From: Spirochaetaceae bacterium
GTDB lineage: Bacteria; Spirochaetota; Spirochaetia; DSM-2461
Assembly: GCA_051531975.1 (NCBI GenBank)
Contig: JAOPTT010000006.1
Location: 128,656-192,655, forward strand
Direction of reading: 5' to 3'
Length of the DNA: 64,000 nucleotides
Numbering within the stretch: the first letter of the stretch is position 1; each line of letters opens with the position of its first letter. The translations under genes and the position numbers were made by a program. The notes under the pieces were generated by a model that did not search any database, was not told the origin of the DNA, and was given only the letters and a program-made list of their open reading frames with translations. Positions 1 through 64,000 of this stretch are shown here, piece after piece.

Positions 1-2
1 AT

Positions 3-272
3 TAAAAATAGATATTCTTTAGTCCCTGGGTGCTCGTGAAACATTTCTGCCATTACTACAGCAAGTGCACCTGTTGCACCTGATATCATTCCTGGTCTAC
101 CACCAAAAATAGACGTAATTAATCCGATAATAAATGCTGCATATAGACCTACTAATGGATCTAAACCAGCTACAAATGCAAATGCAATAGCTTCTGGTAC
201 TAGTGCTAGGGCTACAGTTAAACCTGATAATATCTCGGTTTTGTAGCTTTTTGTTAATTCTGAATTAAACAT
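3..272 (-). CDS. SulP family inorganic anion transporter, N-terminal part (runs off window start)
   Basis: Manual translation from ATG at 272: [73 protein letters not shown], a typical SulP N-terminus. Confidence 0.9.
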
Positions 273-393
273 ATTATTCCTCATTATAAAAAAATAGTCC
301 TTAATCATAGTTAAAAAAAAAAAAATGATCTATAGGTGAAAAAGTGATAATTGGTATTTGATCTTTTATCTTTTTTGTTTAATACTTAATATT

Positions 394-858
394 ATGGATA
401 GTACAGTAATAAATCCCTTTTTAAAGACAACAATAACCACATTTTCCCAGATGTTTAATATAAAAGCCAATATAGGTAAACCTTTTCTTGTGAAACAAGA
501 ATTGACTCATTGTTGGAACATATCTGGAATTATAGGTATTGTTGGTGATATAGAAGGTGTCTTAGTTTTAAGACTAAAAGAAGAGTTTGCATTAAAACTT
601 CTTAATGAATCTGGAATGGATTACGATAATGAAGAAGAATGTGATGAATTAAAAAGAGCTTTAGTTGCTGAGATAGTTAATGTTATATCAGGAAATGCTC
701 TACCGTTGTTAACTGCTGAGCATTTGGATATAACCCCTCCAATTGTTATACAGGGAACAAATCATACAATATCATGGCCAAGCAGCTCCCCTAAAGTTGG
801 AGTACCGTTTACAACTGATTTGGGTACATTTGAAATTTTGATAAGTATTACATCTTAA
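394..858 (+). CDS. cheX: CheX-family chemotaxis phosphatase
   Basis: ISGIIGIVGDIEG, E-xx-N motif (AEIVNVISGN), DITPPIVIQG; ATG at 394 preferred over TTG at 358. Confidence 0.8.
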   Translation: MDSTVINPFLKTTITTFSQMFNIKANIGKPFLVKQELTHCWNISGIIGIVGDIEGVLVLRLKEEFALKLLNESGMDYDNEEECDELKRALVAEIVNVISGNALPLLTAEHLDITPPIVIQGTNHTISWPSSSPKVGVPFTTDLGTFEILISITS

Positions 859-890
859 TTTCTGGAAGTAAAAAGAGGAAGGACTTAATA

Positions 891-1355
891 ATGAATGATA
901 TAATTAATAAGAATTTTATAGACATAACTTTAAATATTTTTGAGAAGCTTTTTAATACTAAATTAACAGCAGAAGAACCGTATATTGTTGATAGCAAAAA
1001 TCACGATTGGGATATTTCTGGTGTAGTTGGTGTAGTTGGAGATTATGAAGGTGTTGTTACAATTAGACTAAAACAAGATGCAGCTTCTAAACTTTTAGAA
1101 AAAACTAGAATAGAAAGCCCAGATGTTGCTGCAAAATGGAACCTTACAAATGACATGATTGGTGAAATAGTAAACAACATAGCAGGTAATGTTTTAAGTG
1201 AAATTTCAAAAGATAAATTTATTCATTCTGTTCCAATAACTATTCAGGGTGAAAATCATATTTTACAGTGGCCTAAAACTGCTCCAATTGTAGCGATACC
1301 ATTTTCCCTAGAATTTGGATTGTTAGAAGTTCAATACAGCCTTATAGAAAACTAG
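891..1355 (+). CDS. cheX: CheX-family chemotaxis phosphatase, tandem paralog
   Basis: DISGVVGVVGDYEG, GEIVNNIAGN; collinear with the upstream paralog. Confidence 0.8.
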   Translation: MNDIINKNFIDITLNIFEKLFNTKLTAEEPYIVDSKNHDWDISGVVGVVGDYEGVVTIRLKQDAASKLLEKTRIESPDVAAKWNLTNDMIGEIVNNIAGNVLSEISKDKFIHSVPITIQGENHILQWPKTAPIVAIPFSLEFGLLEVQYSLIEN

Positions 1356-1370
1356 AACAGAGGAAGATCC

Positions 1371-1928
1371 GTGAATAAAGTTAAATCCGCCCTTAAAATC
1401 CTTATTCAAGGTGAATCTGATGCTGTAGAAACGTATTTAGCATTTGCTAATAAAGCTGAGGAAGAAGGTTATATAAATATTTCATTACTTTTTCGTGCAC
1501 TTATTGTTGCCGAAAGAATACATATAAAAAATCATCAGAATGCATTAGGTGAAGATTTTATTCCAGTTAAAAATGTTTTAGAATCTGTAGAATCTACTTT
1601 AATAAATATTAATACTGCACTTATTGGTGAAACTGAAGAGAATAAAAAACTTTATCCTAAGCTGATAAAGAGCATTAAAAAAGAAACGTCTAATGAGTAT
1701 GGTAAAGTTGCTAAACTCTCTATGATGTGGGCACAAAAAGTTGAAAAAGAACATGCTAGACTATTAAAAATTGCTTACAAGTCATTATCTAAAGGTTCTG
1801 ACTTAGATTTTAAAAATATTTTAATATGTCAAGTTTGTGGAAATGTAGAAATAAATAAATATAATAAAAATGAATGTGGGATTTGTGGTCATGATTCTAT
1901 ATTTTTTAAAAGTTTAACTGAGGTTTAA
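1371..1928 (+). CDS. Rubrerythrin family protein
   Basis: GESDA..Y..FA..AEEEG, ExxH motifs (AERIH, EKEH), C-terminal CxxC...CxxC rubredoxin-like site. Confidence 0.9.
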   Translation: MNKVKSALKILIQGESDAVETYLAFANKAEEEGYINISLLFRALIVAERIHIKNHQNALGEDFIPVKNVLESVESTLININTALIGETEENKKLYPKLIKSIKKETSNEYGKVAKLSMMWAQKVEKEHARLLKIAYKSLSKGSDLDFKNILICQVCGNVEINKYNKNECGICGHDSIFFKSLTEV

Positions 1929-1930
1929 AA

Positions 1931-2638
1931 TTGAGATCATATTCAGATAAATTTCACCTACAGGGTGGAGAGTTAATTCGACAAATAACATTTGGTATGA
2001 ATGATGGTGTCGTTAGTATTTTTGCATTATTAGCAGGTTTAGCTGGTGCAGGTCAAGATTCTAAAACAATTTTAATTACACTTATAGCTGCAACAGTAGC
2101 AGGTGCTTTAAGTATGGCTGCCGGTGAGTTTATTAGTAGTAAAAGTGAAGCTGATTATTTTAATCATGAAATTGAGCAAGAGACCTTAGAAATTAAGTTA
2201 TGCCCAGAAGTAGAAAAAGAAGAACTTCGTATAATATATAAAAATAAAGGTCTAAAAGGTGACCTTTTAGAGCAGGTTGTTACAGAACTAACAAAGGATC
2301 CAAAGCAATGGGTTCGTGAAATGGTAATTGATGAACTTGGTGTTACAGAATTAGAACATGGAAGTGATCTTAAATCATCTTTTATTATATTTGGTGCTTT
2401 TATCATTGGTGCATGTTTTCCAACTCTTCCTTATCTTCTGCTTATTAATTTAGATATAGATTCAGCATTGTTATTTAAAGTTGCAACAGGAGTTACTGTT
2501 GGTGGACTATTTTTAGCAGGAGCATTAAAGAAATTTGTTACAGGGGTTAATTGGCTAAAATCTGGAATAGAGATGTTAGCAGTTGGTCTATTTGCATTTA
2601 CGATAGCTTATATCATAGGTCTTTTTATACCTATATAA
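1931..2638 (+). CDS. VIT1/CCC1 family Fe/Mn transporter
   Basis: FGMNDGVVS and AGALSMAAGEFISSKSE motifs; hydrophobic helices. Confidence 0.92.
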   Translation: MRSYSDKFHLQGGELIRQITFGMNDGVVSIFALLAGLAGAGQDSKTILITLIAATVAGALSMAAGEFISSKSEADYFNHEIEQETLEIKLCPEVEKEELRIIYKNKGLKGDLLEQVVTELTKDPKQWVREMVIDELGVTELEHGSDLKSSFIIFGAFIIGACFPTLPYLLLINLDIDSALLFKVATGVTVGGLFLAGALKKFVTGVNWLKSGIEMLAVGLFAFTIAYIIGLFIPI

Positions 2639-2675
2639 CAGAATATTTCAGTACAATCTTAAATATTCCTCTAAA

Positions 2676-2705
2676 AAATAGAGAAGGTTTAAACCCTCTC
2701 TATTT
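2676..2705. terminator. Probable bidirectional terminator between convergent VIT1 and lysC
   Basis: Inverted repeat aaatagaga..gttt/aaac..tctctattt. Confidence 0.55.
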
Positions 2706-4044
2706 ATTTATCAAAAAATTCATCATGTAAAATCTGTATTGTTTTATCTGTTGCATCTCCAGGAACAACAAAAGATAAGTTAGTATCGCTAGAACCTAAA
2801 GATATCATTCTAATAGGTGTATCTTTTAAAGTTGCAAAGACTCTAGATATAAATATAGAGTCCTTCCATAGTTCCTGACCAACCATACAAATAATACTTT
2901 TACCTTCTTCAACTTTAACTTTTCCTAGTTCCATTAAATCTTTAACAATATCATTCAAATAATCTCTATTTTCAATTGTTATTGTAACTGAAACTTCAGA
3001 TGTGGATATTAGATCTACAGGTGTTTTATATTTTTCAAATACTGAAAAAAGTCTTCGTAGAAATCCATAAGCATTTAACATTTTAGAAGATGTTATATTT
3101 ACAACTGTAATATCTTTTTTACCAGAAATAGCTTTTAAACCAACTTTTTCAACATCAGATGTAATTTTTGTTCCGCTAGCATCTCTGTTTCCAGTATTTC
3201 TAACCCAAACCGGTATAGATTTTTTTACTGCAGGTTGAATAGTCGCTGGGTGTACAACTTTGGCACCAAAATATGCAAGCTCAGCAGCTTCTGTGTATGT
3301 CATATGTTCTATTGTTCTAGTTCCAGTAATATGCCTTGGGTCACTGGTTTTTATACCTGTAACATCTGTCCATATTTGAACCTCTGTTGCATTTAATGCT
3401 GAACCAATAATTGTAGATGTGAAATCAGATCCACCTCTGCCTAATGTAGAAGTTACACCATTTAGAGTAGAACCTATAAAACCTTGGGTAATTAAAATTT
3501 TGTTTTTTTCAGGCTGTACAAAGAGAGGGATAAGTCTATCACACTCTTCAGTTAATACATGTGCACTATTAAAATCTTCAGAAGTTTTAATAAACTCTCT
3601 TGAGTCTAATAAATCTGCATTTATTCCTCTTTCTAAACACCTAAAATATATAACAGTAGTAGATAATCTTTCACCGAAGGATAAAATAGTATCTTTGGTC
3701 CTTGGTGAACACTCTTTTAATAGAGATAAACCATTTAAAAGAGAGGATAATTCTCTGAATAGACTTGTTATTTTATTATTTGCTAGTTCTAAATTCTGAT
3801 TAGATAAAAACTCATTACAAACATCTAAGTGATTTTGTTTAAGAATATCAGCTATATTAAAAGCTTTTTTAGAATTACCAACTTTTGCATATTCTACAGC
3901 TTCTAATATACCATTAGTGGTTTTACCCATGGCAGAAGATACTATTACTGGAGCTTTATCTATTTGATTATTAGTAATGTCGATGGCATTATCTATCCAA
4001 GAGGAATTCTTTACAGAAGTTCCCCCAAACTTTAATACGATCAT
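2704..4044 (-). CDS. lysC: Aspartate kinase
   Basis: VLKFGGTSV, TLGRGGSDFT, EAAELAYFGAKVVHP, C-terminal ACT domains. Confidence 0.95.
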   Translation of the reverse strand: MIVLKFGGTSVKNSSWIDNAIDITNNQIDKAPVIVSSAMGKTTNGILEAVEYAKVGNSKKAFNIADILKQNHLDVCNEFLSNQNLELANNKITSLFRELSSLLNGLSLLKECSPRTKDTILSFGERLSTTVIYFRCLERGINADLLDSREFIKTSEDFNSAHVLTEECDRLIPLFVQPEKNKILITQGFIGSTLNGVTSTLGRGGSDFTSTIIGSALNATEVQIWTDVTGIKTSDPRHITGTRTIEHMTYTEAAELAYFGAKVVHPATIQPAVKKSIPVWVRNTGNRDASGTKITSDVEKVGLKAISGKKDITVVNITSSKMLNAYGFLRRLFSVFEKYKTPVDLISTSEVSVTITIENRDYLNDIVKDLMELGKVKVEEGKSIICMVGQELWKDSIFISRVFATLKDTPIRMISLGSSDTNLSFVVPGDATDKTIQILHDEFFDK

Positions 4045-5087
4045 TAGTCTAGATATCCTAATGCAACAAATGTTTCTGCATTTAATATTGCGGCACCTGC
4101 AGCACCTCTAATCGTGTTGTGACCCATAATAGTCATTTTTATATCACCAATACTATCTTTTCGAACTCTACCAACAGAAGTTACCATTCCTTTGTCAAAA
4201 AAAGCATCTCTTGCAGGTTGTGGTCTATCATTCTCTTCAAATACAACAATTGGATTTTTAGGAGCAAAAGGAAGATTTAATTCCTGTGGTTTACCTTTAA
4301 AGTTTGATAAAACTGTTTTTACTTCTTCAACAGTTACTCTGTTTTTAAACTTAATTGTTAAATTTTCAGTATGACCATCAAATACTGGAACTCTATTACA
4401 ATGAGCTGATATGATAAAATCTGCATCGTCTATTTTGTTTCCATTTATAGATCCAAGAATTTTTTGGGATTCCATTTCTACTTTTTCTTCTTCACCACCA
4501 ATATATGGCACAATATTTCCTAGAATATCCATAGCAGAAACACCAGGATATCCAGCGCCGCTAATGGCTTGCATAGTTGCAACTTGTACCCATTCAATTC
4601 CAAACTTTCTATACAATGGAGCTAAAACCATGGCAATAAACATTGTAGAACAGTTTGAGTTCGTAATGATTGCACCTTTATAAGGTTGTTTTTTAATTAT
4701 TTCAAAATGATCAGGGTTAACTTCAGGTATAATTATAGGAACATCTGAATCTGTTCTGTGATTTTTAGAATTACTAATAACTATATGTCCATTGTTTGCA
4801 TAATTTGTTTCAGCTTCACCTGCAACACTAGAATCCATTCCTGAAAATAAAATTTTACTCTCTAATTTATCATCTATTGTTTTAATAACAATCTCTTTAA
4901 TAGTTTCGTTTATTGGATTACTCTGTTTCCATTTGCATATATCGCCATATTTGTTTCCAGCTGATCTAGGTGATGCTACTAACTCTATAATTTCAAAAGT
5001 TGGATGATTTTCCAACAAAGTAATAAATTTCTGACCAACTGTTCCAGTTGCTCCTAATATTGCTACAGGTATTTTATTCATATTCAC
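4044..5087 (-). CDS. asd: Aspartate-semialdehyde dehydrogenase
   Basis: ILGATGTVGQ, catalytic NSNCST, QAISGAG, HNTIRGAAG. Confidence 0.96.
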   Translation of the reverse strand: MNMNKIPVAILGATGTVGQKFITLLENHPTFEIIELVASPRSAGNKYGDICKWKQSNPINETIKEIVIKTIDDKLESKILFSGMDSSVAGEAETNYANNGHIVISNSKNHRTDSDVPIIIPEVNPDHFEIIKKQPYKGAIITNSNCSTMFIAMVLAPLYRKFGIEWVQVATMQAISGAGYPGVSAMDILGNIVPYIGGEEEKVEMESQKILGSINGNKIDDADFIISAHCNRVPVFDGHTENLTIKFKNRVTVEEVKTVLSNFKGKPQELNLPFAPKNPIVVFEENDRPQPARDAFFDKGMVTSVGRVRKDSIGDIKMTIMGHNTIRGAAGAAILNAETFVALGYLD

Positions 5088-5213
5088 TCCATTTTATTAG
5101 TTAAAAAATTACCTTTTAAAGAGTTTTTTGTCAATATTTCAATATTGAATACGTTTTGATTTTATTTAAATAAATGACTTATTTATAATTACAAAAGACT
5201 GTAATATTAAACT

Positions 5214-7655
5214 GTGAAAACAATTGAGAGATTTACTAATAAAGTTATAGATATAATAAAAGAAACAATAGAAGATGCAGAAGGTAATGAAGTCCTTTTT
5301 TTAGGAAAAATAGACGAAGATGGAATTATATCCTTAATAGAAGTAGGAGCAAGAGGAGACGAAAACTCTGTTCCAGCTATATTTCCACATATGCTTAAAG
5401 GGGATGTAATTATACATAATCACCCATCAGGAACCTTAAAACCATCTGCACCAGATCTAAATGTTGCATCTATGTTAGGGCAAGATGGAATTGGTTTTTA
5501 TATCATAAATAACGATGTTACACTGGTTTATCCTGTTGTTGAACCTATTATATTAAAAGATAGAGAGGTATTAGATGATCTAACATATCTTTTAGAACCT
5601 GATGGACCACTTAGTAAATTAGATGAAAATTATGAATATAGAGAGAGTCAGTCAGAACTGCTAAAAGATATTACAACTGCTTTAAATCACGACTCTGTTT
5701 TAGCTGCTGAGGCTGGAACAGGTGTTGGTAAATCTTTTGCATATCTACTTCCAGCACTTAAATGGGCAGAAGTTAATGAAGATAGAATAGTTATATCTAC
5801 AGGTACAATTAATCTTCAACAACAGTTAATGGAAAAAGATATTCCATTAGCTAAAAAAATATTAAAATCGGATGTTAAAACGGTTTTGGTTAAAGGTCGA
5901 GGTAATTATCTATGCCATAAAAGATTCTCTACTGTAATAGAAGAAGACTCACTATTTAGAGAAGAAGGGCATCAATTAAATATTATAAATGATTGGATGA
6001 AAACAAGTAAAACCGGATGTTTAAGTGATTTAAACTTTATGCCTTCAAGAGAAATTTGGAATACCATTAATTCTGAAGCCGAAACATGCACAGGAATTAA
6101 GTGTTCTTACTTTAATAAATGTTTCTCTATGAAAGCAAGAAAAGAGGCATCAACAGCTGGTGTTATTATTGTTAATCATCACCTTTTATTTGCTGATTTA
6201 GCGATGAGATTAGAAGGGGCTGGTTTTGAAGGTAGTGCTGTTTTACCTCCATTTTATAAAATTATATTCGATGAAGCACATAATATCGAAGATAGTGCTA
6301 CAAGTTTTTTCTCTGAAAGATATAATAAATTTACACTAATTAAATATCTAAATAGACTTTATGGAAAAAAAATGGGGAAAAGATATGGTTCATTAACAAA
6401 ACTAGATCGTTTTATCCCAGATAGTGCAAAAGTTTCTGATGTTGATCCTTTAATTCAAAATATAAAAGATAAAGCCGATGTTTTGGATCAGCTATGTCTC
6501 GATTTTACTGGTGGAAATAGTCTTCATATCGAAGGAGAACCAGGTGATACATTAACATTTGGTATATTAAATCCAGGCTTAAAACTTCAACAAGCTTTAT
6601 TAGAATTAACTAAAGAATTGGGTAATGTATTAAAATCAATTGATGAAGAATTTCACGATTATGATGCTTTTATTGAGACAGCTAGACTAAAAACAAAATT
6701 TGAATCAATAGCTACATTTTTTGAGAAATTTAGAAGTTACCAAGAGTATAATGATGAAATTTTTTGGGTAGATAGAGGAAAAACATCAAGTGGAGATAAT
6801 TTTGTAAAATATAGTATTACTCCTTTAGATATATCTCGATTAATGTCAGAGGCTGTATTTGAACCATATTCATCAGTTATTTGTACATCTGCCACACTTA
6901 CAGTCAATAATAGTTTTAACTTTTGGAAAAATCGTGTTGGTATGCAATATATTGACCCAGATAGGGTTATGCAAAAGATTTATCATTCACCATTTAATTA
7001 TGAAGAAAGAGTTTTTTTAGGTGTTCCAACGGATATACCACTACCAAATGAAGATGGGTATTTAGATTATGCTAAAGAATATATTAAAAATATATTGACC
7101 CAATCTGGAGGCAGTGGATTAGTTTTATTTACATCTTATATGATGTTAAAGGAAGTCTATGATTTTATTAAACCGCATTTAGATATGTTAAACATAACTA
7201 GTTATAGACAGGGTGAAGATGACAGAAGTAGATTATTAAATAATTTTAAATCTGATATTTCAAGTGTACTTTTTGCAACTGAATCTTTTTGGGAAGGTGT
7301 AGATTCGCCAGGAGAAACATTAAAAGTTGTCATTATTTCTAAATTACCTTTTAGAGTACCAACAGATCCAATTATTAAAGCCCGGATGGAAAGATGCACT
7401 GAAAAAGGTGGTAATCCATTTATGGAAATCTCAATCCCAGATGCTGTAACAAGACTAAAACAAGGTTTTGGTCGGTTAATGAGAAGAAAAACTGATTGGG
7501 GTATGGTTTTTATATTAGATTCAAGGTGTGTAAAAAAAAGATATGGATCAATATTTTTAAATTCACTTCCCCAATGTCATTTTTTTGCAGATAATGGTCA
7601 AGAAATTTTAGATAATTCCAAAAGCTTTTTAGATAGAGGTGATTTTTATGAGTAA
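5214..7655 (+). CDS. DinG/YoaA-family helicase with N-terminal JAB/MPN-like domain
   Basis: EAGTGVGKS, DEAH, Fe-S cysteines, SFWEGVD, LKQGFGRLMR; N-terminal HNHPSG..PS..D. Confidence 0.9.
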   Translation: MKTIERFTNKVIDIIKETIEDAEGNEVLFLGKIDEDGIISLIEVGARGDENSVPAIFPHMLKGDVIIHNHPSGTLKPSAPDLNVASMLGQDGIGFYIINNDVTLVYPVVEPIILKDREVLDDLTYLLEPDGPLSKLDENYEYRESQSELLKDITTALNHDSVLAAEAGTGVGKSFAYLLPALKWAEVNEDRIVISTGTINLQQQLMEKDIPLAKKILKSDVKTVLVKGRGNYLCHKRFSTVIEEDSLFREEGHQLNIINDWMKTSKTGCLSDLNFMPSREIWNTINSEAETCTGIKCSYFNKCFSMKARKEASTAGVIIVNHHLLFADLAMRLEGAGFEGSAVLPPFYKIIFDEAHNIEDSATSFFSERYNKFTLIKYLNRLYGKKMGKRYGSLTKLDRFIPDSAKVSDVDPLIQNIKDKADVLDQLCLDFTGGNSLHIEGEPGDTLTFGILNPGLKLQQALLELTKELGNVLKSIDEEFHDYDAFIETARLKTKFESIATFFEKFRSYQEYNDEIFWVDRGKTSSGDNFVKYSITPLDISRLMSEAVFEPYSSVICTSATLTVNNSFNFWKNRVGMQYIDPDRVMQKIYHSPFNYEERVFLGVPTDIPLPNEDGYLDYAKEYIKNILTQSGGSGLVLFTSYMMLKEVYDFIKPHLDMLNITSYRQGEDDRSRLLNNFKSDISSVLFATESFWEGVDSPGETLKVVIISKLPFRVPTDPIIKARMERCTEKGGNPFMEISIPDAVTRLKQGFGRLMRRKTDWGMVFILDSRCVKKRYGSIFLNSLPQCHFFADNGQEILDNSKSFLDRGDFYE

Positions 7656-8040
7656 TATAATGATAAATTTATTAGAGGTGTCGTTTTTATCAGAAGAAGA
7701 AAAAGATGAGTTTATGACCGCTGTAGAAAATGAAGATGATGTTTTTAGTTTTGATTGTATTGGAATTGAAGTCCCACTAGAATCAGTTTCATTTAAACCA
7801 GTAGAAGAAGGATTTATGTTTCTGTTTTTAACTGAAGAAGAAGACGTTAAAGGTGAAATACAGGTTTTAAGTGAAACTTTTCCTGGAGTTAGCTTTAATT
7901 ATTTAGTTATTGCTCCAGGAGCAAAAGAGACTATTATTTCCATGCAGTTAGAGGGTGGTGAAGTCCTAACTACACAGACAATAATTGGTGCAGCAGCCAT
8001 GTTAATTGGTGAAATGGCTAAAGGTGGATTTGCTGGTTAA
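7648..8040 (+). CDS. Hypothetical acidic protein
   Basis: ORF overlapping the helicase stop; AGAGGT RBS before ATG 7648. Confidence 0.65.
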   Translation: MSNIMINLLEVSFLSEEEKDEFMTAVENEDDVFSFDCIGIEVPLESVSFKPVEEGFMFLFLTEEEDVKGEIQVLSETFPGVSFNYLVIAPGAKETIISMQLEGGEVLTTQTIIGAAAMLIGEMAKGGFAG

Positions 8041-8056
8041 TTAAAACCAGATAAGT

Positions 8057-10054
8057 CTACCTTTTTTTACTCTCATAGTGGCTAAATTCCAATTCGAACC
8101 CTCCAGTTCCACTTGTTATTGACTTTAGATCTATAGCATATCTTAAGAATTCAGCCTGTGGGACTTGAGCAGTAATTATCCAGATACCTTCACCAATACT
8201 CTCTTGGTTCTGAATTTTCGCTCTTCTACCACCTAGATCAGATAAAACATCCCCAATATGTTTCTCAGGAATAAATACAGTTAAATCCTGAAAAGGTTCT
8301 AATATCTCAACTTTTGCATTTTCTAATGCAACTTTGAAGGCATTTTTAGCAGCCATTTTAAAGGCTAATTCAGACGAGTCAACAGCGTGCTCTTTACCAT
8401 CAATAACTTCAACTTTTATATCAACCATAGGATATTTTTTAAGAAATCCTTCGCTCATCCCTTCCCTAAGACCTCTTTCAATTCCAGCCATATAACCTTT
8501 ACTTATTACACCACCTTTTATAGCATTAATGAATTTAAAATCTTCACCTCTAGGTAAGGGACTTATTAAAATAGAACATCGTCCATACTGACCATGTCCT
8601 CCAGATTGTTTTTTATATGTATACTCACCGTTACTATTCTTTGTAATTGTCTCTCTAAAAGGTACCTTTGGAAGAGACTTTACAACATGGATTTTTGTAT
8701 TTTTATATATTTTATCAAGGACAATATCTATGTGTAATTCTCCCATACCAGAAATAACTGTCTCTTTTGTTTCACCGTTATATTTAATAGTAAAAGTTTT
8801 ATCTTGTTCAGCCTCTTTTTGTAGTATCTCAACAAGTTTATCCTCATCATTTTGTTTTTCTGGCTCTATGGCTACAGAAAATATAGGGTGGGGAAGTTCT
8901 AAAGGCTTAAAATGAATAATATGATCTATTGGACATACGGTATCGTTAGTATTTAATAAACTCTGCTTTGTAACAATTCCAATATCACCAGCTGTTAAAG
9001 TATTACATTCGTTAAGTTTTTTGCCTTCGCATGTATAAATTTTTCCAACCTTAAACTTTTTGTCTTCTCTTGGAGTGTAGTATTCTGTATTTGCTGTTAA
9101 TGATCCTGTTATAATCTTTATAAAACTAAGTTTCCCATTAAACTGGTCAAAAGATGTTTTAAATACAATACCTGAAAAGTTACCATCAGGAGTTATCATT
9201 GTAGATTTTTCACCAGTTACACATGGTTCTTCGATTTTAAAAGGGCATGGAGATTCTATAGAAATAAAGTCCATTAAAGGTTTTATTCCAGAATTATGAA
9301 GAACTGAACCACAAAAAACAGGAATGAATTTATTATCAAAAAGTCCCTCTCTTAATCCTTTTTTTACATCTTCTAAATTTAGAGTACCATCATCAAAGAA
9401 TTTTTCAGTTAATTCATCATCACCTTCGGCGGCAGCTTCAATTAATTTTTCATGATACTCATTTGCCATATCTTTATATTCTTCAGGAATATCACTAGCA
9501 ATACCTTCGCTATATGATTTCATATCTAATAGATTTATAACACCAGAAAAGTTTTCAGCTTCTCCCATTGGGATTGTAATTGGTATACAGGTAACATCAA
9601 ACTTTTTTATCTGTTCAATTACATCAAAGTAGTTTGCTCTGTTTTTTTCCATCTTGTTAATAAAAGCAATTCTAGGCATTTTTCTTTTATCTAATTGTCT
9701 CCAGAGTTTTACAGTCTCTATTTGAACCCCAGATCTACTACCAAAAATTACAACCGCAGATTCAGTAGCTCTAAATGCACTAATAACTTCCCCTGAAAAA
9801 TCTGATATTCCTGGAGTATCAAAAATATTAATTTTTCTATCAAGCCACTGTACATTAGAAATAGATGTATGTATTGATATCTTTCTATCAATTTCTTCAT
9901 CAGTAAAATCATTAGTCGTTCGACCTGTATCTACACTTTCAGCTTTTTTAATAACACCAGCATTAAAAAGAATTTGTTCACAAAGAGATGTCTTTCCAGT
10001 ATCTCCATGTCCACAAACAGAAATATTTCTTAACGATGCAGAATTATAACTCAT
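8057..10054 (-). CDS. fusA: Elongation factor G-like protein (EF-G2 type)
   Basis: GHGDTGKT, DTPG, NKME, GMGELH, KKQSGGHGQYG; divergent G motifs point to a secondary EF-G. Confidence 0.88.
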   Translation of the reverse strand: MSYNSASLRNISVCGHGDTGKTSLCEQILFNAGVIKKAESVDTGRTTNDFTDEEIDRKISIHTSISNVQWLDRKINIFDTPGISDFSGEVISAFRATESAVVIFGSRSGVQIETVKLWRQLDKRKMPRIAFINKMEKNRANYFDVIEQIKKFDVTCIPITIPMGEAENFSGVINLLDMKSYSEGIASDIPEEYKDMANEYHEKLIEAAAEGDDELTEKFFDDGTLNLEDVKKGLREGLFDNKFIPVFCGSVLHNSGIKPLMDFISIESPCPFKIEEPCVTGEKSTMITPDGNFSGIVFKTSFDQFNGKLSFIKIITGSLTANTEYYTPREDKKFKVGKIYTCEGKKLNECNTLTAGDIGIVTKQSLLNTNDTVCPIDHIIHFKPLELPHPIFSVAIEPEKQNDEDKLVEILQKEAEQDKTFTIKYNGETKETVISGMGELHIDIVLDKIYKNTKIHVVKSLPKVPFRETITKNSNGEYTYKKQSGGHGQYGRCSILISPLPRGEDFKFINAIKGGVISKGYMAGIERGLREGMSEGFLKKYPMVDIKVEVIDGKEHAVDSSELAFKMAAKNAFKVALENAKVEILEPFQDLTVFIPEKHIGDVLSDLGGRRAKIQNQESIGEGIWIITAQVPQAEFLRYAIDLKSITSGTGGFELEFSHYESKKR

Positions 10055-10184
10055 TTAGTCCTCCAAATAATATCATTATGTTATAACTTTAAACCTCAGT
10101 TCCCCTGTGGTCAATTATTTTATTTTTAATCCCTTTAATAGCAGATTGAAGAGTTATTTAATTCGTTGTAAACTAAATAAAGAA

Positions 10185-10901
10185 ATGAACAATAAAAATA
10201 TTTTTAATCTAACTGATTTTCAGGGACCACTTGATCTTCTTTTATATTTAATTAGAAAGAGTGAAATTAACATCTATGATATTCCAATCTCTGAAATAAC
10301 GGACCAATATTTAATTATATTAGATAACTCTGCTAATCATAACTTAGAAGATTTATCTGAATTTTATCTTATGGCCACAACTTTACTTTATATTAAATCA
10401 AGAATGTTATTACCAGTTGAAATCGATGTAGAAGAAGAAGCTGAAGATCCAAGAACTGATCTTGTTGCAAAATTGATAGATTATCAAAAATATAAAAAAA
10501 TATCAGAACTTATGAAGGATCGTTTTTATACAAGAGAATTAACTGAAGATACAATCAGGCCTAAAAGACAAATTCTATATAATGATGATATATGGGAAGA
10601 AGTAGAACTATCCGACTTATTCACAAGTTATAAGTCAATTAGAAAGTTAAATGATAGAGAAAAAATTGTTAATCTTACAGAAGAAGTTACAATAAATGAA
10701 AAAATTACATTAATAGATGAATTATTATCTACTAAAGAAGAATTTTATTTTGATGAACTAATTAAAGATAAACACTCTCTTATGGAGTTTGTTTGTTCGT
10801 TTTTAGCAATACTTGATTCTATAAAATATCGAGTTATACTAGTTTATCAAAATGTTCAATATGGAACAATATTATTAAAAAAAGGAGAAGGTGAACAATG
10901 A
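10185..10901 (+). CDS. scpA: Segregation and condensation protein A
   Basis: FQGPLDLLLYLI, IYDIPISEITDQY, IKSRMLLP; upstream of scpB. Confidence 0.93.
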   Translation: MNNKNIFNLTDFQGPLDLLLYLIRKSEINIYDIPISEITDQYLIILDNSANHNLEDLSEFYLMATTLLYIKSRMLLPVEIDVEEEAEDPRTDLVAKLIDYQKYKKISELMKDRFYTRELTEDTIRPKRQILYNDDIWEEVELSDLFTSYKSIRKLNDREKIVNLTEEVTINEKITLIDELLSTKEEFYFDELIKDKHSLMEFVCSFLAILDSIKYRVILVYQNVQYGTILLKKGEGEQ

Positions 10902-11428
10902 ACCCTATAGCCTTAATTGAAGCAGCACTTTTTCTTGAAAGCAATCCTATAACTATTGATGAGCTATCAAAAAAACTTGACCTGTCTGTAGTAACGATTA
11001 ATGATACGTTACAGAGTTTAAAAGAAAAATATAACAACATAGATTCAGGTTTAGCTTTATATGAATTAAAAGATAGTTTTTTGTTGACTCCATCAAAAGA
11101 GTGTTGGGAAGAGTTAAAAGGTGTCTATGGAAAGAAATATGATGAGAAATTAAGCAAAGCTGCTCTTGAAACTCTCTCTATAATTGCTTATTCTCAACCA
11201 GTTACTAAAGCAGAAATTGATATTTTGCGAGGAGTTTCTGCTGATGGTATGGTAAGGTTGCTACAAAAAAGAGATCTTATAAAAATTGTAGGGAAAAAAG
11301 ATATACCAGGAAAACCTCCATTATTTGGTACAACAAAAGAGTTTTTAAAACTTTTTAAACTGTCTAGTATTTCTGATTTACCAAAATTAAAAGAAGAAGA
11401 TAAGGAAAAATTTGAATTAAATGCCTGA
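10898..11428 (+). CDS. scpB: Segregation and condensation protein B
   Basis: LSKAALETLSIIAYSQPVT, PGKPPLFGTTKEFL. Confidence 0.95.
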   Translation: MNPIALIEAALFLESNPITIDELSKKLDLSVVTINDTLQSLKEKYNNIDSGLALYELKDSFLLTPSKECWEELKGVYGKKYDEKLSKAALETLSIIAYSQPVTKAEIDILRGVSADGMVRLLQKRDLIKIVGKKDIPGKPPLFGTTKEFLKLFKLSSISDLPKLKEEDKEKFELNA

Positions 11429-12932
11429 TCAAATTAGATTACAAGTGTATCTTGCCAAGTGCGGGATAGCTTCAAGAAGAAAATGTGAAGAGATTATCGC
11501 TCAAGGCCGGGTTACAGTTAATGGAAAAACAATATTAACTGCTGGAACAAAAGTAGATGAAGATGACATCGTTACATACGATGGTAGAAAGATAAGACAA
11601 GCAAAACAAAAAATATATATTGCGTTACATAAACCAAGTAAATTTTTATGTTCAACAACTGATCCAGATGAAAGACCACTAGCAATTGATCTGATTGCTC
11701 CTAGTATTCAACAAAGACTATTTTATGTTGGGCGTCTAGATTATTTAACTTCAGGTATAATCTTTTTTACAAATGATGGTGAATTTTCAAAAAAAATGAC
11801 ACATCCATCAACACATATTGAGAAAGAGTATGTAGTTACAACAAAAGATGAAATTCCTGTTGAACTAATGGAAGAGTTTAAGAAAGGTATATATGTACTT
11901 GGTGAACGATTTAAAATGAAGGACTATGAATTTAAAGGTCCAAGAACTGTTCATATAATATTAGAAGAAGGAAAAAATAGAGAACTTCGAAAAGTCTTTT
12001 TATCTAGAAATGTATCTGTTAAAAAAGTACATAGAATTAGAATAGGTAATGTTGATTTAAAAGGTATCCATTCAGGTCACTTTAGAAAATTAACAGATAA
12101 AGAAGTTAGACTTTTAACAAAAGCAGCTGATCTTAAGGGTGAGGGTGAAACTTTATTAAAGAAGAAGAGTATTAGCCATGTTAAAACTGTAGAGAAGCAG
12201 CTTAGATCTATCGAAAAAGAAAATATTTCTGAAAAATTAGATATTCCAACTGATAGTAGTAATAACTTCAAAGATAAAAAAACATCCTCAAAAAGAAGTT
12301 TTGGTAATTCTAAAAAACCTTCTAGTGGAAAAAGAAGTTATTCTGAAGATGATAAAACGACCTTTGGGAGAAGAAGTTCTTCTGATTCTAGTAGACCTTC
12401 CTCTTATAAAAGAAGTTATTCGGATTCTAGTAAACCCTCATCTGGTAAGAGAAGTTATTCAGATTCAAGTAAACCTTCTTCAGGAAAAAGAAGTTATTCT
12501 GATTCCAATAATCCATATGCAGGAAAAAGAAGTTATTCAGATTCTAGCAAACCTTCCTCAGGTAAAAGAAGTTATAATGATTCAGACAGATCATCTTCTG
12601 GAAAAAGAAGTTATTCCGATTTTGGCAAACCATCTTCTGGAAAAAGAAATTATTCTGATACTGGTAGACCGACTTCAGGAAAAAGAAATTATAATGATTC
12701 AGACAGATCATCTTCTGGAAAGAGAAATTATTCTGATACTGGTAAACCGACTTCTGGAAAAAGAAATTATTCTGATTCAGACAGATCATCTTCAGGAAAA
12801 AGAAATTATTCTGATTCTGATAGATCATCTTCTGGTAAAAGAAACTTTTCAAGAAGTAATGATAGCAATAGATCAAATAATTCACGACATTCAGGTAATA
12901 AAAATAGTTTTTCAAGGGATAATAAAAGATGA
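11421..12932 (+). CDS. rluB: RluB/RsuA-family rRNA pseudouridine synthase with low-complexity repeat tail
   Basis: S4 domain (RLQVYLAKCGIASRRKCE), VGRLD catalytic motif, LEEGKNRELR; position after scpAB. Confidence 0.88.
   Translation: MPDQIRLQVYLAKCGIASRRKCEEIIAQGRVTVNGKTILTAGTKVDEDDIVTYDGRKIRQAKQKIYIALHKPSKFLCSTTDPDERPLAIDLIAPSIQQRLFYVGRLDYLTSGIIFFTNDGEFSKKMTHPSTHIEKEYVVTTKDEIPVELMEEFKKGIYVLGERFKMKDYEFKGPRTVHIILEEGKNRELRKVFLSRNVSVKKVHRIRIGNVDLKGIHSGHFRKLTDKEVRLLTKAADLKGEGETLLKKKSISHVKTVEKQLRSIEKENISEKLDIPTDSSNNFKDKKTSSKRSFGNSKKPSSGKRSYSEDDKTTFGRRSSSDSSRPSSYKRSYSDSSKPSSGKRSYSDSSKPSSGKRSYSDSNNPYAGKRSYSDSSKPSSGKRSYNDSDRSSSGKRSYSDFGKPSSGKRNYSDTGRPTSGKRNYNDSDRSSSGKRNYSDTGKPTSGKRNYSDSDRSSSGKRNYSDSDRSSSGKRNFSRSNDSNRSNNSRHSGNKNSFSRDNKR
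12289..12860 (+). repeat. Degenerate 39-bp (13-aa) tandem repeat in the rluB tail
   Basis: About 14 units such as SSGKRSYSDSSKP / SSGKRNYSDSDRS. Confidence 0.9.
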
Positions 12933-15268
12933 TAGTAGCAATAGATGGACCTGCAGGAGTAGGAAAAAGTTCAATTGCTAAAATGATTGCAAAAAAATTA
13001 AATATATTTCATTTAAATAGTGGTAATTTTTATAGAGCAATAACATATATGGTAATCACAAATAAATTAGATGTTACTGATACTGCAGCAATTGAAGATT
13101 TAGCGTTATCTCTAAATGTAGAAGTTAAAGATAGAGAGTTTTACGTTAATGGAGTAAATGTAGACAAAGAATTACACAGTGATAGTGTTGATTCAAATGT
13201 CGGTTTAGTTTCTTCAATAGTTAAAGTTAGAGATATTGTTAATGATATGGTTAGAAAAATAGGTAAAACTTTAGATCTTGTTATTGAAGGTAGAGATATT
13301 ACTACGGTAGTATTCCCAGATGCAGAAGCTAAATTTTACTTTGATGCTGAGCCTTCAATACGTGCAAAAAGGCGTTTTGATCAAGGTTTAAGTGACTTAA
13401 CTATAGAAGAAATTACTAAGTCAATTGAAGAAAGAGATGACATTGATAGGAATAAAGCTGTTGGAAGCTTAAAAATATCGAAGTCTGCGCAATATATTGA
13501 CACAACACTATTGACGATAGATGCAGTTTGTGACAAAGTATTTACTAAGATAAATGAATTAATTGGAACCGGGAGAACAGAACAGGTTATGACAGAAATG
13601 GATGCTAAAGCGGATCAGACGAATCTACAAGAGGAGTACCTTAAAGCCCTAGATAGTATGGAAGAGGGACAACTAGTAGATGGACAAGTAATACATATTG
13701 ATTCAGATCACGTTTTTATTGATGTAGGGTATAAGTCGGAAGGACGTATACCATTGAATGAGTTTTCTGGTAAAACACCAGAATTAGGTGATGTAGTTTC
13801 AGTCGTTATTGTAAAAAAAGAAGGACGAAACGGGGAATTAGTAGTTTCTAAAAAGAAAGCAGACCTAAAAGTTGTTTGGAAAGATCTTAAAACAGCATTC
13901 AATGATGGAACACCTGTCAAAGGTACAATTGTTAAATCAATTAAGGGTGGTTTTGAAGTTAACTTAGGTGGAGACGTTATTGCGTTTATGCCAATATCTA
14001 AAGCAGATATTGTTAAAGTTGATAAGCCAGAAAAATATATTGGACTAGAGTGTGATTTCTCATTAGAAAAACTATATGGTGAGAAAAAAGCAAACGTTGT
14101 TGTTTCAAGAAGAAAACTTCTTGAAGAAAGAATGGAAGCTAGTCGAAAAGAATTCTTCGAAACTAAAAAAGAGGGCGATATCGTTAATGGTAAAGTTAAA
14201 AGCTTTACATCATTTGGTGCTTTTATCGATCTTGGTGGTTTTGACGGTCTTTTACATATTAATGATATGAGTTGGGGTCATGTTTCTAGACCTAAAGACT
14301 TCGTAAAGAAAAATGATGAAGTTGAATTAAAGATAATCAGATTAGATGAAGCTGAAAAGAGAATAAATCTTTCTCTTAAACACTTTACTGAAGATCCTTG
14401 GGTAACTTTTCAAGATAACTTCCATTCCGGTGATGTTATTAACGGTAAAGTTACTAAATTAACTGATTTTGGTGCATTTATCGAGATTGTTCCTGGTGTT
14501 GAAGGTTTAGCTCACATCTCTGAATTATCATGGGTAAAAAGAGTAAAACATCCTAAAGAGTTATTTTCAATTGGTGACCCAGTTGAAGCTATGATCTTAG
14601 ACTACGATGTAGAAGAAGGTCGAATTTCATTAGGTGTTAAACATGTACTTCCAAATCCATGGGATGATATCATTGATAGATGTCCATGTGGTGAAAAATT
14701 AGAGCTTGAAATTAAAAAAGTTACTAATGCAGGTGCTTTCTTAGAAGTTGAAGAAGGTATTGATGGATTTTTACACGTTGAAGATTTAACTTGGGATAAT
14801 AAAACTCCTAAACCATCAACAGTTTTTACAGCTGGTGAAAAAATGGAGTGTTGTATAGTTGGTATCGATGCTGATTCTAGAAGAATTAGATTAGGTGTTA
14901 AACAATTGCATGATAATCCTTGGGAAGATTTTGAGAAGAAAAACCCAATTGGTACAATTATCGAAGGTGAAGTTACAAATAAAGCTGAGTTTGGTGTATT
15001 TGTTGCATTAGGTAATAATATCGAAGGTTTAATTCACAAATCTAACCTAGCTTCTTCTAAAGAAGTTAGTTATGAAGATGCATTAGAAGCTGTAAACAAA
15101 GGTGATAAACTTAGAGCTGCAGTTACTGATATAAACATTTTTAAACAAAAAGTATCTTTATCTGTTCGTGAAGTAACAATGCACGAAGAGAGAAAAGAGA
15201 TTTCTAAATATCTTGATGGTGAAACACAGGATGATGGAACTTATACATTAGGTGACATGTTAAAATAG
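12929..15268 (+). CDS. cmk-rpsA: Bifunctional cytidylate kinase / 30S ribosomal protein S1 fusion
   Basis: IAIDGPAGVGKS and EGRDI (Cmk) followed in frame by multiple S1 domains (DVGYKSEG, FGAFIDLGGFDGLLH). Confidence 0.93.
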   Translation: MIVAIDGPAGVGKSSIAKMIAKKLNIFHLNSGNFYRAITYMVITNKLDVTDTAAIEDLALSLNVEVKDREFYVNGVNVDKELHSDSVDSNVGLVSSIVKVRDIVNDMVRKIGKTLDLVIEGRDITTVVFPDAEAKFYFDAEPSIRAKRRFDQGLSDLTIEEITKSIEERDDIDRNKAVGSLKISKSAQYIDTTLLTIDAVCDKVFTKINELIGTGRTEQVMTEMDAKADQTNLQEEYLKALDSMEEGQLVDGQVIHIDSDHVFIDVGYKSEGRIPLNEFSGKTPELGDVVSVVIVKKEGRNGELVVSKKKADLKVVWKDLKTAFNDGTPVKGTIVKSIKGGFEVNLGGDVIAFMPISKADIVKVDKPEKYIGLECDFSLEKLYGEKKANVVVSRRKLLEERMEASRKEFFETKKEGDIVNGKVKSFTSFGAFIDLGGFDGLLHINDMSWGHVSRPKDFVKKNDEVELKIIRLDEAEKRINLSLKHFTEDPWVTFQDNFHSGDVINGKVTKLTDFGAFIEIVPGVEGLAHISELSWVKRVKHPKELFSIGDPVEAMILDYDVEEGRISLGVKHVLPNPWDDIIDRCPCGEKLELEIKKVTNAGAFLEVEEGIDGFLHVEDLTWDNKTPKPSTVFTAGEKMECCIVGIDADSRRIRLGVKQLHDNPWEDFEKKNPIGTIIEGEVTNKAEFGVFVALGNNIEGLIHKSNLASSKEVSYEDALEAVNKGDKLRAAVTDINIFKQKVSLSVREVTMHEERKEISKYLDGETQDDGTYTLGDMLK

Positions 15269-15284
15269 AAATATATATAACTAT

Positions 15285-15316
15285 AAAGGAGAGGCTATTG
15301 TCTCTCCTTTTTTTTT
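15285..15316 (+). terminator. Intrinsic terminator after rpsA
   Basis: aaaggagagg-ctattg-tctctccttt followed by a T tract. Confidence 0.85.
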
Positions 15317-15335
15317 GAGGAATAATATAATAGAA

Positions 15336-16259
15336 ATGAATAATTGTTTATATTTACCTGAAAAACTAATTACTCAACTAAATCAAATTGCAAAATCTGA
15401 CGCAACTTTATTACTTCTAGGTGAAAGTGGAGTTGGTAAAGAGATAATCGCAAATCGTGTACATACTCTATCAACAAGAAATAAAATAGAACCTATAATA
15501 ATTAATATTGCTGCAATCCCAGCTGATCTATTAGAAAGGGAACTGTTTGGTTCAGTAAAAGGAGCTTTTACTGGTTCTGAATCAGATTATATTGGTGTTT
15601 TTAAGAGAGCTCATAAATCAACTCTAATATTAGATGAAATTGCTGAGATTCCACTAACAATACAAGGTAAACTATTAAATGTTTTAGAGTATGGTGTAAT
15701 TCAACCAATAGGTAGTAATGAGTCATTTAAAGTTGATTGTAGAATTATTGCAATAACAAATAAAGATGTAAATGAGCAAATTGAAAAAGGTCTATTTAGA
15801 AAAGATCTGTATTATAGATTAAATGTTATAACTTTTAATGTTCCTCCACTGCGGAATAGAGTACAATTTATTAAACAATTGATCTTCGATTTGATAGGTG
15901 TGTTCTCTTCTGAAAATGAAAAATATTCTATCTCAGATGAAGCTTTATCCCAACTAATTAGTTATCATTGGCCTGGTAATATTCGGGAACTCAGTAATAC
16001 GATAGAAAGAGCAATAACTTTAAGTAATAACAGTGAAATAACTTCTGAAAATTTATTGCTTTCTTCTGATAATAACGTTAATATATCGAGTGCTACTTTA
16101 AAAGAGGCAGTAGATCATTTCAAGAAAAACTATATTATGAAAGTTCTTGAGTTTAATGGTTGGAATGTAACAAAAAGTGCAAAAATATTAGGCATACAAA
16201 GAACTTATCTTTCGAGACTAATAAAAGAATTATATATGGATGAGAGGAATTTTACTTAA
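15336..16259 (+). CDS. Sigma-54-interacting AAA+ transcriptional regulator with Fis HTH, no N-terminal sensor domain
   Basis: GESGVGKE, ELFGSVKGAFTGS, LDEI, DLYYRLNV, WPGNIREL, C-terminal HTH. Confidence 0.9.
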   Translation: MNNCLYLPEKLITQLNQIAKSDATLLLLGESGVGKEIIANRVHTLSTRNKIEPIIINIAAIPADLLERELFGSVKGAFTGSESDYIGVFKRAHKSTLILDEIAEIPLTIQGKLLNVLEYGVIQPIGSNESFKVDCRIIAITNKDVNEQIEKGLFRKDLYYRLNVITFNVPPLRNRVQFIKQLIFDLIGVFSSENEKYSISDEALSQLISYHWPGNIRELSNTIERAITLSNNSEITSENLLLSSDNNVNISSATLKEAVDHFKKNYIMKVLEFNGWNVTKSAKILGIQRTYLSRLIKELYMDERNFT

Positions 16260-16930
16260 TGAAAGAAACTACAAAAAAAACAACTAATCAGATTATTTCT
16301 GAATTTTTAACAAGTAAGAAAAAAGTATTATTTATAATATTAGCAGTAATTGCAGTAACGGTTCTACTATTTGGATTGTTTTCAAACTTACAACTAAAAA
16401 AAATGAGCAAAATGATAAACTCAACAACAAAATTAGACATGCTATATAATGAAGTATTAAGTTCAGAAAATGATGGTCAGGAGTTTCTTGATTATGCAAC
16501 AGATCTAATTAATAATCAGAGTAGTACTAAAGCAGAGCTTATTGCATATTCAAGACTAGCTTCGTATTATTTCGATAAAGAAGATTTTCAAAAATCTGCA
16601 GATAATTATACTCTAGCATTTACAAACTTTCCAAATGATATTGCTGCAAGTGTTTATATGTTTAATGCTGCAATGGCACTAGAAGAGTTAGGTCAAGTAA
16701 AAGAGACAATTTCAATATTAGAATCAATTGTAACTAAATATAAAAGTTCAGAATTAGATAAAGAAGATACTAGTGCAGATGTTCCTGAAGCAATTTTTAA
16801 CCTTGGAAGACTTTATGAGTCTGAAGGTGATATTTCTAAAGCTATTGAACAATATGAATTATTAGTTGCAGAGTACCAAAGCTATAATTTATCTAGTTTA
16901 GCTAAAACAAGGTTATTATCAATTAAATAA
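16259..16930 (+). CDS. Membrane-anchored TPR protein (YfgM-like)
   Basis: N-terminal TM helix and TPR-like helices (AIFNLGRLYE). Confidence 0.75.
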   Translation: MKETTKKTTNQIISEFLTSKKKVLFIILAVIAVTVLLFGLFSNLQLKKMSKMINSTTKLDMLYNEVLSSENDGQEFLDYATDLINNQSSTKAELIAYSRLASYYFDKEDFQKSADNYTLAFTNFPNDIAASVYMFNAAMALEELGQVKETISILESIVTKYKSSELDKEDTSADVPEAIFNLGRLYESEGDISKAIEQYELLVAEYQSYNLSSLAKTRLLSIK

Positions 16931-16932
16931 AT

Positions 16933-17562
16933 ATGATTAAAATACTGATGAAGTTATTCCTATTAACACTCATTTTTGGTTGTGGAATACCTTCATTTGA
17001 TTATATTGATGGTGCCAATGTTATAGATAATAATTCAGACTATATATTGGAATCAGAGATAGATTTATCATCGTCACCATTAATTACAGGTTTTACTCTG
17101 TATTCTAGGTATTATACCGAAACACAAAATAGTAAATATTTTGAATCATTAGAAATATCTGATATTTCAAACGGTTCAGAACAATATCTTAAAGATTTAG
17201 GATATACAGTTGTAACATATAGTGACAGTGATAATGATTCAATAAGTATAGGTAGTACTGTCGAATTACTTATTAAAGATGATGATCTGTCTACAGTCTT
17301 AATACTAAGTGATGCCAGAGAATTTATATTACATAGTTCTTATTCTTCTGAAAATATAAACTTTTTCCATACTATTGGAAGTTATTCTGATGAAGAAGGT
17401 GCAATTTTTTTAAATGATTATACAAATGATCTAGATGATGTTAATATTGCAACCATAAAAATAGAATTTTCAATTATTAACAAAGGTATAAGTTCTGACT
17501 TTGAACATCTAGAAAGTGTACCAGTATACCTAGGAACTTTAGAAATCGATACACTACAATAG
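16933..17562 (+). CDS. Hypothetical lipoprotein
   Basis: Lipobox-like LIFGC. Confidence 0.7.
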   Translation: MIKILMKLFLLTLIFGCGIPSFDYIDGANVIDNNSDYILESEIDLSSSPLITGFTLYSRYYTETQNSKYFESLEISDISNGSEQYLKDLGYTVVTYSDSDNDSISIGSTVELLIKDDDLSTVLILSDAREFILHSSYSSENINFFHTIGSYSDEEGAIFLNDYTNDLDDVNIATIKIEFSIINKGISSDFEHLESVPVYLGTLEIDTLQ

Positions 17563-17571
17563 AGGATATTT

Positions 17572-17868
17572 ATGATACTTTTATCTTTTCAAATATTAAT
17601 TATAAACTTTATAGTTGCAGGATTGGTCTCAGCTTTGACATATTTTTCATATAAAAAAATACGATCATTTAATCCTTTTTTACTATTTATCATTTCATCT
17701 TTAGGAACATTTCTTGGTACAATTGTAGCTGTAATGATTCCTGGATTCAAATTTACATTCGACTCAATGTTACTTAATAATTTAATACTTTCAATTCCTG
17801 GAGTTTCATTTTCCATACTATTTATTTACATATGGTACAAAGGAAGTAAAACTGAAGGTTTTGTTTAA
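17572..17868 (+). CDS. Small hypothetical membrane protein
   Basis: Three hydrophobic segments; GAGGA RBS. Confidence 0.65.
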   Translation: MILLSFQILIINFIVAGLVSALTYFSYKKIRSFNPFLLFIISSLGTFLGTIVAVMIPGFKFTFDSMLLNNLILSIPGVSFSILFIYIWYKGSKTEGFV

Positions 17869-17924
17869 AATATATGTGACACATTTTAGTATTTTGTTTA
17901 TTATATATATATAAGGAGAATATT

Positions 17925-18527
17925 TTGAAAATTAAAATTATTTTAGTTATATTTACTATATTAGCATCATTTGGTTGTCAAACAGCAAATAATAGGGTTA
18001 CTAGAGTATCATCTGATCTTGAGACTGATTTAAGTGGTAGATGGAATGATACAGACTCAAGATTGGTTTCCGAAGAGATGACATTAGATCTATTAAATCG
18101 TACAATATTTTATGATTTTAAAGACGAGTTTGGTAAAAAACCGGTATTAATAATTGGACGCATAAAAAACAACAGTTCTGAACATATTAGTGTTCAAACA
18201 TTCATAAAAGATATTGAAAGAGAATTAATAAATAGTGGTCAAGTTAAACTTGTTGCATCAAGTAGCGAAAGAGATGGTATAAGAGATGAAAAAGAGGACC
18301 AACAGTCTAATTCTAGTCTTGAAACTGCAAAAAGATTAGCTCAAGAAACTGGTGCTGATATTATGTTAATTGGTAGTATTGCAACAATAAATGACCAACT
18401 TAATAATTCTAAAGTCGTTTATTATCAAGTTGATTTAGAATTAATTCATTTGGAATCTAATGAAAAAATGTGGATAGGAACTAAAAAACATAAAAAGATT
18501 ATTGAATTAGGTGGAGTTAAGTGGTGA
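17925..18527 (+). CDS. lpoB: Penicillin-binding protein activator LpoB-like lipoprotein
   Basis: Lipobox SFGC, DLSGRWNDTD, IKNNSSEHI, YYQVDLEL. Confidence 0.85.
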   Translation: MKIKIILVIFTILASFGCQTANNRVTRVSSDLETDLSGRWNDTDSRLVSEEMTLDLLNRTIFYDFKDEFGKKPVLIIGRIKNNSSEHISVQTFIKDIERELINSGQVKLVASSSERDGIRDEKEDQQSNSSLETAKRLAQETGADIMLIGSIATINDQLNNSKVVYYQVDLELIHLESNEKMWIGTKKHKKIIELGGVKW

Positions 18528-19885
18528 AACTAATAAAATTATTAGTTGTTTCATTACTATTTTTTACTGTTAATTCATGTGCATCTTTATATACAACTAA
18601 GTCTCATTATATAGATATCGATATGCATCTTGCTCAAGGATCTAGTGATAGTGCATTAAAAGCGCTACAGGTTGTTAAAGACAGTAGTTATACAGAGAAA
18701 GACAAAGTTTTATATTTCTTAGAAGAGGGGATGTTATTTAGATATGCCGGTTTATATAAAGAAAGTAATGTTTCATTAACTAAAGCAGAATATGCTATCG
18801 AAGATCTTTTAACAAAAAGTATATCTAAAGGTGTTTTATCAGGAGTTTTAAATGATAATGCACTAGAATATCCTGGTGAAGATTATGAGAATATTTATAT
18901 CAATATTTTTAAAGCCTTAAATTATCTTCAACTTAACAATTTAGAAGATGCTTTAATTGAAATTAGAAGAGTAAACTTTAAACTTACTCAGCTAGAAACT
19001 AAGTATTCTGGTGAAATAAATGATCTAAATAATTCAGAAGATTTTGATGTGCCATTAGCTGAATTAAGCTTCCATAACGATGCACTTGCTAGATACTTAG
19101 GAATTATAGCTTATAGGTTAGATGGATTGCTTGATGATGCAAGAATAGAATCTGATTATTTAGAAAAAGCTTATCGATATCAAGATGAAATATATAATTT
19201 TACACCACCTACGTTTCCAGATATTTCAAATGAGGAAACTTATGTAAATTTATTTGCATTTACAGGATTTCCTCCAGAAAAAATTGCCAACACAATAATT
19301 GCTAATGGAAAAAGTGGAAGTCTGTATTTAGGAGATAATACAGGTTTACCTTTTAATTCATTACATTTTCCTGGAGTCAGAAGTAATACTGTTTTAAAAT
19401 TAGAATTTCCTAATCTAGTAAAAACAGTAGATCCAGTTAATAATGTTAAAATTTATATTAATGGTGAATATTATGACAAATTAGAATTAATTGAAGCATT
19501 TGATAATATTTCTTTAGAAGCATTTAAACTAAAACAACCATTGATTATTGGAAAAACAGTTATAAGAGCAATTTCAAAATCTATTGTTTCAGATGTTTCT
19601 GAATCAGTAATTGAAGATCGATATGGATTTTTTGCTGGATTATTAGCTGATTTAGCTGGTGATGTATTTATGGTAGTTTCTGAAAACTCAGATCTTAGAG
19701 CATCTCATTATTTCCCTTCAAATATTAGAGGGCTTGAAATTGTTATGGAACCAGGTTTTTATGATTTTACATATGTTTATTATAACAATGCAAATTATGA
19801 ACTATATAGAGAAGATTTTAATAATGTAGAAATTAAATATAGAGATTTGAATATTATTGAATCTCACTTGTTGAGGAAAGAATGA
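18521..19885 (+). CDS. COG3014-like TPR lipoprotein
   Basis: Lipobox NSC, YPGEDYE..I..FKALNYL; usual neighbour of lpoB. Confidence 0.7.
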   Translation: MVKLIKLLVVSLLFFTVNSCASLYTTKSHYIDIDMHLAQGSSDSALKALQVVKDSSYTEKDKVLYFLEEGMLFRYAGLYKESNVSLTKAEYAIEDLLTKSISKGVLSGVLNDNALEYPGEDYENIYINIFKALNYLQLNNLEDALIEIRRVNFKLTQLETKYSGEINDLNNSEDFDVPLAELSFHNDALARYLGIIAYRLDGLLDDARIESDYLEKAYRYQDEIYNFTPPTFPDISNEETYVNLFAFTGFPPEKIANTIIANGKSGSLYLGDNTGLPFNSLHFPGVRSNTVLKLEFPNLVKTVDPVNNVKIYINGEYYDKLELIEAFDNISLEAFKLKQPLIIGKTVIRAISKSIVSDVSESVIEDRYGFFAGLLADLAGDVFMVVSENSDLRASHYFPSNIRGLEIVMEPGFYDFTYVYYNNANYELYREDFNNVEIKYRDLNIIESHLLRKE

Positions 19886-20760
19886 AAAAGTTAGGATATT
19901 TATTATTAATTTTATTAATTTTATTAATGTTTTCTTGTGCGACTACTAAAAACCCTTCACAAAATGGATTATTAATACCACTTTGGTTTTCAGATCCAGG
20001 AACATATGTAGATGAAGAAGATAATATAATTTTTAAATCTAAAGAAAGAACAAAAGTAATTGCTGAGCGTAATATATATGAACAATCTATATATTTAAGT
20101 GATTATTTAGAACCTACTATGTTAAATGAATTCGTAGATTCTGAAAACTATGTATATCTTCTATATAGTATAAATAGAGATGACCTAACAAGATCTTTAA
20201 ACAACAAAATTGATGAAACAATGGTAGATTATAATAATTATATAAATGTTGCTGATAGTACAAGTGATGTATTAGAAAAATATTCTTTGTATATAAATAG
20301 CCAATCAATATTAGAAAATATTTCTTATATATATGAGCTTTCAGAAAAAGAACATTTAACTCTAAATAGGTCATATAATACTGATAAATCACTGTTACAA
20401 GAGAAAATTAATCTAGCAAAAGAACAGTTAGTATTTAGTGTCTCTGTTTCTGGAGATATCGATAATTTAATTAAAGATGCCATTTCAAATCAACTTCATG
20501 AATTAGGTTATGAAGAGTCTGAGTTTGGATTAGTTTTTATTGACGCTGTACTTAATTTGAAACCAGCAGAACTTGATAATGATTATATAAATAAATATTG
20601 GAACTTAACAATTTCGTTAAAAGACTATAATGGAGCAACTAAGGAATCTTTAAATTTTAAAGGTCGGGAAAGCAAATTAGATAATGAAGCAGTTAATCAG
20701 TTTATTTCCTCAATTGCTGTAAAAAAAATTGAGGAATCTTTAAAAACTATATTACCTTAG
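19882..20760 (+). CDS. Hypothetical lipoprotein (LPP20-like)
   Basis: Lipobox FSCAT, PLWF motif; same operon as lpoB. Confidence 0.65.
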   Translation: MKKLGYLLLILLILLMFSCATTKNPSQNGLLIPLWFSDPGTYVDEEDNIIFKSKERTKVIAERNIYEQSIYLSDYLEPTMLNEFVDSENYVYLLYSINRDDLTRSLNNKIDETMVDYNNYINVADSTSDVLEKYSLYINSQSILENISYIYELSEKEHLTLNRSYNTDKSLLQEKINLAKEQLVFSVSVSGDIDNLIKDAISNQLHELGYEESEFGLVFIDAVLNLKPAELDNDYINKYWNLTISLKDYNGATKESLNFKGRESKLDNEAVNQFISSIAVKKIEESLKTILP

Positions 20761-21137
20761 TTTTTAAGTATCGCAATACATTCTATTTCAATTAATGCAT
20801 CTTTTGGCAGTCTACTAACTTCTACAGTAGATCTTGCCGGTTTATGCATAAAGTATTTATTATAGATCTCATTTACTATTATAAAATCATCCATATTTTT
20901 TAAGAATATGGTTGTTTTTATTACATTCTCTAAACTTGAATCCTCCGACTTTAATATCTCAGATAAATTTTTAATAACTAATTCTGTTTGCTCTTTTATT
21001 CCACCATGAATAAAGAGCTGAGTCTCTGGGTTTATAGAAATCTGCCCAGAGGTGTAAATTAAACCACCATATATAACAGCTTGTGAATAAGGTCCAATGG
21101 CTCTAGGTGCATTTTTTGTATTTACTTTTTTCATCAT
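20757..21137 (-). CDS. ridA: RidA/YjgF reactive intermediate deaminase
   Basis: APRAIGPYSQA, SGQI, PARSTVEVSRLP, IEIECIA. Confidence 0.93.
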   Translation of the reverse strand: MMKKVNTKNAPRAIGPYSQAVIYGGLIYTSGQISINPETQLFIHGGIKEQTELVIKNLSEILKSEDSSLENVIKTTIFLKNMDDFIIVNEIYNKYFMHKPARSTVEVSRLPKDALIEIECIAILKN

Positions 21138-21982
21138 TTTTTAGACTCCTTTATTATTTTAATCCATTCTTTATTAGATTCTGGTATAAATTTTAGTAGA
21201 AAACCACCCTTGTGGGAGAATAGTGTATTGTTTACTTCTGCTTTAGTAAAATCGACTTCATCATCACCTTTAAAAGTTCTATATAAAGTTCTTATATTAT
21301 TATCATCTTTATCAAATCCATAAATAACATGTATATTATGTAATTCTACAGTTTCTGCATCAACTGATTTAATAGCATTTGAAAGTTCAACAGGTGGAGG
21401 GTTGTTATATACTAGAATGTTAACACCATCAATTTCAAATATTGTACTATGTTCTTCTGTTTTTAGCCAAGATTCAGCTTTTATCTTTTCTTTTTCAAAT
21501 TCAATAATTGATTTAATACCATTTAGAAAAATTGAAGTAATTAGTATTGGTTGTTGTTCAAATTCTCTAAGGAGCAATTTTTGTGGGAAACTAAAATAAT
21601 TTATTGATTCACTATTAAATTTAAAGTCATCTAATGAGTTAGGTCCTCTTGTATCAACAGCTGATACTAATTTTATATATTCATGTAAACTACTGTTTTC
21701 TAAATGAGGGAAATAATGATCAAAGATTAAAATAGCTGCACAACCTAAGTCTTTAGATTGATGATGATCAAATTTAAAATTTTCAGGCTCTAAAAGAAGG
21801 CCACAGTCAACTAAATAATGGTCTATAGAATTATCTCTTGAATCATAACATTCTATCGCTTTATCAGTTTCAACTCTTATTATCTCTGTAGGCATTTCAT
21901 CCCTGTGAATTGCTATTAGTGTTATTCCAATTAGTTCATCCATATGTGCTTTGCCACTATGGGTTATTATATTATATGCCAA
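21134..21982 (-). CDS. MYG1/DHH-like hydrolase
   Basis: ITHSGKAHMDE, FDHHQ, FSHKGGF. Confidence 0.7.
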   Translation of the reverse strand: MAYNIITHSGKAHMDELIGITLIAIHRDEMPTEIIRVETDKAIECYDSRDNSIDHYLVDCGLLLEPENFKFDHHQSKDLGCAAILIFDHYFPHLENSSLHEYIKLVSAVDTRGPNSLDDFKFNSESINYFSFPQKLLLREFEQQPILITSIFLNGIKSIIEFEKEKIKAESWLKTEEHSTIFEIDGVNILVYNNPPPVELSNAIKSVDAETVELHNIHVIYGFDKDDNNIRTLYRTFKGDDEVDFTKAEVNNTLFSHKGGFLLKFIPESNKEWIKIIKESKK

Positions 21983-22069
21983 AATATACCTCTATTTAAA
22001 TTATATGTATCTTTAAGATAAATGTGAATCCTTAAATAATATTTAACTATATATCTTTTAGGAGTAGTT

Positions 22070-23584
22070 ATGAATATATATAGTTATTCATCCTCAGGTT
22101 ATGACGGTGATTTAGTGCAGATCGAAGTAAATATTTTTAACCGGTCACTGCCTGGGATAGATATTGTTGGGTTACCAGGTGGTGCTGTTAGAGAATCAAA
22201 AGTACGGTTTAGGTCAGCAATTATTAATTCTGGTTATGAATTTCCCAAAGGCAGAGTAATTATTAATATGGCTCCAGCAGGGGAGAGAAAAGAGGGCGCT
22301 TGTTTTGATCTTCCTTTTGCATGCAAAGTTATTTCATTCAATTTAAAACAACATGAAAACACAGATTTTTTAGTTTTAGGTGAATTAACCTTAGATGGTA
22401 AAGTAAGGAAAGTAAAAGGTATTTTGGCTGCTGTTTCGAAAGCTTTTGACCATGGGATATGTAATTTTATAATTCCAAAAGAGAACTGTGATGAGGCTCT
22501 TCTATTAGAAAAAGGAAATGTATTTCCAGTTGAATCCTTAGTGGATGCATATAATGTAATATTAGGTAATATTAGTCCATTTGTTACCTCTAACCTAATA
22601 AATATAGAAGATAATACAATAAATGACTTTAGTGATGTCATGGGTCAAGAAGGTGTAAAAAGAGCATTGCAAATAGCTGTTAGTGGTGGTCATAATATAT
22701 TACTATTTGGGCCTCCAGGAGTTGGGAAAAGTCTTAGCGTCTCATGTTTAGATTCAATAATTCCAGACCTATTAAAAGAGGAATCCTTAGAAACAACAAG
22801 AATATGGTCCCTAGCAGGAAGACTAGAAAATGAATCAGTATTTATTAGAAAACCTCCAATAAGAAAACCACACCATGGAGCATCTTTAGAAGGTTTAGTA
22901 GGTGGAGGAAAACATCATCAGCCAGGTGAGATATCATTAGCTCATAACGGTTACCTGTTCCTAGATGAAATAGCAGAGTTTAAAACTTCCATAATTCAAA
23001 GTCTAAGACAACCTATGGAGGAGAGAAGGGTGTCTTTAAATAGAGCAACAGTATCAACTTGGTACCCTGCAAACTTCAGGTTAATAGCAACAGCAAACCC
23101 ATGTCCATGTGCAAACCTAGGTAAAGAAGATGGTATCTGTATGTGCTCCGAGAAAGAGATTAGACGTTACTGGAAAAGAATGGGTGGAGCAATTATGGAT
23201 AGAATAGATATTAGAGTTCCTGTTACTCCTGTTTCAACTAAAGTAATGCTTGGAGAAAAAGGTGCTAATTCAAAGGATATAAAGATGAAGGTTGATATTG
23301 CTGTTAACAAACAAAGAGCACGATATAAAGACTCTTTAATCACCTGTAATGCAAGAATCCCATCAGGAGAAATTGATAAGTTTTGCTTTCTGTCTGAAGA
23401 GTTAAAACAGATGTTTATAAAAGGTGTTAACTCACTATCTTTATCATCAAGAGGCTGCCACTCTGTACTTAAAATATCTAGAACTATTGCTGATTTAGAA
23501 AGGTCAGAAAACATAACAGAAAAACATATAATGGAAGCATTTACTTATAGAAGGTATGGGGATGAGGATTATTATTTTAATTAA
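22070..23584 (+). CDS. comM: ComM / YifB family Mg-chelatase-like AAA+ ATPase (intact)
   Basis: IVGLP...[45 protein letters not shown]...LKISRTIADL. Confidence 0.95.
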   Translation: MNIYSYSSSGYDGDLVQIEVNIFNRSLPGIDIVGLPGGAVRESKVRFRSAIINSGYEFPKGRVIINMAPAGERKEGACFDLPFACKVISFNLKQHENTDFLVLGELTLDGKVRKVKGILAAVSKAFDHGICNFIIPKENCDEALLLEKGNVFPVESLVDAYNVILGNISPFVTSNLINIEDNTINDFSDVMGQEGVKRALQIAVSGGHNILLFGPPGVGKSLSVSCLDSIIPDLLKEESLETTRIWSLAGRLENESVFIRKPPIRKPHHGASLEGLVGGGKHHQPGEISLAHNGYLFLDEIAEFKTSIIQSLRQPMEERRVSLNRATVSTWYPANFRLIATANPCPCANLGKEDGICMCSEKEIRRYWKRMGGAIMDRIDIRVPVTPVSTKVMLGEKGANSKDIKMKVDIAVNKQRARYKDSLITCNARIPSGEIDKFCFLSEELKQMFIKGVNSLSLSSRGCHSVLKISRTIADLERSENITEKHIMEAFTYRRYGDEDYYFN

Positions 23585-23679
23585 ATTTGAAACTTGTTTT
23601 GTAAGTTGTATAATTTTTTGATTAATGAAATATTTCTATATTAAAATTTCTAGTGAATTAGGGGAATTCCAAAGGGCAG

Positions 23680-23898
23680 CTTTTTGTTCTTGTCATTGAA
23701 ATAACTTTTATATTTCTGATTTTCTTGTCAGATTAAAGCAATCCTTGGAATAATTGGTTTCCAGTTGATAAGATAAAAAAGAGTGAACTCGATTAGATAA
23801 AATAGTGATTTAAGAAGTAGCATATTTATAGAATCGGCATATTACAATATCTGTGGAATTACTGAAATACTTTTTGGCGGTAATTTATTGTCAGTACG
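23680..23898 (-). mobile_element. Degenerate copy of the 5' end of the IS-like element at 24457-25570
   Basis: Aligns by eye to about 25349-25570 (agaagtagcatatt.atagaatcggcatatta...gaaata.ttttt...ggtaatt). Confidence 0.75.
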
Positions 23899-23982
23899 CC
23901 AACCACATTATCTGTCTATAGAAATCTTTCATCATTTCAAATTTTTAGTGAAGTCTTTTTACACTATAAATAGTAATTTCGC

Positions 23983-24165
23983 CATTCCATATGCGCTAAT
24001 TGAATTCAGTATCCCTGAATCACTAGTAAAAAACCACTTTTAAATCTGATATTTTTGATCTTTAGTCAGTCCTGTATGATAATAGACTATATCATCCCGT
24101 CCGGTTCTATTAACAAGGAAATTATTGGTTAGCTTTGTACTTACTCTACAGCAGTGGAAAATTAT
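23983..24165 (-). pseudogene. Fragment of a RecQ-like helicase C-terminal domain
   Basis: Manual translation IIFHCCRVSTKLT...DDIVYYHTGLTKDQKYQI*KWFFTSDSGILNSISAYGM resembles RecQ YHAGL...ATxAxGMG; internal stop. Confidence 0.6.
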
Positions 24166-24456
24166 AGAATGAGTTCGAACCCTATTTATCACACTTAACA
24201 GTGCCTCCTGTTTGTTTTATTTATTGCAGGCATTACAGAGTAAAAAATATTAGTTCTATACCCGTAGTAACAATTTAATAAGGTAAAACTAATTCAGATT
24301 AAAAATACTGTATCTTGATGGTATTTCTGGATTTAAAGAAAATTGAGTCGTTAATTTATCTGCATATCTATTGACGATATCCGTTAAATTGAAGATTCCT
24401 ACAAATATTTGAAAACATTTATCCCATGGTTAATGTAGAAATATTACCATATAAAC

Positions 24457-25570
24457 TCAGCTGGCTCTGTAATAATGATTGTGCAATCCGTAGAGGACCG
24501 GCTTCTTCTTCACTTTACCGGAGATATCAGGAGGTCTACCTTCTGGGATTGCTCCAAGACCTTGATGTGGGCGATATTGATTATAATATTCCATGTAGGA
24601 ATTTATGATATTCCTCAACTGCTTCTTTGAGAAGATGATAAACCAAACTAAACATTCCTGTCTTACAGATCTGAAAAATATCTCGGCATATGCATTGAGA
24701 TTGGGAGAGTAGGGAGTGGTTGCAACTCCATTGATTTCGTATACCTTATATGGGAAGTGTTTAAGTTCACCAGAGTTATCATGAATCAAATATGAGTAAG
24801 GATAAAGCTCTTCAAAATAAGAAAACTGACTTCTCAGGAACTTTATATTCGGATTCCGGGTGATATTATAATGAACAATATTCCTGCTCTTGAGTTCTAT
24901 AATGAAGAAGACATAGAATCTTTTAAACCCAAAGATATCAACAGTAAAGAAGTCACAAGCGAATATAGAGTGCCAATGAGATTTAAAAAAACCTGCTACA
25001 TGAATAATTGGGATTGATGTCTCCAGATTTACGGAAATCCTGAATGACTTTCCTGATTGTCTCTCTGGATATATCGATAGAAATCTTCTCTAACTCATCT
25101 TGGATGCGCATACAGCCCCAAAGATAGTTTTCAATCTTTAATTTATTAATGAGGAGTTTCATTGCTTTTGAAATAGGAGGTCTGCCGCTTTTTCTGGTTT
25201 TAGGTTTATTATAAGTCCAGTAATCTTTGATAGTTTTTTTCATTTGTAAAGAATTGTCTCTTGAGTTACAAGTGTGAATGTTCTTGTTTTTGGATTGCTG
25301 ATGAACATTGAACGGACAAACCATTTCTCTTGAATGGAGAAGGTGAGATTTATGTTCTTCTCATCAAAGTACCGTTTATATCTCTGGTTCTCTTGCCAGA
25401 TTAGAGAAATTTTAGGAATAATAGATTTTCTGTTGATGATGTAGAAGATGGAGAATTCAAGTAGTTGAAGCAATGATTTTAGAAGTAGCATATTCATAGA
25501 ATCGGCATATTAAAAGGGGGTCTGTGAAATTGTTGAAATATTTTTTGTCGGTAATTAGTTGGTAGAACGG
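24457..25570 (-). mobile_element. Frameshifted integrase-core (rve/DDE) transposase pseudogene with its 5' end
   Basis: Three ORF pieces: GRPPIS...ENYLWG..RIQDEL, then ACDFFTVD..KRFYVFFIIEL in the gap, then HDNSG..SPNLNAYAE..YYNQYRPHQGL; at least two frameshifts, one at a T7 run near 24985. Confidence 0.88.
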
Positions 25571-25796
25571 GAGTAGTACGTGAAAATCTAAAAAGCCATA
25601 GCACGGGCTTAATGCCTATATCAGTAATAAAAATTTATACTTCTTATTGTGGATGTATTTTCTTCTTATCCACTGTAAGTTTTTTTGGGATTAGTATTCT
25701 CTATTGACATCAATAATAATAAAACCTATCATTTTGGTAGGAATTAAAATATCTATTTTAGTAGGAATTGAAATATCTATTTTATAAGGAGCTTGT

Positions 25797-26315
25797 ATGA
25801 AAGTAAAGTATATGATTATTGTACCATTTCTTCTGTTTTTTCTTTTTGGATGTGACTTCTTAGGGTTAAATGAAGGTGATGATGGAACACCCATTACACC
25901 TTATAATGCCCTAGCAGGGCAATGGACGAGAACAGAGTTAATCGATGAAGTTGGGGATGATTTTGGCAAATATTGGTATGAGACTTACCAGTTTGAGGCT
26001 GATAGTATGCTTCAACTGAGTGGGATTTGTGATGATGCTGACTGCACTACTGGTGTCGTTCCAGATCCAAGCTCATCTCAATCTGTAACATATGGTGGAA
26101 CAGTAACTTCAACAGAAGGCCTCTCAGTCTATGAGGTCGATTTTGAGAACAGTGAAGGTGGTGAGTTTTATACTATAATCCATGTTGATTCTAGTGTGGA
26201 TCCACATGTTCTCACATTTGGTGATTCTGATGCAGATTCGGATTATGATGGTTCAACTGCTCTTAAACGTGTGCAAGGGCTAGGATCTAACCCGGAAACT
26301 TTTAGCAGACCATAG
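25797..26315 (+). CDS. Hypothetical acidic lipoprotein
   Basis: AAGGAG RBS, lipobox LFGC, L.G.W motif. Confidence 0.75.
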   Translation: MKVKYMIIVPFLLFFLFGCDFLGLNEGDDGTPITPYNALAGQWTRTELIDEVGDDFGKYWYETYQFEADSMLQLSGICDDADCTTGVVPDPSSSQSVTYGGTVTSTEGLSVYEVDFENSEGGEFYTIIHVDSSVDPHVLTFGDSDADSDYDGSTALKRVQGLGSNPETFSRP

Positions 26316-26320
26316 TAGGC

Positions 26321-26357
26321 TTTAATTTCTTCAGATTTAGTTTCTGAAGAAATTAAA
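26321..26357 (+). terminator. Hairpin terminator after the lipoprotein gene
   Basis: Perfect 15-bp stem tttaatttcttcaga / tctgaagaaattaaa. Confidence 0.75.
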
Positions 26358-26787
26358 TTTTTATTACTGTAATGTTTAACATCATTGATTTCCATTATAT
26401 GGCTGAGTGCACAATTTTGTATTAATTAAGAAAGTTCTCATTAAAATAAATCATTAGTATATAATCTAGAAAAAGTTATAAAATTAGTTAAATATTCAAA
26501 TACTGATTCACTACTACAACCTAATACAATAATAACTATTACTACTTAAAAGTTTAAAATAGCAACTAAAGCTGCCCATAGTGAAAACTTAATATGACAA
26601 AAGTAAATCAGATAAAAATTGATGCAACTCAATTGATCTCATAAGCTTTAATAAATTTGAATCAGAAATAAATCAGACATATGTTGGTTATAACCAGTAA
26701 ATTAAAGCTTTCCAACAATATTTTAAAACACCTATCCTGAGGATAATGACGAAACATTTTAATATTAGATTAGCTGGATCTGAAATA

Positions 26788-26927
26788 ATGACGATGTATA
26801 AGAGGGTAAACTCAAGTAATTTAAGAAATTATTTTTGAAGTAGGATATTTATAGAATCGGCAAGTTAAAATGTCTCTAAAATTACTGAAATATTTTATGA
26901 CCGTAATTTATTGTCAGTTCGGGACTA
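26788..26927 (-). mobile_element. Third degenerate copy of the IS-like 5' end
   Basis: gaagtaggatatttatagaatcggcaagtta...attactgaaatatttt...taatttattgtcagttcggga matches the 23806-23898 and 25474-25571 copies. Confidence 0.75.
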
Positions 26928-27099
26928 CCTGGTTTTCTGTTTTATACTATTATATATGTTTTGGGTTGAACTGAATTAGAGTTTTAATATAGATTTATAC
27001 TTTACAAATAATGGCTTCTTTTATTACATCACATAAACCTTTATACAATCTATAATAATTCAAAATGTTGGAATATTCAAATCTGGCTTTATGTCTATT

Positions 27100-27437
27100 C
27101 AGTTGGGGGAATTCCACTATTGGGCAAGAGATTGGTGTTTATTATATTAGAATTGAATACCCGAAAGATTGATAAGTGGAGTTTAACTGAAAATCAAAAT
27201 AGGGAGTTCGTCAGACAACAAATAATTTATTTCGCATATGAATATAAGGAATCTAAAACTCTTATATATGATAAAGCTCCGTAATTTACATCAATCGACT
27301 ATTCTGATTATTGAATTACATGAGTAAATATTTCTCTCGCTTCACCGAACATGAATGCATTTGTAGAAATATTGAACGTAACTATTAGAAGAGAAGCTCT
27401 CGATCATTTTCTCCAGTTTTCTGAAAAGAAAGTTAGA
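27100..27437 (+). pseudogene. Decayed integrase-core transposase fragment (opposite orientation)
   Basis: Manual translation SPNMNAFVEILNVTIRREALDHFLQFSEKKVR, plus RLVFIILELNTRKI upstream; several stops. Confidence 0.75.
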
Positions 27438-27649
27438 TGTAAATCTATGATATATCACCTAAACCAGAAGAGATTCGTGACTATAAAAAATGGACTAAAG
27501 AGTTAATTAAAATCATGTTTAAAGATGATTATATTAAAGATATATTTTAATATTAGACACATTAATCGGGTGTCTTTTTTTTAAAACCATTTGATTTACA
27601 TAAAAAGACACAATATAATATATATATATATAAAGAAAACGAGGGGTTT

Positions 27650-27937
27650 ATGATGGAAGAAGTCAAATATGAAAACTGTGAAAACGGTTCTATTGAAAAA
27701 GAAATAACATATGTAGATGGTATAAAACATGGCCTTGCTAAATCATATCATCCATTGGGAACATTACGAAGTGTTGGAACATTCTATAATGGAGAACTTC
27801 ATGGTGTAAGTGTTGTATATCATCTCGATGGTACTACTCTTGCAGGTGTAAAAGTCTTTGAACATGGTAAAAGTGTTGGACCTACAACAGTATATGAAAA
27901 AGATGGTTCTCTAAGAACAATTGATAAAAAAGATTAA
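27650..27937 (+). CDS. MORN-variant / YwqK-like repeat protein
   Basis: Repeats ENGSIEKEITYVDGIKHG..SYHPLG..FYNGELHG; GAGG RBS. Confidence 0.8.
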   Translation: MMEEVKYENCENGSIEKEITYVDGIKHGLAKSYHPLGTLRSVGTFYNGELHGVSVVYHLDGTTLAGVKVFEHGKSVGPTTVYEKDGSLRTIDKKD

Positions 27938-27951
27938 ACATACAAATAAAC

Positions 27952-27979
27952 AGACATCTTACCAGGGTGTCTATTTTTT
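27952..27979 (+). terminator. Terminator after the MORN gene (similar hairpin upstream at 27555-27582)
   Basis: agacatc...gggtgtct plus T tract; upstream agacac...gtgtct plus T tract. Confidence 0.65.
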
Positions 27980-28283
27980 GTCCAAAATATATAAAAAACG
28001 TACTATAAAATCTCATTATTACTTTTTATTTACACAAGATAACTTTAGATAACAACAAGAAAGCATAGTTATTGAAAAGGTGATTGTTATGATTATTGAA
28101 GAGTATATGGTCTTGGGTTATTTTTTACATCTGCCATCAAAACATAGACTTTTTCTAATATACAGATATATAAATTATGTTCATATTCCTTCGCTCATTA
28201 CTTAATACAATATTCAAGATAATTTTCAATATGCTGTACCTACCACTTAATCCAATGATTTTGATTTATTAAATCTTTAATAA

Positions 28284-29189
28284 TTAGTGAAGGGCATAAT
28301 ATTCCATTTTTTGGTACTTCTATCATGAACAGCTAAAAGTTTATCAGTTTCATGTTTAGATTCAATAATTCCAGACCTCTTAAAAGAAGAATCTTTAGAA
28401 ACCACAAGAATATGGTATTTAGCAGGCAGACTAGAAAATGAGTCTGTGTTTATTAGAAAATCACCAATAAGAAAACCTCACCATGCAGCATCATTAGAAG
28501 GTTTAGTTGGTGGTGGTAAACATCATCAGCCAGGTGAAATATCTTTAGCACATAACTGTTACCTATTTTTAGATGAAATCACAAAGTTTAAATCTTCCAT
28601 AATTCAAAGTCTAAAATAACCTATGGAGGAGAGAAGGGTATCTTTAAATAGAGCCACAGTTTCAACTTGGTACCCTGCAAACTTCAGACTAATAGCAACA
28701 GCAAACCCATGCCCTTGTGCAAACTTAGGTAAAGAAGATGGTATCTGCTTGTGTTCCGAAAAGGAGATTAGACGTCATTGGAAACGAATGGGTGGAGCTA
28801 TAATGGATAGAATTGTTATTAGACTTCCTGTAACACCTGTTTTTACAAAAGTCATGATTGGGCAGAAAGGGGCAAATTCTAAGGATATAAAGGCGAAGGT
28901 TGATATTGCTGTTAACAGTCAAAGATCATGATATAAAGACTCTTTAATAACCTGGAATGCCATAATACCATCTGGTGAAATTGATAAGTTTTGTTATCTA
29001 TCTGAAGAATTAAAACAGATGTTTATTAAAGGTGTTAATTCACTATCCTTATCATCTAGAGGTTGCCACTCAGTACTTAAATGTAGAACCATAGCTGATT
29101 TAGATGAATCCATAAACATAACATAAAAACATATATTAGAGGCATTTACATATAGAAGGTATGGAGATGAGGATTATTATTTTAATTAG
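28284..29189 (+). pseudogene. comM: comM 3'-half copy 1 (matches comM about 22680-23584)
   Basis: Collinear from the GHNIL motif to YRRYGDEDYYFN*; Walker A scrambled; several in-frame stops. Confidence 0.95.
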
Positions 29190-29382
29190 AATAAGTCTTA
29201 TCAGTTTAATAAAAGATACTAATAAGCCAGAATAGTTAAAATAATAAAGTTTACTAAATGAGTTACGTAACATTCTATTATTTAATAATCTTGATGAGTA
29301 AATGGATAAGTTTGTTAAACATATATATTTGTTTTACAATTAAATTAAATATCATTAATATGTATAAATTAGGTGGTGTCTA

Positions 29383-30360
29383 ATGAATGTTAATAATAGA
29401 ATTAACATGTATTTTGTTACATTTCTTATAGTATTTTTCTTAATTGGATGTGTTGGAACTCCTTCTGTTGAAAAAGAACAAAGGCTTGCTTTTAATGGTT
29501 CTACTATAAATAATAGATTAACATTAGAGGGTAAAAGCATTACTTTACCCGAGGATTGGTCTTTTGTTCATAATATAGATAAAGAGGGGACTCTATTTAA
29601 TTTTCGTTCACCTGAAGGTATCGAGGGAGGACTTGAATATATCTCTTTTGATTATGAAATAGATATTGAAGAGCTAAATGACTTTTACAAAGACTTTGTA
29701 TTTCAATCTGATGAAAGAATTCATGTTAGTAAAATTGAACATGATAAATTGGGTAGTGTTACTAGCTTTACGGGTATTGCTAATAATCGAAATATTTATA
29801 CTCTTTTATTAAGTGAAGGAAGCAATGTTACTTTTATATATTTCTCTAGTTCCGAAGACTTTCCTATAACAACTCAAGAAATATCAATAATCCTAGATAC
29901 ATATTCCATTGAAGATAGGAGTTGGATGTCCGTACGAGAAAAACCGGGTATGCCATTATTTTCCAGTGTTGATAATACCTGGATTTGGTATAATGATTTT
30001 AAAGATGGATTTTACATAGCTAAAGATATAGAAGATGCTTATGGAGATATTATTGCTGGGATATGGTCGTTAACAACTTTAGAACTTGATGAACTTAAAA
30101 ACAGAGATGAATTTAATATACAACCCTTTACATATAACTTTACGATTCAAAATAAAGATATTCTTTGTACTGTTTATGGGCAAAAAAGTAGTTCTGATGA
30201 TTCTTCTTTGTATATCATCTTCGAACTAAACGGTACTACATATTGTCTTAATTTGATGCAGAATGTTATTGAAGCTGATATCAATCCTAGTACATTATTA
30301 GTAAAACTGAATATACAAGAACTATTTGACTATTATTTACTATTTTCTGAGGGTATATAA
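29383..30360 (+). CDS. Hypothetical lipoprotein
   Basis: Lipobox LIGC; 325-aa ORF; AGGTGG RBS. Confidence 0.75.
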   Translation: MNVNNRINMYFVTFLIVFFLIGCVGTPSVEKEQRLAFNGSTINNRLTLEGKSITLPEDWSFVHNIDKEGTLFNFRSPEGIEGGLEYISFDYEIDIEELNDFYKDFVFQSDERIHVSKIEHDKLGSVTSFTGIANNRNIYTLLLSEGSNVTFIYFSSSEDFPITTQEISIILDTYSIEDRSWMSVREKPGMPLFSSVDNTWIWYNDFKDGFYIAKDIEDAYGDIIAGIWSLTTLELDELKNRDEFNIQPFTYNFTIQNKDILCTVYGQKSSSDDSSLYIIFELNGTTYCLNLMQNVIEADINPSTLLVKLNIQELFDYYLLFSEGI

Positions 30361-30361
30361 A

Positions 30362-31951
30362 ATGAAAAAATTATTAGTTCTTATTACCTTTTATATATAT
30401 GTTTTTACTATTTTTTCAGAATCTAAACCTATAGTACAGATTGATCCTATAGTTAATATGTCAGAAGAAGATTGGTTAGAAGCTCTGTGCATTAAAACAG
30501 CCAATTCAGTTAGTTTAACGCTTAAACTACTGGGTAGGTTTGATGTTTCTATGGACATTCCAGATGAAATAGAACTGATAGATATAGATGTACTTAGAAT
30601 TAGAGCTGAAACAGAAGGTTATGATAATATCATTTTTGGATCCTGCTCTTTTATTGATGGTAACTATATAATATCCATGAACGCCTATGATAGAGCTTTA
30701 AATAAAATAACATACTCAAATTCAACAACAGTAGAATCTATTTTTGATACACTAGATGCAATTGATCAGATAATAGATAAGACTGTAGAAGGCTTTTCTG
30801 GAATACATGTTACATATGGAAGCCTTAAACTAATACCTCCTACTACAGGTGAACCTATTAGTTTTACAATCGATAATGTTGCTCTACCAACTGGTGTATT
30901 TACAATTGAGAAGATACCATCTGGTGTTCATCAGGTGGCTGTTACCCAAAATAGACCTTTGGGATTGCATGTCGCAACTCATGATATTGTTATAGACGAA
31001 AAAATTAATAATCAAATACCAATACCAATTACACTAATTACTAAAGAAGAATCTATTATATTTAATAATGCAGACAATAATCTAAGAAATGCAACATTAG
31101 AAGAAAATATTAATTCTACTTCAATATTTGAAGATATTAACATTCTCACATCGTCAACTTTTTTTAAAGAGTTCCGTCCAGACATAGTTTATAAATATGA
31201 GAAATGGAAATCCTTAATAAATGATATAAAGGATTATAGTAATCAAACAGATAAAAATATAAGAAAAAGAGGTTCAAATTCAATTTGGAATAAGCAGGCT
31301 AATCCTATTGTAGATAACATTGTCGTTAGTTTAACGTCTCAATTCGAAATTAAACCAGATAGAAAGTTACTAAAAAAAGTTAATAAGATACTACCTGATT
31401 TTAAGACTATAACTATTGATGGTAAGGCTGATGATTGGGAGGATGTTACTTCTGGTTACTTAGATCCTATTGGAGACTCCAATTTAACCTCGTTTAAATC
31501 AAAAAAAGGTAGTGATATTATTGAAGTAAAGTATGCGATAGATACAAAATATTTATATATAATGTTGCGGTCAGCAGATGAACAGTATATAAATCAAGGC
31601 TTAGTACATACTTTAGGACTTTATGGAAAAAAATCTACATATTATAACTATCACTTATACAGAGAAGACAATCTTTGGGTTGGAATATCAAACATCAATG
31701 AACGAGATTTTGTTTCGTGGGATACTATGGAAACAAAATTAAAGTTTAGGAAAGGTGAAATATTTGAAACAGCTATACATTTAAATACATTAATAGAATC
31801 TTCGGCTTTTAGTACTGAAATGAGATCATATATAGGTATGCACTTCGATAATATAAATGATAATAAATGGGAGCTAGTTGATGAAATAAATACGAAACAT
31901 AAAATAGTTTTTCCATTAGTTGAATTGTTAATAAAGAAAGAAAATAAATAA
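30362..31951 (+). CDS. Hypothetical secreted protein (TolB-N/PEGA-like region, possible carbohydrate-binding C-terminal domain)
   Basis: Signal peptide; ITIDGKADDWE...DPIGD motif. Confidence 0.65.
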   Translation: MKKLLVLITFYIYVFTIFSESKPIVQIDPIVNMSEEDWLEALCIKTANSVSLTLKLLGRFDVSMDIPDEIELIDIDVLRIRAETEGYDNIIFGSCSFIDGNYIISMNAYDRALNKITYSNSTTVESIFDTLDAIDQIIDKTVEGFSGIHVTYGSLKLIPPTTGEPISFTIDNVALPTGVFTIEKIPSGVHQVAVTQNRPLGLHVATHDIVIDEKINNQIPIPITLITKEESIIFNNADNNLRNATLEENINSTSIFEDINILTSSTFFKEFRPDIVYKYEKWKSLINDIKDYSNQTDKNIRKRGSNSIWNKQANPIVDNIVVSLTSQFEIKPDRKLLKKVNKILPDFKTITIDGKADDWEDVTSGYLDPIGDSNLTSFKSKKGSDIIEVKYAIDTKYLYIMLRSADEQYINQGLVHTLGLYGKKSTYYNYHLYREDNLWVGISNINERDFVSWDTMETKLKFRKGEIFETAIHLNTLIESSAFSTEMRSYIGMHFDNINDNKWELVDEINTKHKIVFPLVELLIKKENK

Positions 31952-31963
31952 TAGAAATATTTA

Positions 31964-31999
31964 GCATAATATTTTTGGTACTGATTATGTTAGAATTCA
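31964..31999 (+). repeat. Short remnant of the comM-copy 5' junction
   Basis: gcataatatttttggtactgattatgttagaattca versus cataatattcttattttggtacttctatcgtgtttagattca at 39182. Confidence 0.45.
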
Positions 32000-32297
32000 G
32001 TTTATATTTTCTATATATACAACTTTTAAATCAAATAAAGCTATAGTCAATTGATTTAATTTGTTGTTAAGTGGAATTCTAGAATATGATATATTTAATA
32101 CTATTAGAATTGAACATCCTATGCATTTCTATATTAAACTAACTCAATAATAGATATTAAACTAAGGATTACAACTTATGAAATTATCTCTGAGAATTTG
32201 ATTATGGAAATCTTTCACTTTTAGTTTCATAAGCAATATTAACTACAGGACAAATTAAAAATATTGTATAATACTATTTTTGTTCTATAATTTAATT

Positions 32298-32714
32298 ATG
32301 AAAAAAATATATGTCATATTATTAGTTTTTTTATTTTGTCAATTATGGGGGCAAGATTTTACAGGAACTTGGAAATCAGATACTTTTGAGTATAATTATA
32401 ATGGTGCTGATGATATTCTGTATACCGAAGTTATTTACACTGAAAGCACTTTTATCTCAACAAATTATTACTCAGAAAAAGAAGGTATTCAGTTTAAAAT
32501 CTGGGGTATTGTTGAGATTATTGATATAGATTCTTTAATATTAACAACTAATAAGTATATGGATCAAAAAACAGGTGAAGAAATATCCATAGAAAATGGT
32601 CAGGTTAGATATATAAATTATATAATTAAAGAAGATATTCTTACCTATGAAAAAAGAGATAAAAATCAAAATGAATTTGGTGATTTTTTTCTTGAATTTA
32701 AAAAATTAAAATAG
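32298..32714 (+). CDS. Hypothetical secreted lipocalin-like protein
   Basis: Signal peptide followed by DFTGTWKS motif. Confidence 0.65.
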   Translation: MKKIYVILLVFLFCQLWGQDFTGTWKSDTFEYNYNGADDILYTEVIYTESTFISTNYYSEKEGIQFKIWGIVEIIDIDSLILTTNKYMDQKTGEEISIENGQVRYINYIIKEDILTYEKRDKNQNEFGDFFLEFKKLK

Positions 32715-32760
32715 GTTAAAGATATAAAAACTTAAACTATAAATTGTTATTTACGGCATC

Positions 32761-32930
32761 ACCCACGACAGGTTTGGGACATTTTTAGTTTAGTAATATA
32801 TCCTTGTTCAACAAATGATGAAACGCCACTAATCATTTATCGATGTAATTTTATAATTGTGTAAATATATCTTAATTCTATAGAGAACATAATATCCTAT
32901 ATTTTGATACTCCTATCGACTACAGCTAAT
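32761..32930 (+). repeat. Leader plus comM-junction repeat unit (homologous to 39073-39210; leader part also at 60997-61080)
   Basis: CAGGTTTGGGACA at 32769 and 39085; acataatatcctatattttgatactcctatcgactacagctaat matches copy 1 at 33/44 nt. Confidence 0.75.
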
Positions 32931-33169
32931 GTAACATATATTATTAGGTGTACCAAAAGAGAGTCTGGGTGAATGTGGAAATATTACCTCATACAATATT
33001 AAGTATGCTTTAAGAACTCGTCATTCAAAAGTATCTAGTTCATTACACATAAATTAGTCATGAATATTTTAGTTTATATTGTATACATAGTATTAAATAA
33101 AGCAAAATTTTCAATTTGTACAAAATCCAACTTTCGTACTGCCAATATATTTAAAACGTACCTCGCGTT

Positions 33170-33274
33170 TCAATTCATTAATAAGATAATAACCGTTTGT
33201 GACATTACAATTAAAATAACGATTCCAGCCGAAATGAATAGAACCTTTCCATTGGCGACACTCATGTAGTCCAT
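33170..33274 (-). pseudogene. Truncated 5' stub of a membrane protein gene (DUF5058-like)
   Basis: AGAGGA RBS, then MDYMSVANGKVLFISAGIVILIVMSQTVIILLMN*, directly after the kinase stop; family assignment from recall. Confidence 0.45.
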
Positions 33275-33290
33275 TTTTTATTCCTCTGTT

Positions 33291-36200
33291 TTATATACTA
33301 TTTAAAATCTCTTCTAATATCATTTTTGCTTCTTTCATTTTGTATTTACTAAGAAATTTTAACGCCTCTTCTATTTTTGAATGTGATAGTTTCTCTAATA
33401 TCTCTACTGCTGGTTTAGGTTTTCTTTTTTCAAGGAATCCTATAGCCGATTGTAAACTCTCTTTTAGCTCATCATCAGTTATATTTTTTACCTCTGCAGA
33501 CACTTCGACTTCAGTTGATATATTCTCATTTACACCATTTATCATCTGATTTAATACTGGCAGTATTGTTTTAAGTGCCTGTAACCAATCGCCGTCTTCT
33601 TTAAACTCTTTTTCTAACACTGCAGAGAGTTTCTGAAGCTCTTCTCCACCAAGGTTGGCACTTACTCCTTTTATTGTATGAGCAGCTCTTATAGCTTCTT
33701 CTCTGTTTTCTTTGTCCGTAATAGCTTTTATATCATTTTCAAACTCTTTATAGTCTGTTGCGAACTGTTTCAGAAGTTTTTTATATAACTTTCTATTACC
33801 ACCAACTCGATTTAAGCCCTGTTCTGTATCTATTTTAGGTAAAACAAGATCTTCTTCTTTGTCATTATTAGAACTCTCGATATTTTCTGTATAATAATCA
33901 GGAATGATTCTCTTTTTAGGTTTTATCCAGGCAGCTAGTGTATTCCATAATTCAGTGGTATTAATTGGTTTAGTAATGTAGTCATTCATCCCTACTTCTA
34001 TAACTTTATCCCTAACACCGGTCATTGCGTCGGCAGTCATGGCAATAATTGGCAGCCTATCTTGTGTAAAAGTTTTTCTAATAAGCTCTGTTGATTCATA
34101 ACCACCCATTACTGGCATTTGAAGATCCATAAGCACTAATTCATAGTCACCTTCTAAAGCCATATTCGCTCCGATCTGACCATTATCTGCGATATCGATA
34201 TAGAAGCCCTCTTGTTCAATTAATTCTTTTGCTACCTGTTGGTTTATATCATTATCTTCAACGAGCAGAATCTTTGCACCTCTAATATCATCAAAGTTTT
34301 CTGGTTTCTCATCTTTTTTATAATCATTGGTCAAAAGATTTGTAGACTTACCAAATACATTCATTATAGTATCAAGTAACATTGACGGACTAACTGGTTT
34401 AACAAGGAAGCCTTGTAGACCAATATCTTGTGCTTCGTGAATTATCTCTTCACGGCCAAAACTGGTCACCATTACTATCTGAGGAATTTCTACATTTTCT
34501 AACTCTGTTTTTATCTTTTTAGAAGCTTCGATACCATTCATTCCTGGCATCTGGTAATCCATTAAAACTAAGTCATAAACTCTGCTACCCTCTGCCTTAG
34601 ATTTAATTATCTCCCTAAGGGCTAAGTCCCCGGACTCAACACCGGTAACTTCAAAATTCATCTCTTTTAGATAGATTCCTAGAACCTCTCGTGATGTCTC
34701 ATTGTCATCTACAACAAGAACTTTTAATCCCTTTAACTCGACCGGGGTCGCTTTTACCTCTTTTTTCTCACCAATTTCTAGTAGTGCTGTGAAATAGAAG
34801 GTACTCCCTTCTCCATGTTCACTGTTTACCCCAATTTCTCCTCCCATCATCTCTGATAGTCGTTTACTAATGGTAAGTCCTAAGCCTGTTCCTCCATATT
34901 TTCTTGTTGTAGAGGAGTCGGCCTGGGAGAATGATGTAAATAGTTTATTTATCTGTTCCCCAGTTAATCCGATACCTGTATCCCTAACTTCAAATCGTAA
35001 CATAACACTGTTCTCAACCTGTTTTACTAGTTTCGTTGCAACTTCAATCTCACCACTTTCAGTGAACTTAACCGCATTGTTAGACAGGTTAAGAAGAATT
35101 TGCCCTAATCTTAATGGATCACCTATAAGATCGTTTGGTATTGCTGACTCTTGGTTGAAGATCAGCTCTACACCCTTAGAGCTAGCTTTATCCCCAATCA
35201 TATCTGCTAGTGAAGACATTACACTATTTAGAAAAAAAGGGATCTTCTCTATATCTAGTTTACCTGCTTCAATCTTAGAAAAATCTAAAATATCATTGAT
35301 AATACCTAATAAGTTTTTAGCTGCCCCATTTATCTTTTCAGCATAATCTTTCTGCTTTCTATTTAGTTCCGTTTTAAGTAATAAGTGGTCTAAACCTAAT
35401 ATCGCATTCATTGGTGTTCTTATCTCATGACTCATATTAGCTAAAAAGTCACTTTTGGCACGGGTAGCAGCTTCTGCTTCATCTTTTGCTAGCTCTAATC
35501 CCTGTTGTGCTAGGACTTGCTCACTTACATCAATAAATGTTCCCATTTCTTGTAGTGCTGTACCATCTTTATTCTTTTTTGTTACATCACAACGGAGACC
35601 TACAAAACGAACTTCGCCATTGCTTTTAATTACAGGGTATGTAGCACTATAACTATCAATTTCTCCTGTAATAGATGCTGAAAACTTAGTTAAAATATCA
35701 TCAACCATAACTTGATATTCAGGGGTTAGTTTTGCTACATCTTGCATTAAACCAGCCCATTTACTTATGTTATATGTACCTTCAGGATTTATCGGAAACT
35801 CTAACATCTCTGCTACATTGTCAGTGGCATGAAAAGTATCTTCTTCGTTAAAATTTATCCACCAAACACCCACTTCTGAAGCTTTAAGTGAACCGTAAAC
35901 AAGTTGATTTAGTAGGTTTAGACTGTTTTCTCGTTCTTTATCCTCCGTAATATTCTTGTTTATTCCCATCATAGTCTTTGGGCTTCCATCACTATTTCTT
36001 TCTACTATTTGACCATCACCTGACATCCATATATATTTCTCATCAGAAGGATGCCTATATCGAAAAATAGAGTGATATTTATCTACTTTTCCTTCTAAAT
36101 GATCTGTGAGTGCTTTAAATGCCTCTTCTTTATCTTCAGGGTGTAGCCGTTCCCCCCATGTTTTGGCAACATTCTCTTCTGTTGGATCAAAGCCAAATAA

Positions 36201-38852
36201 CTTTAGGTACAAAGGAGAGCCTATGGTTCTATCAGTTGCTACGTCCCACTCCCATGTTGCAAGTCCAGCACCCTCTGTTGTTATTTTAAATCGTTCATCA
36301 CTTCTTTCTAACTCTTTAGTTCTAGCTTTTACATTCTCTTCTAAAATTTTTCTCTGCTTATATAAGGTTTTTGTACGATTATTTAGAATTAATAATATTA
36401 ATCCTATAACTAATATTATATATAGTGATATTGCCCACCATCTAAACCAAGGAGGATTCTCTACATGGATTAATAAAGATACTTCCTGTTTAGGTAGACT
36501 CCATATCCCATCATTATTTGTACCTCGAACTCTAAGTGTATAAGTCCCCCCAGGTAGCCCTGTATATGAACCAAAACGACGAGTTCCAGCCTTATACCAC
36601 TCTCTATCATAACCTTCCAGTTTATATTCAAATCTGTTTTTTTTAGAGAATAGGTAGTTCAGAGCGGTATACTCAAACTCTATTGAACGATCTCGCCAAC
36701 CAAGGCTTATTTCATCTAAATGTTCAAATGATTTATCTGTCTTTATGATCTCTCCACTCTGTTTTATAGCAGTAATATAGATGTTAGGTGATAGGTCATT
36801 TGATGTTAATTCCTCTGGGATAAAACGGTTTAAGCCGTTATAACCACCAAACCATAAAGCACCATCATCGGATTTTCCTCTGGCGGTAGCAAAAAAGTCA
36901 TGGCTATGTAGACCATCCTCCTTTGTGTATACTTTAAGAACTTCTTCAGTCTCTATGTCTATAGAAACCAAACCAATATCAGTTCCTAACCAGATTCTTC
37001 TACTTCTATCTTCTAAAATATTGTGTACTATTGTTGCTTTAAAACCACGTTCTGATCCAATTCTGTCAAAGGTTCCTGTTTTTTTATCAAAAAGGTGTAG
37101 CCCACGGTCTGTTGATACCCAGAACTTACCAGTAGAGTCCTCTAGAACATCGTAAACAGTATTTGAACTGATTGATTTAGAGTCTGATGGATTGTGTTGG
37201 AAGTGAGTAAAAGTTGATGTAGTTTGGTTAAACTTCTCTAATCCTCCTCCCCAGGTTGCAATCCATAAAATGTTTTTATCATCCTTATCTCTAATCATTC
37301 TAATTGAAGTTACTGCTGCAAAGCTTTCTGGGTTATTAGGGTCGTGTTCAAAAACCTCTCTCTCCATAGTTTTTAGGTTCAGTCTATGTAGACTTTGTTC
37401 CCAACCTACAGCCCATATAACATCGGGGTTTTTATGATCTTCAATCATGGTGTAGTACCAGGTATCATCGGTATACTGTCTGATCACTTCTCTTTTATTA
37501 GAGTCCCAGGTAACTAACCCCCCTGCAGTAGATATAAAAAAATCACCCTTACTACTTTCGTAAAAACCAGATGAATATCCGTGGGGAAGTGTTTTAGGAT
37601 TAGCTGAATCACTTTTATGATGGGTAAAGCTACCATCAGCAGGGTTATATAGGTCTAAACCTTCACCAAAGTTACCAATCCATACATTCTTATTTGTGTC
37701 TTGGTAAATAGGCAACGGTGAATTACTTGCAATTGAATTTGGGTTACTGAGGCTATGGGTAAAGAGTTCAAAGTTATGCCCTCTTGGATCAAACTTATCG
37801 ACTTTTCCGTTGGTATGAACAATCCAAAGAGTTCCATCTCGGTCTTCAAAAGCACCAGTAATGGTGTCAGTGGTGAGTATTGGATCTTTACCTATTTCAT
37901 TTATATACTGCTTAAAAGTTTCACTTATAGGATCAAAGATTATAACTCCATAGGATGAAGCATCACTTAACAGTATAATATTTCCATTTTTTAACTGGTA
38001 GATGTCACCAATACGTATATTTGGTATAGATTTTTGGTCTAATGGGTCATGTTTTACAATAGAGAATAAACTACTTTGTTTGTCCATACGAATAAGGCCA
38101 TCGTTTAGAGATGCAAACCAAATATTCCCATTGGTATCTTCAAATACTGCTCTAATGCTATTTTGGGGAAAGCTGTTAGGATCTTCAGGATTATTAATAT
38201 AACGAGTTACCTCACCTGTTTCAGGATCTAATCTATTTACACCACTCTCTTTTGTACCTATCCATATAAAACCTTCACTGTCTTCAAACAGGCAGAAGAT
38301 ATTGTTCTCTGAGATTGAATTTGGGTCATTAGAGTTGTGAAAGTAGTTTGTAAACTCCCCATTAAAGTACATAGAGAGGCCAGTTTGTGTTCCAAACCAC
38401 ATACGACCTCTTTTATCTTGAATAATACATTTTGATGAGAAGTTGAAAACATTTCCTGCTAAGGTTGTAGTAGTGTTTTCAGGATCCCCATAAAACTTTT
38501 TAATACTGTTTGTTTTTTTGTTGTAAATATTTAATCCGTAGTTTGTTCCTACCCAGATTTTACCATCATCATCTTCAAACAGTTGTGTAACAAAATCGTT
38601 ACTAATACCATTTTCTCCGGCTTTTATCGGTTTTGTTTCTGCACCATCGAATCTAACCATTCCATTAAAGAATGAACTAAACCAGAGAAAGCCATCTTGG
38701 TCTTGTATTACAGAATAACAGATCTGACCTCCAATATCGAAGGTGTAATCAAATGATGGGTTGATATCTTCCTGTATTCCGAAGAGCGTTATAGATATGT
38801 TAAGTAAGAATATAACAAAGAATATATTTGAGATAAAAATACGATTTTTCAT
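33291..38852 (-). CDS. Giant hybrid sensor kinase: beta-propeller/YYY sensor, TM, PAS, HisKA, HATPase, two REC, HPt
   Basis: ED..G.IWIGT repeats, YTGLPGGTYTLRVRGTNNDG, FLANMSHEIRTPMN, GGTGLGL, LMDYQMP, LMDLQMP, AHTIKGVSANLG. Confidence 0.93.
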   Translation of the reverse strand: MKNRIFISNIFFVIFLLNISITLFGIQEDINPSFDYTFDIGGQICYSVIQDQDGFLWFSSFFNGMVRFDGAETKPIKAGENGISNDFVTQLFEDDDGKIWVGTNYGLNIYNKKTNSIKKFYGDPENTTTTLAGNVFNFSSKCIIQDKRGRMWFGTQTGLSMYFNGEFTNYFHNSNDPNSISENNIFCLFEDSEGFIWIGTKESGVNRLDPETGEVTRYINNPEDPNSFPQNSIRAVFEDTNGNIWFASLNDGLIRMDKQSSLFSIVKHDPLDQKSIPNIRIGDIYQLKNGNIILLSDASSYGVIIFDPISETFKQYINEIGKDPILTTDTITGAFEDRDGTLWIVHTNGKVDKFDPRGHNFELFTHSLSNPNSIASNSPLPIYQDTNKNVWIGNFGEGLDLYNPADGSFTHHKSDSANPKTLPHGYSSGFYESSKGDFFISTAGGLVTWDSNKREVIRQYTDDTWYYTMIEDHKNPDVIWAVGWEQSLHRLNLKTMEREVFEHDPNNPESFAAVTSIRMIRDKDDKNILWIATWGGGLEKFNQTTSTFTHFQHNPSDSKSISSNTVYDVLEDSTGKFWVSTDRGLHLFDKKTGTFDRIGSERGFKATIVHNILEDRSRRIWLGTDIGLVSIDIETEEVLKVYTKEDGLHSHDFFATARGKSDDGALWFGGYNGLNRFIPEELTSNDLSPNIYITAIKQSGEIIKTDKSFEHLDEISLGWRDRSIEFEYTALNYLFSKKNRFEYKLEGYDREWYKAGTRRFGSYTGLPGGTYTLRVRGTNNDGIWSLPKQEVSLLIHVENPPWFRWWAISLYIILVIGLILLILNNRTKTLYKQRKILEENVKARTKELERSDERFKITTEGAGLATWEWDVATDRTIGSPLYLKLFGFDPTEENVAKTWGERLHPEDKEEAFKALTDHLEGKVDKYHSIFRYRHPSDEKYIWMSGDGQIVERNSDGSPKTMMGINKNITEDKERENSLNLLNQLVYGSLKASEVGVWWINFNEEDTFHATDNVAEMLEFPINPEGTYNISKWAGLMQDVAKLTPEYQVMVDDILTKFSASITGEIDSYSATYPVIKSNGEVRFVGLRCDVTKKNKDGTALQEMGTFIDVSEQVLAQQGLELAKDEAEAATRAKSDFLANMSHEIRTPMNAILGLDHLLLKTELNRKQKDYAEKINGAAKNLLGIINDILDFSKIEAGKLDIEKIPFFLNSVMSSLADMIGDKASSKGVELIFNQESAIPNDLIGDPLRLGQILLNLSNNAVKFTESGEIEVATKLVKQVENSVMLRFEVRDTGIGLTGEQINKLFTSFSQADSSTTRKYGGTGLGLTISKRLSEMMGGEIGVNSEHGEGSTFYFTALLEIGEKKEVKATPVELKGLKVLVVDDNETSREVLGIYLKEMNFEVTGVESGDLALREIIKSKAEGSRVYDLVLMDYQMPGMNGIEASKKIKTELENVEIPQIVMVTSFGREEIIHEAQDIGLQGFLVKPVSPSMLLDTIMNVFGKSTNLLTNDYKKDEKPENFDDIRGAKILLVEDNDINQQVAKELIEQEGFYIDIADNGQIGANMALEGDYELVLMDLQMPVMGGYESTELIRKTFTQDRLPIIAMTADAMTGVRDKVIEVGMNDYITKPINTTELWNTLAAWIKPKKRIIPDYYTENIESSNNDKEEDLVLPKIDTEQGLNRVGGNRKLYKKLLKQFATDYKEFENDIKAITDKENREEAIRAAHTIKGVSANLGGEELQKLSAVLEKEFKEDGDWLQALKTILPVLNQMINGVNENISTEVEVSAEVKNITDDELKESLQSAIGFLEKRKPKPAVEILEKLSHSKIEEALKFLSKYKMKEAKMILEEILNSI

Positions 38853-39176
38853 AATTTAATTATATCTTTTAATCAGTTAAATACAAGTTGTTTTTAGGAG
38901 TCCATGTTATAACACGTGCAGCAATATCGAATTTATATTCTAATTACTAATTTGTAATATATTTACTTACATAAACTATTATATATGCTTTCGTATTGTG
39001 GTAATTACTCTACATTATAAATTTTATTATAGAAATCTTTCATCTTTAAAACTATACATAGTGATTTACTCCATACCGTTACTTCAGGTTTGGGACAATT
39101 TAATCTAGAAAAGTTTCACCATTAAAATGGTATAGTTGTAGTAATTTTGATTGTGATAATATTAAAATTTTAAATA

Positions 39177-39860
39177 AGGGACATAATATTCTTATTTTGG
39201 TACTTCTATCGTGTTTAGATTCAATAATTCCAGACCTCTTAAAAGAGGAATCTTTAGAAACCACAAGAATATGGTCTTTAGCTGGAAGACTAGAAAATGA
39301 ATCAGTATTTATTAGAAAACCTCCAATAAGAAAACCTCACCATGGAGCATCATTAGAAGGTTTAGTAGGTGGAGGGAAACATCATCAGCCAGGTGAAATA
39401 TCATTAGCTCATAACGGTTACCTGTTTCTAGATGAAATAGCAGAGTTTAAAACTTCCATAATTCAAAGTCTAAGGCAACCAATGGAGGAGTGAAGAGTAT
39501 CACTAAATAGAGCAAAAGTATCTACCTGGTAACCTGCAAACTTTAGGTTAATAGCAACTGCAAACCCATGTCCATTTGCAAACCTAGGTAAAGAAGATGG
39601 TATCTGTATGTGCTTAGAAAAGAGATTAGATGGTACTGGAGACGAATTGTGGAGTAATTATGGATAGGATAGATATTATGGTTCCTGTTACTCCTGTTTT
39701 AACTAAAGTTATGCTAGAGGATTAAGGTGCTAATTCTAAGGATATATAGATGAAGGTTGATATTGCTGTTAATAGACAAAGAACACGATATAAAGACTCT
39801 TCAATAACTTGTAATGCCAGAATACCATCTGGAGAAATTGATAAGTTCTGTTATCTATCT
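39177..39860 (+). pseudogene. comM: comM 3'-half copy 2 (comM about 22688-23395; Walker A partly deleted, 3' truncated)
   Basis: 94 codons identical in protein to comM, followed by stops and frameshifts; similarity ends at tgttatctatct (39860). Confidence 0.95.
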
Positions 39861-40294
39861 CAATAGTATGTGACATATTATGCGTAGTTTAAAAATAATA
39901 TAACACATAGATTAGCAACAATCCCCACGAGGTTAAATTTCGGTCGATTTTTGTATAATTATTGACAACCATGTAAAATAGGATTCATAATCACACTATA
40001 CATGTTAATATTTGTCCTGAATTTGAACACTACTCAAAAATAGATTAAAGCACATTTCTGTAGTAACAATTCTTGGCCCGTGACAATGTGACAAATGAAT
40101 GATTACCACAATGTTTTTAGAGAAACAGTGCAATAATCTTGCATTAGATTTTAAGTGGCTGGAGTTTTTTTTTAGAAAATATTGCAGTTCTGATATAGAA
40201 TATTGATAGAGTATTTAAGAAAAAGAATTTATTGGCTTTAAAGCCGATAGCTATACAAAGCTATAAATTATCCCCCAGAGAAAATGGAGACGAT

Positions 40295-42529
40295 ATGAAC
40301 AGAATAAAAAGCATTTTATTGATATCAGTAATATTATTGATAACACTATTAAGTAGTTGTGCCACTGTCGAGGTTCGTGCAGCAAAGAAAGGGGATATAG
40401 AATCCCTTAAGAAATTTATTGATAAAGGCGGCGACGTTAATGAGCCAGAAAAGGGTGGAACAACCCTACTCATGTATGCTTCAGAAGCCGGTCAGACTCA
40501 AGTCATCAGTTTTTTACTGGATAAAGGGGCAATTATCAGTCTCAAAGATAACAACGGACGAAGCGCATTTATTTATGCAGTCATAGCCCGAAAACAGGGC
40601 GCTGCCCAGCTGCTTCTACAGAGAGGTGCTGATGTAAACATAGTTCTCTCTTCAGGTGATTCTGCCCTAACTCTTACGGCTCAATCTCAGAATCAGAATA
40701 TGATAAAAATACTTCTAGAAAACGGAGCTGACCTGAATCATAAGAATTATGGTGGATGGTCTGCACTGACTCTCAGTCTCAGCAAGGATGCTCAAGGGCC
40801 TACAGGGATAAATAAGGCCAGCACTATTCTGATAGACCTGAATGCCGATCTGGACCCTGATTCTGGGAATGTTCGTATAGTGGCCTTTTCAGCAGCCTCA
40901 TCGGGAAATAAAGACGTCCTTAAATATCTGCTGGATCTAGGATTAGATCTTGAAAGTAAGTCCGATAAAGGGGCGACCCTTCTACTAACTGCTGTTTTAG
41001 CACAGAAAATCGAAATGGTACGTTATCTCCTGAATCTTGGAGCCGACTGGTCTGTAAAGGATTCATCAGGATGGTCAATCCTTATGAAATCCCTGTATGA
41101 CAGTGCTTCTAAAGGTAAAGGGCTGGATACAATTGCAAAACTTCTTATGGATAAAGGTGCCCGTCCGGAAGGCTCTTCACCACATGGTGTAACCACAGGA
41201 TACAAGGCTGGAGAGAAAGGGGCAGTAGAGATACTGAGCCTTCTCATTGATAACGGACTCTCTCCTAATATCAAGGATTCATCGGGATGGTCAATTCTTA
41301 TGAAATCCCTATATGACAGTGCTTCCAATGGTAATGGGCCAGATACAATTGCAAAACTTCTTATGGATAAAGGCGCCCATCCGGAAGGCTCCTCTCCACA
41401 GGGTGTAACTACAGGATACAAGGCTGGAGAGAAAGGGGCAGTAGAGATACTGAACCTTCTCATTAATAACGGACTCTCTCCTTATATCAAGGATGCAAAA
41501 GGCAATAGCCTTCTAATTATTGGTATTGCACATACAAAGATTGTCAAGCTGCTGATTTCCTTGGGTGTTCCTGTAGATGGTAGAAACGAGCAGAGATATA
41601 CTCCTTTGATTATGGCTGCAGCCGGTGGCTATAGAGATTCACTTTCTCTCCTCTTGCGGGCAGGTGCAGAACCGGACCTCAGGGATAACAATCGCCAGAC
41701 AGCTCTGTTATATGCAGCCGGAACCTCAGATGTTGAAATGGTTCGTAAACTGCTGATTGCGGGAGCTTCTCCCCATACCACCGATAAAACAGGTAATACA
41801 GCTCTACATAAAGCAGCAGCTAAAGGTGTTCCAGAAACAGTTCGCCTGTTACTGACATCTGGAACCTATGTGGATTCTGCAAATGCTCAGGGAGATACAC
41901 CCTATGTTCTAACTTATAAAAACAAGAAACAAGGTTCTAGCATAAGAGAAATACTGGCAATAGGGGGTGCAAAGGTTCCTGTAGAAAAGCCGACAATCGT
42001 AGAAAAACCGACAATCGTAGAAAAACCGACAATCGTAGAAAAACCGATAATCGTAGAAAAACCGATAATCGTAGAAAAACCGATAATCGTAGAAAAACCG
42101 ATAATCGTAGAAGTGCCGACAATCGTAGAAGTACCGACACCTAAACCACAGCCTGCTTCACCAGTAGAGCCTGAAGCTGGCACACAACCTGACCTAACAG
42201 TCCGATTCGGTTGGCCTTCTATCAACCCTTCAGACATAAGAGGCTGGAATAACAGTGATAAGATGATTGGAACAGCTACACTACAGATCGGCTACAGTTC
42301 AGAATCATCATGGTTTTACGAGCACACAATGGATATTCCAAGAAAAGGTGTAAATGCCGACAGCTATGAAGCAAATCTTGATTTTGGAAATAGAACCTTA
42401 GACCCCTGTAAAGCAGTTTTAACTATTCCTACCAAGAAAGGAAATGCCCTAGTATGTGAAATCACAGTTCAACCTGACCTGGATGGTAGAATGATTCTGT
42501 ATTTTGAAGATTTCATATATAAAAAATAG
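40295..42529 (+). CDS. Ankyrin-repeat lipoprotein
   Basis: Lipobox LSSC; many G.T.L..A....G....V..LL..GA repeats; Pro-rich linker; ATG 40295 with GGAGA RBS. Confidence 0.92.
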   Translation: MNRIKSILLISVILLITLLSSCATVEVRAAKKGDIESLKKFIDKGGDVNEPEKGGTTLLMYASEAGQTQVISFLLDKGAIISLKDNNGRSAFIYAVIARKQGAAQLLLQRGADVNIVLSSGDSALTLTAQSQNQNMIKILLENGADLNHKNYGGWSALTLSLSKDAQGPTGINKASTILIDLNADLDPDSGNVRIVAFSAASSGNKDVLKYLLDLGLDLESKSDKGATLLLTAVLAQKIEMVRYLLNLGADWSVKDSSGWSILMKSLYDSASKGKGLDTIAKLLMDKGARPEGSSPHGVTTGYKAGEKGAVEILSLLIDNGLSPNIKDSSGWSILMKSLYDSASNGNGPDTIAKLLMDKGAHPEGSSPQGVTTGYKAGEKGAVEILNLLINNGLSPYIKDAKGNSLLIIGIAHTKIVKLLISLGVPVDGRNEQRYTPLIMAAAGGYRDSLSLLLRAGAEPDLRDNNRQTALLYAAGTSDVEMVRKLLIAGASPHTTDKTGNTALHKAAAKGVPETVRLLLTSGTYVDSANAQGDTPYVLTYKNKKQGSSIREILAIGGAKVPVEKPTIVEKPTIVEKPTIVEKPIIVEKPIIVEKPIIVEKPIIVEVPTIVEVPTPKPQPASPVEPEAGTQPDLTVRFGWPSINPSDIRGWNNSDKMIGTATLQIGYSSESSWFYEHTMDIPRKGVNADSYEANLDFGNRTLDPCKAVLTIPTKKGNALVCEITVQPDLDGRMILYFEDFIYKK
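41057..41488 (+). repeat. Recent 216-bp tandem duplication inside the ankyrin gene
   Basis: 41057-41272 and 41273-41488 are near-identical (KDSSGWSILMKSLYDSAS...NGLSP). Confidence 0.92.
41981..42139 (+). repeat. 18-bp tandem repeat (VEKPTI/VEKPII, about 9 units)
   Basis: gtagaaaaaccga[c/t]aatc units. Confidence 0.95.
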
Positions 42530-42760
42530 AAGCAGTATCCTGACCGTTCCTCCCAGAATAGTCGGGAAACGGTTTTCTCATTCAATGCCCCAAACTACCT
42601 ATTTATCCGGTTATACGTCGGTAGCAGGGGGTAATACCAACTCTTATACAATTTAAATCTATTTGACTCCCGAGACATTTTGCTTTCCTAGAGGAACTCA
42701 GGCTTCAGTATTGATAACTTTGTTCAGAATCTTACAGATATGGCACGAGTTAATCTCGTG

Positions 42761-42855
42761 GAATATCGTCACTAGTAGGCAGACTAGAAAATGAATAAGT
42801 ATTTATTAGAAAACCACCCCAAACACACACCATGGATCTTCATTAGGAGGTTTAG
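42761..42855 (+). pseudogene. comM: comM copy 3, left piece (comM about 22800-22897)
   Basis: gaatatcgtcactagtaggcagactagaaaatgaataagtatttattagaaaacc...catggatcttcattaggaggtttag. Confidence 0.88.
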
Positions 42856-42867
42856 AATAATAGATAT

Positions 42868-43725
42868 TTAATACTCATCAAGAAAGCTATGCTTCTCCTT
42901 ATTTTTTGTCCAGCCAATTATTGCATCGGTAAATATATTTTTACTGGACATAAATATACTTTTATCAACATCCTGAAATGTTTCTCCAAGTTTTTTAATT
43001 AGATCTTTAACCTCACGTCTTTTACTAGATGTTTTTTTAGCGGCTACAATACAACCACAATTCATGGCATTTAGTCCATTTTCAGATGTGAACTCTTTTA
43101 TATCGTCCTCTCTAACATAATATAGTGGTCTAATTAACTCCATATTCTCAAAATTAGTTGATTTTAATTTAGGCATCATTGTTTGATATTTACCAGAGCA
43201 TAGAACATTCATCATTATTGTCTCTATTACATCGTCATAGTGGTGACCTAATGCGACTTTGTTACATCCTAACTCCTCTGCCATAGCGTAGAGTGCTCCC
43301 CGCCTCATTCTTGCACATAGGTAACATGGATAGTCATTTGCTATTTTATCTACTACCTTAAATACATCTCTATCGAATATTTTTAAATCGATATCTAAGT
43401 GTTTGCAGTTACTCTTTAGTTGATTCTTATTAGCTTCATTAAAACCAGGATCCATAGAGATAAAGTGAAGGTCAAACTTAAAAGGACCGTGTTTTTGAAG
43501 TTCTTGAAATAGTTTTGCCATTAATAGACTGTCTTTCCCACCGGAAATTGCAACAGCTATTGAATCTCCTTCGTTTACAAGTCCAAACTCTTTAATACCC
43601 TTTATAAAAGGGGTCCATAGAGTTTTTCTCATAGTAGTAATTAGACATTTCTCTATATCTTTAACTGATTGTAGAGCATTTTTAGGTATTATTAACTCAC
43701 AACCACTTCCTGAAACTCCTGACAT
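42868..43725 (-). CDS. ttcA: TtcA-like tRNA 2-thiocytidine biosynthesis protein (PP-loop)
   Basis: SGGKDS, CYLCARMRRG, ALGHHYDD, LIRPL; GGAGGA RBS before ATG 43725. Confidence 0.85.
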   Translation of the reverse strand: MSGVSGSGCELIIPKNALQSVKDIEKCLITTMRKTLWTPFIKGIKEFGLVNEGDSIAVAISGGKDSLLMAKLFQELQKHGPFKFDLHFISMDPGFNEANKNQLKSNCKHLDIDLKIFDRDVFKVVDKIANDYPCYLCARMRRGALYAMAEELGCNKVALGHHYDDVIETIMMNVLCSGKYQTMMPKLKSTNFENMELIRPLYYVREDDIKEFTSENGLNAMNCGCIVAAKKTSSKRREVKDLIKKLGETFQDVDKSIFMSSKNIFTDAIIGWTKNKEKHSFLDEY

Positions 43726-43920
43726 TATCATCCTCCGTTTGTAGGATATTATTTAGGAAATTGGTAATGAAATCAAGATAATATACACTAATATTGATAG
43801 TATAATTATTTCTATAATTTGTAATCCTTAATTTAAGGGATTGAAGATCCTGAGAATTTAAAGTTGAACACATATAAAATATATATGAAGGGAATGGTAA
43901 AGCTCTGAAAAAGTTTTAGA

Positions 43921-44607
43921 TTTAGTTGGAGGAGGTAAACATCATCTATCAGGAGATATCTCTCTAGTTCATAATGGTTATATGTTCATAGATGAAATAG
44001 CTGAGTTTAAAACTTCTATAATACAAAGTTTAAGAAAGCCAATGGAGGAGAGAGTGGTATCTTTGAATAGGGCAAATGTTTCAGCTTGGTATTCTGTAAA
44101 TTTTAGACTAATAACAACAACTAACCCATGCTCATGTGTAAACTTAGGTAAAGAAGATGGTATTTGTATGTGCTCTTAAAAAGAGATTAAACGATATTGG
44201 AAACGAATAGGTTTCGCAATTATAGATTGGATTGAAATAAGGGTTTCTGTGTTTCCTATTCAACTAAAGTAATGCTTGGGATAATGGTGCTAATTCAAGG
44301 GATATTAAGATGAAGTTTTATCTTGCTGTTAATAGACAAAGAAAACGATATAAAGACTTATTAATCTCCTGTAATGCTAAGAATATCATCTATTGAAATT
44401 GATAAGTTTTGCTACCTATCTGAAGAATTAAAACAGATGTTTATTAAAAGTATTAACTCCTTGTCTTTATCATCAAGAGGTTGTCATTCTGAACTTAAAT
44501 GTAGAACTATTGCTGATTTAGAAAGGTCAGAAAACATAACATAGATACATATAATAGATGCATTTACTTATAGAAGGTATAAAGATGAGGATTATTATTT
44601 TAGTTGA
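43921..44607 (+). pseudogene. comM: comM copy 3, right piece (comM about 22893-23584)
   Basis: Resumes at LVGGGKHH and runs to YRRYKDEDYYFS*; many stops and frameshifts. Confidence 0.93.
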
Positions 44608-44703
44608 ATATGTCCAATCCAAGTTTATGTTTTTATTTCAATTTTAAATCACCACTTCCATTTTATAATTGACAATAAATAAGCTGTCTTATATAATTAT
44701 TTT

Positions 44704-45912
44704 ATGAAAAAGTTATATTTCTTTCTAATATTTATCTTAATTAGTTTTAATTTAATATATTCTGAAAATAGAGTAGCTCTAGTAATTGGCAACGGAAATT
44801 ATTCCAGTAGTCCTCTTAAAAATCCTGTTAATGATGCAAAAGATATGGCATCAACTCTTAAGACTCTAAATTTTGAAGTTATACTTTTAACAGACTCTAC
44901 TAAAAGAGAAATTTTATCAGGTTTTAAAACCTTTAGTAATAAATTAAATTCCGAGAGTGTAGGGCTTTTCTATTATGCAGGACATGGAACACAAATAGAT
45001 AATAAGAATTATTTAATTCCTATAGGTGCTAACATAGAAACAGCTTCTGATGTTGAATTCGAAGGTGTGGTCCTAGACCGTCTTATTAGAACCATGGAAG
45101 ATTCTAAGGTAAATAAGAGTCTAATATTTTTAGATGCGTGTAGAGATAATCCTTATGCTTCTTCAAGTAGATCAGGAACTAGAGGTTTAACAGTCGTTTC
45201 TACAACTTTAAGTGCAGATTCTGCCGGATCATTAATATCTTTTGCAACCAGTCCTGGATCGGTTGCTGCAGATGGTGATGGCGATAATGGTATATTTACA
45301 ACCGCATTGTTAAAATATTTGACAGAACCTGGGTTAGAAATAAACCAAATAATGGTAAAAGTTCGTGCTAATGTCATGGAAAATACAAATGGACAACAAC
45401 AACCATGGACAAATGTTTCGTTAACAGAGGAGTTTTACTTTTCTAAAAAAATTATCGAAACTGTTGAAACTGTTGAAGTTATTAACACTGATAGTCCTTT
45501 AGTGGTTGAACCCGTAATTACTCCTAACTCCAAAATAAACAAATGGTATATTGATACAGGTTTCGTTTTTTTATACCACGATTCAACAGAATCAGGTCAA
45601 ATTGCTTTTCCTGGTATTAGTATTGGTGCTTCATATACAATTTCCAATTTTATATCTTTAGGTATAGCAGGAGCTTTAGTTAATAAAATGTTTATAAATA
45701 CTGGTACAGAAATGGAAGATGAAGGGGAAGAAGGCTTATACCCTGGAGGTTATGTTACTGTATCTATTGGTAATGTTAAAAATGGAGCTGCAATTAATGT
45801 AATTCTGGGACTACCAATTGGTTTCGGTATTTCATACAAGAACCTTTTTGTTAACTTCTTAACACTTGTAGATTATGGTGGTTCAGGTTTACAAATTGGT
45901 TATTCATTTTAA
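44704..45912 (+). CDS. Secreted caspase-family (peptidase C14) protein with beta-rich C-terminal domain
   Basis: RVALVIGN, LKNPVNDA, catalytic YYAGHG and LDACR, QQPW; signal peptide; terminal IGYSF. Confidence 0.9.
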   Translation: MKKLYFFLIFILISFNLIYSENRVALVIGNGNYSSSPLKNPVNDAKDMASTLKTLNFEVILLTDSTKREILSGFKTFSNKLNSESVGLFYYAGHGTQIDNKNYLIPIGANIETASDVEFEGVVLDRLIRTMEDSKVNKSLIFLDACRDNPYASSSRSGTRGLTVVSTTLSADSAGSLISFATSPGSVAADGDGDNGIFTTALLKYLTEPGLEINQIMVKVRANVMENTNGQQQPWTNVSLTEEFYFSKKIIETVETVEVINTDSPLVVEPVITPNSKINKWYIDTGFVFLYHDSTESGQIAFPGISIGASYTISNFISLGIAGALVNKMFINTGTEMEDEGEEGLYPGGYVTVSIGNVKNGAAINVILGLPIGFGISYKNLFVNFLTLVDYGGSGLQIGYSF

Positions 45913-45942
45913 ACTATACATATTAATTTCCGAAATATATAT

Positions 45943-45973
45943 AGATTAATAGAAACTGCAAATCCTTGCACAT
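45943..45973 (+). repeat. 31-bp comM micro-remnant (RLIETANPCT versus RLIATANPCP)
   Basis: 24/31 nt match to comM near 23078-23108, same orientation. Confidence 0.5.
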
Positions 45974-46341
45974 ACTATGGTTTTTTAAGCTAATGTAGAA
46001 AATCTCCCAATTAGATTACTTCTCTCTAAAGATCTCGTGTGTTTCAAGTAGACACACAAGGGCAAATAAAGGTTATATAAGTTCGTCAATTTTAGATTGT
46101 ATTAGAAAAGTAGAAAGTTTATCCATAATTCGATCACATTTATACCCATAGTGGCTTTGTTTATTCTCCCAGGAATATGATTGCTTCACATAAGTCTTTT
46201 CGTTTTGTCATTGTAATAATATATTCATAAAAATTAATTTAATATCAAATGATAGCCCCAATTGGTAAGCTCTGTTCTTGAATAAAAAGATTGTAATTTT
46301 ATCAGAAAATTGATTTAGAATTATCATTTTAGATTTTAATA

Positions 46342-46503
46342 ATATAAAAGTTGAATAAAAACAACAAGGATTATTCATAAATCCTACTAAAATGGTATAT
46401 AATAAGAATTTTAGGTTTTATATATATAAAGTTGCATAAAAATAACAAAATTCATTCATATATCCTACCAAAATGGTATATAATTAAATTATATATTTTA
46501 TAT
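46342..46503 (+). promoter_or_regulatory. Tandem ~82-bp duplicated promoter-like unit
   Basis: Two copies of aaagttg.ataaaaa.aacaa...ttcata.atcctac.aaaatggtatataat, each ending in TATAAT. Confidence 0.75.
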
Positions 46504-46525
46504 TATTAATTGTAGAGGATATATC

Positions 46526-49504
46526 ATGAAAATTAAAAGAACAGGAATTATTAAAAGTTATTTATTTATATCAATCTTATCTATTATATTAGGCGCTTGT
46601 TCTAACCCTTTGATTACTGACCTGATGGAAACACTGGAAAATGATGTCGTTGAAGCTCAAGCCGGTGACCCTCCTGTTTTGGAATCTTTGAATGTTGCAG
46701 ATGGCGCTGTAGATATCTCCACCTCAATTGTTCTCTCAGTCGAATTCAAAGTTGAAATGGATCCTCTTACAATAATAAGTGAAAATATAACCCTTTCTAA
46801 AGCCCAGAATGATGTCGTTATAAGTTCTGCTATTGTATATGACGATGCTACAAAAACATTTTCTCTAACTCCTTCGTCAACTCTTGATAAAGAAGCTGAA
46901 TATAAGCTTTCTATCACTACCAGTGTTAAGAGTCTACAGGGTGCTGCTCTTGAGAGTGAAATTGTCAGAAATTTTACAACCAGATATTTTCATGATACAG
47001 AAGTTGGAATCCAACTGTATTATTCCAGCAACAATCTTGTCTTGAATTCTGGAGCACCAATTTATATTGAATTCTGGTCATCTCCTCTTCAATATGTTCC
47101 CAGTAATACACCAACAACGATCCTTGTTCTTTCATCCCCTGTAATAACATCTGCCGGTAAAATTGCTATTCCTATTTCATCCTTTCCAGCGGGTTTTTCT
47201 TCAGGTATGTTTAAGTTTTTTCATGATATAAATGGTAGCTATGGATCTGATTCAGATTCAGATGATAGTGCAGATTCTATTTATTGGTATAACTCTTCTG
47301 GTAGTGGTAATATGTCTCCTGATGATAGTGAAGATTCCGGTTATGAATTCATGGTAAACCAGGATGTTAATGATCGTTTTATGTTTGTAGATTCTGGGGG
47401 GACTTCTATTCCTGTTGATGGAAGTGGTTTGCCAACTTCTACTCCTGCTTTCTACAGTTTGAAAGATAATTTTCTTTTATCAGCAGGTAATGGATATACT
47501 ATAAACTATACTGATGGAAGTGCATTTGCAGCTGATCCTTTTGAAACAGCTGAATCTTCAAATAACTATAGAAACATTGATCATGGTACTTACGAGATCG
47601 CTAGAAATCTTCATTCTCTGGATGATGTTGATTATTTTACATTTACACCAGCATCTAGTGATGTTTATGAAATTCGTGTTAATGAATCAGAATTTGAATT
47701 TCAGGTGGGACTGTATTCTAGCGAGTCTAATATGTTAACTGATTCTAGTCCTCTTGCTACTCCGAACAATGGTTCAGCTGCCCGTGTTGTAAACGGCACT
47801 GGGACATTTCTTACAGGAGGATCTACATATTATATACGAGTTGAAAGCCCTTCCAGTGGAATGGGACCCTATGAGATTGGATATTTTTACAAACCTGCCA
47901 CACCAGATGCTGCTGAAGATGCAGATGATGTTATAGGCACCGCTCCTGCATTAACCTTAGGAAGGTCAAATGCGCTTACCAGAACCCTAGAAGCAGGTAG
48001 CGACACAGATTATTATTCTTTTGACCTGGTTAATGGATGGGATTACATTGTTGAAGTTGTAGAAGATCCAACTTATTTCAATTTTTCAGCAGAATCCAGA
48101 AATATTGATTTTAATCTCAGGTTTTACAAAGATGGTACACCACAGGGATCCTTTGCTCCATTTCCTAATACGATGATTATCCCAGGTTCCGATGACTGGA
48201 ATTACCCCGATACAAGCAACTACCATATTGAAGTTCAGAACAACTCAACACCGATTGGTGATGAACAGGATCTACCAAGTGGTCAGTACAAGATACTTAT
48301 AACATATTCTTTCGACGGGAGTGATCAGGCTAATAATCCAAATACAGACCCAACAAATGAATATGATAATTGGAACGAACACGGTCCGGCCTCTTACCAG
48401 GCATCGGTTTATGTCTCTCCAGGAACTAAGGGAAGGGAACGGACTATCTACTCTACTACTGAAGTAAATCCTGAGGATGATGTAGACTGGATAAGGTTTT
48501 ATGTTGCAGATATATATGATTATTACAATTTTAAGGCTGAACCTATAGCTGGAGCCGACGGAGTTGTTGTTGACTTTGAAATCTATGGTTCAACTACTGT
48601 ATCAAGTGAGATTGTACCGGATACAGGTTCAGGCTCAGTAGCTTCATCTCAGCAATGGGTATCAGACACATCAATAAGAACAGCCAGTTTTTATCCACTT
48701 ACTGCCCGGACTTATGTTGATGAATCAAATCCAAGCTCTGAAGAACACTACTGGTGGGCGAAGGTTACAAGGGACTCTTCACATTCGGGTAATCCTATAA
48801 CCGGAGCTTATAACTTTAAATATCTGACAGGTCCCGACTGGATGGATATAGATTATCCGGACTCAGAGGTTGATGTATATTCAGGAACTTATGCTGAAAA
48901 TAATATTGTTTATACCGGCGGAATGGATGAAACGCCATGGATAGGAAAACCATTTTCAGATGCTGGCTATGATTTTGAGACAAGAAATGAACTTATCTGG
49001 GGAAATATGGGTGGAAATCCAGATATTGAGATAGAGTACAACTCATTGTTTAGAAGAGATTATAATTATTCTTCTTCAGGTGAATGGGACGGTGTGACTG
49101 ATAAAGGTACAGATTTTGATTTCAAGTGGTTCCAGATGCCTACAAGTCCACCAACTATTATACCTTTTAATATTGTAATCTACTCAAGGGCTGAATATAC
49201 AATACCAGTTAAACTTAGTGTCTGGCGGATTACTCAGGCTCAATGGACTACATTATCATCAGACAGATATATCACTGAAGCTGAACTAAACGCAACAGAT
49301 ACGCCAACACTTTATTATACTAGTTATGAAACAGGTGAAGAAACCGATAAACTTGAAATTATTGATTATTCAGATGTAGCGGAAACAGATTATATATTCA
49401 TGAAATTTGAAATTGATGATTCTAGAACAACATATGTAGACGGTGACGGAGTGACACAGAATTATTCGAATTCTGGAGCATATCAAATCTGGATATTCAG
49501 ATAG
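46526..49504 (+). CDS. Large surface lipoprotein with Ig-like (Big_5) and PPC-like domains
   Basis: Lipobox LGAC; F...MDP.TI..LTP...L...Y Ig motif; repeated D.DYF/Y.F motifs. Confidence 0.8.
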   Translation: MKIKRTGIIKSYLFISILSIILGACSNPLITDLMETLENDVVEAQAGDPPVLESLNVADGAVDISTSIVLSVEFKVEMDPLTIISENITLSKAQNDVVISSAIVYDDATKTFSLTPSSTLDKEAEYKLSITTSVKSLQGAALESEIVRNFTTRYFHDTEVGIQLYYSSNNLVLNSGAPIYIEFWSSPLQYVPSNTPTTILVLSSPVITSAGKIAIPISSFPAGFSSGMFKFFHDINGSYGSDSDSDDSADSIYWYNSSGSGNMSPDDSEDSGYEFMVNQDVNDRFMFVDSGGTSIPVDGSGLPTSTPAFYSLKDNFLLSAGNGYTINYTDGSAFAADPFETAESSNNYRNIDHGTYEIARNLHSLDDVDYFTFTPASSDVYEIRVNESEFEFQVGLYSSESNMLTDSSPLATPNNGSAARVVNGTGTFLTGGSTYYIRVESPSSGMGPYEIGYFYKPATPDAAEDADDVIGTAPALTLGRSNALTRTLEAGSDTDYYSFDLVNGWDYIVEVVEDPTYFNFSAESRNIDFNLRFYKDGTPQGSFAPFPNTMIIPGSDDWNYPDTSNYHIEVQNNSTPIGDEQDLPSGQYKILITYSFDGSDQANNPNTDPTNEYDNWNEHGPASYQASVYVSPGTKGRERTIYSTTEVNPEDDVDWIRFYVADIYDYYNFKAEPIAGADGVVVDFEIYGSTTVSSEIVPDTGSGSVASSQQWVSDTSIRTASFYPLTARTYVDESNPSSEEHYWWAKVTRDSSHSGNPITGAYNFKYLTGPDWMDIDYPDSEVDVYSGTYAENNIVYTGGMDETPWIGKPFSDAGYDFETRNELIWGNMGGNPDIEIEYNSLFRRDYNYSSSGEWDGVTDKGTDFDFKWFQMPTSPPTIIPFNIVIYSRAEYTIPVKLSVWRITQAQWTTLSSDRYITEAELNATDTPTLYYTSYETGEETDKLEIIDYSDVAETDYIFMKFEIDDSRTTYVDGDGVTQNYSNSGAYQIWIFR

Positions 49505-49595
49505 CATGATAATAGTTGCGAGCGTAGATTACCGTACAATTATCAACCTGTCCTGTTTTGAAGAATATACTAATTACGATTAAAGGAAGAACAAT

Positions 49596-51680
49596 ATGAG
49601 AGAAGTCAGATATTATTTAATTATTTGTTTATTTTTAAGTCTAGTCACTTTGTTATCAGCCCAGAATTCAAATTTCTCTATTGATCTCAATCCTAAAATA
49701 AGTATACCAATGCGGACAAGCGCCGACCTCTATTCAATTGGTGGAGGTGCAGTTTTATCCGGTACATATGATCCATCATTACCTTATTATATTAAGGGAG
49801 GAATAGGATATGAATTAATCCCCACTCTAGCTACAGAAAATATGAATTTAATAACAGGTTCTATTGGTGGTGGATTACGACTTGATATTGGTGATTTTAT
49901 TACTTACCGCCTAGGTGCTTATGGTGGTGCTTATCTTGTCTCATACGACGATATAACAGCGTGGAACCCTTATGGTGGCGCAGAGACCGGATTACAGTTT
50001 AATATTACAAAGTCAATTCAAGTTTCGTTAATGGGATCATATGATTATTATGTTGGAGAAATTCTTACAACTCCATCTATTTCAGAAGAGTCTTTTTTTG
50101 AAGGAGTATCTGCATTTATAGGAATTTCCTTTAATCCCGGAGCTATCTCAGGCTCTGGTATAAGACGTCCTCGAATGGAAATTTTCCCACCTTCGTTTAA
50201 TTCAATCTTTCCAGTATTTTATCAATACTACAACGATAATACTTTAGGTTCTGTAATAATTCGTAATGATGAAAAAAATACTATTACAGATGTTAAGGTA
50301 AGTTTTTTTGTTAATCAGTTTATGGAAGCCCCAAAACTAAGTGCAGTAATAGATGAATTAAAGAGTGGGGAAGAAGTAGAAATACCTTTATATGGTTTAT
50401 TTAAAGATTCTGTTCTGGGAGTTACTGAAGTTACTACAGTAACTGCACAGATTTTTGTTGAATATAATGAAGATGAAGATATCTTAAATACCTCTTTTTC
50501 TGAAAGTATAAAAATATTAAACCGAAATAATATGACCTGGGATGATGATAGAAAAGCTGCTGCATTTGTTACAGCCAATGATCCTACAGTTCTTAGATTT
50601 GCCCGAAATATTGCTTCATCAATAAGAAGTGATAGAAAAACTGCTGTAAATGAAAATCTGAGAAATGCAATGGCTATTTTTCAGGCTTTAAATATTTTTG
50701 GTATGAGATATGTCATCGACCCTGATTCGTCCTATATTGAATTATCTGAAAATGAAAAATTTCTTGATTTTCTTCAATTTCCCCAACAAACATTGGATTA
50801 TCGAACAGGAGACTGTGATGATTTATCTATTCTATATTCTGCACTACTTGAATCAGTTGGAATTCGAACTGCATTTATTACTATTCCAGGTCATATTTAT
50901 ATGGCTTTTGCTCTAGATATGGATGAAAAAAAAGCAATTAAAACATTTTCACAACCAAATAATTTAATTATTGTAGATGATGAGGCCTGGGTACCTGTTG
51001 AGATAACAATGATGAAAGATGATTTTCTGTCTGCCTGGAAAACAGGAGCAAAACAGTGGAGGGAAAATAATCCCGTAGGGCTCGCAGGGATGTATAAGAT
51101 AAGAGATGCATGGAAAACTTATTCTCCTACAGGATTTGCATCAACAGCTTTAGATGTGAATGTTCCTCAAACAACAGAAGTTTTACCTAATTACTTAAAA
51201 ATTTTGAATACTTTTATTAAACAGGAAATTGGTCCTCGTGTAATAGATCTGAAAAAAAGAATTATTGCTAGTAACAATAATCCCCGGGTAATAAACAGTC
51301 TAGGAATATTATATGCTAGATATGGTTTATATGATGAAGCTAGTGAACAATTTAATCTTGCTGTTAAAACAGATGAATATCTTCCGTCCCTTATTAATCT
51401 TGGAAATATTGCTTTTTTAAATAAAGAAACTGAAATAGCACGTGGTTATTTGGAGCGTGCCAGAGTTGTTAGGGATGATCATCCAAAAGTTCTTGTGAAA
51501 CTTGCTAGAATACATTTTGATCTTGAAGAATATAAAAAGGCAACTAAAAGGTATAGAGAAGCAGAGGTCATTGATCCAGAAATTGTCCAGGCTTATAGTT
51601 ATATTGTTAACGAAAATAAAGATTCAGCTAGAGCCTCTGCAGCACAGGAACGTAATATAGTTTCATGGGATGAGGAATAA
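49596..51680 (+). CDS. Secreted protein with beta-barrel-like N-terminus, transglutaminase-like core and TPRs
   Basis: QFPQQTL..RTGDCDDLSILY, IPGHIY, C-terminal NSLGILYARYG TPR. Confidence 0.75.
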   Translation: MREVRYYLIICLFLSLVTLLSAQNSNFSIDLNPKISIPMRTSADLYSIGGGAVLSGTYDPSLPYYIKGGIGYELIPTLATENMNLITGSIGGGLRLDIGDFITYRLGAYGGAYLVSYDDITAWNPYGGAETGLQFNITKSIQVSLMGSYDYYVGEILTTPSISEESFFEGVSAFIGISFNPGAISGSGIRRPRMEIFPPSFNSIFPVFYQYYNDNTLGSVIIRNDEKNTITDVKVSFFVNQFMEAPKLSAVIDELKSGEEVEIPLYGLFKDSVLGVTEVTTVTAQIFVEYNEDEDILNTSFSESIKILNRNNMTWDDDRKAAAFVTANDPTVLRFARNIASSIRSDRKTAVNENLRNAMAIFQALNIFGMRYVIDPDSSYIELSENEKFLDFLQFPQQTLDYRTGDCDDLSILYSALLESVGIRTAFITIPGHIYMAFALDMDEKKAIKTFSQPNNLIIVDDEAWVPVEITMMKDDFLSAWKTGAKQWRENNPVGLAGMYKIRDAWKTYSPTGFASTALDVNVPQTTEVLPNYLKILNTFIKQEIGPRVIDLKKRIIASNNNPRVINSLGILYARYGLYDEASEQFNLAVKTDEYLPSLINLGNIAFLNKETEIARGYLERARVVRDDHPKVLVKLARIHFDLEEYKKATKRYREAEVIDPEIVQAYSYIVNENKDSARASAAQERNIVSWDEE

Positions 51681-51708
51681 CGTTTATGAAATATTTCTAT
51701 GTTAAAAT

Positions 51709-52278
51709 ATGGTGAAAAATTGTACAATTAAAAATATATTTCCAGGTGAATATTATGTTTCAAATAGAGGCGAAGTAATTTCTACAATTCTTGGTTCATG
51801 TATATCAGTTTGTCTTTACGACACAGTCAATAACATTAGTGGTATGAATCATTTCATGTTACCAGAAAGACTATCATCAGCTTTTGTTACTAATGATTAT
51901 GATTTTGATAGTTCATCACTTCTTAACAATTCTCTACGTTATGGTGCTTACTCTATGGAGTTATTGATAAATGAGATTATTAAATTGGGTGGTGAAAAAA
52001 AGTACTTGAATGCTAAGGTCTTTGGTGGTGGTAAAGTTCTCAATTATATAAGTGATAGACAATCTATTGGAGAGCAAAATACTGATTTTGTATTAGCTTT
52101 TTTAAAGGCTGAAAACATTGAAGTTATCAGTAAAGATGTAGGTGGTAATACTGGTCGTCAGATTAAGTATTATACAGATCGAGATGTAGTATATGTAAAG
52201 AATATACCTATAAGTGGTATTCCAGAAGTTGAAGAAACTATACCAGAAACTGGTAAAGTTATACTCTTCAATATATAA
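51709..52278 (+). CDS. cheD: Chemoreceptor glutamine deamidase CheD
   Basis: PGEYYV, TILGSCISVCLYD, GMNHFMLP, AKVFGGG, DVGG..GR. Confidence 0.93.
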   Translation: MVKNCTIKNIFPGEYYVSNRGEVISTILGSCISVCLYDTVNNISGMNHFMLPERLSSAFVTNDYDFDSSSLLNNSLRYGAYSMELLINEIIKLGGEKKYLNAKVFGGGKVLNYISDRQSIGEQNTDFVLAFLKAENIEVISKDVGGNTGRQIKYYTDRDVVYVKNIPISGIPEVEETIPETGKVILFNI

Positions 52279-52289
52279 AATAGAGAGTC

Positions 52290-52712
52290 TTAATTAAAGA
52301 ACTCTTTAAAGGAATCAAAACCTTTAAATTTTGCATCTATCAAAGCAACATAAGTTTCTTCATTAGATGAGAAAAAAGTTCCTTTTTTTGAGCTATAATG
52401 AACAGCTTGATTTTTTAAAATGCTTTCTTGAATATTTTTATCCACTATAATAATAAAAGTACTGGTGCTATCAGGATTATCTTTTAATCTATTTGAATGT
52501 GATTTCATATACTCTAAAAAATCTTGAGGACCCAAATCCCACAGTCTAAAATCCAAAATCATAACCCAAGGTTTTTCTATTTTTGGTCTAATTATATCTA
52601 ACTCTTTTTCAAGATCGATAAAGAGTTCAACATTTGTTGATCCTTCTATACTTACATATAATATATCAAGAAATAATTTAATTTTGTATTTACCATGAGC
52701 ACGTTTAATCAT
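52290..52712 (-). CDS. Hypothetical protein (STAS/SEC14-like)
   Basis: 140-aa ORF; W.MILDFR.W.LGP motif. Confidence 0.55.
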   Translation of the reverse strand: MIKRAHGKYKIKLFLDILYVSIEGSTNVELFIDLEKELDIIRPKIEKPWVMILDFRLWDLGPQDFLEYMKSHSNRLKDNPDSTSTFIIIVDKNIQESILKNQAVHYSSKKGTFFSSNEETYVALIDAKFKGFDSFKEFFN

Positions 52713-52870
52713 AATTTAATATTAAGTCAGACAAAGGTGCATTTCAAGAGCTACAATTTACTTCTGTGTAATATTCTTCTTAATACAGATATAAATATAC
52801 TCTTAAACTCTCGAGAATATTCTTTTCCGTCAAAGTACTTAAAATCAGTTAATGAAGATTTTTATTATGA

Positions 52871-53752
52871 CTAGAAAGGTATGATAGGTATGTCATTATT
52901 GCAATTATTATTTTTTAGTTCAAAAAAGTTATTCCAGTTAATACCTCGTTCATTGGCTGCAACTTTCATCTCTTTTAATGAGGGCTCAGATAATTCAGGT
53001 GTTCTGGACACAATTAGAAAAATATTATCGATTCTAGGTCTTGGAATTTGTGTTTTAGCACAGATGGCAAACATTCTAGCATCATCTGTTTTATGCAGAA
53101 GTTTCCAAACCTCAGTTGTTTCTGTGTCCCACATTACTAATGTGGTTCCAAACTGTCTCTCTTCTATTCCATGTGCAGCAATATATTCTGCTAACTGTCG
53201 CCTTATAAGGCCTCTCATAGCTGTTTTAACCTGATATTCGATATGTAATTTCCAATCACCATCTGTTGCCTCAACAAAATTCATAAAAGAACAGTCCCAG
53301 TTATCCCAGGAATCTGTATGCGTTCTCCACCACTTCCCACTATGTTCGTTAAGGTTCATTTTTAGGGGTGGATTATTAAAAGATATAGGTTTCTGTGGAG
53401 TTACATCATCATCCTTATACATATTAGCGCATTTTATTACTGCACTCCTAGAAAAAGATGCTAGCTGTTTTGTTGGGTATTCATCTAAAATTCGTGCACT
53501 ACATATATCAGAATCTTCAGGTACTTCCATATGTTGTAACTCTTTAATTTGGTTTTGAACCCGTTTGCTATTTTTGTCTCCACATTTAGTCAATTCCTGA
53601 AGACCTTCTCTACTTTCAGGGTCTCTTAGACAGGCAAATAGTTCTGGACCACATTTTATTATCATACATCCCAAAACGGTTCTTTTGAGTAGAATAATAC
53701 CTATGATAAGTAGAAATAACGTAATAATAGAAATTAACAAAGCTATTGGCAT
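52871..53752 (-). CDS. Membrane-anchored violaxanthin de-epoxidase-related lipocalin-like protein
   Basis: N-terminal TM, Cys-rich CMIIKCGPELFACLRDP, lipocalin-like GKWW and IVSRTPEL, C-terminal NNNC; family call from recalled motifs. Confidence 0.55.
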   Translation of the reverse strand: MPIALLISIITLFLLIIGIILLKRTVLGCMIIKCGPELFACLRDPESREGLQELTKCGDKNSKRVQNQIKELQHMEVPEDSDICSARILDEYPTKQLASFSRSAVIKCANMYKDDDVTPQKPISFNNPPLKMNLNEHSGKWWRTHTDSWDNWDCSFMNFVEATDGDWKLHIEYQVKTAMRGLIRRQLAEYIAAHGIEERQFGTTLVMWDTETTEVWKLLHKTDDARMFAICAKTQIPRPRIDNIFLIVSRTPELSEPSLKEMKVAANERGINWNNFFELKNNNCNNDIPIIPF

Positions 53753-53831
53753 ATGTACCTCGAATTTTAGTATAGGTTTACATCTATGAGTGTGCAAGAG
53801 TTTTATACACTATTAAATACAGCTAGTAGTT

Positions 53832-53909
53832 TATTAACATTCTTTATCACAAAGAGGTTGTCATTTCCTTATAGAATATATGGTGTATGAGGATCATTGT
53901 TTAAGTTGA
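53832..53909 (+). pseudogene. comM: Highly decayed comM 3'-terminal remnant (copy 4)
   Basis: tctttatcacaaagaggttgtcatt joined to cttatagaatatatggtgtatgaggatcattgtttaagttga; matches the comM and copy 3 termini with an internal deletion. Confidence 0.75.
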
Positions 53910-54015
53910 ATTCTTGTGCTTTTACTTAAACATGGTAGCTTTTTAGGATATATCTTGTTTTCTTAGTATTCTTAAATTAAAGTTATAATATAATGATCTT
54001 GAAAGAGGTATAAAG

Positions 54016-57000
54016 TTGATAACAAATAGATTATTCATAAAAAATCTCATAATCATCAACTACTTTTTACTTTTATCTTTTAATATTTTTTCAGGTGATA
54101 TCAATCAGATTGCAAAGGAAAACCTCATATTTGATACAGTATATGAATTGTCAGAAATGTGTGAAGGAGGCCTGATTAAAGATAATGAAGGTTTTTTATG
54201 GATTTCAACACAAAACGGTTTGTATAGATTTGACGGTCTTACCACAGAGTACCGTGGAGGTAAATATCTATCTAGTAGAATCACTACCAGTATATTAATT
54301 GATTCTGAAGGTCTTATCTGGATTGGAACTAAAGGTGGAGGACTTAATAAATACGATAAATGGCAAGATTCTTTCACATCCTATAAGCATGATACCGAGA
54401 ATCCCCAAAGTATAAGTAGTGATTACCTACCACTTATAGGTCAACAGCTTTTACTTGAAGACAATGAGGGGTACATCTGGATTGCCACAGAAGAAGGATT
54501 AAACAGACTTGATAAAAAAAATGAGATATTTACGCATTATTTTCACAATGCAAATAAAGCAAATAGTTTAAGCAGCAACCGGATAAGCGCTCTCTATCAG
54601 GATAGAGAGGGAATCATATGGATTGGAACATTTGACTCAGGTCTGAACAGATATGATCCAGGGGAAAAGATATTTAAACATTTTAAAAATGATAGCCGCG
54701 ATTTAAAAAGCCTTAGTGATAATTATATACTGTCCATATTCGAAGATTCATCAGGAAGGCTCTGGATAGGAACCGATGGTGGAGGTCTGAACTATTTTGA
54801 TAGAACAAATGAGACGTTCATAAATTACATGCCATCGGAAGATGATTCTAACAGTATAGGCGATGATAACATATATACAATATTAGAAGACAGGGATGGT
54901 TGGTTATGGCTCGGTCACCATCTCGGTGATAAAACTGGTTTGACCCTTTTCAATCCGGATACAGATCATTTTATTTCCTATGGTCATGATGAACATAATT
55001 CTCATTCTATTACGACTAACTCAATTACAGATTTCTGGCAGGAGGAGGACACTGGAATAATCTGGATTTTAAACCATTTCGGAATCATTCAGAAATACGA
55101 TCCAGAAAGTAGAAAGATTCAACTCCATCGTCATGATCCTGTAAATCCTTTTAGTATAAGCGATAATATGGTCTTACCTCTACTTTTTGATAGAAATAAT
55201 GATTTATGGATAGGTACTATATCAGGAGGATTGAATAAAATGGATTTGGAAACAGATCGTTTTTACAGCTTTATGCCAAATGAAGATAATCCTCAAAGGA
55301 CAGTTTTTTCAGGAGCGGTCTTAGAAGATTCTGACGGGGAATTCTGGTTAGGAAATATGGAAGCCAGCATCAGTAAATATGACCCTTTGACTAACACTGT
55401 TTTAGAAAAGTATTCTTATAATCCTGATAATCCTAGTAGTATAGCTGATACATCGATGGTCACATCAATTATTGAAGATGAAGAGAACAAAGGAATATTC
55501 TGGATGGCTAGTTTCGCCACAGGTCTGTTTAGTAAATTTGACAAATCAAAGGGGGTTTTCACAAACTATCCTGCACTGTCAAGTATCTCAATGATTTTTG
55601 ATGATGGGCAGGGAGACATTCTCATAGCCAGCCAGGGACATGGTCTCGTTAAATTCAATAAAAACTCTGAACAATATCATTATTATAAACATGATGAAGA
55701 AAATATTCAGAGTATTAGTGGGGATATTGTCTGGGGCATTTTTAAAGATTCGAAAAACCGTATTTGGGTGGGAATGGAACAAGGAATCAGTCTTTTTGAA
55801 GAGAAATCCGGAACCTTTAAAAATTACAATCCCAATACCGGATATGAAATCTATCAGGGTTCTAATTTCCTCGAAGATAAAAAAGGAAATATCTGGATAA
55901 GCGGGAATCAGATTACGAAATTCAATCCCGAATCTGAATCTGTTAAAATTTATACGTCAACTGATGGAAGCCAAATAGGTGTTTTCTTCAGGGAATCTGC
56001 TGCCATAGCTCCTGACGGAAGGATGTTTTTTGGAGGCAGCGAAGGTTTAAATAGTTTCTACCCCGAGAAATTAAAGGACAATCCCTATATCCCACCGATT
56101 GTGCTTACATCTTTTAAACAGGGAGGGAACATATTAGATTTAGGAACAGCACCGGAGATTGTCGAAGAGATAATCCTTGACTGGAAAGTCAATTTTTTTG
56201 AATTCGAATTTGCCTCCTTAAATTTCACAAAACCTGAAAATAATAACTATGCTTATATGTTGGAAGGGTGGGATAACAATTGGTATTATTCAAATTCCAT
56301 TAGAAGTGGACGATATTCAGGTCTGAAACCGGGAAGTTATATATTAAAATTGAAAGGAACCAATAATGATGGTCTGTGGAATGAAGTGGGAACTTCAGTT
56401 AATATTGTAATTACAACTCCTTTCTGGCAGAGATGGTGGTTTATTTCAATCTCCATAATTCTTATAACGGGTCTATTATTCTCTATGGTTTTCTTGAGAA
56501 TCAGATCCATTGAATTAAAAAAAATAAAACTTGAGAAACAGGTTGATATACGAACAAAAGAACTTAAATCAGCAATTGAAGAAGCTGACTTGGCAAAAGA
56601 AAAAGCAGAAGTAGCGAATAAGGCCAAAAGTATGTTTCTATCAAAAATGAGCCATGAGTTAAGAACACCACTCAATGGGATATTGGGTTATTCTAAAATT
56701 CTAATGAGAGACAAAAATATTATTCATCGACAATATGAAGGATTGAATATTATTTACCAAAGCGGGACACATCTTCTGACTTTAATAAATGATATCCTCG
56801 ATCTTGCAAAAATCGAAGCAGGTAAAATTGAATTGGAGTTTGCAGACGTTTTATTTCCCGAGTTCCTGCAAAACATAGTAGACCTTATGTCTTTGAGTGC
56901 CTCTGCAAAATCTCTAGATTTTCAATATGATATACCGGAAAAACTACCTGAAGGGATTTATACCGATCGAAAGAAACTACGGCAAATTCTCATTAATCTA

Positions 57001-58020
57001 CTTGGGAATGCGATTAAATTCACAGATTCAGGAATTATTCTTTTCAGAATTTCGGTCATCTCATTTGAAGAAGTTGATTCAAATAAGTATGTACATCTAC
57101 GATTTGAAGTGAAGGATTCGGGAAAGGGAATTCCTAAAAAACAATTGAAGAGTATTTTTCTCCCATTTGAACAGGCTGGAGATCAGACTTCTAGAGCAGA
57201 AGGTACAGGATTGGGATTAACTATCAGCCAGCAGTTGATAAAGTCATTTGGTAGTCAATTAAATGTTGAAAGTGTGGAAGGGACAGGAAGTTCATTCTGG
57301 TTTGATATAAAAACACCTATCGTTACCTTCCCTAAGAATGCTGCCCCCAAAAAAGAGAAGAGAATCTCCGGATACGAAGGTTCTGAACTAAGAATTTTAG
57401 TTGTTGATGATAATTATAATAATCGAGCTGTTCTGGTAAATATCCTTGAACCTATGGGATTTAAGCTATTCTCTGCAAAGGATGGTCAGTTGGCAATAGA
57501 TCTACTAATGCGGGAACAAATTGATCTTGTCCTAACCGATATTATTATGCCAGTAAAATCAGGATATGAGCTTGTTAAAGATATCCGAAACACAGAGGAT
57601 TTAAAAATGATTCCTGTTATTGCTGTATCGGCCAGTGTCATGGAAGAAGAAAAGGATCATTGTCTCGATGTTGGATGTGATGATTTTATTAATAAACCAG
57701 TTGATGAAAGAGTTCTATTTGATATTCTTGCGAAACATCTACATCTCCACTGGATTTACGAGACAATTGAAGATCATCAGAACGAAAAGATCAAACTTAA
57801 AGATTTACATACAAGTCTGTCAAAAGAAGATTTAAAATCGTTACTTGTATGTGCAAAACTTGGAGATATGGAAGAGATTAAGAAAATTGCCATTAAATTA
57901 TCATCCAAAGATAGTGGTGATATATTTTTCTTAAATGGAATTATCAATCTTGCTGGTAAATATGAAGTGAACAAAGTCAGAAAATTACTTGAGGATGTAA
58001 TTGGAGAAATGTATGAATAA
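54016..58020 (+). CDS. Hybrid sensor kinase: beta-propeller/YYY sensor, HisKA, HATPase, REC
   Basis: ED..G.IWIGT repeats, YSGLKPGSY, MSHELRTPLN, GTGLGL, LTDIIMP. Confidence 0.93.
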   Translation: MITNRLFIKNLIIINYFLLLSFNIFSGDINQIAKENLIFDTVYELSEMCEGGLIKDNEGFLWISTQNGLYRFDGLTTEYRGGKYLSSRITTSILIDSEGLIWIGTKGGGLNKYDKWQDSFTSYKHDTENPQSISSDYLPLIGQQLLLEDNEGYIWIATEEGLNRLDKKNEIFTHYFHNANKANSLSSNRISALYQDREGIIWIGTFDSGLNRYDPGEKIFKHFKNDSRDLKSLSDNYILSIFEDSSGRLWIGTDGGGLNYFDRTNETFINYMPSEDDSNSIGDDNIYTILEDRDGWLWLGHHLGDKTGLTLFNPDTDHFISYGHDEHNSHSITTNSITDFWQEEDTGIIWILNHFGIIQKYDPESRKIQLHRHDPVNPFSISDNMVLPLLFDRNNDLWIGTISGGLNKMDLETDRFYSFMPNEDNPQRTVFSGAVLEDSDGEFWLGNMEASISKYDPLTNTVLEKYSYNPDNPSSIADTSMVTSIIEDEENKGIFWMASFATGLFSKFDKSKGVFTNYPALSSISMIFDDGQGDILIASQGHGLVKFNKNSEQYHYYKHDEENIQSISGDIVWGIFKDSKNRIWVGMEQGISLFEEKSGTFKNYNPNTGYEIYQGSNFLEDKKGNIWISGNQITKFNPESESVKIYTSTDGSQIGVFFRESAAIAPDGRMFFGGSEGLNSFYPEKLKDNPYIPPIVLTSFKQGGNILDLGTAPEIVEEIILDWKVNFFEFEFASLNFTKPENNNYAYMLEGWDNNWYYSNSIRSGRYSGLKPGSYILKLKGTNNDGLWNEVGTSVNIVITTPFWQRWWFISISIILITGLLFSMVFLRIRSIELKKIKLEKQVDIRTKELKSAIEEADLAKEKAEVANKAKSMFLSKMSHELRTPLNGILGYSKILMRDKNIIHRQYEGLNIIYQSGTHLLTLINDILDLAKIEAGKIELEFADVLFPEFLQNIVDLMSLSASAKSLDFQYDIPEKLPEGIYTDRKKLRQILINLLGNAIKFTDSGIILFRISVISFEEVDSNKYVHLRFEVKDSGKGIPKKQLKSIFLPFEQAGDQTSRAEGTGLGLTISQQLIKSFGSQLNVESVEGTGSSFWFDIKTPIVTFPKNAAPKKEKRISGYEGSELRILVVDDNYNNRAVLVNILEPMGFKLFSAKDGQLAIDLLMREQIDLVLTDIIMPVKSGYELVKDIRNTEDLKMIPVIAVSASVMEEEKDHCLDVGCDDFINKPVDERVLFDILAKHLHLHWIYETIEDHQNEKIKLKDLHTSLSKEDLKSLLVCAKLGDMEEIKKIAIKLSSKDSGDIFFLNGIINLAGKYEVNKVRKLLEDVIGEMYE

Positions 58021-59677
58021 TAATTTCAGTCATATTCCAAAAGTTTTAATTGTTGACGATAATCCGGGTAATCTATCTGTACTTGCAAAATATCTTGAAG
58101 AACATAAATTGAAAATATATGCAGCCCAGGATGGTGAGAGTGCTATTGAAAAAGCAGAATTGCTACAACCCGATATAATATTACTGGATGTTATGCTTCC
58201 TGGTATTAATGGATATGAAACTTGTTTTCTTCTAAAGAAAAATGAAAAAACTAATAAAACTCCAATTATTATAATGACAATTTTAGATGATATTGATCAC
58301 CAACTAAAAGGATTTCAGGCTGGTGCTGTAGATTTTATTACAAAACCTTTCCAGGAAGAAGTCGTATTGGCTAGAATAAATACTCACCTTAAATTACATG
58401 AATTGACAGAGAAGCTTGAAGAGAAAATTAATGAACGAACAAATAAACTCGTTTTAGTAAATGAGAAATTAGTAGCGGAGGTCCAGGAACGGAAAAAAGC
58501 TGAAGATGAAAACCTATTGCTCCAGGAGAAAATATTACAATCCCAAAAAATGGAAGCTATTGGTCAGCTGGCTGGGGGGATCGCTCATGATTTTAATAAT
58601 ATTCTCGGTGGAATAATGAATTCAGCTCAATTATTGAAATATCCTGAAAGAAATCTAGATGAGAAAGGACTAAGATTGACAGGATGGATTCTTGAAGCTT
58701 CAAAAAGAGCCGGAGATTTAACATCACAGCTTTTAGCATTTAGTAGGAAAGAACAAAAAGACTTTAAAATATTAGATCTGAAAGTCCTGCTACAAGATAT
58801 TGAACAATTACTCAATCGTACAATATCCAAAAAAATCACTAATTCAGTAATTAATCACGCAGAAAGATTTCAGGTCATTGGAAATAATTCAGCCCTTCAT
58901 AGTGTTTTTCTTAATCTAGCAATTAACTCCAGCCATGCAATAGAGGATACTGGAGAGATATTTTTTATTATAGAGAATGTTATGCTGAATAAAGATGATT
59001 ACAAGAATTCACCTTTTGATATTAATTCTGGAGAGTTTTGTCGAGTAGAGGTTAAAGACACTGGTTCCGGTATTCCCCCTCATTATCTACAGAAAGTCTT
59101 TGAACCTTTTTTTACAACAAAAATAGATGGGAAAGGAACAGGACTCGGATTATCTGCATCTTTTGGAATAATTCAAAATCATCATGGAATAATTGAGATA
59201 AGCAGTGACATTGATATTGGAACATCCGTTATGATATTTCTTCCATGTTCTAATAGAACACAGGAGATAAATAAAAAGATAGATTCAAAGTATTCAACTT
59301 CTAAAGTAATTTTATTTGTAGATGATGATGAGATCAACCGAATTACAGCCCAGGAATTGATTGAATCGATGGGACACAATGTTCTCGTCGCGGAAAATGG
59401 AAAAAACGCCCTTGAGATTTACAAGTCTAATAGAGTGGATTTAGTAATTTTGGATATGATTATGCCTGTTATGAATGGTAGAGAAACATTTTTTGAATTA
59501 AAAAAAATAGATGAGAATTGTAAAGTGATATTGAGTACCGGTTATGCAAAAAACTCTGAGATAATTGAAATGCAGAAAAATGGGTTAAACGGAATTATTC
59601 ATAAGCCATATATTATAGAAGATATTAATAAATTGATTATACAGATTACAACTTCTGCTGACGATAAAATTTCATAA
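58013..59677 (+). CDS. Hybrid REC-HisKA-HATPase-REC kinase/response regulator
   Basis: LIVDD..LLDVMLP, GGIAHDFNN, FEPFFTTK, GTGLGL, ILDMIMP. Confidence 0.93.
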   Translation: MNNNFSHIPKVLIVDDNPGNLSVLAKYLEEHKLKIYAAQDGESAIEKAELLQPDIILLDVMLPGINGYETCFLLKKNEKTNKTPIIIMTILDDIDHQLKGFQAGAVDFITKPFQEEVVLARINTHLKLHELTEKLEEKINERTNKLVLVNEKLVAEVQERKKAEDENLLLQEKILQSQKMEAIGQLAGGIAHDFNNILGGIMNSAQLLKYPERNLDEKGLRLTGWILEASKRAGDLTSQLLAFSRKEQKDFKILDLKVLLQDIEQLLNRTISKKITNSVINHAERFQVIGNNSALHSVFLNLAINSSHAIEDTGEIFFIIENVMLNKDDYKNSPFDINSGEFCRVEVKDTGSGIPPHYLQKVFEPFFTTKIDGKGTGLGLSASFGIIQNHHGIIEISSDIDIGTSVMIFLPCSNRTQEINKKIDSKYSTSKVILFVDDDEINRITAQELIESMGHNVLVAENGKNALEIYKSNRVDLVILDMIMPVMNGRETFFELKKIDENCKVILSTGYAKNSEIIEMQKNGLNGIIHKPYIIEDINKLIIQITTSADDKIS

Positions 59678-59832
59678 ATTCGAAATAGGTTAGGGGTTAG
59701 TTTTTCAAAATCACGTAAATTCATGCAGTCAAAGTTATTATAGGAAACTATATTTGAAATTTGCTACTTCTATTGTGTAGGGCTGAACTGCTTAGCCCCA
59801 TAATATAAAAATGCTGCAAAAATAAAATAATA

Positions 59833-60813
59833 TTATTTATTAGATAGAAAATCATCTATCATCTTATTTGACAGTTCTGGTTGGTCTACAAAAATATTAT
59901 GACCTGAATCAAATACAATTCTCTGTTCTGCATGCTGATAATATCCTAAAAACTTCTTCTGATAATCAACTCCAAAAACCTTATTATATTCAGATGTCAA
60001 AAATAGAACATGGCCATCAAATATGTCAGAACCTGTAATAAAATCCAGGGTTGCCATAAAATCTGGATCATGTTGGCTTCTACCTATGGTTTGATCAATT
60101 GAATAAGTTCCCATTCTCCAACCCTTAAATTCTGGGCCACCATTTTTATTACCAATATATAGATACATCATACTTTTAAAATAGTCATCTCTAGCGTAAG
60201 GATCATTATCAATATTAACTCGCCATTTATTTAACCATAATTTTGATATATTTATAAAGTCAATAAAACTAATTTCTGGAGGAGGTTGGTTAAAAAATTC
60301 CTCAGCCAAATCTGGTCTTAATATACCAGGTTCAATTAAAACAATTTTTTCAACTTTTTCAGGATGTACTGCAACGTAGCCTGATGCCATCATTGCACCC
60401 CATGAGTGTCCAACAAGATGCACAGGTTTTCCATTATAGTGGTAATCAATCAAACTATTAAGATCATCATAAAAACTTTTTACAGTGAATTCTTTATCAG
60501 ATTTTCGAGATGATAGACCTGTCATCCTCTGATCATAAAATACAATAAAATATTTATTAGATAATTCTTTTAAAGATAACATAGACCTGTAATCTCCACC
60601 TGGTCCACCATGTATTGCAATGATAATTTGATTTTTTGTATCTCCAAATGTCTCAGAATGAAATTTATGGCCATTTAGAGTTACTGACGATAAGTTTGAA
60701 TCATGATCAACAGTTTTAATAAATTCAATTGGGGAAAATAATATTAAACTTATATAAAATATCAGCCCCACAAGTATTATGATCCCTAAAGTTATAAATA
60801 TTTTTCTTAGCAT
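59833..60813 (-). CDS. Alpha/beta hydrolase (proline iminopeptidase-like)
   Basis: HGGPG, YDQR, GHSWG nucleophile, SGH. Confidence 0.88.
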   Translation of the reverse strand: MLRKIFITLGIIILVGLIFYISLILFSPIEFIKTVDHDSNLSSVTLNGHKFHSETFGDTKNQIIIAIHGGPGGDYRSMLSLKELSNKYFIVFYDQRMTGLSSRKSDKEFTVKSFYDDLNSLIDYHYNGKPVHLVGHSWGAMMASGYVAVHPEKVEKIVLIEPGILRPDLAEEFFNQPPPEISFIDFINISKLWLNKWRVNIDNDPYARDDYFKSMMYLYIGNKNGGPEFKGWRMGTYSIDQTIGRSQHDPDFMATLDFITGSDIFDGHVLFLTSEYNKVFGVDYQKKFLGYYQHAEQRIVFDSGHNIFVDQPELSNKMIDDFLSNK

Positions 60814-60996
60814 TATAATTATCCTTAAAATAAACAGATAAGAAAGCCTAATTATGCTAGCGTTTACTTCTTTTATTAGTATAAGGTAATAGTTGGTTAT
60901 ATGCTAGTATTTTTATTAAACTTAAGTAACTTTAGTTTAATTGTTAAAATTTTGATAATCTCTAACTTTTTATAGATTCAATATATTTATATAAGT

Positions 60997-61080
60997 ATAC
61001 CGTAACGACAGGTTGTGTAGAGCTTAAATGTAGTAATATCTCCATATCAAAGCTAGGTATATCACAATAATCATATTATC
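60997..61080 (+). repeat. Third copy of the leader motif (no comM junction attached)
   Basis: ataccgtaacgacaggtt...tagtaatat.tcc...taatcat.ttatc resembles 32761-32841 and 39073-39134. Confidence 0.55.
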
Positions 61081-61135
61081 TAAGGAAAAATATTACCTGT
61101 TGTATTAAGAGTAATTGGAGTAAAGGTACTGTTCT

Positions 61136-61999
61136 TTAATAGCTATAATTAAAGACTTGTTTAATATAGGTTCTGTATCTCTTTTTATTTTCTTCATCAA
61201 GCCAATATTCATACTTTTCATGGTACTCCTTTTGCTTGACTATTTTTTCCAAAAAGATATTAATTTCTGTAATCATCTTTTCTCCAAAATCACCTTTTGA
61301 AATGAGAAGATATACTAATAAGTACTCAGGCATTCCTTCTACTGCTAAGGTAATAATATCTTTTTTAGATTGAGGGTCATTTTTCATAAAAAATTCTGCT
61401 TCTACCGGGTAACCAAATACAAAATCAAGTTCATTGTTTTCTATTTTTTGGATTTTTTTTTCTAAACTTTCATAATATTCCGGAATTATGAATTTATTAT
61501 GTTGATGTTTTATAAGTATTTCATCAATAATTCCACCATAAGTACGTTCAAGAGATACTCCACCCTTTAATCTACTTTCTGTAATTAGATACTCTAATTT
61601 AACTTCACCAACTTCATTTAAATAAGGTGAAAATTTATCATAATCATTTTTGTCAATAATTATTCCGTTTGGTAAAAGTAGTAGATATGGTATTGAGTAT
61701 AGTCCAATTTCTTTTCTTTCAGGTATCTTAAGCCCTGCAGAGAAAATTATATTTGGTTTCTTTTTCATTTCAGATAATACTTTAATATCATATGATACAT
61801 ATGTTTTAATATCGTAATCTTTAAACTCTTTTATAAATGAATCTTTAAAATAGTTTAATACACCTTTTCCTTTGAACTCACCTTCAGATATTTGGAATGG
61901 TGGAGTATTAAATTCGTAAAAGATTACTTCCTCACCATATGAGATGGGGATAATAAATAAAATAGTGATGAATAAATATAAAAACCGCAATTTAGTCAT
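61136..61999 (-). CDS. Periplasmic solute-binding-like protein (TIGR02285-like)
   Basis: Signal peptide, PPFQI..G.FKGKG, PERKE...S.P, RTYG..ID. Confidence 0.7.
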   Translation of the reverse strand: MTKLRFLYLFITILFIIPISYGEEVIFYEFNTPPFQISEGEFKGKGVLNYFKDSFIKEFKDYDIKTYVSYDIKVLSEMKKKPNIIFSAGLKIPERKEIGLYSIPYLLLLPNGIIIDKNDYDKFSPYLNEVGEVKLEYLITESRLKGGVSLERTYGGIIDEILIKHQHNKFIIPEYYESLEKKIQKIENNELDFVFGYPVEAEFFMKNDPQSKKDIITLAVEGMPEYLLVYLLISKGDFGEKMITEINIFLEKIVKQKEYHEKYEYWLDEENKKRYRTYIKQVFNYSY

Positions 62000-62121
62000 A
62001 ATATCCTCTTTAATCGTACACTTATACCTTAATTATAGTATTGTATTACCTTGATTTCCATATTAATTTTTTATCATGATATATAATTCATAATACTAAT
62101 ATAGATTAGAAAAGTTGAAGT

Positions 62122-63198
62122 TTAGTATTTAACCTGTCTGAAACCCATAATAAGTAAAAATAGAGAGAGTGATAAAAGTAGGATAAAATCAAATACCAGA
62201 TCCAGTGGAGATGTGCCATAGGTTAATATTTTATGAAGAATATTTACAGCATGTGTTGCAGGTATTATTTTGAAAATAAATAACCCAGGAAATGGATATA
62301 CCGATCCAGAAAAAAATACCATGATCATAAAAGGAAATGTGGAAAGCAATAATCCATGAATCAGTGAATTAGTTAAACCTGAGACAATAAAAGCTAAACC
62401 AATAACACCAAAATTCAGAATGAAACAAACAAAAATTGATATTGAAATATCATATAATACTGAGTTTGGACTTTGAAAACCTAGAAGATACGCAGTTATA
62501 GTAGTTAACAACAAACCAATGAGTGATAATGATGAAAAAATAATTGTATGACCAATTATATATGATGATCGAGGAAGGGAACAAAGACTGTAACGAATAA
62601 AAACACCTGACTGCTTCTCTTTTAAAAGTAGCATAACAAATAGATAAAGTTGTATCAGAATAGAGAATATAATTAATCCTGGGACATAGTTTTCAAACTC
62701 TGTTTTATCTCTGGAAATCCCAATGGGTTTTTGTATTATGGATACTGGTGAGAAAATAGTAAGTTTGTTTTTAATATAATCGTTTAGATGTTTTTCTATA
62801 AGATTAGAACTTATGACATAGTAAGGATCTGAGAAATCACCTATAATTTCGATACTTTTTAGATCTTTAATACTTACCATTATTTTAACATCATGTTTTT
62901 TTAGAAGAGTTATCCCATATTGGTAATCATCGATATTAACGATATCAAAAAGTCTACCACCTCCTGGATATGTTTTATTTTTTAATTCATAGGAAAAATC
63001 ATTCCATAACGTGGAAGTAATACTGGTATTAGAGTATAAAGCTACGGGATATATAGACATTCCCTCTAAAAATATCATCTTATATAAGAAGATAAAAAAA
63101 GGTGCACAAAGTAGGGTTAAGATAAGCATTATCTTATCCCGTCTAACCTGTATAAATGATTTTTTAGCTACAGTTTTAATCATGGTTAACATCATCAA
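62122..63198 (-). CDS. ABC-2 type transporter permease
   Basis: YVPGLI, EKQSG...R, FFSGSVYP, P.THAV. Confidence 0.88.
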   Translation of the reverse strand: MMMLTMIKTVAKKSFIQVRRDKIMLILTLLCAPFFIFLYKMIFLEGMSIYPVALYSNTSITSTLWNDFSYELKNKTYPGGGRLFDIVNIDDYQYGITLLKKHDVKIMVSIKDLKSIEIIGDFSDPYYVISSNLIEKHLNDYIKNKLTIFSPVSIIQKPIGISRDKTEFENYVPGLIIFSILIQLYLFVMLLLKEKQSGVFIRYSLCSLPRSSYIIGHTIIFSSLSLIGLLLTTITAYLLGFQSPNSVLYDISISIFVCFILNFGVIGLAFIVSGLTNSLIHGLLLSTFPFMIMVFFSGSVYPFPGLFIFKIIPATHAVNILHKILTYGTSPLDLVFDFILLLSLSLFLLIMGFRQVKY

Positions 63199-63799
63199 GG
63201 TCTAAAACTCTAAAATAAAATTTATCAATAATATCAGGTCTATTCGTAGTTATTATCACACTTCTTTCTCCACCCTTTATATAGTTAATCAACCAGCTAA
63301 TCAATATTTTAGTTATTGTTGGATCTAGGGAGTTAAACGGTTCATCTAGAATAAGTAGTCGTGGTTTATGCAGTACAGATAGAATAAAATTAAGTTTTTT
63401 CTTATTCCCTGATGAAAGTTTTGATGTCTGGGTACTCCTATATTTATCCATTGAAAGTATTTTTAATAACGATAAGGCAAGATTTTTATCTTTAAGTTTA
63501 TACATTGATGATATTATATCAATCTGCTCCAATGGAGTTAACATTGGCCATAACATTGCAACTTCAGGGGCATAACCAATAGATTTGTAAGGATCTCCAG
63601 AGAATCCAAATATAACCTCTCCTGAATCAGGCTTAGTTAAACCTACTATCAGATTTGATAAAGTAGTTTTCCCAGAACCATTAGAACCAAGCACAGTTAA
63701 AATCTCTCCCTTTTCTAAATTAAAATTAATTATTGGCAGTTTGAATGTATTTTTATATATTTTTTGCAAACTTTTAACTTCCAACAGATACTCATTCAT
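63176..63799 (-). CDS. ABC transporter ATP-binding protein
   Basis: GSNGSGKT, LSSG, LILDEP. Confidence 0.9.
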   Translation of the reverse strand: MNEYLLEVKSLQKIYKNTFKLPIINFNLEKGEILTVLGSNGSGKTTLSNLIVGLTKPDSGEVIFGFSGDPYKSIGYAPEVAMLWPMLTPLEQIDIISSMYKLKDKNLALSLLKILSMDKYRSTQTSKLSSGNKKKLNFILSVLHKPRLLILDEPFNSLDPTITKILISWLINYIKGGERSVIITTNRPDIIDKFYFRVLDLDDVNHD

Positions 63800-64000
63800 T
63801 TAAACAAACCTTGTATATGTTTTTAACATTTCAATAATAGCAGGAATATTTCCAGAGAATATTTTTGAAAACTCCAATGCAAAAAGGTAACCACAATTAT
63901 CACAAAGACCAGGAATTTCTGAGCATCGACCACAGATAAAACGTTTGTTGTCTTCTGAAACAATGCACTGATAACATGGCCTTTTCCAGTTATTGATAAG
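63800..64000 (-). CDS. C-terminal part of a Cys-rich protein, possibly radical SAM (runs off window end)
   Basis: Manual translation LINNWKRPCYQCIVSEDNKRFICGRCSEIPGLCDNCGYLFALEF...RFV*. Confidence 0.55.
   Translation of the reverse strand, partial: LINNWKRPCYQCIVSEDNKRFICGRCSEIPGLCDNCGYLFALEFSKIFSGNIPAIIEMLKTYTRFV

Follow-up and report, generated by a model that had tools for sequence, protein, structure and literature searches.

The closest described systems are large serine recombinase (LSR) elements that use comM as their target and integrase-less islands that accrete at a single site. In the passages cited here from Durrant et al. (PMC10083194), the Mg chelatase gene is the target of 12.4% of site-specific LSRs, and supplement file 3 of that work includes one family, cluster1141, whose attB is centred on the comM G-K-T and whose attB/attP core lies over those codons. 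For the LI integrase, the cited part of PMC3783163 gives a TTTAGTATC motif that is shifted by 5 bp. Cis-mobilizable elements (CIMEs) and tandem accretion, as presented in the relevant section of PMC5704250, involve modules that lack an integrase, keep their att arms and share one site, with chimeric att sequences between neighbours; a helper can excise and transfer whole CIME tandems. The ssrA islands of Dehalococcoides, in the portion of PMC3146451 used, have a CcrB-like serine recombinase, and 15 islands are without an integration module. Disruption of comM itself has been read as the parasites' way to blunt transformation (PMC12378983, in the part cited).

The locus described here lies in a marine spirochaete (Spirochaetaceae bacterium, GCA_051531975.1), within a window, the whole stretch of DNA analysed, of 64,000 nt (contig JAOPTT010000006.1, positions 128,656-192,655 of the forward strand; 0 N bases). 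The assembly was searched as a whole (5.46 Mb; genome 98.5% complete). This one genome underlies the description of the array, with no second strain, circle or helper-bearing intermediate seen. In window coordinates, comM and its partial copies are as follows.

22070..23584, + strand: intact comM/yifB, 504 aa, anchor of the stack (TIGR00368, 540 bits against a cut-off of 362)
28335..29189, + strand: copy 1, comM codons 220-504 (nt 658-1515), 87% identity, 3 stops
39209..39867, + strand: copy 2, comM codons 225-444 (nt 673-1333), 90% identity, 5 stops, 2 frameshifts
42761..42855 and 43921..44612, + strand: copy 3, comM nt 731-1515, 82% identity, att arm gone
42868..43731, - strand: TtcA-like gene inside copy 3
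45943..45973, + strand: possible comM remnant, codons 337-345, 24/31 nt (p ~0.04 against the whole gene), 8/9 residues kept
53829..53912, + strand: comM tail, the most decayed, approximately nt 1357-1391 and 1469-1518

Self-BLASTN and alignments bear out the first-pass annotation in its central observation, an intact comM followed by same-strand copies of the 3′ part only, three of them long and one a short tail. The whole assembly, searched with BLASTN, TBLASTN and nhmmer, likewise yields neither a second comM 5′ half nor comM pieces elsewhere; the confinement of the copies to this locus had been listed beforehand as an outcome in favour of the first proposal. Every copy there is a pseudogene on the + strand. 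The starts originally assigned to the first two copies, 28284 and 39177, fall in a shared att-like arm that resembles comM; homology begins at 28335 and 39209. Copy 2 lacks its 3′ end, and copy 3 is interrupted at comM nt 825-829, where an insert of 1.06 kb is flanked by 5-bp direct repeats (42851 and 43921) and has no TG...CA ends. The two pieces of the tail give p 0.0005 and 0.0015 in a shuffle test. The stretch at 45943-45973, initially listed as a copy, is borderline; it stops at the position of the commonest LSR site of comM. The stretch preceding copy 1 weakly resembles comM nt 488-560 (p 0.003), a likeness that was discarded since an IS end on contig C2 matches it far better.

Behind each copy, the next gene starts within a short distance (194, 365, 97 and 107 bp), in keeping with the initial description. 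The cargo is arranged as follows.

23585..28294, no strand: cargo 0, comprising IS3/IS481-like debris (23672-23898, 24457-25569, 26650-27437), a recQ fragment (23983-24198, - strand), a lipoprotein-like ORF (25797-26315) and a MORN-repeat ORF (27650-27937)
29383..32714, + strand: cargo 1, three ORFs of 325, 541 and 144 aa
33291..38852, - strand: hybrid sensor kinase, 1853 aa, between P′ (32945) and P (39195)
40232..42529, + strand: ankyrin-repeat protein, 765 aa, GC 39-45% against about 31% in the surroundings
44704..45912, + strand: caspase-domain (Peptidase_C14) protein
46526..53797, no strand: further cargo (Big_5, TPR, CheD, an unknown ORF, lipocalin)
54016 onward: second hybrid kinase, after the comM tail

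The ORFs of cargo 1 have no Pfam or NCBIfam match, and the first two (325 and 541 aa) have paralogues elsewhere in the genome. The kinase region between P′ and P is an integrase-less island.

Most differences between the copies and comM are synonymous. For copies 1, 2 and 3, dS is 0.565, 0.335 and 0.528 and dN is 0.050, 0.036 and 0.111, giving dN/dS of 0.09-0.21; in copy 1, 74 of the 112 differences fall on third codon positions, and the third-position excess holds for each copy (p <=1e-5). Because the changes are mainly synonymous, the copies can be read as displaced working alleles. Decay had been said to rise with distance from the intact gene, a trend that is not strict: the first 94 codons of copy 2 (225-318) carry synonymous changes only and no stop, and this copy has fewer lesions than copy 1 over that part, with 0 lesions in codons 225-318 and about 23 in 319-444, a boundary set after the data had been seen. 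Copy 1 has no lesion gradient along its length. Trees of the four halves have support of 50-81, and thus yield no order of displacement.

The intact gene was also compared with a relative, P0122. Between comM and P0122, 53 of 219 residues differ before codon 219 and 29 of 285 after it, and the resulting ratio of 2.38 is the highest among 105 pairs (next, 1.57). Only the 3′ tree joins the two as sisters (support 100%); the 3′ half of comM groups with the copies and P0122, its 5′ half not with P0122, and trees and informative sites place the breakpoint at aa 204-221. The two share a 3′ half but not a 5′ half, and the protein data fit either as recipient of the 3′ half. The synonymous excess and this comparison support the earlier suggestion that the copies resemble comM alleles of other lineages.

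The boundaries of copies 1 and 2, together with a site that the first-pass annotation missed (32888-32958), have a recognizable anatomy.

22691..22760, + strand: attB-like site in Walker A, putative crossover at AA 22727-22728 (Gly219/Lys220)
28295..28336, + strand: P arm of attR-like junction 1, 42 nt with AA at its end, motif TTTTGGTACTTCTA at 28309
32888..32958, no strand: free attP-like site, with a copy-1-type left arm up to AA (32928-32929) and, on the right, the same arm repeated in inverted orientation (32945-32958)
39182..39208, + strand: P arm of attR-like junction 2, 14-nt motif as in junction 1 (39195)

Copies 1 and 2 have in common a non-comM arm, which in copy 1 meets comM at Gly219/Lys220 via AA; P, B and P′ overlap at the junction by 2 bases. 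The 14-nt arm motif is found at 28309, 39195 and 32902 and, inverted, at 32945. The corresponding pattern, itself built from these sites, has 5 matches in the window against 0.65 expected; in the non-circular test, which used the copy-1 arm alone against the genome, the 32.9-kb site has 9 mismatches in 42 and the next best place 14. A 62-point alignment at about 145 kb exceeds the tail of the control region (55) only slightly and was set aside. The 32.9-kb site is also the only inverted pair in the genome with <=2 mismatches per arm (0.05 expected), and no comM sequence follows it. At junction 2, 27 nt are gone between two TCATG-like pentamers and the core is missing; approximately 130 nt upstream of the arm resemble the DNA preceding the free site (p 0.0005). 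The arm motifs are better preserved than the coding parts of the copies.

In terms of att anatomy, the locus holds one B/B′ site, two P/B′ junctions and one P/P′ site. No attL (B/P′) was found in the window, where comM is whole and not split, and the arm is absent at copy 3 and at the comM tail. On the left side, the distance between motif and core is greater by 4 nt in P than in comM; the inverted repeat of the free site measures 57 bp, its arms lying asymmetrically, 12 and 15 nt from AA, and the right arm of attB is without the motif. The attP pattern has no match in 37 relatives; its one match in IMG/VR, between phage head genes, was rejected as chance. The junction pattern has 3 matches in 185,579 genomes, none adjoining comM. 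As far as the cited part of the cluster1141 data extends, the crossover falls on the same Walker A G-K-T codons as the cluster1141 core; for clusters 1021 and 1396 and locus L214 the point lies elsewhere, some 9 codons upstream. To judge by these sequence features, the boundary is a serine-integrase-type att arm with a putative 2-bp overlap and not a plain homology arm, so that of the two roles first suggested for the 3′ half, the att-like module is supported (serine-type arm, free attP-like site) and a plain homology arm is not, although homologous recombination during transformation may also move the units. New here are the shared arm of copies 1 and 2, the AA junction at Gly219/Lys220 and the third, free copy of the arm.

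The recombinase itself, an LSR being recognized by PF00239 with PF07508 and PF13408, was sought without success. PF07508 has 0 matches in the genome and PF13408 none above the cut-off, TBLASTN and HMM searches of a 129-kb region return no LSR remnant, and an LSR is present in 3 of 38 family genomes, none at comM. There are no recombinase genes near the locus, only IS3/IS481-like debris, as had been noted initially; among 35 scanned ORFs there are no recombinase or conjugation families, nor TnsABC/TniQ-type genes. Other contigs or distant positions encode 2 resolvases and 4 complete tyrosine recombinases, and beside the array there is no integron integrase, PF00589 matches residing on contigs C17, C8 and C3 and about 400 kb off on C6. 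Because all copies are pseudogenes and no LSR was found, the array looks like a fossil.

The block behind comM is absent in two congeners (G021 and G022): synteny extends over 2.6-22 kb, and 23.6-63.6 kb has scattered domain matches only. In both of the two congeners with the gene assembled, comM adjoins, or lies one small gene from, the neighbour that is about 126 kb off here. The array is found in none of 37 other family genomes, and none of 400 spirochaete genomes has more than 2 comM matches against 6 here (<=6 candidates per genome scored); in 10 of the 11 with 2 matches, all except G359, there is no intact comM with a tandem 3′ copy. Of 72 full-length comM loci examined in metagenomes, 3 have the same layout, but <=10 of 5426 E. 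coli genomes do. A metagenome scan with a single protein returned nothing and one with an alignment only distant loci among the matches listed. Within the same genome, a mirror-image stack resides at a recQ-like gene, the anchor again whole. In provirus G438 an LSR lies about 9.5 kb upstream of a comM piece that starts from G219; no attL was found, and therefore this LSR is not tied to the comM site. Two further candidates were set aside: short ComM proteins as proof of a common break near aa 230, a pattern produced by the length filter, and a piece in L136 ending at aa 222, an IS3 break. At the Nocardia locus L228 there is no second comM piece within 20 kb. A literature search, with subscription journals and bioRxiv supplements outside its scope, found no account of an intact comM with stacked 3′ halves.

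The explanation preferred here, to which a probability of roughly 0.55 is given, is that the array represents a fossil accretion stack at an LSR attachment site inside comM, the first duplication falling outside this account. The shared arm, the AA junction, the free inverted repeat and the published LSR with the same codons are the grounds for reading the anatomy as attP/attB/attR of an LSR. Against it count the lack of an LSR in this genome and at comM in the family; the asymmetric, 57-bp inverted repeat, the 4-nt shift and the attB right arm without motif; and the armless copy 3 and tail, with the attP pattern lacking in 37 relatives. A lost helper LSR would have moved the modules, probably with the aid of homologous recombination. 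The repeated unit would be comM from Lys220 to the stop, cargo and a P arm; a unit entering with its own 3′ half would make comM whole again and push the previous half downstream behind the P arm. An LSR island disrupting comM could excise together with the next half and cargo via the farther attR, enter the attB of a new host, and then excise alone via the nearer attR, leaving a repaired comM. These steps would be canonical attP x attB and attL x attR reactions. The P/P′ site at 32.9 kb would be a by-product, formed when an attR-bearing module (copy 1 and cargo 1) met the attL of the kinase island, a resident that had earlier split comM and displaced copy 2. With 0.85 kb of homology, RecA may also add, delete or patch units. 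The serial addition of 3′ halves with cargo behind an intact comM, as first proposed, is supported.

A rather doubtful alternative is that one founding LSR scar was followed by growth through homologous recombination in natural transformation. A donor carrying comM, cargo and a P-fused 3′ copy would have two arms matching any comM (its 5′ and its 3′ half), allowing a double crossover with no recombinase, and ComM itself would help such heterologous integration, which it promotes according to the cited part of PMC12378983. The missing LSR, the ComEC and DprA homologues in the genome, the mosaic-looking copy 2 and the recQ-like stack all agree with this account. By itself, however, it does not produce the P/P′ site, and it predicts an older junction and a fresher far end, the opposite of copy 2, with no gradient in copy 1; runs tests lend mosaicism little support (p 0.02-0.30), and the alleles are 10-13% apart. 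Divergence of this order hinders RecA exchange. The homology account is compatible with the LSR stack, and the two are not exclusive.

It is improbable that the array reflects host-run, integron-like capture that is still active, its recombinase encoded elsewhere on the chromosome. Two stacks with whole anchors (comM, recQ), the resolvases and tyrosine recombinases and the better-kept arm motifs would suit such a system, yet a recombinase gene near the locus is lacking, a 2-bp overlap of arms is unfit for tyrosine recombinases, the core of junction 2 is gone, stops occur in all copies and the site is present in 0 of 37 relatives. More improbable still is that the end of the gene was duplicated in place, through IS or unequal crossing-over, and that the duplicates decayed neutrally, with unrelated insertions between. 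IS debris directly behind comM and the ragged ends of copy 3 and the tail would fit, but neutral decay predicts dN/dS of about 0.5, and the common start point, foreign arm and free inverted site are unaccounted for; the excess of synonymous changes and the att anatomy have in large part refuted this reading. An assembly artefact, in which alleles of co-occurring strains were strung together in a MAG, is scarcely credible: the only run with matching DNA (X1) is a metagenome, possibly the source and so not independent of the assembly, and none of its listed pieces spans the whole stretch, but its contigs have a flat depth of 33-44 (over 23000-42990; 8 of 369 pieces) and cross four junctions (copy 1 left and right ends, copy 2 right end, copy 3 start) with 0 differences, the copies are 10-22% apart and carry stops unexpected in live-strain alleles, and the window has no N.

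Returning to the LSR stack, the sequence record suggests that mobile DNA repeatedly mended its target comM while piling genes behind it. Few genes are hit by mobile DNA as often as comM, and against the disruption that is read as blunting transformation the locus would document the reverse: mobile DNA entered in mid-gene, comM was mended each time, the cargo stayed, and lineages exchanged the catalytic half of ComM. The locus also offers a testable route of host recovery via canonical LSR reactions, with a concrete att site named (arms, core, target codon), and implies that 'comM pseudogenes' beside an intact gene flag an island hot spot. Possibly, though this is put forward tentatively, there is a general class of integrase-less modules carrying a comM back half or a recQ front half, which would mend genes split by the LSR islands that they ride on or follow, swap the ComM ATPase half between species, and afterwards be able to propagate through transformation only; the used halves would also act as decoy attB that shield the working gene.

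An integron, like the stack here, is an ordered array of unrelated genes beside an anchor, newest first; it has intI, attI, Pc and attC hairpins. The integron-like character first attributed to the array does not hold in the strict sense, and the array is not an integron: its integrase is lacking at the locus, and the units hold several genes, with cargo of up to 6 kb on either strand, start with half of a host gene and are bounded by comM-fused att arms. In AbaR/Tn6022 and the I-B1 CAST, comM is likewise a hot spot for mobile DNA (cited parts of PMC11406308 and PMC12378983), but these use Tn7-like transposases and a site near aa 280, and inactivate comM. The comM LSR elements are closer, sharing, in the material cited, the target gene, the cluster1141 codons and a 2-bp overlap; their attP is an imperfect inverted repeat of about 50 bp around a 2-bp core, with the motif shifted in attB, and the free site resembles it in part; relative to the LI attP as given in its source, the inverted repeat here is longer (57 bp) and the shift is 4 and not 5 bp. 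Those elements (also L214, L153 and L147), as far as described there, split comM and encode their own LSR, whereas here comM is whole, 3′ halves of several alleles lie behind it and no LSR was found. As in CIMEs, there is an integrase-less island with att arms, a chimeric P/P′ site (32888-32958) and absence in relatives. In described CIMEs, according to the same section of PMC5704250, the integrase is of the tyrosine type and a short stretch from the 3′ end of a gene is repeated, whereas here a serine-type site lies in mid-gene and 0.86 kb of coding sequence (ATPase core and lid) is duplicated. The Dehalococcoides ssrA islands, in the portion of PMC3146451 cited, similarly have an intact anchor and many downstream direct repeats, each after a conserved non-gene motif; their repeat is a 20-bp RNA-gene end and many keep an integrase, whereas the unit repeated behind comM is an 860-bp coding half.

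Intact comM in the genome under study (G000; assembly 5.46 Mb, 98.5% complete; window G000:C6:128656-192655) encodes a protein whose nearest named homologue (P0127, source name Thiospirochaeta perfilievii) is 72% identical. The following features are used below.

22070-23584, comM strand: intact comM, 504 aa, over the TIGR00368 cut-off
23983-24198, minus strand: recQ fragment in cargo 0, the stretch between comM and copy 1
28335-29189, comM strand: copy 1 (comM 3' part), 87% identity to comM
32888-32929: third, free copy of the arm, then its own inverted repeat (32945-32958) instead of comM
39209-39867, comM strand: copy 2 (comM 3' part), 90% identity
42761-42855 and 43921-44612, comM strand: copy 3 (comM 3' part), 82% identity
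42851-43925: TtcA-like gene insert in copy 3, flanked by 5-bp direct repeats
45943: possible comM remnant, a 31-nt match
53829-53912, comM strand: comM tail, 3'-part match

The alignment coordinates and identities bear out the first-pass annotation in its claim that intact comM is followed by same-strand copies of its 3' part only, and a search of the whole G000 assembly, which returned no comM pieces beyond this locus and no repeated 5' half, shows that the copies are confined here. The copy proposed at 45943 is present as a match but is borderline (p about 0.04), and the starts placed at 28284 and 39177 move to 28335 and 39209, the stretch before each being a non-coding arm that resembles comM. 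Over 23000-42990, contigs from metagenome run X1, possibly the source run, show flat depth and read through four junctions with zero differences. The insert in copy 3 lies 1-3 codons from aa 272-276, a point of comM splitting in several viral loci, among them one with an adjacent large serine recombinase (LSR) gene; a second ttcA (35% identity) is found on contig C14. Elsewhere in the window, about 7 tandem copies of a 78-bp repeat (71-78% identity, 12279-12851) lie within a 503-aa ORF, and a tandem duplication of about 82 bp occupies the promoter region of a Big_5 gene (46307-46503).

The convergent gene that lies about 126 kb downstream of comM in G000 has the same orientation in two congeners (G021 and G022), where it stands immediately behind comM or with a single small gene between them. 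The DNA upstream of comM is syntenic with the congeners at 66-78%, and the only matches to them within 23.6-63.6 kb are comM and scattered domain matches. Judged from these alignments, the block behind comM is lineage-specific. Remnants of comM are restricted to its first 30 kb. A further stretch of about 96 kb that is not comM-adjacent in the congeners (window 54016 to G000:C6:279693) has neither a clear remnant of comM nor a clear att arm; on ORF inspection it holds sensor kinases, caspase-like genes and a formate dehydrogenase-like cluster, among other genes. A tandem comM 3' copy occurs in none of 37 family genomes, and none of 400 further spirochaete genomes has more than two comM matches; 10 of the 11 two-match genomes were examined, and all hold paralogues, splits or pieces on other contigs.

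The same arm precedes copies 1 and 2, with a likeness to comM codons 207-216, yet it is not comM. At copy 1 it terminates in AA and comM starts at Lys220, with residues kept and codons different, and the copy-2 arm is missing 27 nt between two similar pentamers. With the copy-1 arm alone as query, the 32.9-kb site has 9 mismatches in 42 positions (14 for the next best in the genome), and it is the only inverted pair in the genome with at most two mismatches per arm (0.05 expected). Arm, comM and right arm overlap by two bases. Measured from the core, the motif TTTTGGTAC of the arm is 4 nt more distant than its likeness in comM. According to passages of PMC3783163, serine integrases use a 2-bp core, and the TTTAGTATC motif of the LI integrase is shifted between attP and attB, by 5 bp rather than the 4 nt seen here. 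By this likeness the junctions are probably att sites of the serine-integrase type, and the locus would read B/B' (intact comM), P/B' (attR; copy 1), P/P' (32.9 kb) and P/B' (copy 2). The fit is imperfect in that the AA is 12 nt away from one arm and 15 nt away from the other, the site spans 57 bp, and the motif is absent from the attB right arm.

The comM crossover site is a known LSR target. In the sections of PMC10083194 drawn on here, the Mg chelatase gene is the target of 12.4% of site-specific LSRs; among the rows of its supplement that match our search terms, cluster1141 has an attB/attP common core over the Walker A G-K-T codons, and clusters 1021 and 1396 cross over about 9 codons before that point. 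This earlier site is used in a Sinorhizobium locus (L214) and two viral loci (L153, L147), each with an LSR, and a provirus (G438) carries a comM piece from G219 with an LSR 9.5 kb upstream and no attL in the record. G000 itself yielded neither an LSR gene nor a remnant of one, and LSRs occur in 3 of 38 family genomes, none of them at comM. Phage PP197248.1 (L049) has comM aa 180-347 adjoining its serine integrase. In loci L043 and L046 (genomes G347 and G260), comM 3' pieces from about aa 345 lie beside an ORF of 360-400 aa, and the weak IS1595-family match of the L046 ORF suggests that a transposase may target the same comM region as LSRs.

Against intact comM, dS/dN is 0.565/0.050 for copy 1, 0.335/0.036 for copy 2 and 0.528/0.111 for copy 3, and third positions hold 74 of 112, 39 of 61 and 67 of 129 differences, respectively. 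For an in-place duplicate decaying neutrally, dN/dS near 0.5 is expected; values well under this indicate that most divergence accrued under selection in separate lineages, with stops arising later, and the copies are thus probably former working alleles. The four comM halves form one clade (97%), with weakly supported inner branching order. Intact ComM and the related protein P0122 differ at 53 of the 219 residues ahead of codon 220 and at 29 of the remaining 285, a 5'/3' ratio of 2.38 that is the highest among 105 pairs (median 1.13). The 3' tree joins the two as sisters with 100% support; the 5' tree does not join them. A breakpoint at 204 fits best (permutation p 0.001), and the informative sites locate it at 204-221 with 9 of 9 third sequences tried, also without the variable linker. 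This discordance and breakpoint indicate that a ComM 3' half moved between lineages at or beside the att site; the proteins fit either as recipient.

We favor, at a probability of roughly 55%, a reading in which an LSR island that split comM, and is now gone, moved a unit of 3' half, cargo and P arm. An island excising at the farther of two attR sites would carry half and cargo along; after entry into a new attB it could excise at the nearer attR, so that comM would be mended with the half from the donor and the former half of the host would lie behind a P arm. Recombination of an attR-bearing module with the attL of a resident island would give comM-half, cargo, P/P', island and P/B', an order that corresponds to copy 1, cargo 1, the 32.9-kb site, the kinase and copy 2. 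The scheme, each step of which we infer, would need no pairings beyond the two that LSRs permit, attP x attB and attL x attR (passages of PMC3783163), and would cover growth, not the first duplication.

The main rival, growth of the stack by homologous recombination, seems rather unlikely: ComEC and DprA homologues are present in G000 and a donor stack offers two homology arms to any comM, but such exchange yields no P/P' site and predicts another lesion pattern than the one seen, in which copy 2 has 0 lesions in the 94 codons beside the junction and about 23 in the next 126, with copy 1 even. The lesion-free patch may represent later gene conversion, and the LSR route and homologous recombination can coexist.

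Comparable arrangements were sought in a metagenome set selected by likeness to the window ComM. Among 80 loci of the matches listed, 72 have full-length comM, 44 of them with 3 kb or more of sequence behind it, and 3 of the 72 carry same-strand downstream 3' pieces (two in L059, one each in L076 and L129). In L059 (Ga0334892_1005003), intact comM is followed by copies at 3395-3749 and 6852-7134 with unrelated cargo; the first starts at the common LSR site near aa 347, and no recombinase was visible among the ORFs inspected. The final 418 bp of yifB occur at only 10 extra places across 5426 E. coli genomes. In locus L115, 79 bp of the comM start are repeated 4 kb upstream, and in L126 a 470-bp stretch of the 3' end is repeated, inverted, immediately upstream of comM. 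Two family members (G009, L040:10526-11251; G018, L041:3289-4041) have a short comM-like ORF of about 250 aa beside rnhA, without roughly aa 220-338.

Beyond the window, G000 holds a mirror image of the comM stack, composed of 5' rather than 3' pieces: at G000:C12:131701-145712, an intact recQ-like helicase gene has partial 5' copies upstream (78-95% identity), kept apart by toxin-antitoxin-like, IS and kinase genes. Two of these copies, a third on contig C17 and a fourth in the window share a break codon, past which all four run into common non-recQ sequence. The window copy is the cargo-0 fragment, whose end at this break point links the two stacks.

In this one genome, the locus is a real feature, best read as a form of tandem accretion at an LSR site and not as an integron, and the stack looks fossil. 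No description of intact comM with stacked 3' halves was found in the literature searched. The proposed LSR steps match the known accretion and cis-mobilization of cis-mobilizable elements (CIMEs; passages of PMC5704250); what would set the comM stack apart is a site in the middle of a gene, a replacement half as long as 0.86 kb, the survival of the P/P' by-product and the exchange of the ATPase half of ComM between lineages.

Follow-up and report, generated by a model that had tools for sequence, protein, structure and literature searches.

In the window (the whole 64,000-nt stretch of DNA analysed here), the gene comM has probably been the target of repeated site-specific insertion at one fixed point. 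The inserting elements would have brought a replacement for the 3' part of the gene and decayed afterwards. At least three, and probably five, successive insertions appear to have kept comM intact while exchanging more than half of it for a foreign allele each time, so that the working comM would be a serial chimera. The gene matched TIGR00368 with 539.8 bits (cut-off 362.4), and its main features are as follows:

22070..23584, + strand: intact comM, 504 aa, YifB/ComM family, with Pfam domains Mg_chelatase, ChlI and Mg_chelatase_C
22691..22770, + strand: putative attachment region in comM, comprising a left arm, the junction and a 26-nt block
22691-22726: left arm of the putative attachment region, GHNILLFGPPGVG codons
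22727-22728: junction in the putative attachment region, first bases of the Lys-220 codon (Walker A lysine)

Five matches to comM DNA were found in the 5.46-Mb genome, namely the gene itself and four pieces of three decayed copies. Every piece is on the + strand and downstream of the intact gene, and the genome contains no other comM DNA. None covers comM nt 1-657, so the 3' part alone is repeated, in direct orientation.

28335..29190, + strand: comM 3' copy 1, codon 220 to stop, 87% nt identity to native comM, 3 in-frame stops
39212..39867, + strand: comM 3' copy 2, 90% nt identity to native comM, 5 stops, 2 frameshifts, 3' end truncated
42761..42855, + strand: comM 3' copy 3, first piece, starting at native 22800, with the 5' boundary and any arm lost
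42856..43917, - strand: later insertion of 1062 bp in copy 3, with a 287-aa TtcA-like PP-loop ORF (42868-43731) and TTTAG on both sides
43918..44612, + strand: comM 3' copy 3, second piece, 82% nt identity to native comM, with stops and frameshifts

The first-pass annotation had recognised copies 1 and 2; the split third copy lies outside its range. Decay grows with distance from comM, from the three stops of copy 1, through the five stops, two frameshifts and 3' truncation of copy 2, to the stops, indels, 5' truncation and 1-kb insertion of copy 3. This most distal copy has lost the boundary seen in the others. In each copy that reaches that far, homology stops at the comM stop codon, and the flanks beyond differ. 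Every copy lacks at least the first 219 codons and contains at least three stop codons, which makes the earlier remark that none can encode an active ATPase after losing Walker A correct but moot.

The left boundary of copies 1 and 2 coincides with a short conserved arm, found at four junctions:

28256..28336, + strand: junction S1, element-derived arm (RE), ending in ...ACAGCTAA and abutting copy 1
31965..32000, + strand: junction S4, shortened arm (pattern match), followed by about 17 comM-like nt, as read from the letters by eye, and then by unrelated DNA
32769..32929, + strand: junction S3, arm with upstream box CAGGTTTGGGACA, ending in ...ACAGCTAA, with no comM behind it
39085..39210, + strand: junction S2, arm with upstream box CAGGTTTGGGACA and a ~27-nt deletion across the junction relative to S1

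Copy 1 homology starts at 28335, equivalent to native 22727 in the Walker A lysine codon, with 41/42 residues identical to native. Identity to native comM switches sharply here, from 19/36 on the left of the junction to 51/60 on the right. The earlier placement of the copy start at GHNI was therefore not upheld. The GHNI..FG resemblance left of copy 1 is weak (alignment score 4, null mean -6, with 24/3000 random genome segments reaching 4), and this stretch is part of the common, non-comM arm. The same non-native sequence, TTTTGGTACTTCTATC, stands at 28309-28324 and 39195-39210, where the native counterpart is ATTTGGGCCTCCAGGAGTTGGG. The first-pass annotation had described it as a derived junction common to copies 1 and 2; the common sequence was confirmed, but it recurs at 32888-32929 without comM behind it and is DNA of the element, not a mutated form of comM. 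All coordinates and strings of that annotation were correct, including the motif without comM (33/44 matching between 32887-32930 and 28294-28337) and the weaker site, which at 31965-31982 matched the arm pattern.

The arm is restricted to this locus. Its pattern, CATAATAT.{0,10}TTTTG[GA]TACT, had four matches in the whole genome when both strands were searched (window positions 28295, 31965, 32888 and 39182). The four are + strand matches downstream of comM, within 11 kb. A genome scan with an nhmmer profile built from three junctions returned only those three sites (E 6e-13 to 5e-8); the next best match had E = 2.7. S1 and S3 have the arm in common up to the same base, with 33/42 positions identical; beyond it only 8/30 are identical, S1 entering comM and S3 running on into DNA of another kind, unrelated to comM. 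The pattern had no match in the public collections genome_contigs and metagenome_contigs, both of which may omit the window's own genome.

A common left boundary could also arise if circles made of the arm and a comM 3' fragment had entered by a single RecA-dependent, Campbell-type crossover anywhere in the ~860 bp of comM homology. The boundary would then simply reflect where the comM fragment ended in an ancestral element common to the units. Such crossovers would give the observed topology with no recombinase in the genome, and 860 bp at 82-90% identity could support homologous recombination. We nevertheless consider them unlikely. The circles would still need a site-specific origin at codon 220, the switch in identity at the copy 1 junction is sharp, and S3 has the same arm end on non-comM DNA, which homologous recombination within comM cannot yield.

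Most of the differences between the copies and native comM are synonymous, with dN/dS between 0.09 and 0.19 at dS 0.34-0.59. Differences between native comM and copy 1 were distributed 25/13/74 over the three codon positions. The dN/dS values between native comM and the copies are as low as those between orthologues:

native comM and copy 1: dN/dS 0.093
native comM and copy 2: dN/dS 0.108
native comM and copy 3b: dN/dS 0.185
copy 1 and copy 2: dN/dS 0.141, dS 0.52
native comM and its orthologues in two species of the same genus (G001 and G003): dN/dS 0.09-0.10

Because these differences are mostly synonymous, the copies are displaced, once-functional alleles and not products of local duplication. 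Had the comM 3' part or a single ancestral scar undergone local segmental duplication, with later decay and entry of cargo between the copies, this would explain the direct repeats, the common boundary and the common arm. Such duplication is very improbable, because duplicates of dead fragments would diverge neutrally, and the copies diverged from native comM, and copies 1 and 2 from each other, under purifying selection. Together with the confinement of the arm to the locus and the common arm end of S1 and S3 with divergence beyond it, this selective history supports the first-pass proposal that the units have a defined recombination site or descend from one ancestral mobile unit, as opposed to independent random duplications.

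From the anatomy of the locus, the restriction and common end of the arm, and the history of the copies, we infer repeated insertion through a circular intermediate, in a definite order and by a site-specific kind of recombinase. Each incoming circle would have had its own last 285 comM codons next to its attachment site and the conserved arm (RE, ~45-160 nt) on the other side of that site. Recombination where the Walker A lysine codon begins (native 22727-22728) would join the 5' part of the host comM to the 3' part of the element, leaving comM whole. The comM part from 22727 on would thus have been brought by the newest element, unit A. Because each insertion would displace the previous 3' part behind the arm of the element, the newest unit is expected to adjoin comM. 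The outcome would be three recognisable displaced 3' parts (copies 1-3) and two arms, S4 and S3, whose comM part was later deleted. The recombinase genes would have been lost, or would have acted in trans. Some parts fit poorly: copy 3 lacks the common boundary, secondary deletions have to be assumed for S2 and S4, and S3 calls for either a deletion or the use of a secondary target.

Two species of the same genus (G001 and G003) each have a single comM and no copies. Synteny with them is kept up to comM and broken right after its stop codon, and the array is the start of ~126 kb of DNA absent from the same position in both. This comparison with empty sites comprises the only two same-genus relatives with comM, at 72% nt identity. 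No credible arm was found in 37 other family genomes: in BLAST, the S2 arm gave only AT-rich matches of 22-31 nt in 4/37 genomes (E 2e-4 to 4e-3), which we read as chance and rejected as related arms. At the class level, the C-terminal 302 aa of comM were matched in 354/401 genomes. Five genomes with several matches were inspected, and no comM piece starting at Walker A was seen among the matches listed; the extra matches were other AAA+ genes, genes split between contigs, or fragments starting near residue 275. No ComM relative was confirmed in metagenome_contigs.

The window comes from a metagenome-assembled genome with 2.9% estimated contamination, and the order in which units follow one another through the comM repeats depends on that assembly. 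Alleles of comM from co-occurring strains might accordingly have been stitched into one contig, and unitigs of the only public run holding the stretch, probably the source of this assembly, do break within the repeated comM segments. Even so, such an artefact is highly improbable. Unitigs bridge each junction between a comM copy and unique cargo: they cross S1, connect the end of copy 1 with the kinase gene by way of S4 and S3, and join the ankyrin gene to the end of copy 2. As the run is probably the source and was available as contigs only, this is not independent support. Word depth was ~32-54 in 28/30 bins, with the two higher bins within the kinase gene, and the stops and truncations of the copies would not be expected in live alleles of other strains. 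No credible joint of an excised or circular form was found in the contigs of this single run; the joints listed had short sides (20-44 nt), lay mostly within the kinase gene, and none links comM to a copy.

The cargo between the comM parts is varied:

23585..28255, no strand assigned: unit A cargo, two DDE (rve) transposase genes, both decayed, and a dispersed repeat of ~230 nt in more than one copy
25797-26315: unit A ORF, lipoprotein-like, 172 aa
27650-27937: unit A ORF, MORN-repeat
29383..31951, + strand: unit B1 cargo, two overlapping ORFs of 325 and 541 aa, no family match
32280..32714, + strand: unit B2 cargo, a single 144-aa ORF with a signal-peptide-like start
33291..38852, - strand: unit B3 cargo, an 1853-aa hybrid sensor kinase with Reg_prop, Y_Y_Y, PAS, HisKA, HATPase_c, Response_reg and Hpt domains
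40232..42529, + strand: unit C cargo, ankyrin-repeat protein of 765 aa containing internal tandem repeats; local GC 39-45%

PADLOC and PHROGs gave no match for the uncharacterised ORFs; the 541-aa protein of unit B1 has paralogues in the same genome.

No match to PF00589 (tyrosine recombinase), PF00239 (resolvase) or PF07508 (large-serine-recombinase domain) was found between comM and the conserved downstream genes ~126 kb away. PF07508 had no match in the whole genome at E <= 1, and the two PF00239 matches were ORFs of ~198 aa, both on other contigs. None of the units has a site-specific recombinase gene, and no gene for a large serine recombinase (LSR) lies at an element end. A related element with a recombinase was found neither in the public contig collections nor in the 37 other family genomes. 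PF07508 was matched in 52/401 genomes of the class, and 19 of these 52 were checked for nearness to comM, 14 of them by eye among the matches listed. In none of the 19 was a recombinase near comM, although fragmented assemblies could hide cases. Among the other five, the distance between comM and the recombinase is 150-190 kb in G347, G182 and G357, the two are on different contigs in G352, and G169 had no comM match.

The absence of recombinase remnants from all units is also what would be seen if the units had never been autonomous. They would then be cassettes of 1-6 kb, each with a comM 3' half, one or two genes and an arm. Their successive capture at the Walker A lysine codon would depend on a recombinase gene located elsewhere, or on one from a larger element that has vanished, much as in integron capture or in cis-mobilizable elements. 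The five units are indeed ~0.9-6.3 kb long, with one or two cargo genes each and the arm at the same end. If so, comM would be a working gene-capture platform, with its ATPase and C-terminal half swapped for a foreign allele at each capture. We regard this as doubtful: no integron-type integrase adjoins the array, the arms lack hairpin folding (z-scores -0.08 to +1.0 against shuffles in six folds), and neither the genome nor its relatives hold a second array or a free cassette. Loss of the recombinase module by deletion is, moreover, common in tandem islands, according to passages of PMC5704250 and PMC3146451.

Several known kinds of system do not match the locus. An integron would have intI and attI beside the array and cassettes that end in folded attC sites; here no tyrosine recombinase lies nearby, and the arms fold no better than shuffles. 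ComM is a cytoplasmic helicase, and its copies contain stops and frameshifts, which rules out silent cassettes for ComM variation. Tn7-like transposons of the AbaR type in comM have Tns transposition genes and split the gene with a short target duplication. Here, comM is intact, and the only transposition-type Pfam matches, among 19 ORFs of at least 85 aa between 19882 and 52278, were decayed rve fragments. The locus also lacks the LSR gene (Resolvase and Recombinase domains) that an LSR element in comM would have at one end, PF07508 being absent from the genome.

Repeated insertion with gene restoration leaves a kind of scar that is already known; here it is well preserved, with no recombinase left. 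Like the comM elements, e14 of E. coli K-12 lies inside a protein gene (icd/icdC), whose replacement 3' end keeps it functional, and the displaced 3' end stays as a pseudogene on the far side of the element (passages on e14 in PMC13626634, where Hill et al. 1989 is cited). By the same passages, e14 stands alone, has kept its integrase and can still excise, whereas at the comM locus several units are stacked, a recombinase is absent, and each event replaced 285 codons, or 56% of the gene.

The ssrA islands of Dehalococcoides are likewise arranged in tandem downstream of one target and bounded by direct repeats of its 3' end, and the insertion point is marked by a short conserved motif, not part of the target, that immediately precedes each repeat (sections of PMC3146451 on these islands). 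There, 16 islands keep a CcrB-like serine recombinase and 15 lack the integration module, and the repeat is 20 bp of the tmRNA gene; at the comM locus it is ~860 bp of a protein gene, and no unit has a recombinase. The array also resembles the tandem accretion and cis-mobilizable elements of the ICESt1 family, as outlined in parts of the review PMC5704250. The elements described there occur in Firmicutes, are conjugative or mobilizable and have tyrosine integrases, in contrast to the comM locus, where transfer and integration genes are not visible.

LSR elements have the same target gene family. According to Durrant et al. 2022 (PMC10083194), Mg-chelatase/comM homologues are the target of 12.4% of the LSRs predicted to be site-specific, and PF01078 occurs in 19/1069 LSR target clusters against 0/908 random genes. 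That paper and passages on sr1WO of phage WO (PMC9203015) describe insertions as disrupting the gene, each with its own recombinase; at the present locus the gene is restored, and the genome has no such recombinase. The gene comM is reported as the most frequent LSR target, with insertions usually read as switching off natural transformation, and this locus represents the opposite outcome at the same gene. A literature search returned no paper on gene-restoring islands in comM, and nothing relevant in PMC12919009.

No Rfam match was found at E <= 1 over 20000-48000, and no tRNA or tmRNA gene in the window. Unlike the imperfect palindromes of LSR att sites, the native site and the rebuilt attP showed dyad symmetry of at best 11-12/22, equal to the shuffle medians of 11-12. 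Even with no recombinase present, the exchange point is fixed within two bases by the preserved junctions. The S3-type arm and the comM homology overlap by just AA (28335-28336), which is compatible with a dinucleotide exchange core, but a chance overlap is likely in such A-rich sequence. Nearby, the 26-nt block at 22745-22770 is identical in native comM, copy 1 and copy 2; it is the longest run identical in all three, followed by runs of 22, 21, 21 and 20 nt.

The window spans G000:C6:128656-192655. Its intact comM gene encodes a 504-aa protein with Mg_chelatase, ChlI and Mg_chelatase_C domains (TIGR00368 score 539.8 bits, cut-off 362.4). A comM DNA search of the whole 5.46-Mb genome recovered the gene itself and four more pieces, all downstream of comM, on the same strand and from its 3′ part only. 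Nucleotides 1-657 of comM had no second match in the 5.46-Mb genome.

22070-23584, + strand: intact comM (native)
28335-29188, + strand: comM copy 1, 87% identical to native
39209-39867, + strand: comM copy 2, 90% identical to native
42761-42855 and 43918-44612, + strand: comM copy 3, 82% identical to native (second piece, 3b)

In every copy extending that far, homology ended at the comM stop codon, and the DNA past the stop differed case by case. Damage grew with distance from comM. Copy 1 had three stops; copy 2 had five, along with two frameshifts and truncation at the 3′ end; copy 3 combined stops and indels with truncation at the 5′ end and an insertion of 1062 bp.

The first-pass annotation had the copies begin at the comM Walker A motif and share a derived junction sequence. 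Its junction strings and coordinates were correct when the letters were rechecked, and the shared left boundary is real, but the comM homology of copy 1 starts at the Walker A lysine codon, 28335. From there, 41 of 42 residues were identical to native from the same lysine (codon 220, nt 22727), the nucleotide differences over this match being mostly synonymous. Nucleotide identity between copy 1 and native was 51/60 right of 28335 and 19/36 left of it. Because of this fall, the junction CATAATAT..TTTTGGTACTTCTATC..ACAGCTAA is not mutated comM and represents a separate conserved arm (RE). The arm resembles the GHNILLFGPPGVG codons weakly, yet above chance, with 24 of 3000 random genome segments scoring at least as high.

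The pattern CATAATAT.{0,10}TTTTG[GA]TACT had four matches in the genome when both strands were scanned, all at junctions of this locus.

28295, + strand: arm at junction S1
31965, + strand: arm at junction S4
32888, + strand: arm at junction S3
39182, + strand: arm at junction S2

The junction-profile scan proposed in the first pass gave a matching result: an nhmmer profile of S1-S3 recovered just these three sites (E 6e-13 to 5e-8; next E = 2.7). S1 and S3 agreed at 33/42 positions up to ...ACAGCTAA and at 8/30 past that point, where comM follows in S1 and unrelated DNA in S3. The same arm end base with two different partners is as expected of a site-specific cut. S2 lacks ~27 nt across the junction, and S4 has a shortened arm followed by ~17 nt of comM-like sequence (read by eye from the letters, unscored). 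A box common to S2 and S3, CAGGTTTGGGACA, lies ~100 nt upstream and has two matches in the genome. In copy 3, the comM sequence begins at native 22800 and the arm is absent. The arm had 0 matches in genome_contigs and in metagenome_contigs, and no convincing match in 37 other genomes of the family. Folding revealed no hairpins in the arms, and dyad symmetry of the native site and of the rebuilt attP was not above shuffles.

Arm and comM homology overlap by AA only (28335-28336). This would suit the dinucleotide core of a serine recombinase; the sequence is A-rich, however, and a 6-nt identity, AAAAGT, would serve a tyrosine recombinase as well. Between comM and the syntenic block ~126 kb downstream, no match was found to PF00589, PF00239 or PF07508, the last having no match anywhere in the genome. 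Contigs of the one public run containing the stretch, probably the source of the assembly, bridged individual junctions; they showed no credible excision joint.

The selection history of the copies was estimated by the Nei-Gojobori method.

Native vs copy 1: dN/dS 0.093, dS 0.58
Native vs copy 2: dN/dS 0.108, dS 0.34
Native vs copy 3b: dN/dS 0.185, dS 0.59
Copy 1 vs copy 2: dN/dS 0.141, dS 0.52
Native vs orthologues of G001 and G003, two species of the same genus: dN/dS 0.09-0.10, dS about 2.3 (saturated)

Differences between native and copy 1 at codon positions 1/2/3 numbered 25/13/74. A fragment dead from birth is expected to show a dN/dS near 1, and a live/dead pair roughly 0.5. Against these expectations, the low values indicate that most divergence arose while the pieces belonged to working genes in separate lineages. 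Judged by these comparisons, the copies represent displaced alleles rather than duplications.

G001 and G003 each have a single comM, ~72% identical to native at the nucleotide level, with no further copies. Up to comM, gene order is kept; it breaks immediately past the stop codon. The genes that follow comM in these species lie ~126 kb downstream of it in the source genome, at G000:C6:278389-282989, with their orientation unchanged. The comM scars are confined to the first ~21 kb of this ~126-kb stretch (23585 onward; G000:C6:152240-278389); the rest may represent other islands or a rearrangement. Metagenomes yielded no close comM relative.

The array is most simply explained by circular elements integrating one after another at a specific site. 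This attachment site would lie at the Walker A lysine codon; flanking it, each incoming element would carry the RE arm to one side and, to the other, a comM 3′ part of its own, 285 codons long. Each integration would rebuild comM from the host 5′ part and the element 3′ part, displacing the earlier 3′ part to a position behind the arm. From newest to oldest, with units being the cargo-bearing stretches, the order would be comM, unit A, S1-copy 1, unit B1, S4, unit B2, S3, unit B3, S2-copy 2, unit C and copy 3. To fit, S3 and S4 would need either a secondary target site or a subsequent deletion. The earlier proposal of a defined recombination site or common ancestral mobile unit, as opposed to random duplications, is supported by the arm private to the locus, the shared end base and the displaced alleles.

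The locus is a known kind of scar, well preserved and recombinase-less. The tandem ssrA islands of Dehalococcoides, to which the same logic was applied, have a 20-bp repeat and a 15-bp non-target motif marking the insertion point, and 15 of them are without an integration module (PMC3146451). Gene restoration with a displaced pseudogene, as proposed for comM, is described for e14/icd/icdC (PMC13626634), and stacking followed by decay is termed 'accretion' (PMC5704250). Homologues of comM are the most enriched large serine recombinase target (PMC10083194), and sr1WO of phage WO likewise targets one (PMC9203015). These insertions are described as disruptive, whereas comM is intact here. Unusual features are the length of the replaced piece, 56% of comM, and the rebuilding of the working gene from foreign alleles on several occasions.

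At native position 23473, a 3-nt deletion is common to copies 1 and 3b, and at native 23519 a stop falls in the same codon of both (TAA in one, TAG in the other), although they are the most different pair of copies. Coincidence, gene conversion or an ancestral state common to both could explain this. The insertion splitting copy 3 (42856-43917) has TTTAG at both sides. On its - strand lies a 287-aa TtcA-like PP-loop ORF, which scores 202 bits on NF007972, short of the 272-bit cut-off. Around the left edge of the insertion, the first 30 nt are similar (80%) to 32073-32102, a stretch just past S4.

Cargo between the copies comprised decayed rve transposase fragments, two lipoprotein-like ORFs, a MORN-repeat ORF, two ORFs of no assigned function, a 1853-aa hybrid sensor kinase and an ankyrin-repeat protein.

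24457-25497, - strand: decayed DDE transposase gene, unit A (Pfam rve_3 match)
27120-27506, + strand: decayed DDE (rve-type) transposase gene, unit A (judged from ORF translation wording alone)
41057-41488 and 41945-42160: repeat regions of the ankyrin-repeat gene

The two unit A transposase genes have opposite orientation. A ~230-nt repeat occurs three times in unit A (23672-23898, 25340-25569, 26789-26927) and also on contigs C1, C2, C9, C12 and C17 (70-89% identity). One of the two ORFs of no assigned function, the 541-aa ORF at 30326-31951, had no family match; several paralogues, 39-52% identical, lie on other contigs of the same genome, and the family is small, with few relatives elsewhere (15 matches). 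The ankyrin-repeat gene has a 216-bp tandem duplication (92% identical) and, close to the 3′ end, nine repeats of 18 bp. Directly past copy 3, 44704-51680 encodes a caspase-domain protein (Peptidase_C14), a 992-aa Big_5 protein and a TPR protein that matches the anti-phage ProA model only weakly and in part (59.5 bits vs a cut-off of 1500).

Follow-up and report, generated by a model that had tools for sequence, protein, structure and literature searches.

Patchwise renewal of dead comM half-genes behind an intact comM gene in a spirochaete

Behind the intact comM gene of a marine spirochaete lie dead repeats of its 3' half, one of which, copy C, contains 94 codons that encode the same amino acids as the intact gene (copy A) despite 14 silent changes. 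This tract stems from a functional allele other than copy A and has undergone less than roughly one quarter of the decay seen in the adjoining part. It was probably laid down by a recent homologous overwriting event in an insertion hotspot at comM, whose half-copies recombine. The half-genes are repeated with a fixed junction, originate from functional alleles and have been renewed patchwise. Mobile elements often target comM, as described in a review (PMC12378983), and its role as an insertion hotspot is already known; for host-matched half-gene repeats in the absence of an integrase, no description at comM or recQ was found in the literature searched (open articles without supplements).

The comM locus and its half-copies

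The spirochaete assembly comprises 5.46 Mb and is 98% complete. In the window, which is the whole stretch of 64,000 nucleotides analysed, the following comM copies were found:

22070..23584, plus strand: copy A, intact comM/yifB (504 aa)
28335..29189, plus strand: copy B, dead comM 3' half, codons 220-504 including the stop
39209..39490, plus strand: clean tract of copy C, codons 225-318
39491..39867, plus strand: codons 319-444 of copy C, its truncated and decayed part
42761..42855, plus strand: first piece of copy D, codons ~244-276 (nhmmer)
43918..44607, plus strand: second piece of copy D (D2), codons 275-504, the most decayed copy
53852..53912, plus strand: possible remnant E, codons ~461-464 joined to 491-504 (weak; blastn E=4.8e-4, read by eye)

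Copy A contains the Pfam domains ChlI, Mg_chelatase and Mg_chelatase_C in this order and belongs to the ComM/YifB family, with 539.8 bits against TIGR00368 (cut-off 362.4). It is the only full-length comM found by a tblastn search of the genome. The nearest named ComM is that of Thiospirochaeta perfilievii (72%), and the nearest intact homologue in the protein collection, in which copy A forms a singleton cluster, has 84% protein identity. Intact homologues of comEC and dprA are also encoded, a gene content that would be compatible with natural competence. In two of three genomes of the same genus (the two with a full match), a single comM is directly adjoined by the next gene; here, that gene sits ~126 kb further on. 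Copy A is followed by the dead 3' halves B, C and D in this order, and perhaps by remnant E near 53.9 kb, which was not recovered by nhmmer in positions 1-160000 of the contig (numbered as in the window). The homology of copies A, B and D is lost in each case at the stop codon. Among 400 genomes of the class, of which the best five candidates per genome were considered, more than two comM matches were seen in this genome only, among the matches listed; 27 picked genomes were rejected as carriers of comM arrays, as their matches were paralogues, frameshifts or contig breaks. Two genomes of the family possess ComM-like open reading frames of 241-250 aa adjoining rnhA, in which codons ~230-320 are absent (L003:3289-4041, L004:9526-10251), and a ComM 3'-half reading frame of 274 aa on a 10-kb contig (P0122, 77% identical) may represent a split comM in a relative.

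Copy B contains three stops, a 3-bp deletion and about 67-68 silent versus 29 replacement codons. Expected silent changes were derived from a model of a local duplicate, in which the copy decays while the parent acquires silent changes, with the number of replacements set to that observed. Silent codons exceeded this expectation in copy B (~67 versus 16), in codons 319-444 of copy C (22 versus 11) and in D2 (46 versus 24), with P at most 0.001 in each and P=0.001 for copy C. Since the excess is found in all three dead copies, these originate from other functional alleles. A silent excess is thus not peculiar to the clean tract of copy C; peculiar is that no decay followed. Copies B (29078-29126) and D (44496-44544) have in common a 3-bp deletion at codons 468-469, the exchange S470C and a stop at codon 484. 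Between these lesions, B and D differ at six codons and D equals A over 40 bp, so no single tract accounts for the pattern.

The clean tract of copy C

The initial annotation had counted 14 synonymous and no non-synonymous changes in 94 codons, and a codon-by-codon comparison of 39209-39490 with 22742-23023 gave exactly the same numbers. From 39491 onwards, where it had noticed stops and frameshifts, five stops and two single-base deletions are present; codons 319-444 differ from copy A by 21 replacement codons, these stops included, the two deletions and 22 silent codons. In a simulation of this decayed part (39491-39867), 1.5 stops were expected among the 21 replacement codons. If changes were neutral and arose at equal rates, the probability that 14 of 14 are silent would be ~1e-9; the Jukes-Cantor dS of the tract is 0.26. 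Neutral decay of a local duplicate had been expected to give mostly non-synonymous changes, and such an origin is excluded, as 14 silent changes would bring ~30 replacements and none of 3000 simulations reached zero. The absence of replacements beside 14 silent changes implies that the recent source of the tract was a functional allele other than today's copy A, in agreement with the origin first proposed. Across its 218 sites, the tract shows no replacement (95% bound of about 0.014 per site), and the decayed part has 15 private replacements in about 290 sites; the tract has therefore been dead for less than roughly a quarter of the time that its neighbour has.

As the boundary of the tract had been picked after the fact, a permutation test that leaves the boundary free was applied. 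The longest run without an amino acid change in copy C covers 94 of 220 codons (P=3e-5); when lesions alone are considered, namely stops, indels and residues absent from 29 close homologues, P is 1.3e-3. The corresponding values for any change and for lesions are 0.14 and 0.25 in copy B and 0.66 and 0.15 in copy D. On average, the 29 homologues have an identity of 0.70 at codons 225-318 and of 0.83 at codons 319-380. Protein constraint does not explain the clean tract, because codons 319-380 are more conserved yet decayed in copy C. It might be argued that one displaced allele decayed evenly and that the tract escaped by chance, given that three copies were examined and that P is 1.3e-3 in the conservative lesion-only test; against the any-change result and a more conserved neighbour with nine replacements and two frameshifts in 62 codons, this has next to no likelihood.

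The 14 silent states of the tract include nine that are common to copy B, one common to copy D and four that are private, and the decayed part contains five private silent changes, clustered in codons 320-330. Four-taxon site patterns (1/2/1, 3/7/0 and 2/2/5) show no clear shift at codon 318, so that the breakpoint is defined by the contrast in decay alone. As to the source of the tract, a displaced former 3' half or DNA from a relative had been suggested. Copy B lies nearer to copy A than copy C does, yet it carries seven lesions, including a stop, in codons 225-318, in which copy C has none; copy D has seven in codons 275-318. A simple order of accretion thus fails and at least one homologous exchange is needed. 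A displaced half on its own in such an order is thereby discarded, whereas either of the two suggested origins as such may apply. No donor of the tract was found in metagenome contigs (74 loci, the best with 68% over 22 residues and the rest with at most 59%), in viral contigs (none of 11 stretches), in phage records (29 matches, all under 60%) or as an allele in the protein collection.

The clean run also coincides with a short open reading frame:

39197..39493, plus strand: 98-aa open reading frame with a TTG start and without Walker A; a singleton in the protein collection

Expression of this frame under purifying selection, for instance as a dominant-negative ComM fragment, with the stop at codon 319 having freed the rest of the copy, would be in line with a clean run that stops exactly at the first stop, with the in-frame TTG and with a nearly equal density of private silent changes on both sides (4 in 94 codons versus ~5-8 in 124, expected decay removed). 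However, stops or frameshifts make up 7 of the 23 changes in copy C, which makes it unremarkable that the first lesion is of this type; the frame is open because of a 27-bp deletion alone, no plus-strand promoter-like site is present upstream in 38850-39200, and the predicted peptide lacks both Walker A and the C-terminal domain and has no relatives in the collection, while the stop and seven lesions of copy B lie in the same codons. The single RNA run compared showed no coverage of this region, which speaks neither for nor against expression. Judged from these sequence features, a functional 98-aa protein is unlikely, with odds only slightly better than those of an error in the assembly. The case also serves as a warning that, in pseudogenes of bacteria, dN/dS can reflect the replacement of an allele rather than hidden function.

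An error of this kind could have threaded the tract in from another strain or swapped it with copy A at common runs of 47-53 bp. A and C indeed have identical runs of 53 and 47 bp, Logan contigs break around copy C with none of those listed spanning 39069-39585, and a contig of depth about 4 with a related comM occurs in the same run. On the other hand, 0.97 of 142 sampled words of 38800-40200 are found in the possible source run, which is not independent support for the tract, and the depth of the region is 44-47 versus about 40 beside it, cross-laid contigs included. Furthermore, the bases of the tract alternate singly between A-like and B-like states, with four private ones, and a swap with copy A would still leave a copy that is clean and then decayed. 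An artefact is therefore given little credence.

Recent overwriting thus stays the preferred reading. Every block acquired at the comM hotspot would have left the gene whole and pushed its 3' half, from the Walker A codon ~220 to the stop, downstream, with the position of the junction probably being fixed by a site-specific element that has since been lost. The half-copies constitute ~0.9-kb direct repeats on which homologous recombination of the host would continue, leading to cargo swaps, deletions between copies and the overwriting of dead copies by functional alleles, with the 282-bp tract as the latest overwriting event in copy C. A conversion-type replacement would start where homology begins and stop at a cluster of mismatches in codons 319-332; such a replacement by DNA of another strain is somewhat favoured over a single crossover that fused a fresh half to an older one. 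The patched copy C suggests that dead comM leftovers still take part in recombination, and a hotspot whose scars recombine could keep gaining and swapping cargo without an integrase.

Junctions, cargo and known elements at comM

Four features mark the ends of the units behind copy A:

28256..28334, plus strand: junction before copy B, 67% like comM codons ~204-219 and 86% like the junction of copy C (65 aligned bases)
39148..39208, plus strand: junction before copy C, in which 27 bp (codons ~216-224) are missing relative to B, between two short repeats
32719..32934, plus strand: junction J, a third motif M plus junction without comM after it, 72% to C over 182 aligned bases
39022..39101, no strand assigned: end motif M, common to a recQ array on contig C12

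Copies B and C start at a common non-comM junction at the Walker A codons, which has a likeness of 62-67% to comM codons ~204-219 and cannot encode Walker A. Copy B rejoins comM at codon 220, and B and J part from the comM-like sequence at codon 219/220. This att-like arm could equally be an older dead edge of comM. The junctions of copy C and J run on into motif M over ~55-80 bp, and with three junction copies the units have kept att-like ends, as is characteristic of CIMEs. Elsewhere, the junction pattern gave three exact matches in unrelated taxa, and only short matches of 22-48 bp in 5 of 37 genomes of the family. Motif M with a J-like flank also occurs at G000:C6:658707-658786, in a large island of phage- or ICE-like genes whose start, near C6:592000, is marked by tmRNA and a tyrosine integrase.

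Between the copies, the following cargo and insertions are located:

24440..25580, minus strand: broken integrase-core (rve_3) transposase (Pfam)
near 23664-23906, 26789-26926 and 27135-27473, no strand assigned: further transposase remnants
29383..38852, no strand assigned: cargo between B and C, three open reading frames without a Pfam match and an 1853-aa hybrid histidine kinase; no recombinase
40232..42529, plus strand: cargo between C and D, ankyrin-repeat protein (Pfam)
42868..43731, minus strand: TtcA-like gene inserted in copy D, below the NCBIfam cut-off

The two-gene cargo after copy B (29383-31951) has relatives of 66-68% identity on contigs C11, C12 and C14, and similar reading frames are found on the same contig at 145034-148032 (numbered as in the window but beyond its end), towards the distal limit of the 126-kb interval. 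The ttcA-like block in copy D (42851-43924) is flanked by 5-bp direct repeats, is devoid of a transposase and has a distant paralogue (35%) on C14. The repeats 23672-23898, 25340-25569 and 26789-26927 were considered as att sites and rejected, as they are 5' remnants of transposases.

Searches of this genome gave no recombinase that targets comM. The Pfam scan of 29 window reading frames revealed no recombinase, and PF07508, the profile of large serine recombinases, had no match in the 98%-complete genome (the control matched in 2 of 14). Two resolvases are encoded on contigs other than that of comM, and no tyrosine recombinase lies within 400 kb of the comM array and no resolvase near it. Tyrosine integrases were rejected as comM integrators because they sit beside tmRNA, beside dprA or on another contig. 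TniQ and the Mu-transposase C-terminal profile likewise gave no match in the genome, although the same profiles matched 0 of 14 controls.

The array might also have arisen purely by site-specific accretion, in which elements brought their own comM 3' half and an integrase, displaced the resident half and lost the integrase in a CIME-like manner, with no later exchange. The common start at Walker A, the end at the stop codon and the att-like junction arm speak for this, and of the large serine recombinases predicted to be site-specific, 12.4% have Mg-chelatase genes as their target (PMC10083194). Moreover, the most distal large copy, D, is the most decayed one, as in streptococcal tandems (PMC7563491), and a foreign recQ 5' half in another genome (see below) indicates that elements may carry such halves. 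Accretion predicts, however, that each copy decays evenly and that B is younger than C, both of which fail, and that repeats match the element, whereas in two related recQ arrays the repeats follow the host. Accretion is already contradicted for copy C and is improbable as the whole explanation; it may have founded the array.

In e14 at icd, SXT at prfC and the dusA islands, the target gene is restored with a replacement end and the displaced piece stays; the replacement pieces are element-derived, measure tens to about 200 bp and adjoin the integrase. The comM array is alike in that the target gene is intact and the displaced piece remains. It resembles the ICE/IME/CIME tandems of Streptococcus, as described in PMC7563491, in having a cargo stack behind an intact target, a lost recombinase and the most decayed unit in the most distal position. 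However, the repeats are ~0.9-kb half-genes here and short att sites there, neither an integrase-bearing ICE or IME in the stack nor a helper element for cis-mobilisation was found, the order of age is broken, repeats are patched by functional alleles and decay does not rise with distance. Large serine recombinase elements at Mg-chelatase/comM genes (PMC10083194), including the sr1WO prophages (PMC9203015), have the target gene and possibly a fixed junction in the ATPase domain with an att-like arm in common with the array. sr1WO splits the gene into two non-overlapping parts (PMC9203015); here, the gene is whole, at least three repeats of its 3' half are present and no PF07508 protein was found in the genome.

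Tn6022/AbaR elements, which carry TnsF, and Tsy elements also target a conserved ATPase motif of comM, with comM fragments flanking the cargo; they are reported to use the Walker B site, to disrupt comM and to encode TnsABC-TniQ-TnsF or YRec-TnsF, with a 5-bp duplication in Tn6022 (PMC10293859, PMC11441513, PMC11014353). Unlike in these elements, the junction lies at Walker A and comM is intact here; no comM split at Walker B is present. Mobile elements in comM are commonly taken to disable transformation, whereas here the gene outlives repeated insertions. In Acinetobacter, recent recombination tracts over comM were described in 35 of 386 genomes, and repair of comM by recombination was considered; they were no more common than expected by chance (PMC11472951). 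With unconventional circularizable structures (UCS), the array shares recombinase-less cargo between long, possibly gene-containing direct repeats, by whose recombination UCS excise (PMC7843796). The differences from UCS as described there are that the repeats are halves of a host chromosomal gene with one base-exact end, match the host allele and are known from sequence alone. The UCS feature of long direct repeats without a recombinase is found in the comM and recQ arrays and in the genomes G280 and G022 described below.

A mirror array at a RecQ-family gene

Matches of motif M led to contig C12, which contains an intact RecQ-family gene (TIGR00614 over the cut-off) with displaced 5' halves before it. 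Four displaced recQ copies were found, two on C12, one on C17 and one in the window, all of which stop at one and the same base of motif V, with motif M adjoining:

about 23911..24216 (23983-24216), minus strand: ectopic displaced recQ fragment R4, which runs to motif V and continues into motif M (comparison with the RecQ-family gene on C12)

Copy R1 is 86% identical overall and matches the intact gene without any difference over a run of 87 bp (shuffle P=2e-4), and R2 has an identical run of 57 bp (P=0.04). Reading frames that appear by eye to be toxin-antitoxin-like, together with an insertion sequence, lie between the recQ 5' halves (G000:C12:131701-148459; loci L089, L095 and L097). Among 2954 reading frames of at least 250 aa, 15 have partial near copies within 60 kb; two or more such copies are found only for comM and the recQ gene, with a cluster of chemoreceptor-like paralogues (by eye) left aside.

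Partial recQ 5' copies on the contig of the intact gene are present in 4 of 37 other genomes of the family. In G140, which belongs to another family, a foreign recQ 5' half (72%) that reaches motif V lies downstream of the intact gene and ends there (L105:6041-7024), which argues that some elements carry a half-gene. It is the one real case among six truncated or doubled recQ matches that were checked, the other five being contig ends or gaps. Closely related cargo without an integrase lies between recQ repeats in two species, G280 (L099:2355-12200) and G022 (L100:2618-11021). A stretch of 3.0 kb of this cargo is 98.5% alike in the two species; elsewhere, windows of 250 bp are 86-99.6% alike, and the likeness extends up to the promoter and first codons of the intact recQ. 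The recQ genes of the two hosts are only ~73% alike, and the repeats of 890 and 926 bp show 3 and 14 mismatches to the recQ of their own host (99.7% and 98.5% identity, respectively); in the alignment, the sequences group by host in 282 columns and by role in 30, a count that includes the flanks. The ~170 bp adjoining the motif V junction differ between G280 and G022, so that copying at insertion and an exchange of cargo within an older repeat that had been homogenised are equally possible.

It is tempting to speculate that integrase-free spirochaete islands enter genes of recombination helicases by copying the half-gene of the host itself, the 3' half of comM from Walker A and the 5' half of the RecQ-family gene as far as motif V; ends-in gap repair with two short homology arms would be one way. 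The gene would stay intact, the ~0.9-kb repeat would match the host at birth, and dead halves would serve as landing pads for functional alleles and cargo, of which the tract would be a snapshot. This idea is tentative and carries much less weight than recent overwriting as such; carrying the recQ results over to comM would rely on the common motif M and the like anatomy. The two-species recQ case nevertheless makes it testable whether the long repeat is copied at insertion or homogenised later. The four proteins scanned in the G280 cargo are a GGDEF/PTS fusion, a radical SAM enzyme, a response regulator and a kinase, with no recombinase among them, and two further reading frames of this cargo appear, by eye, to be IS-like.
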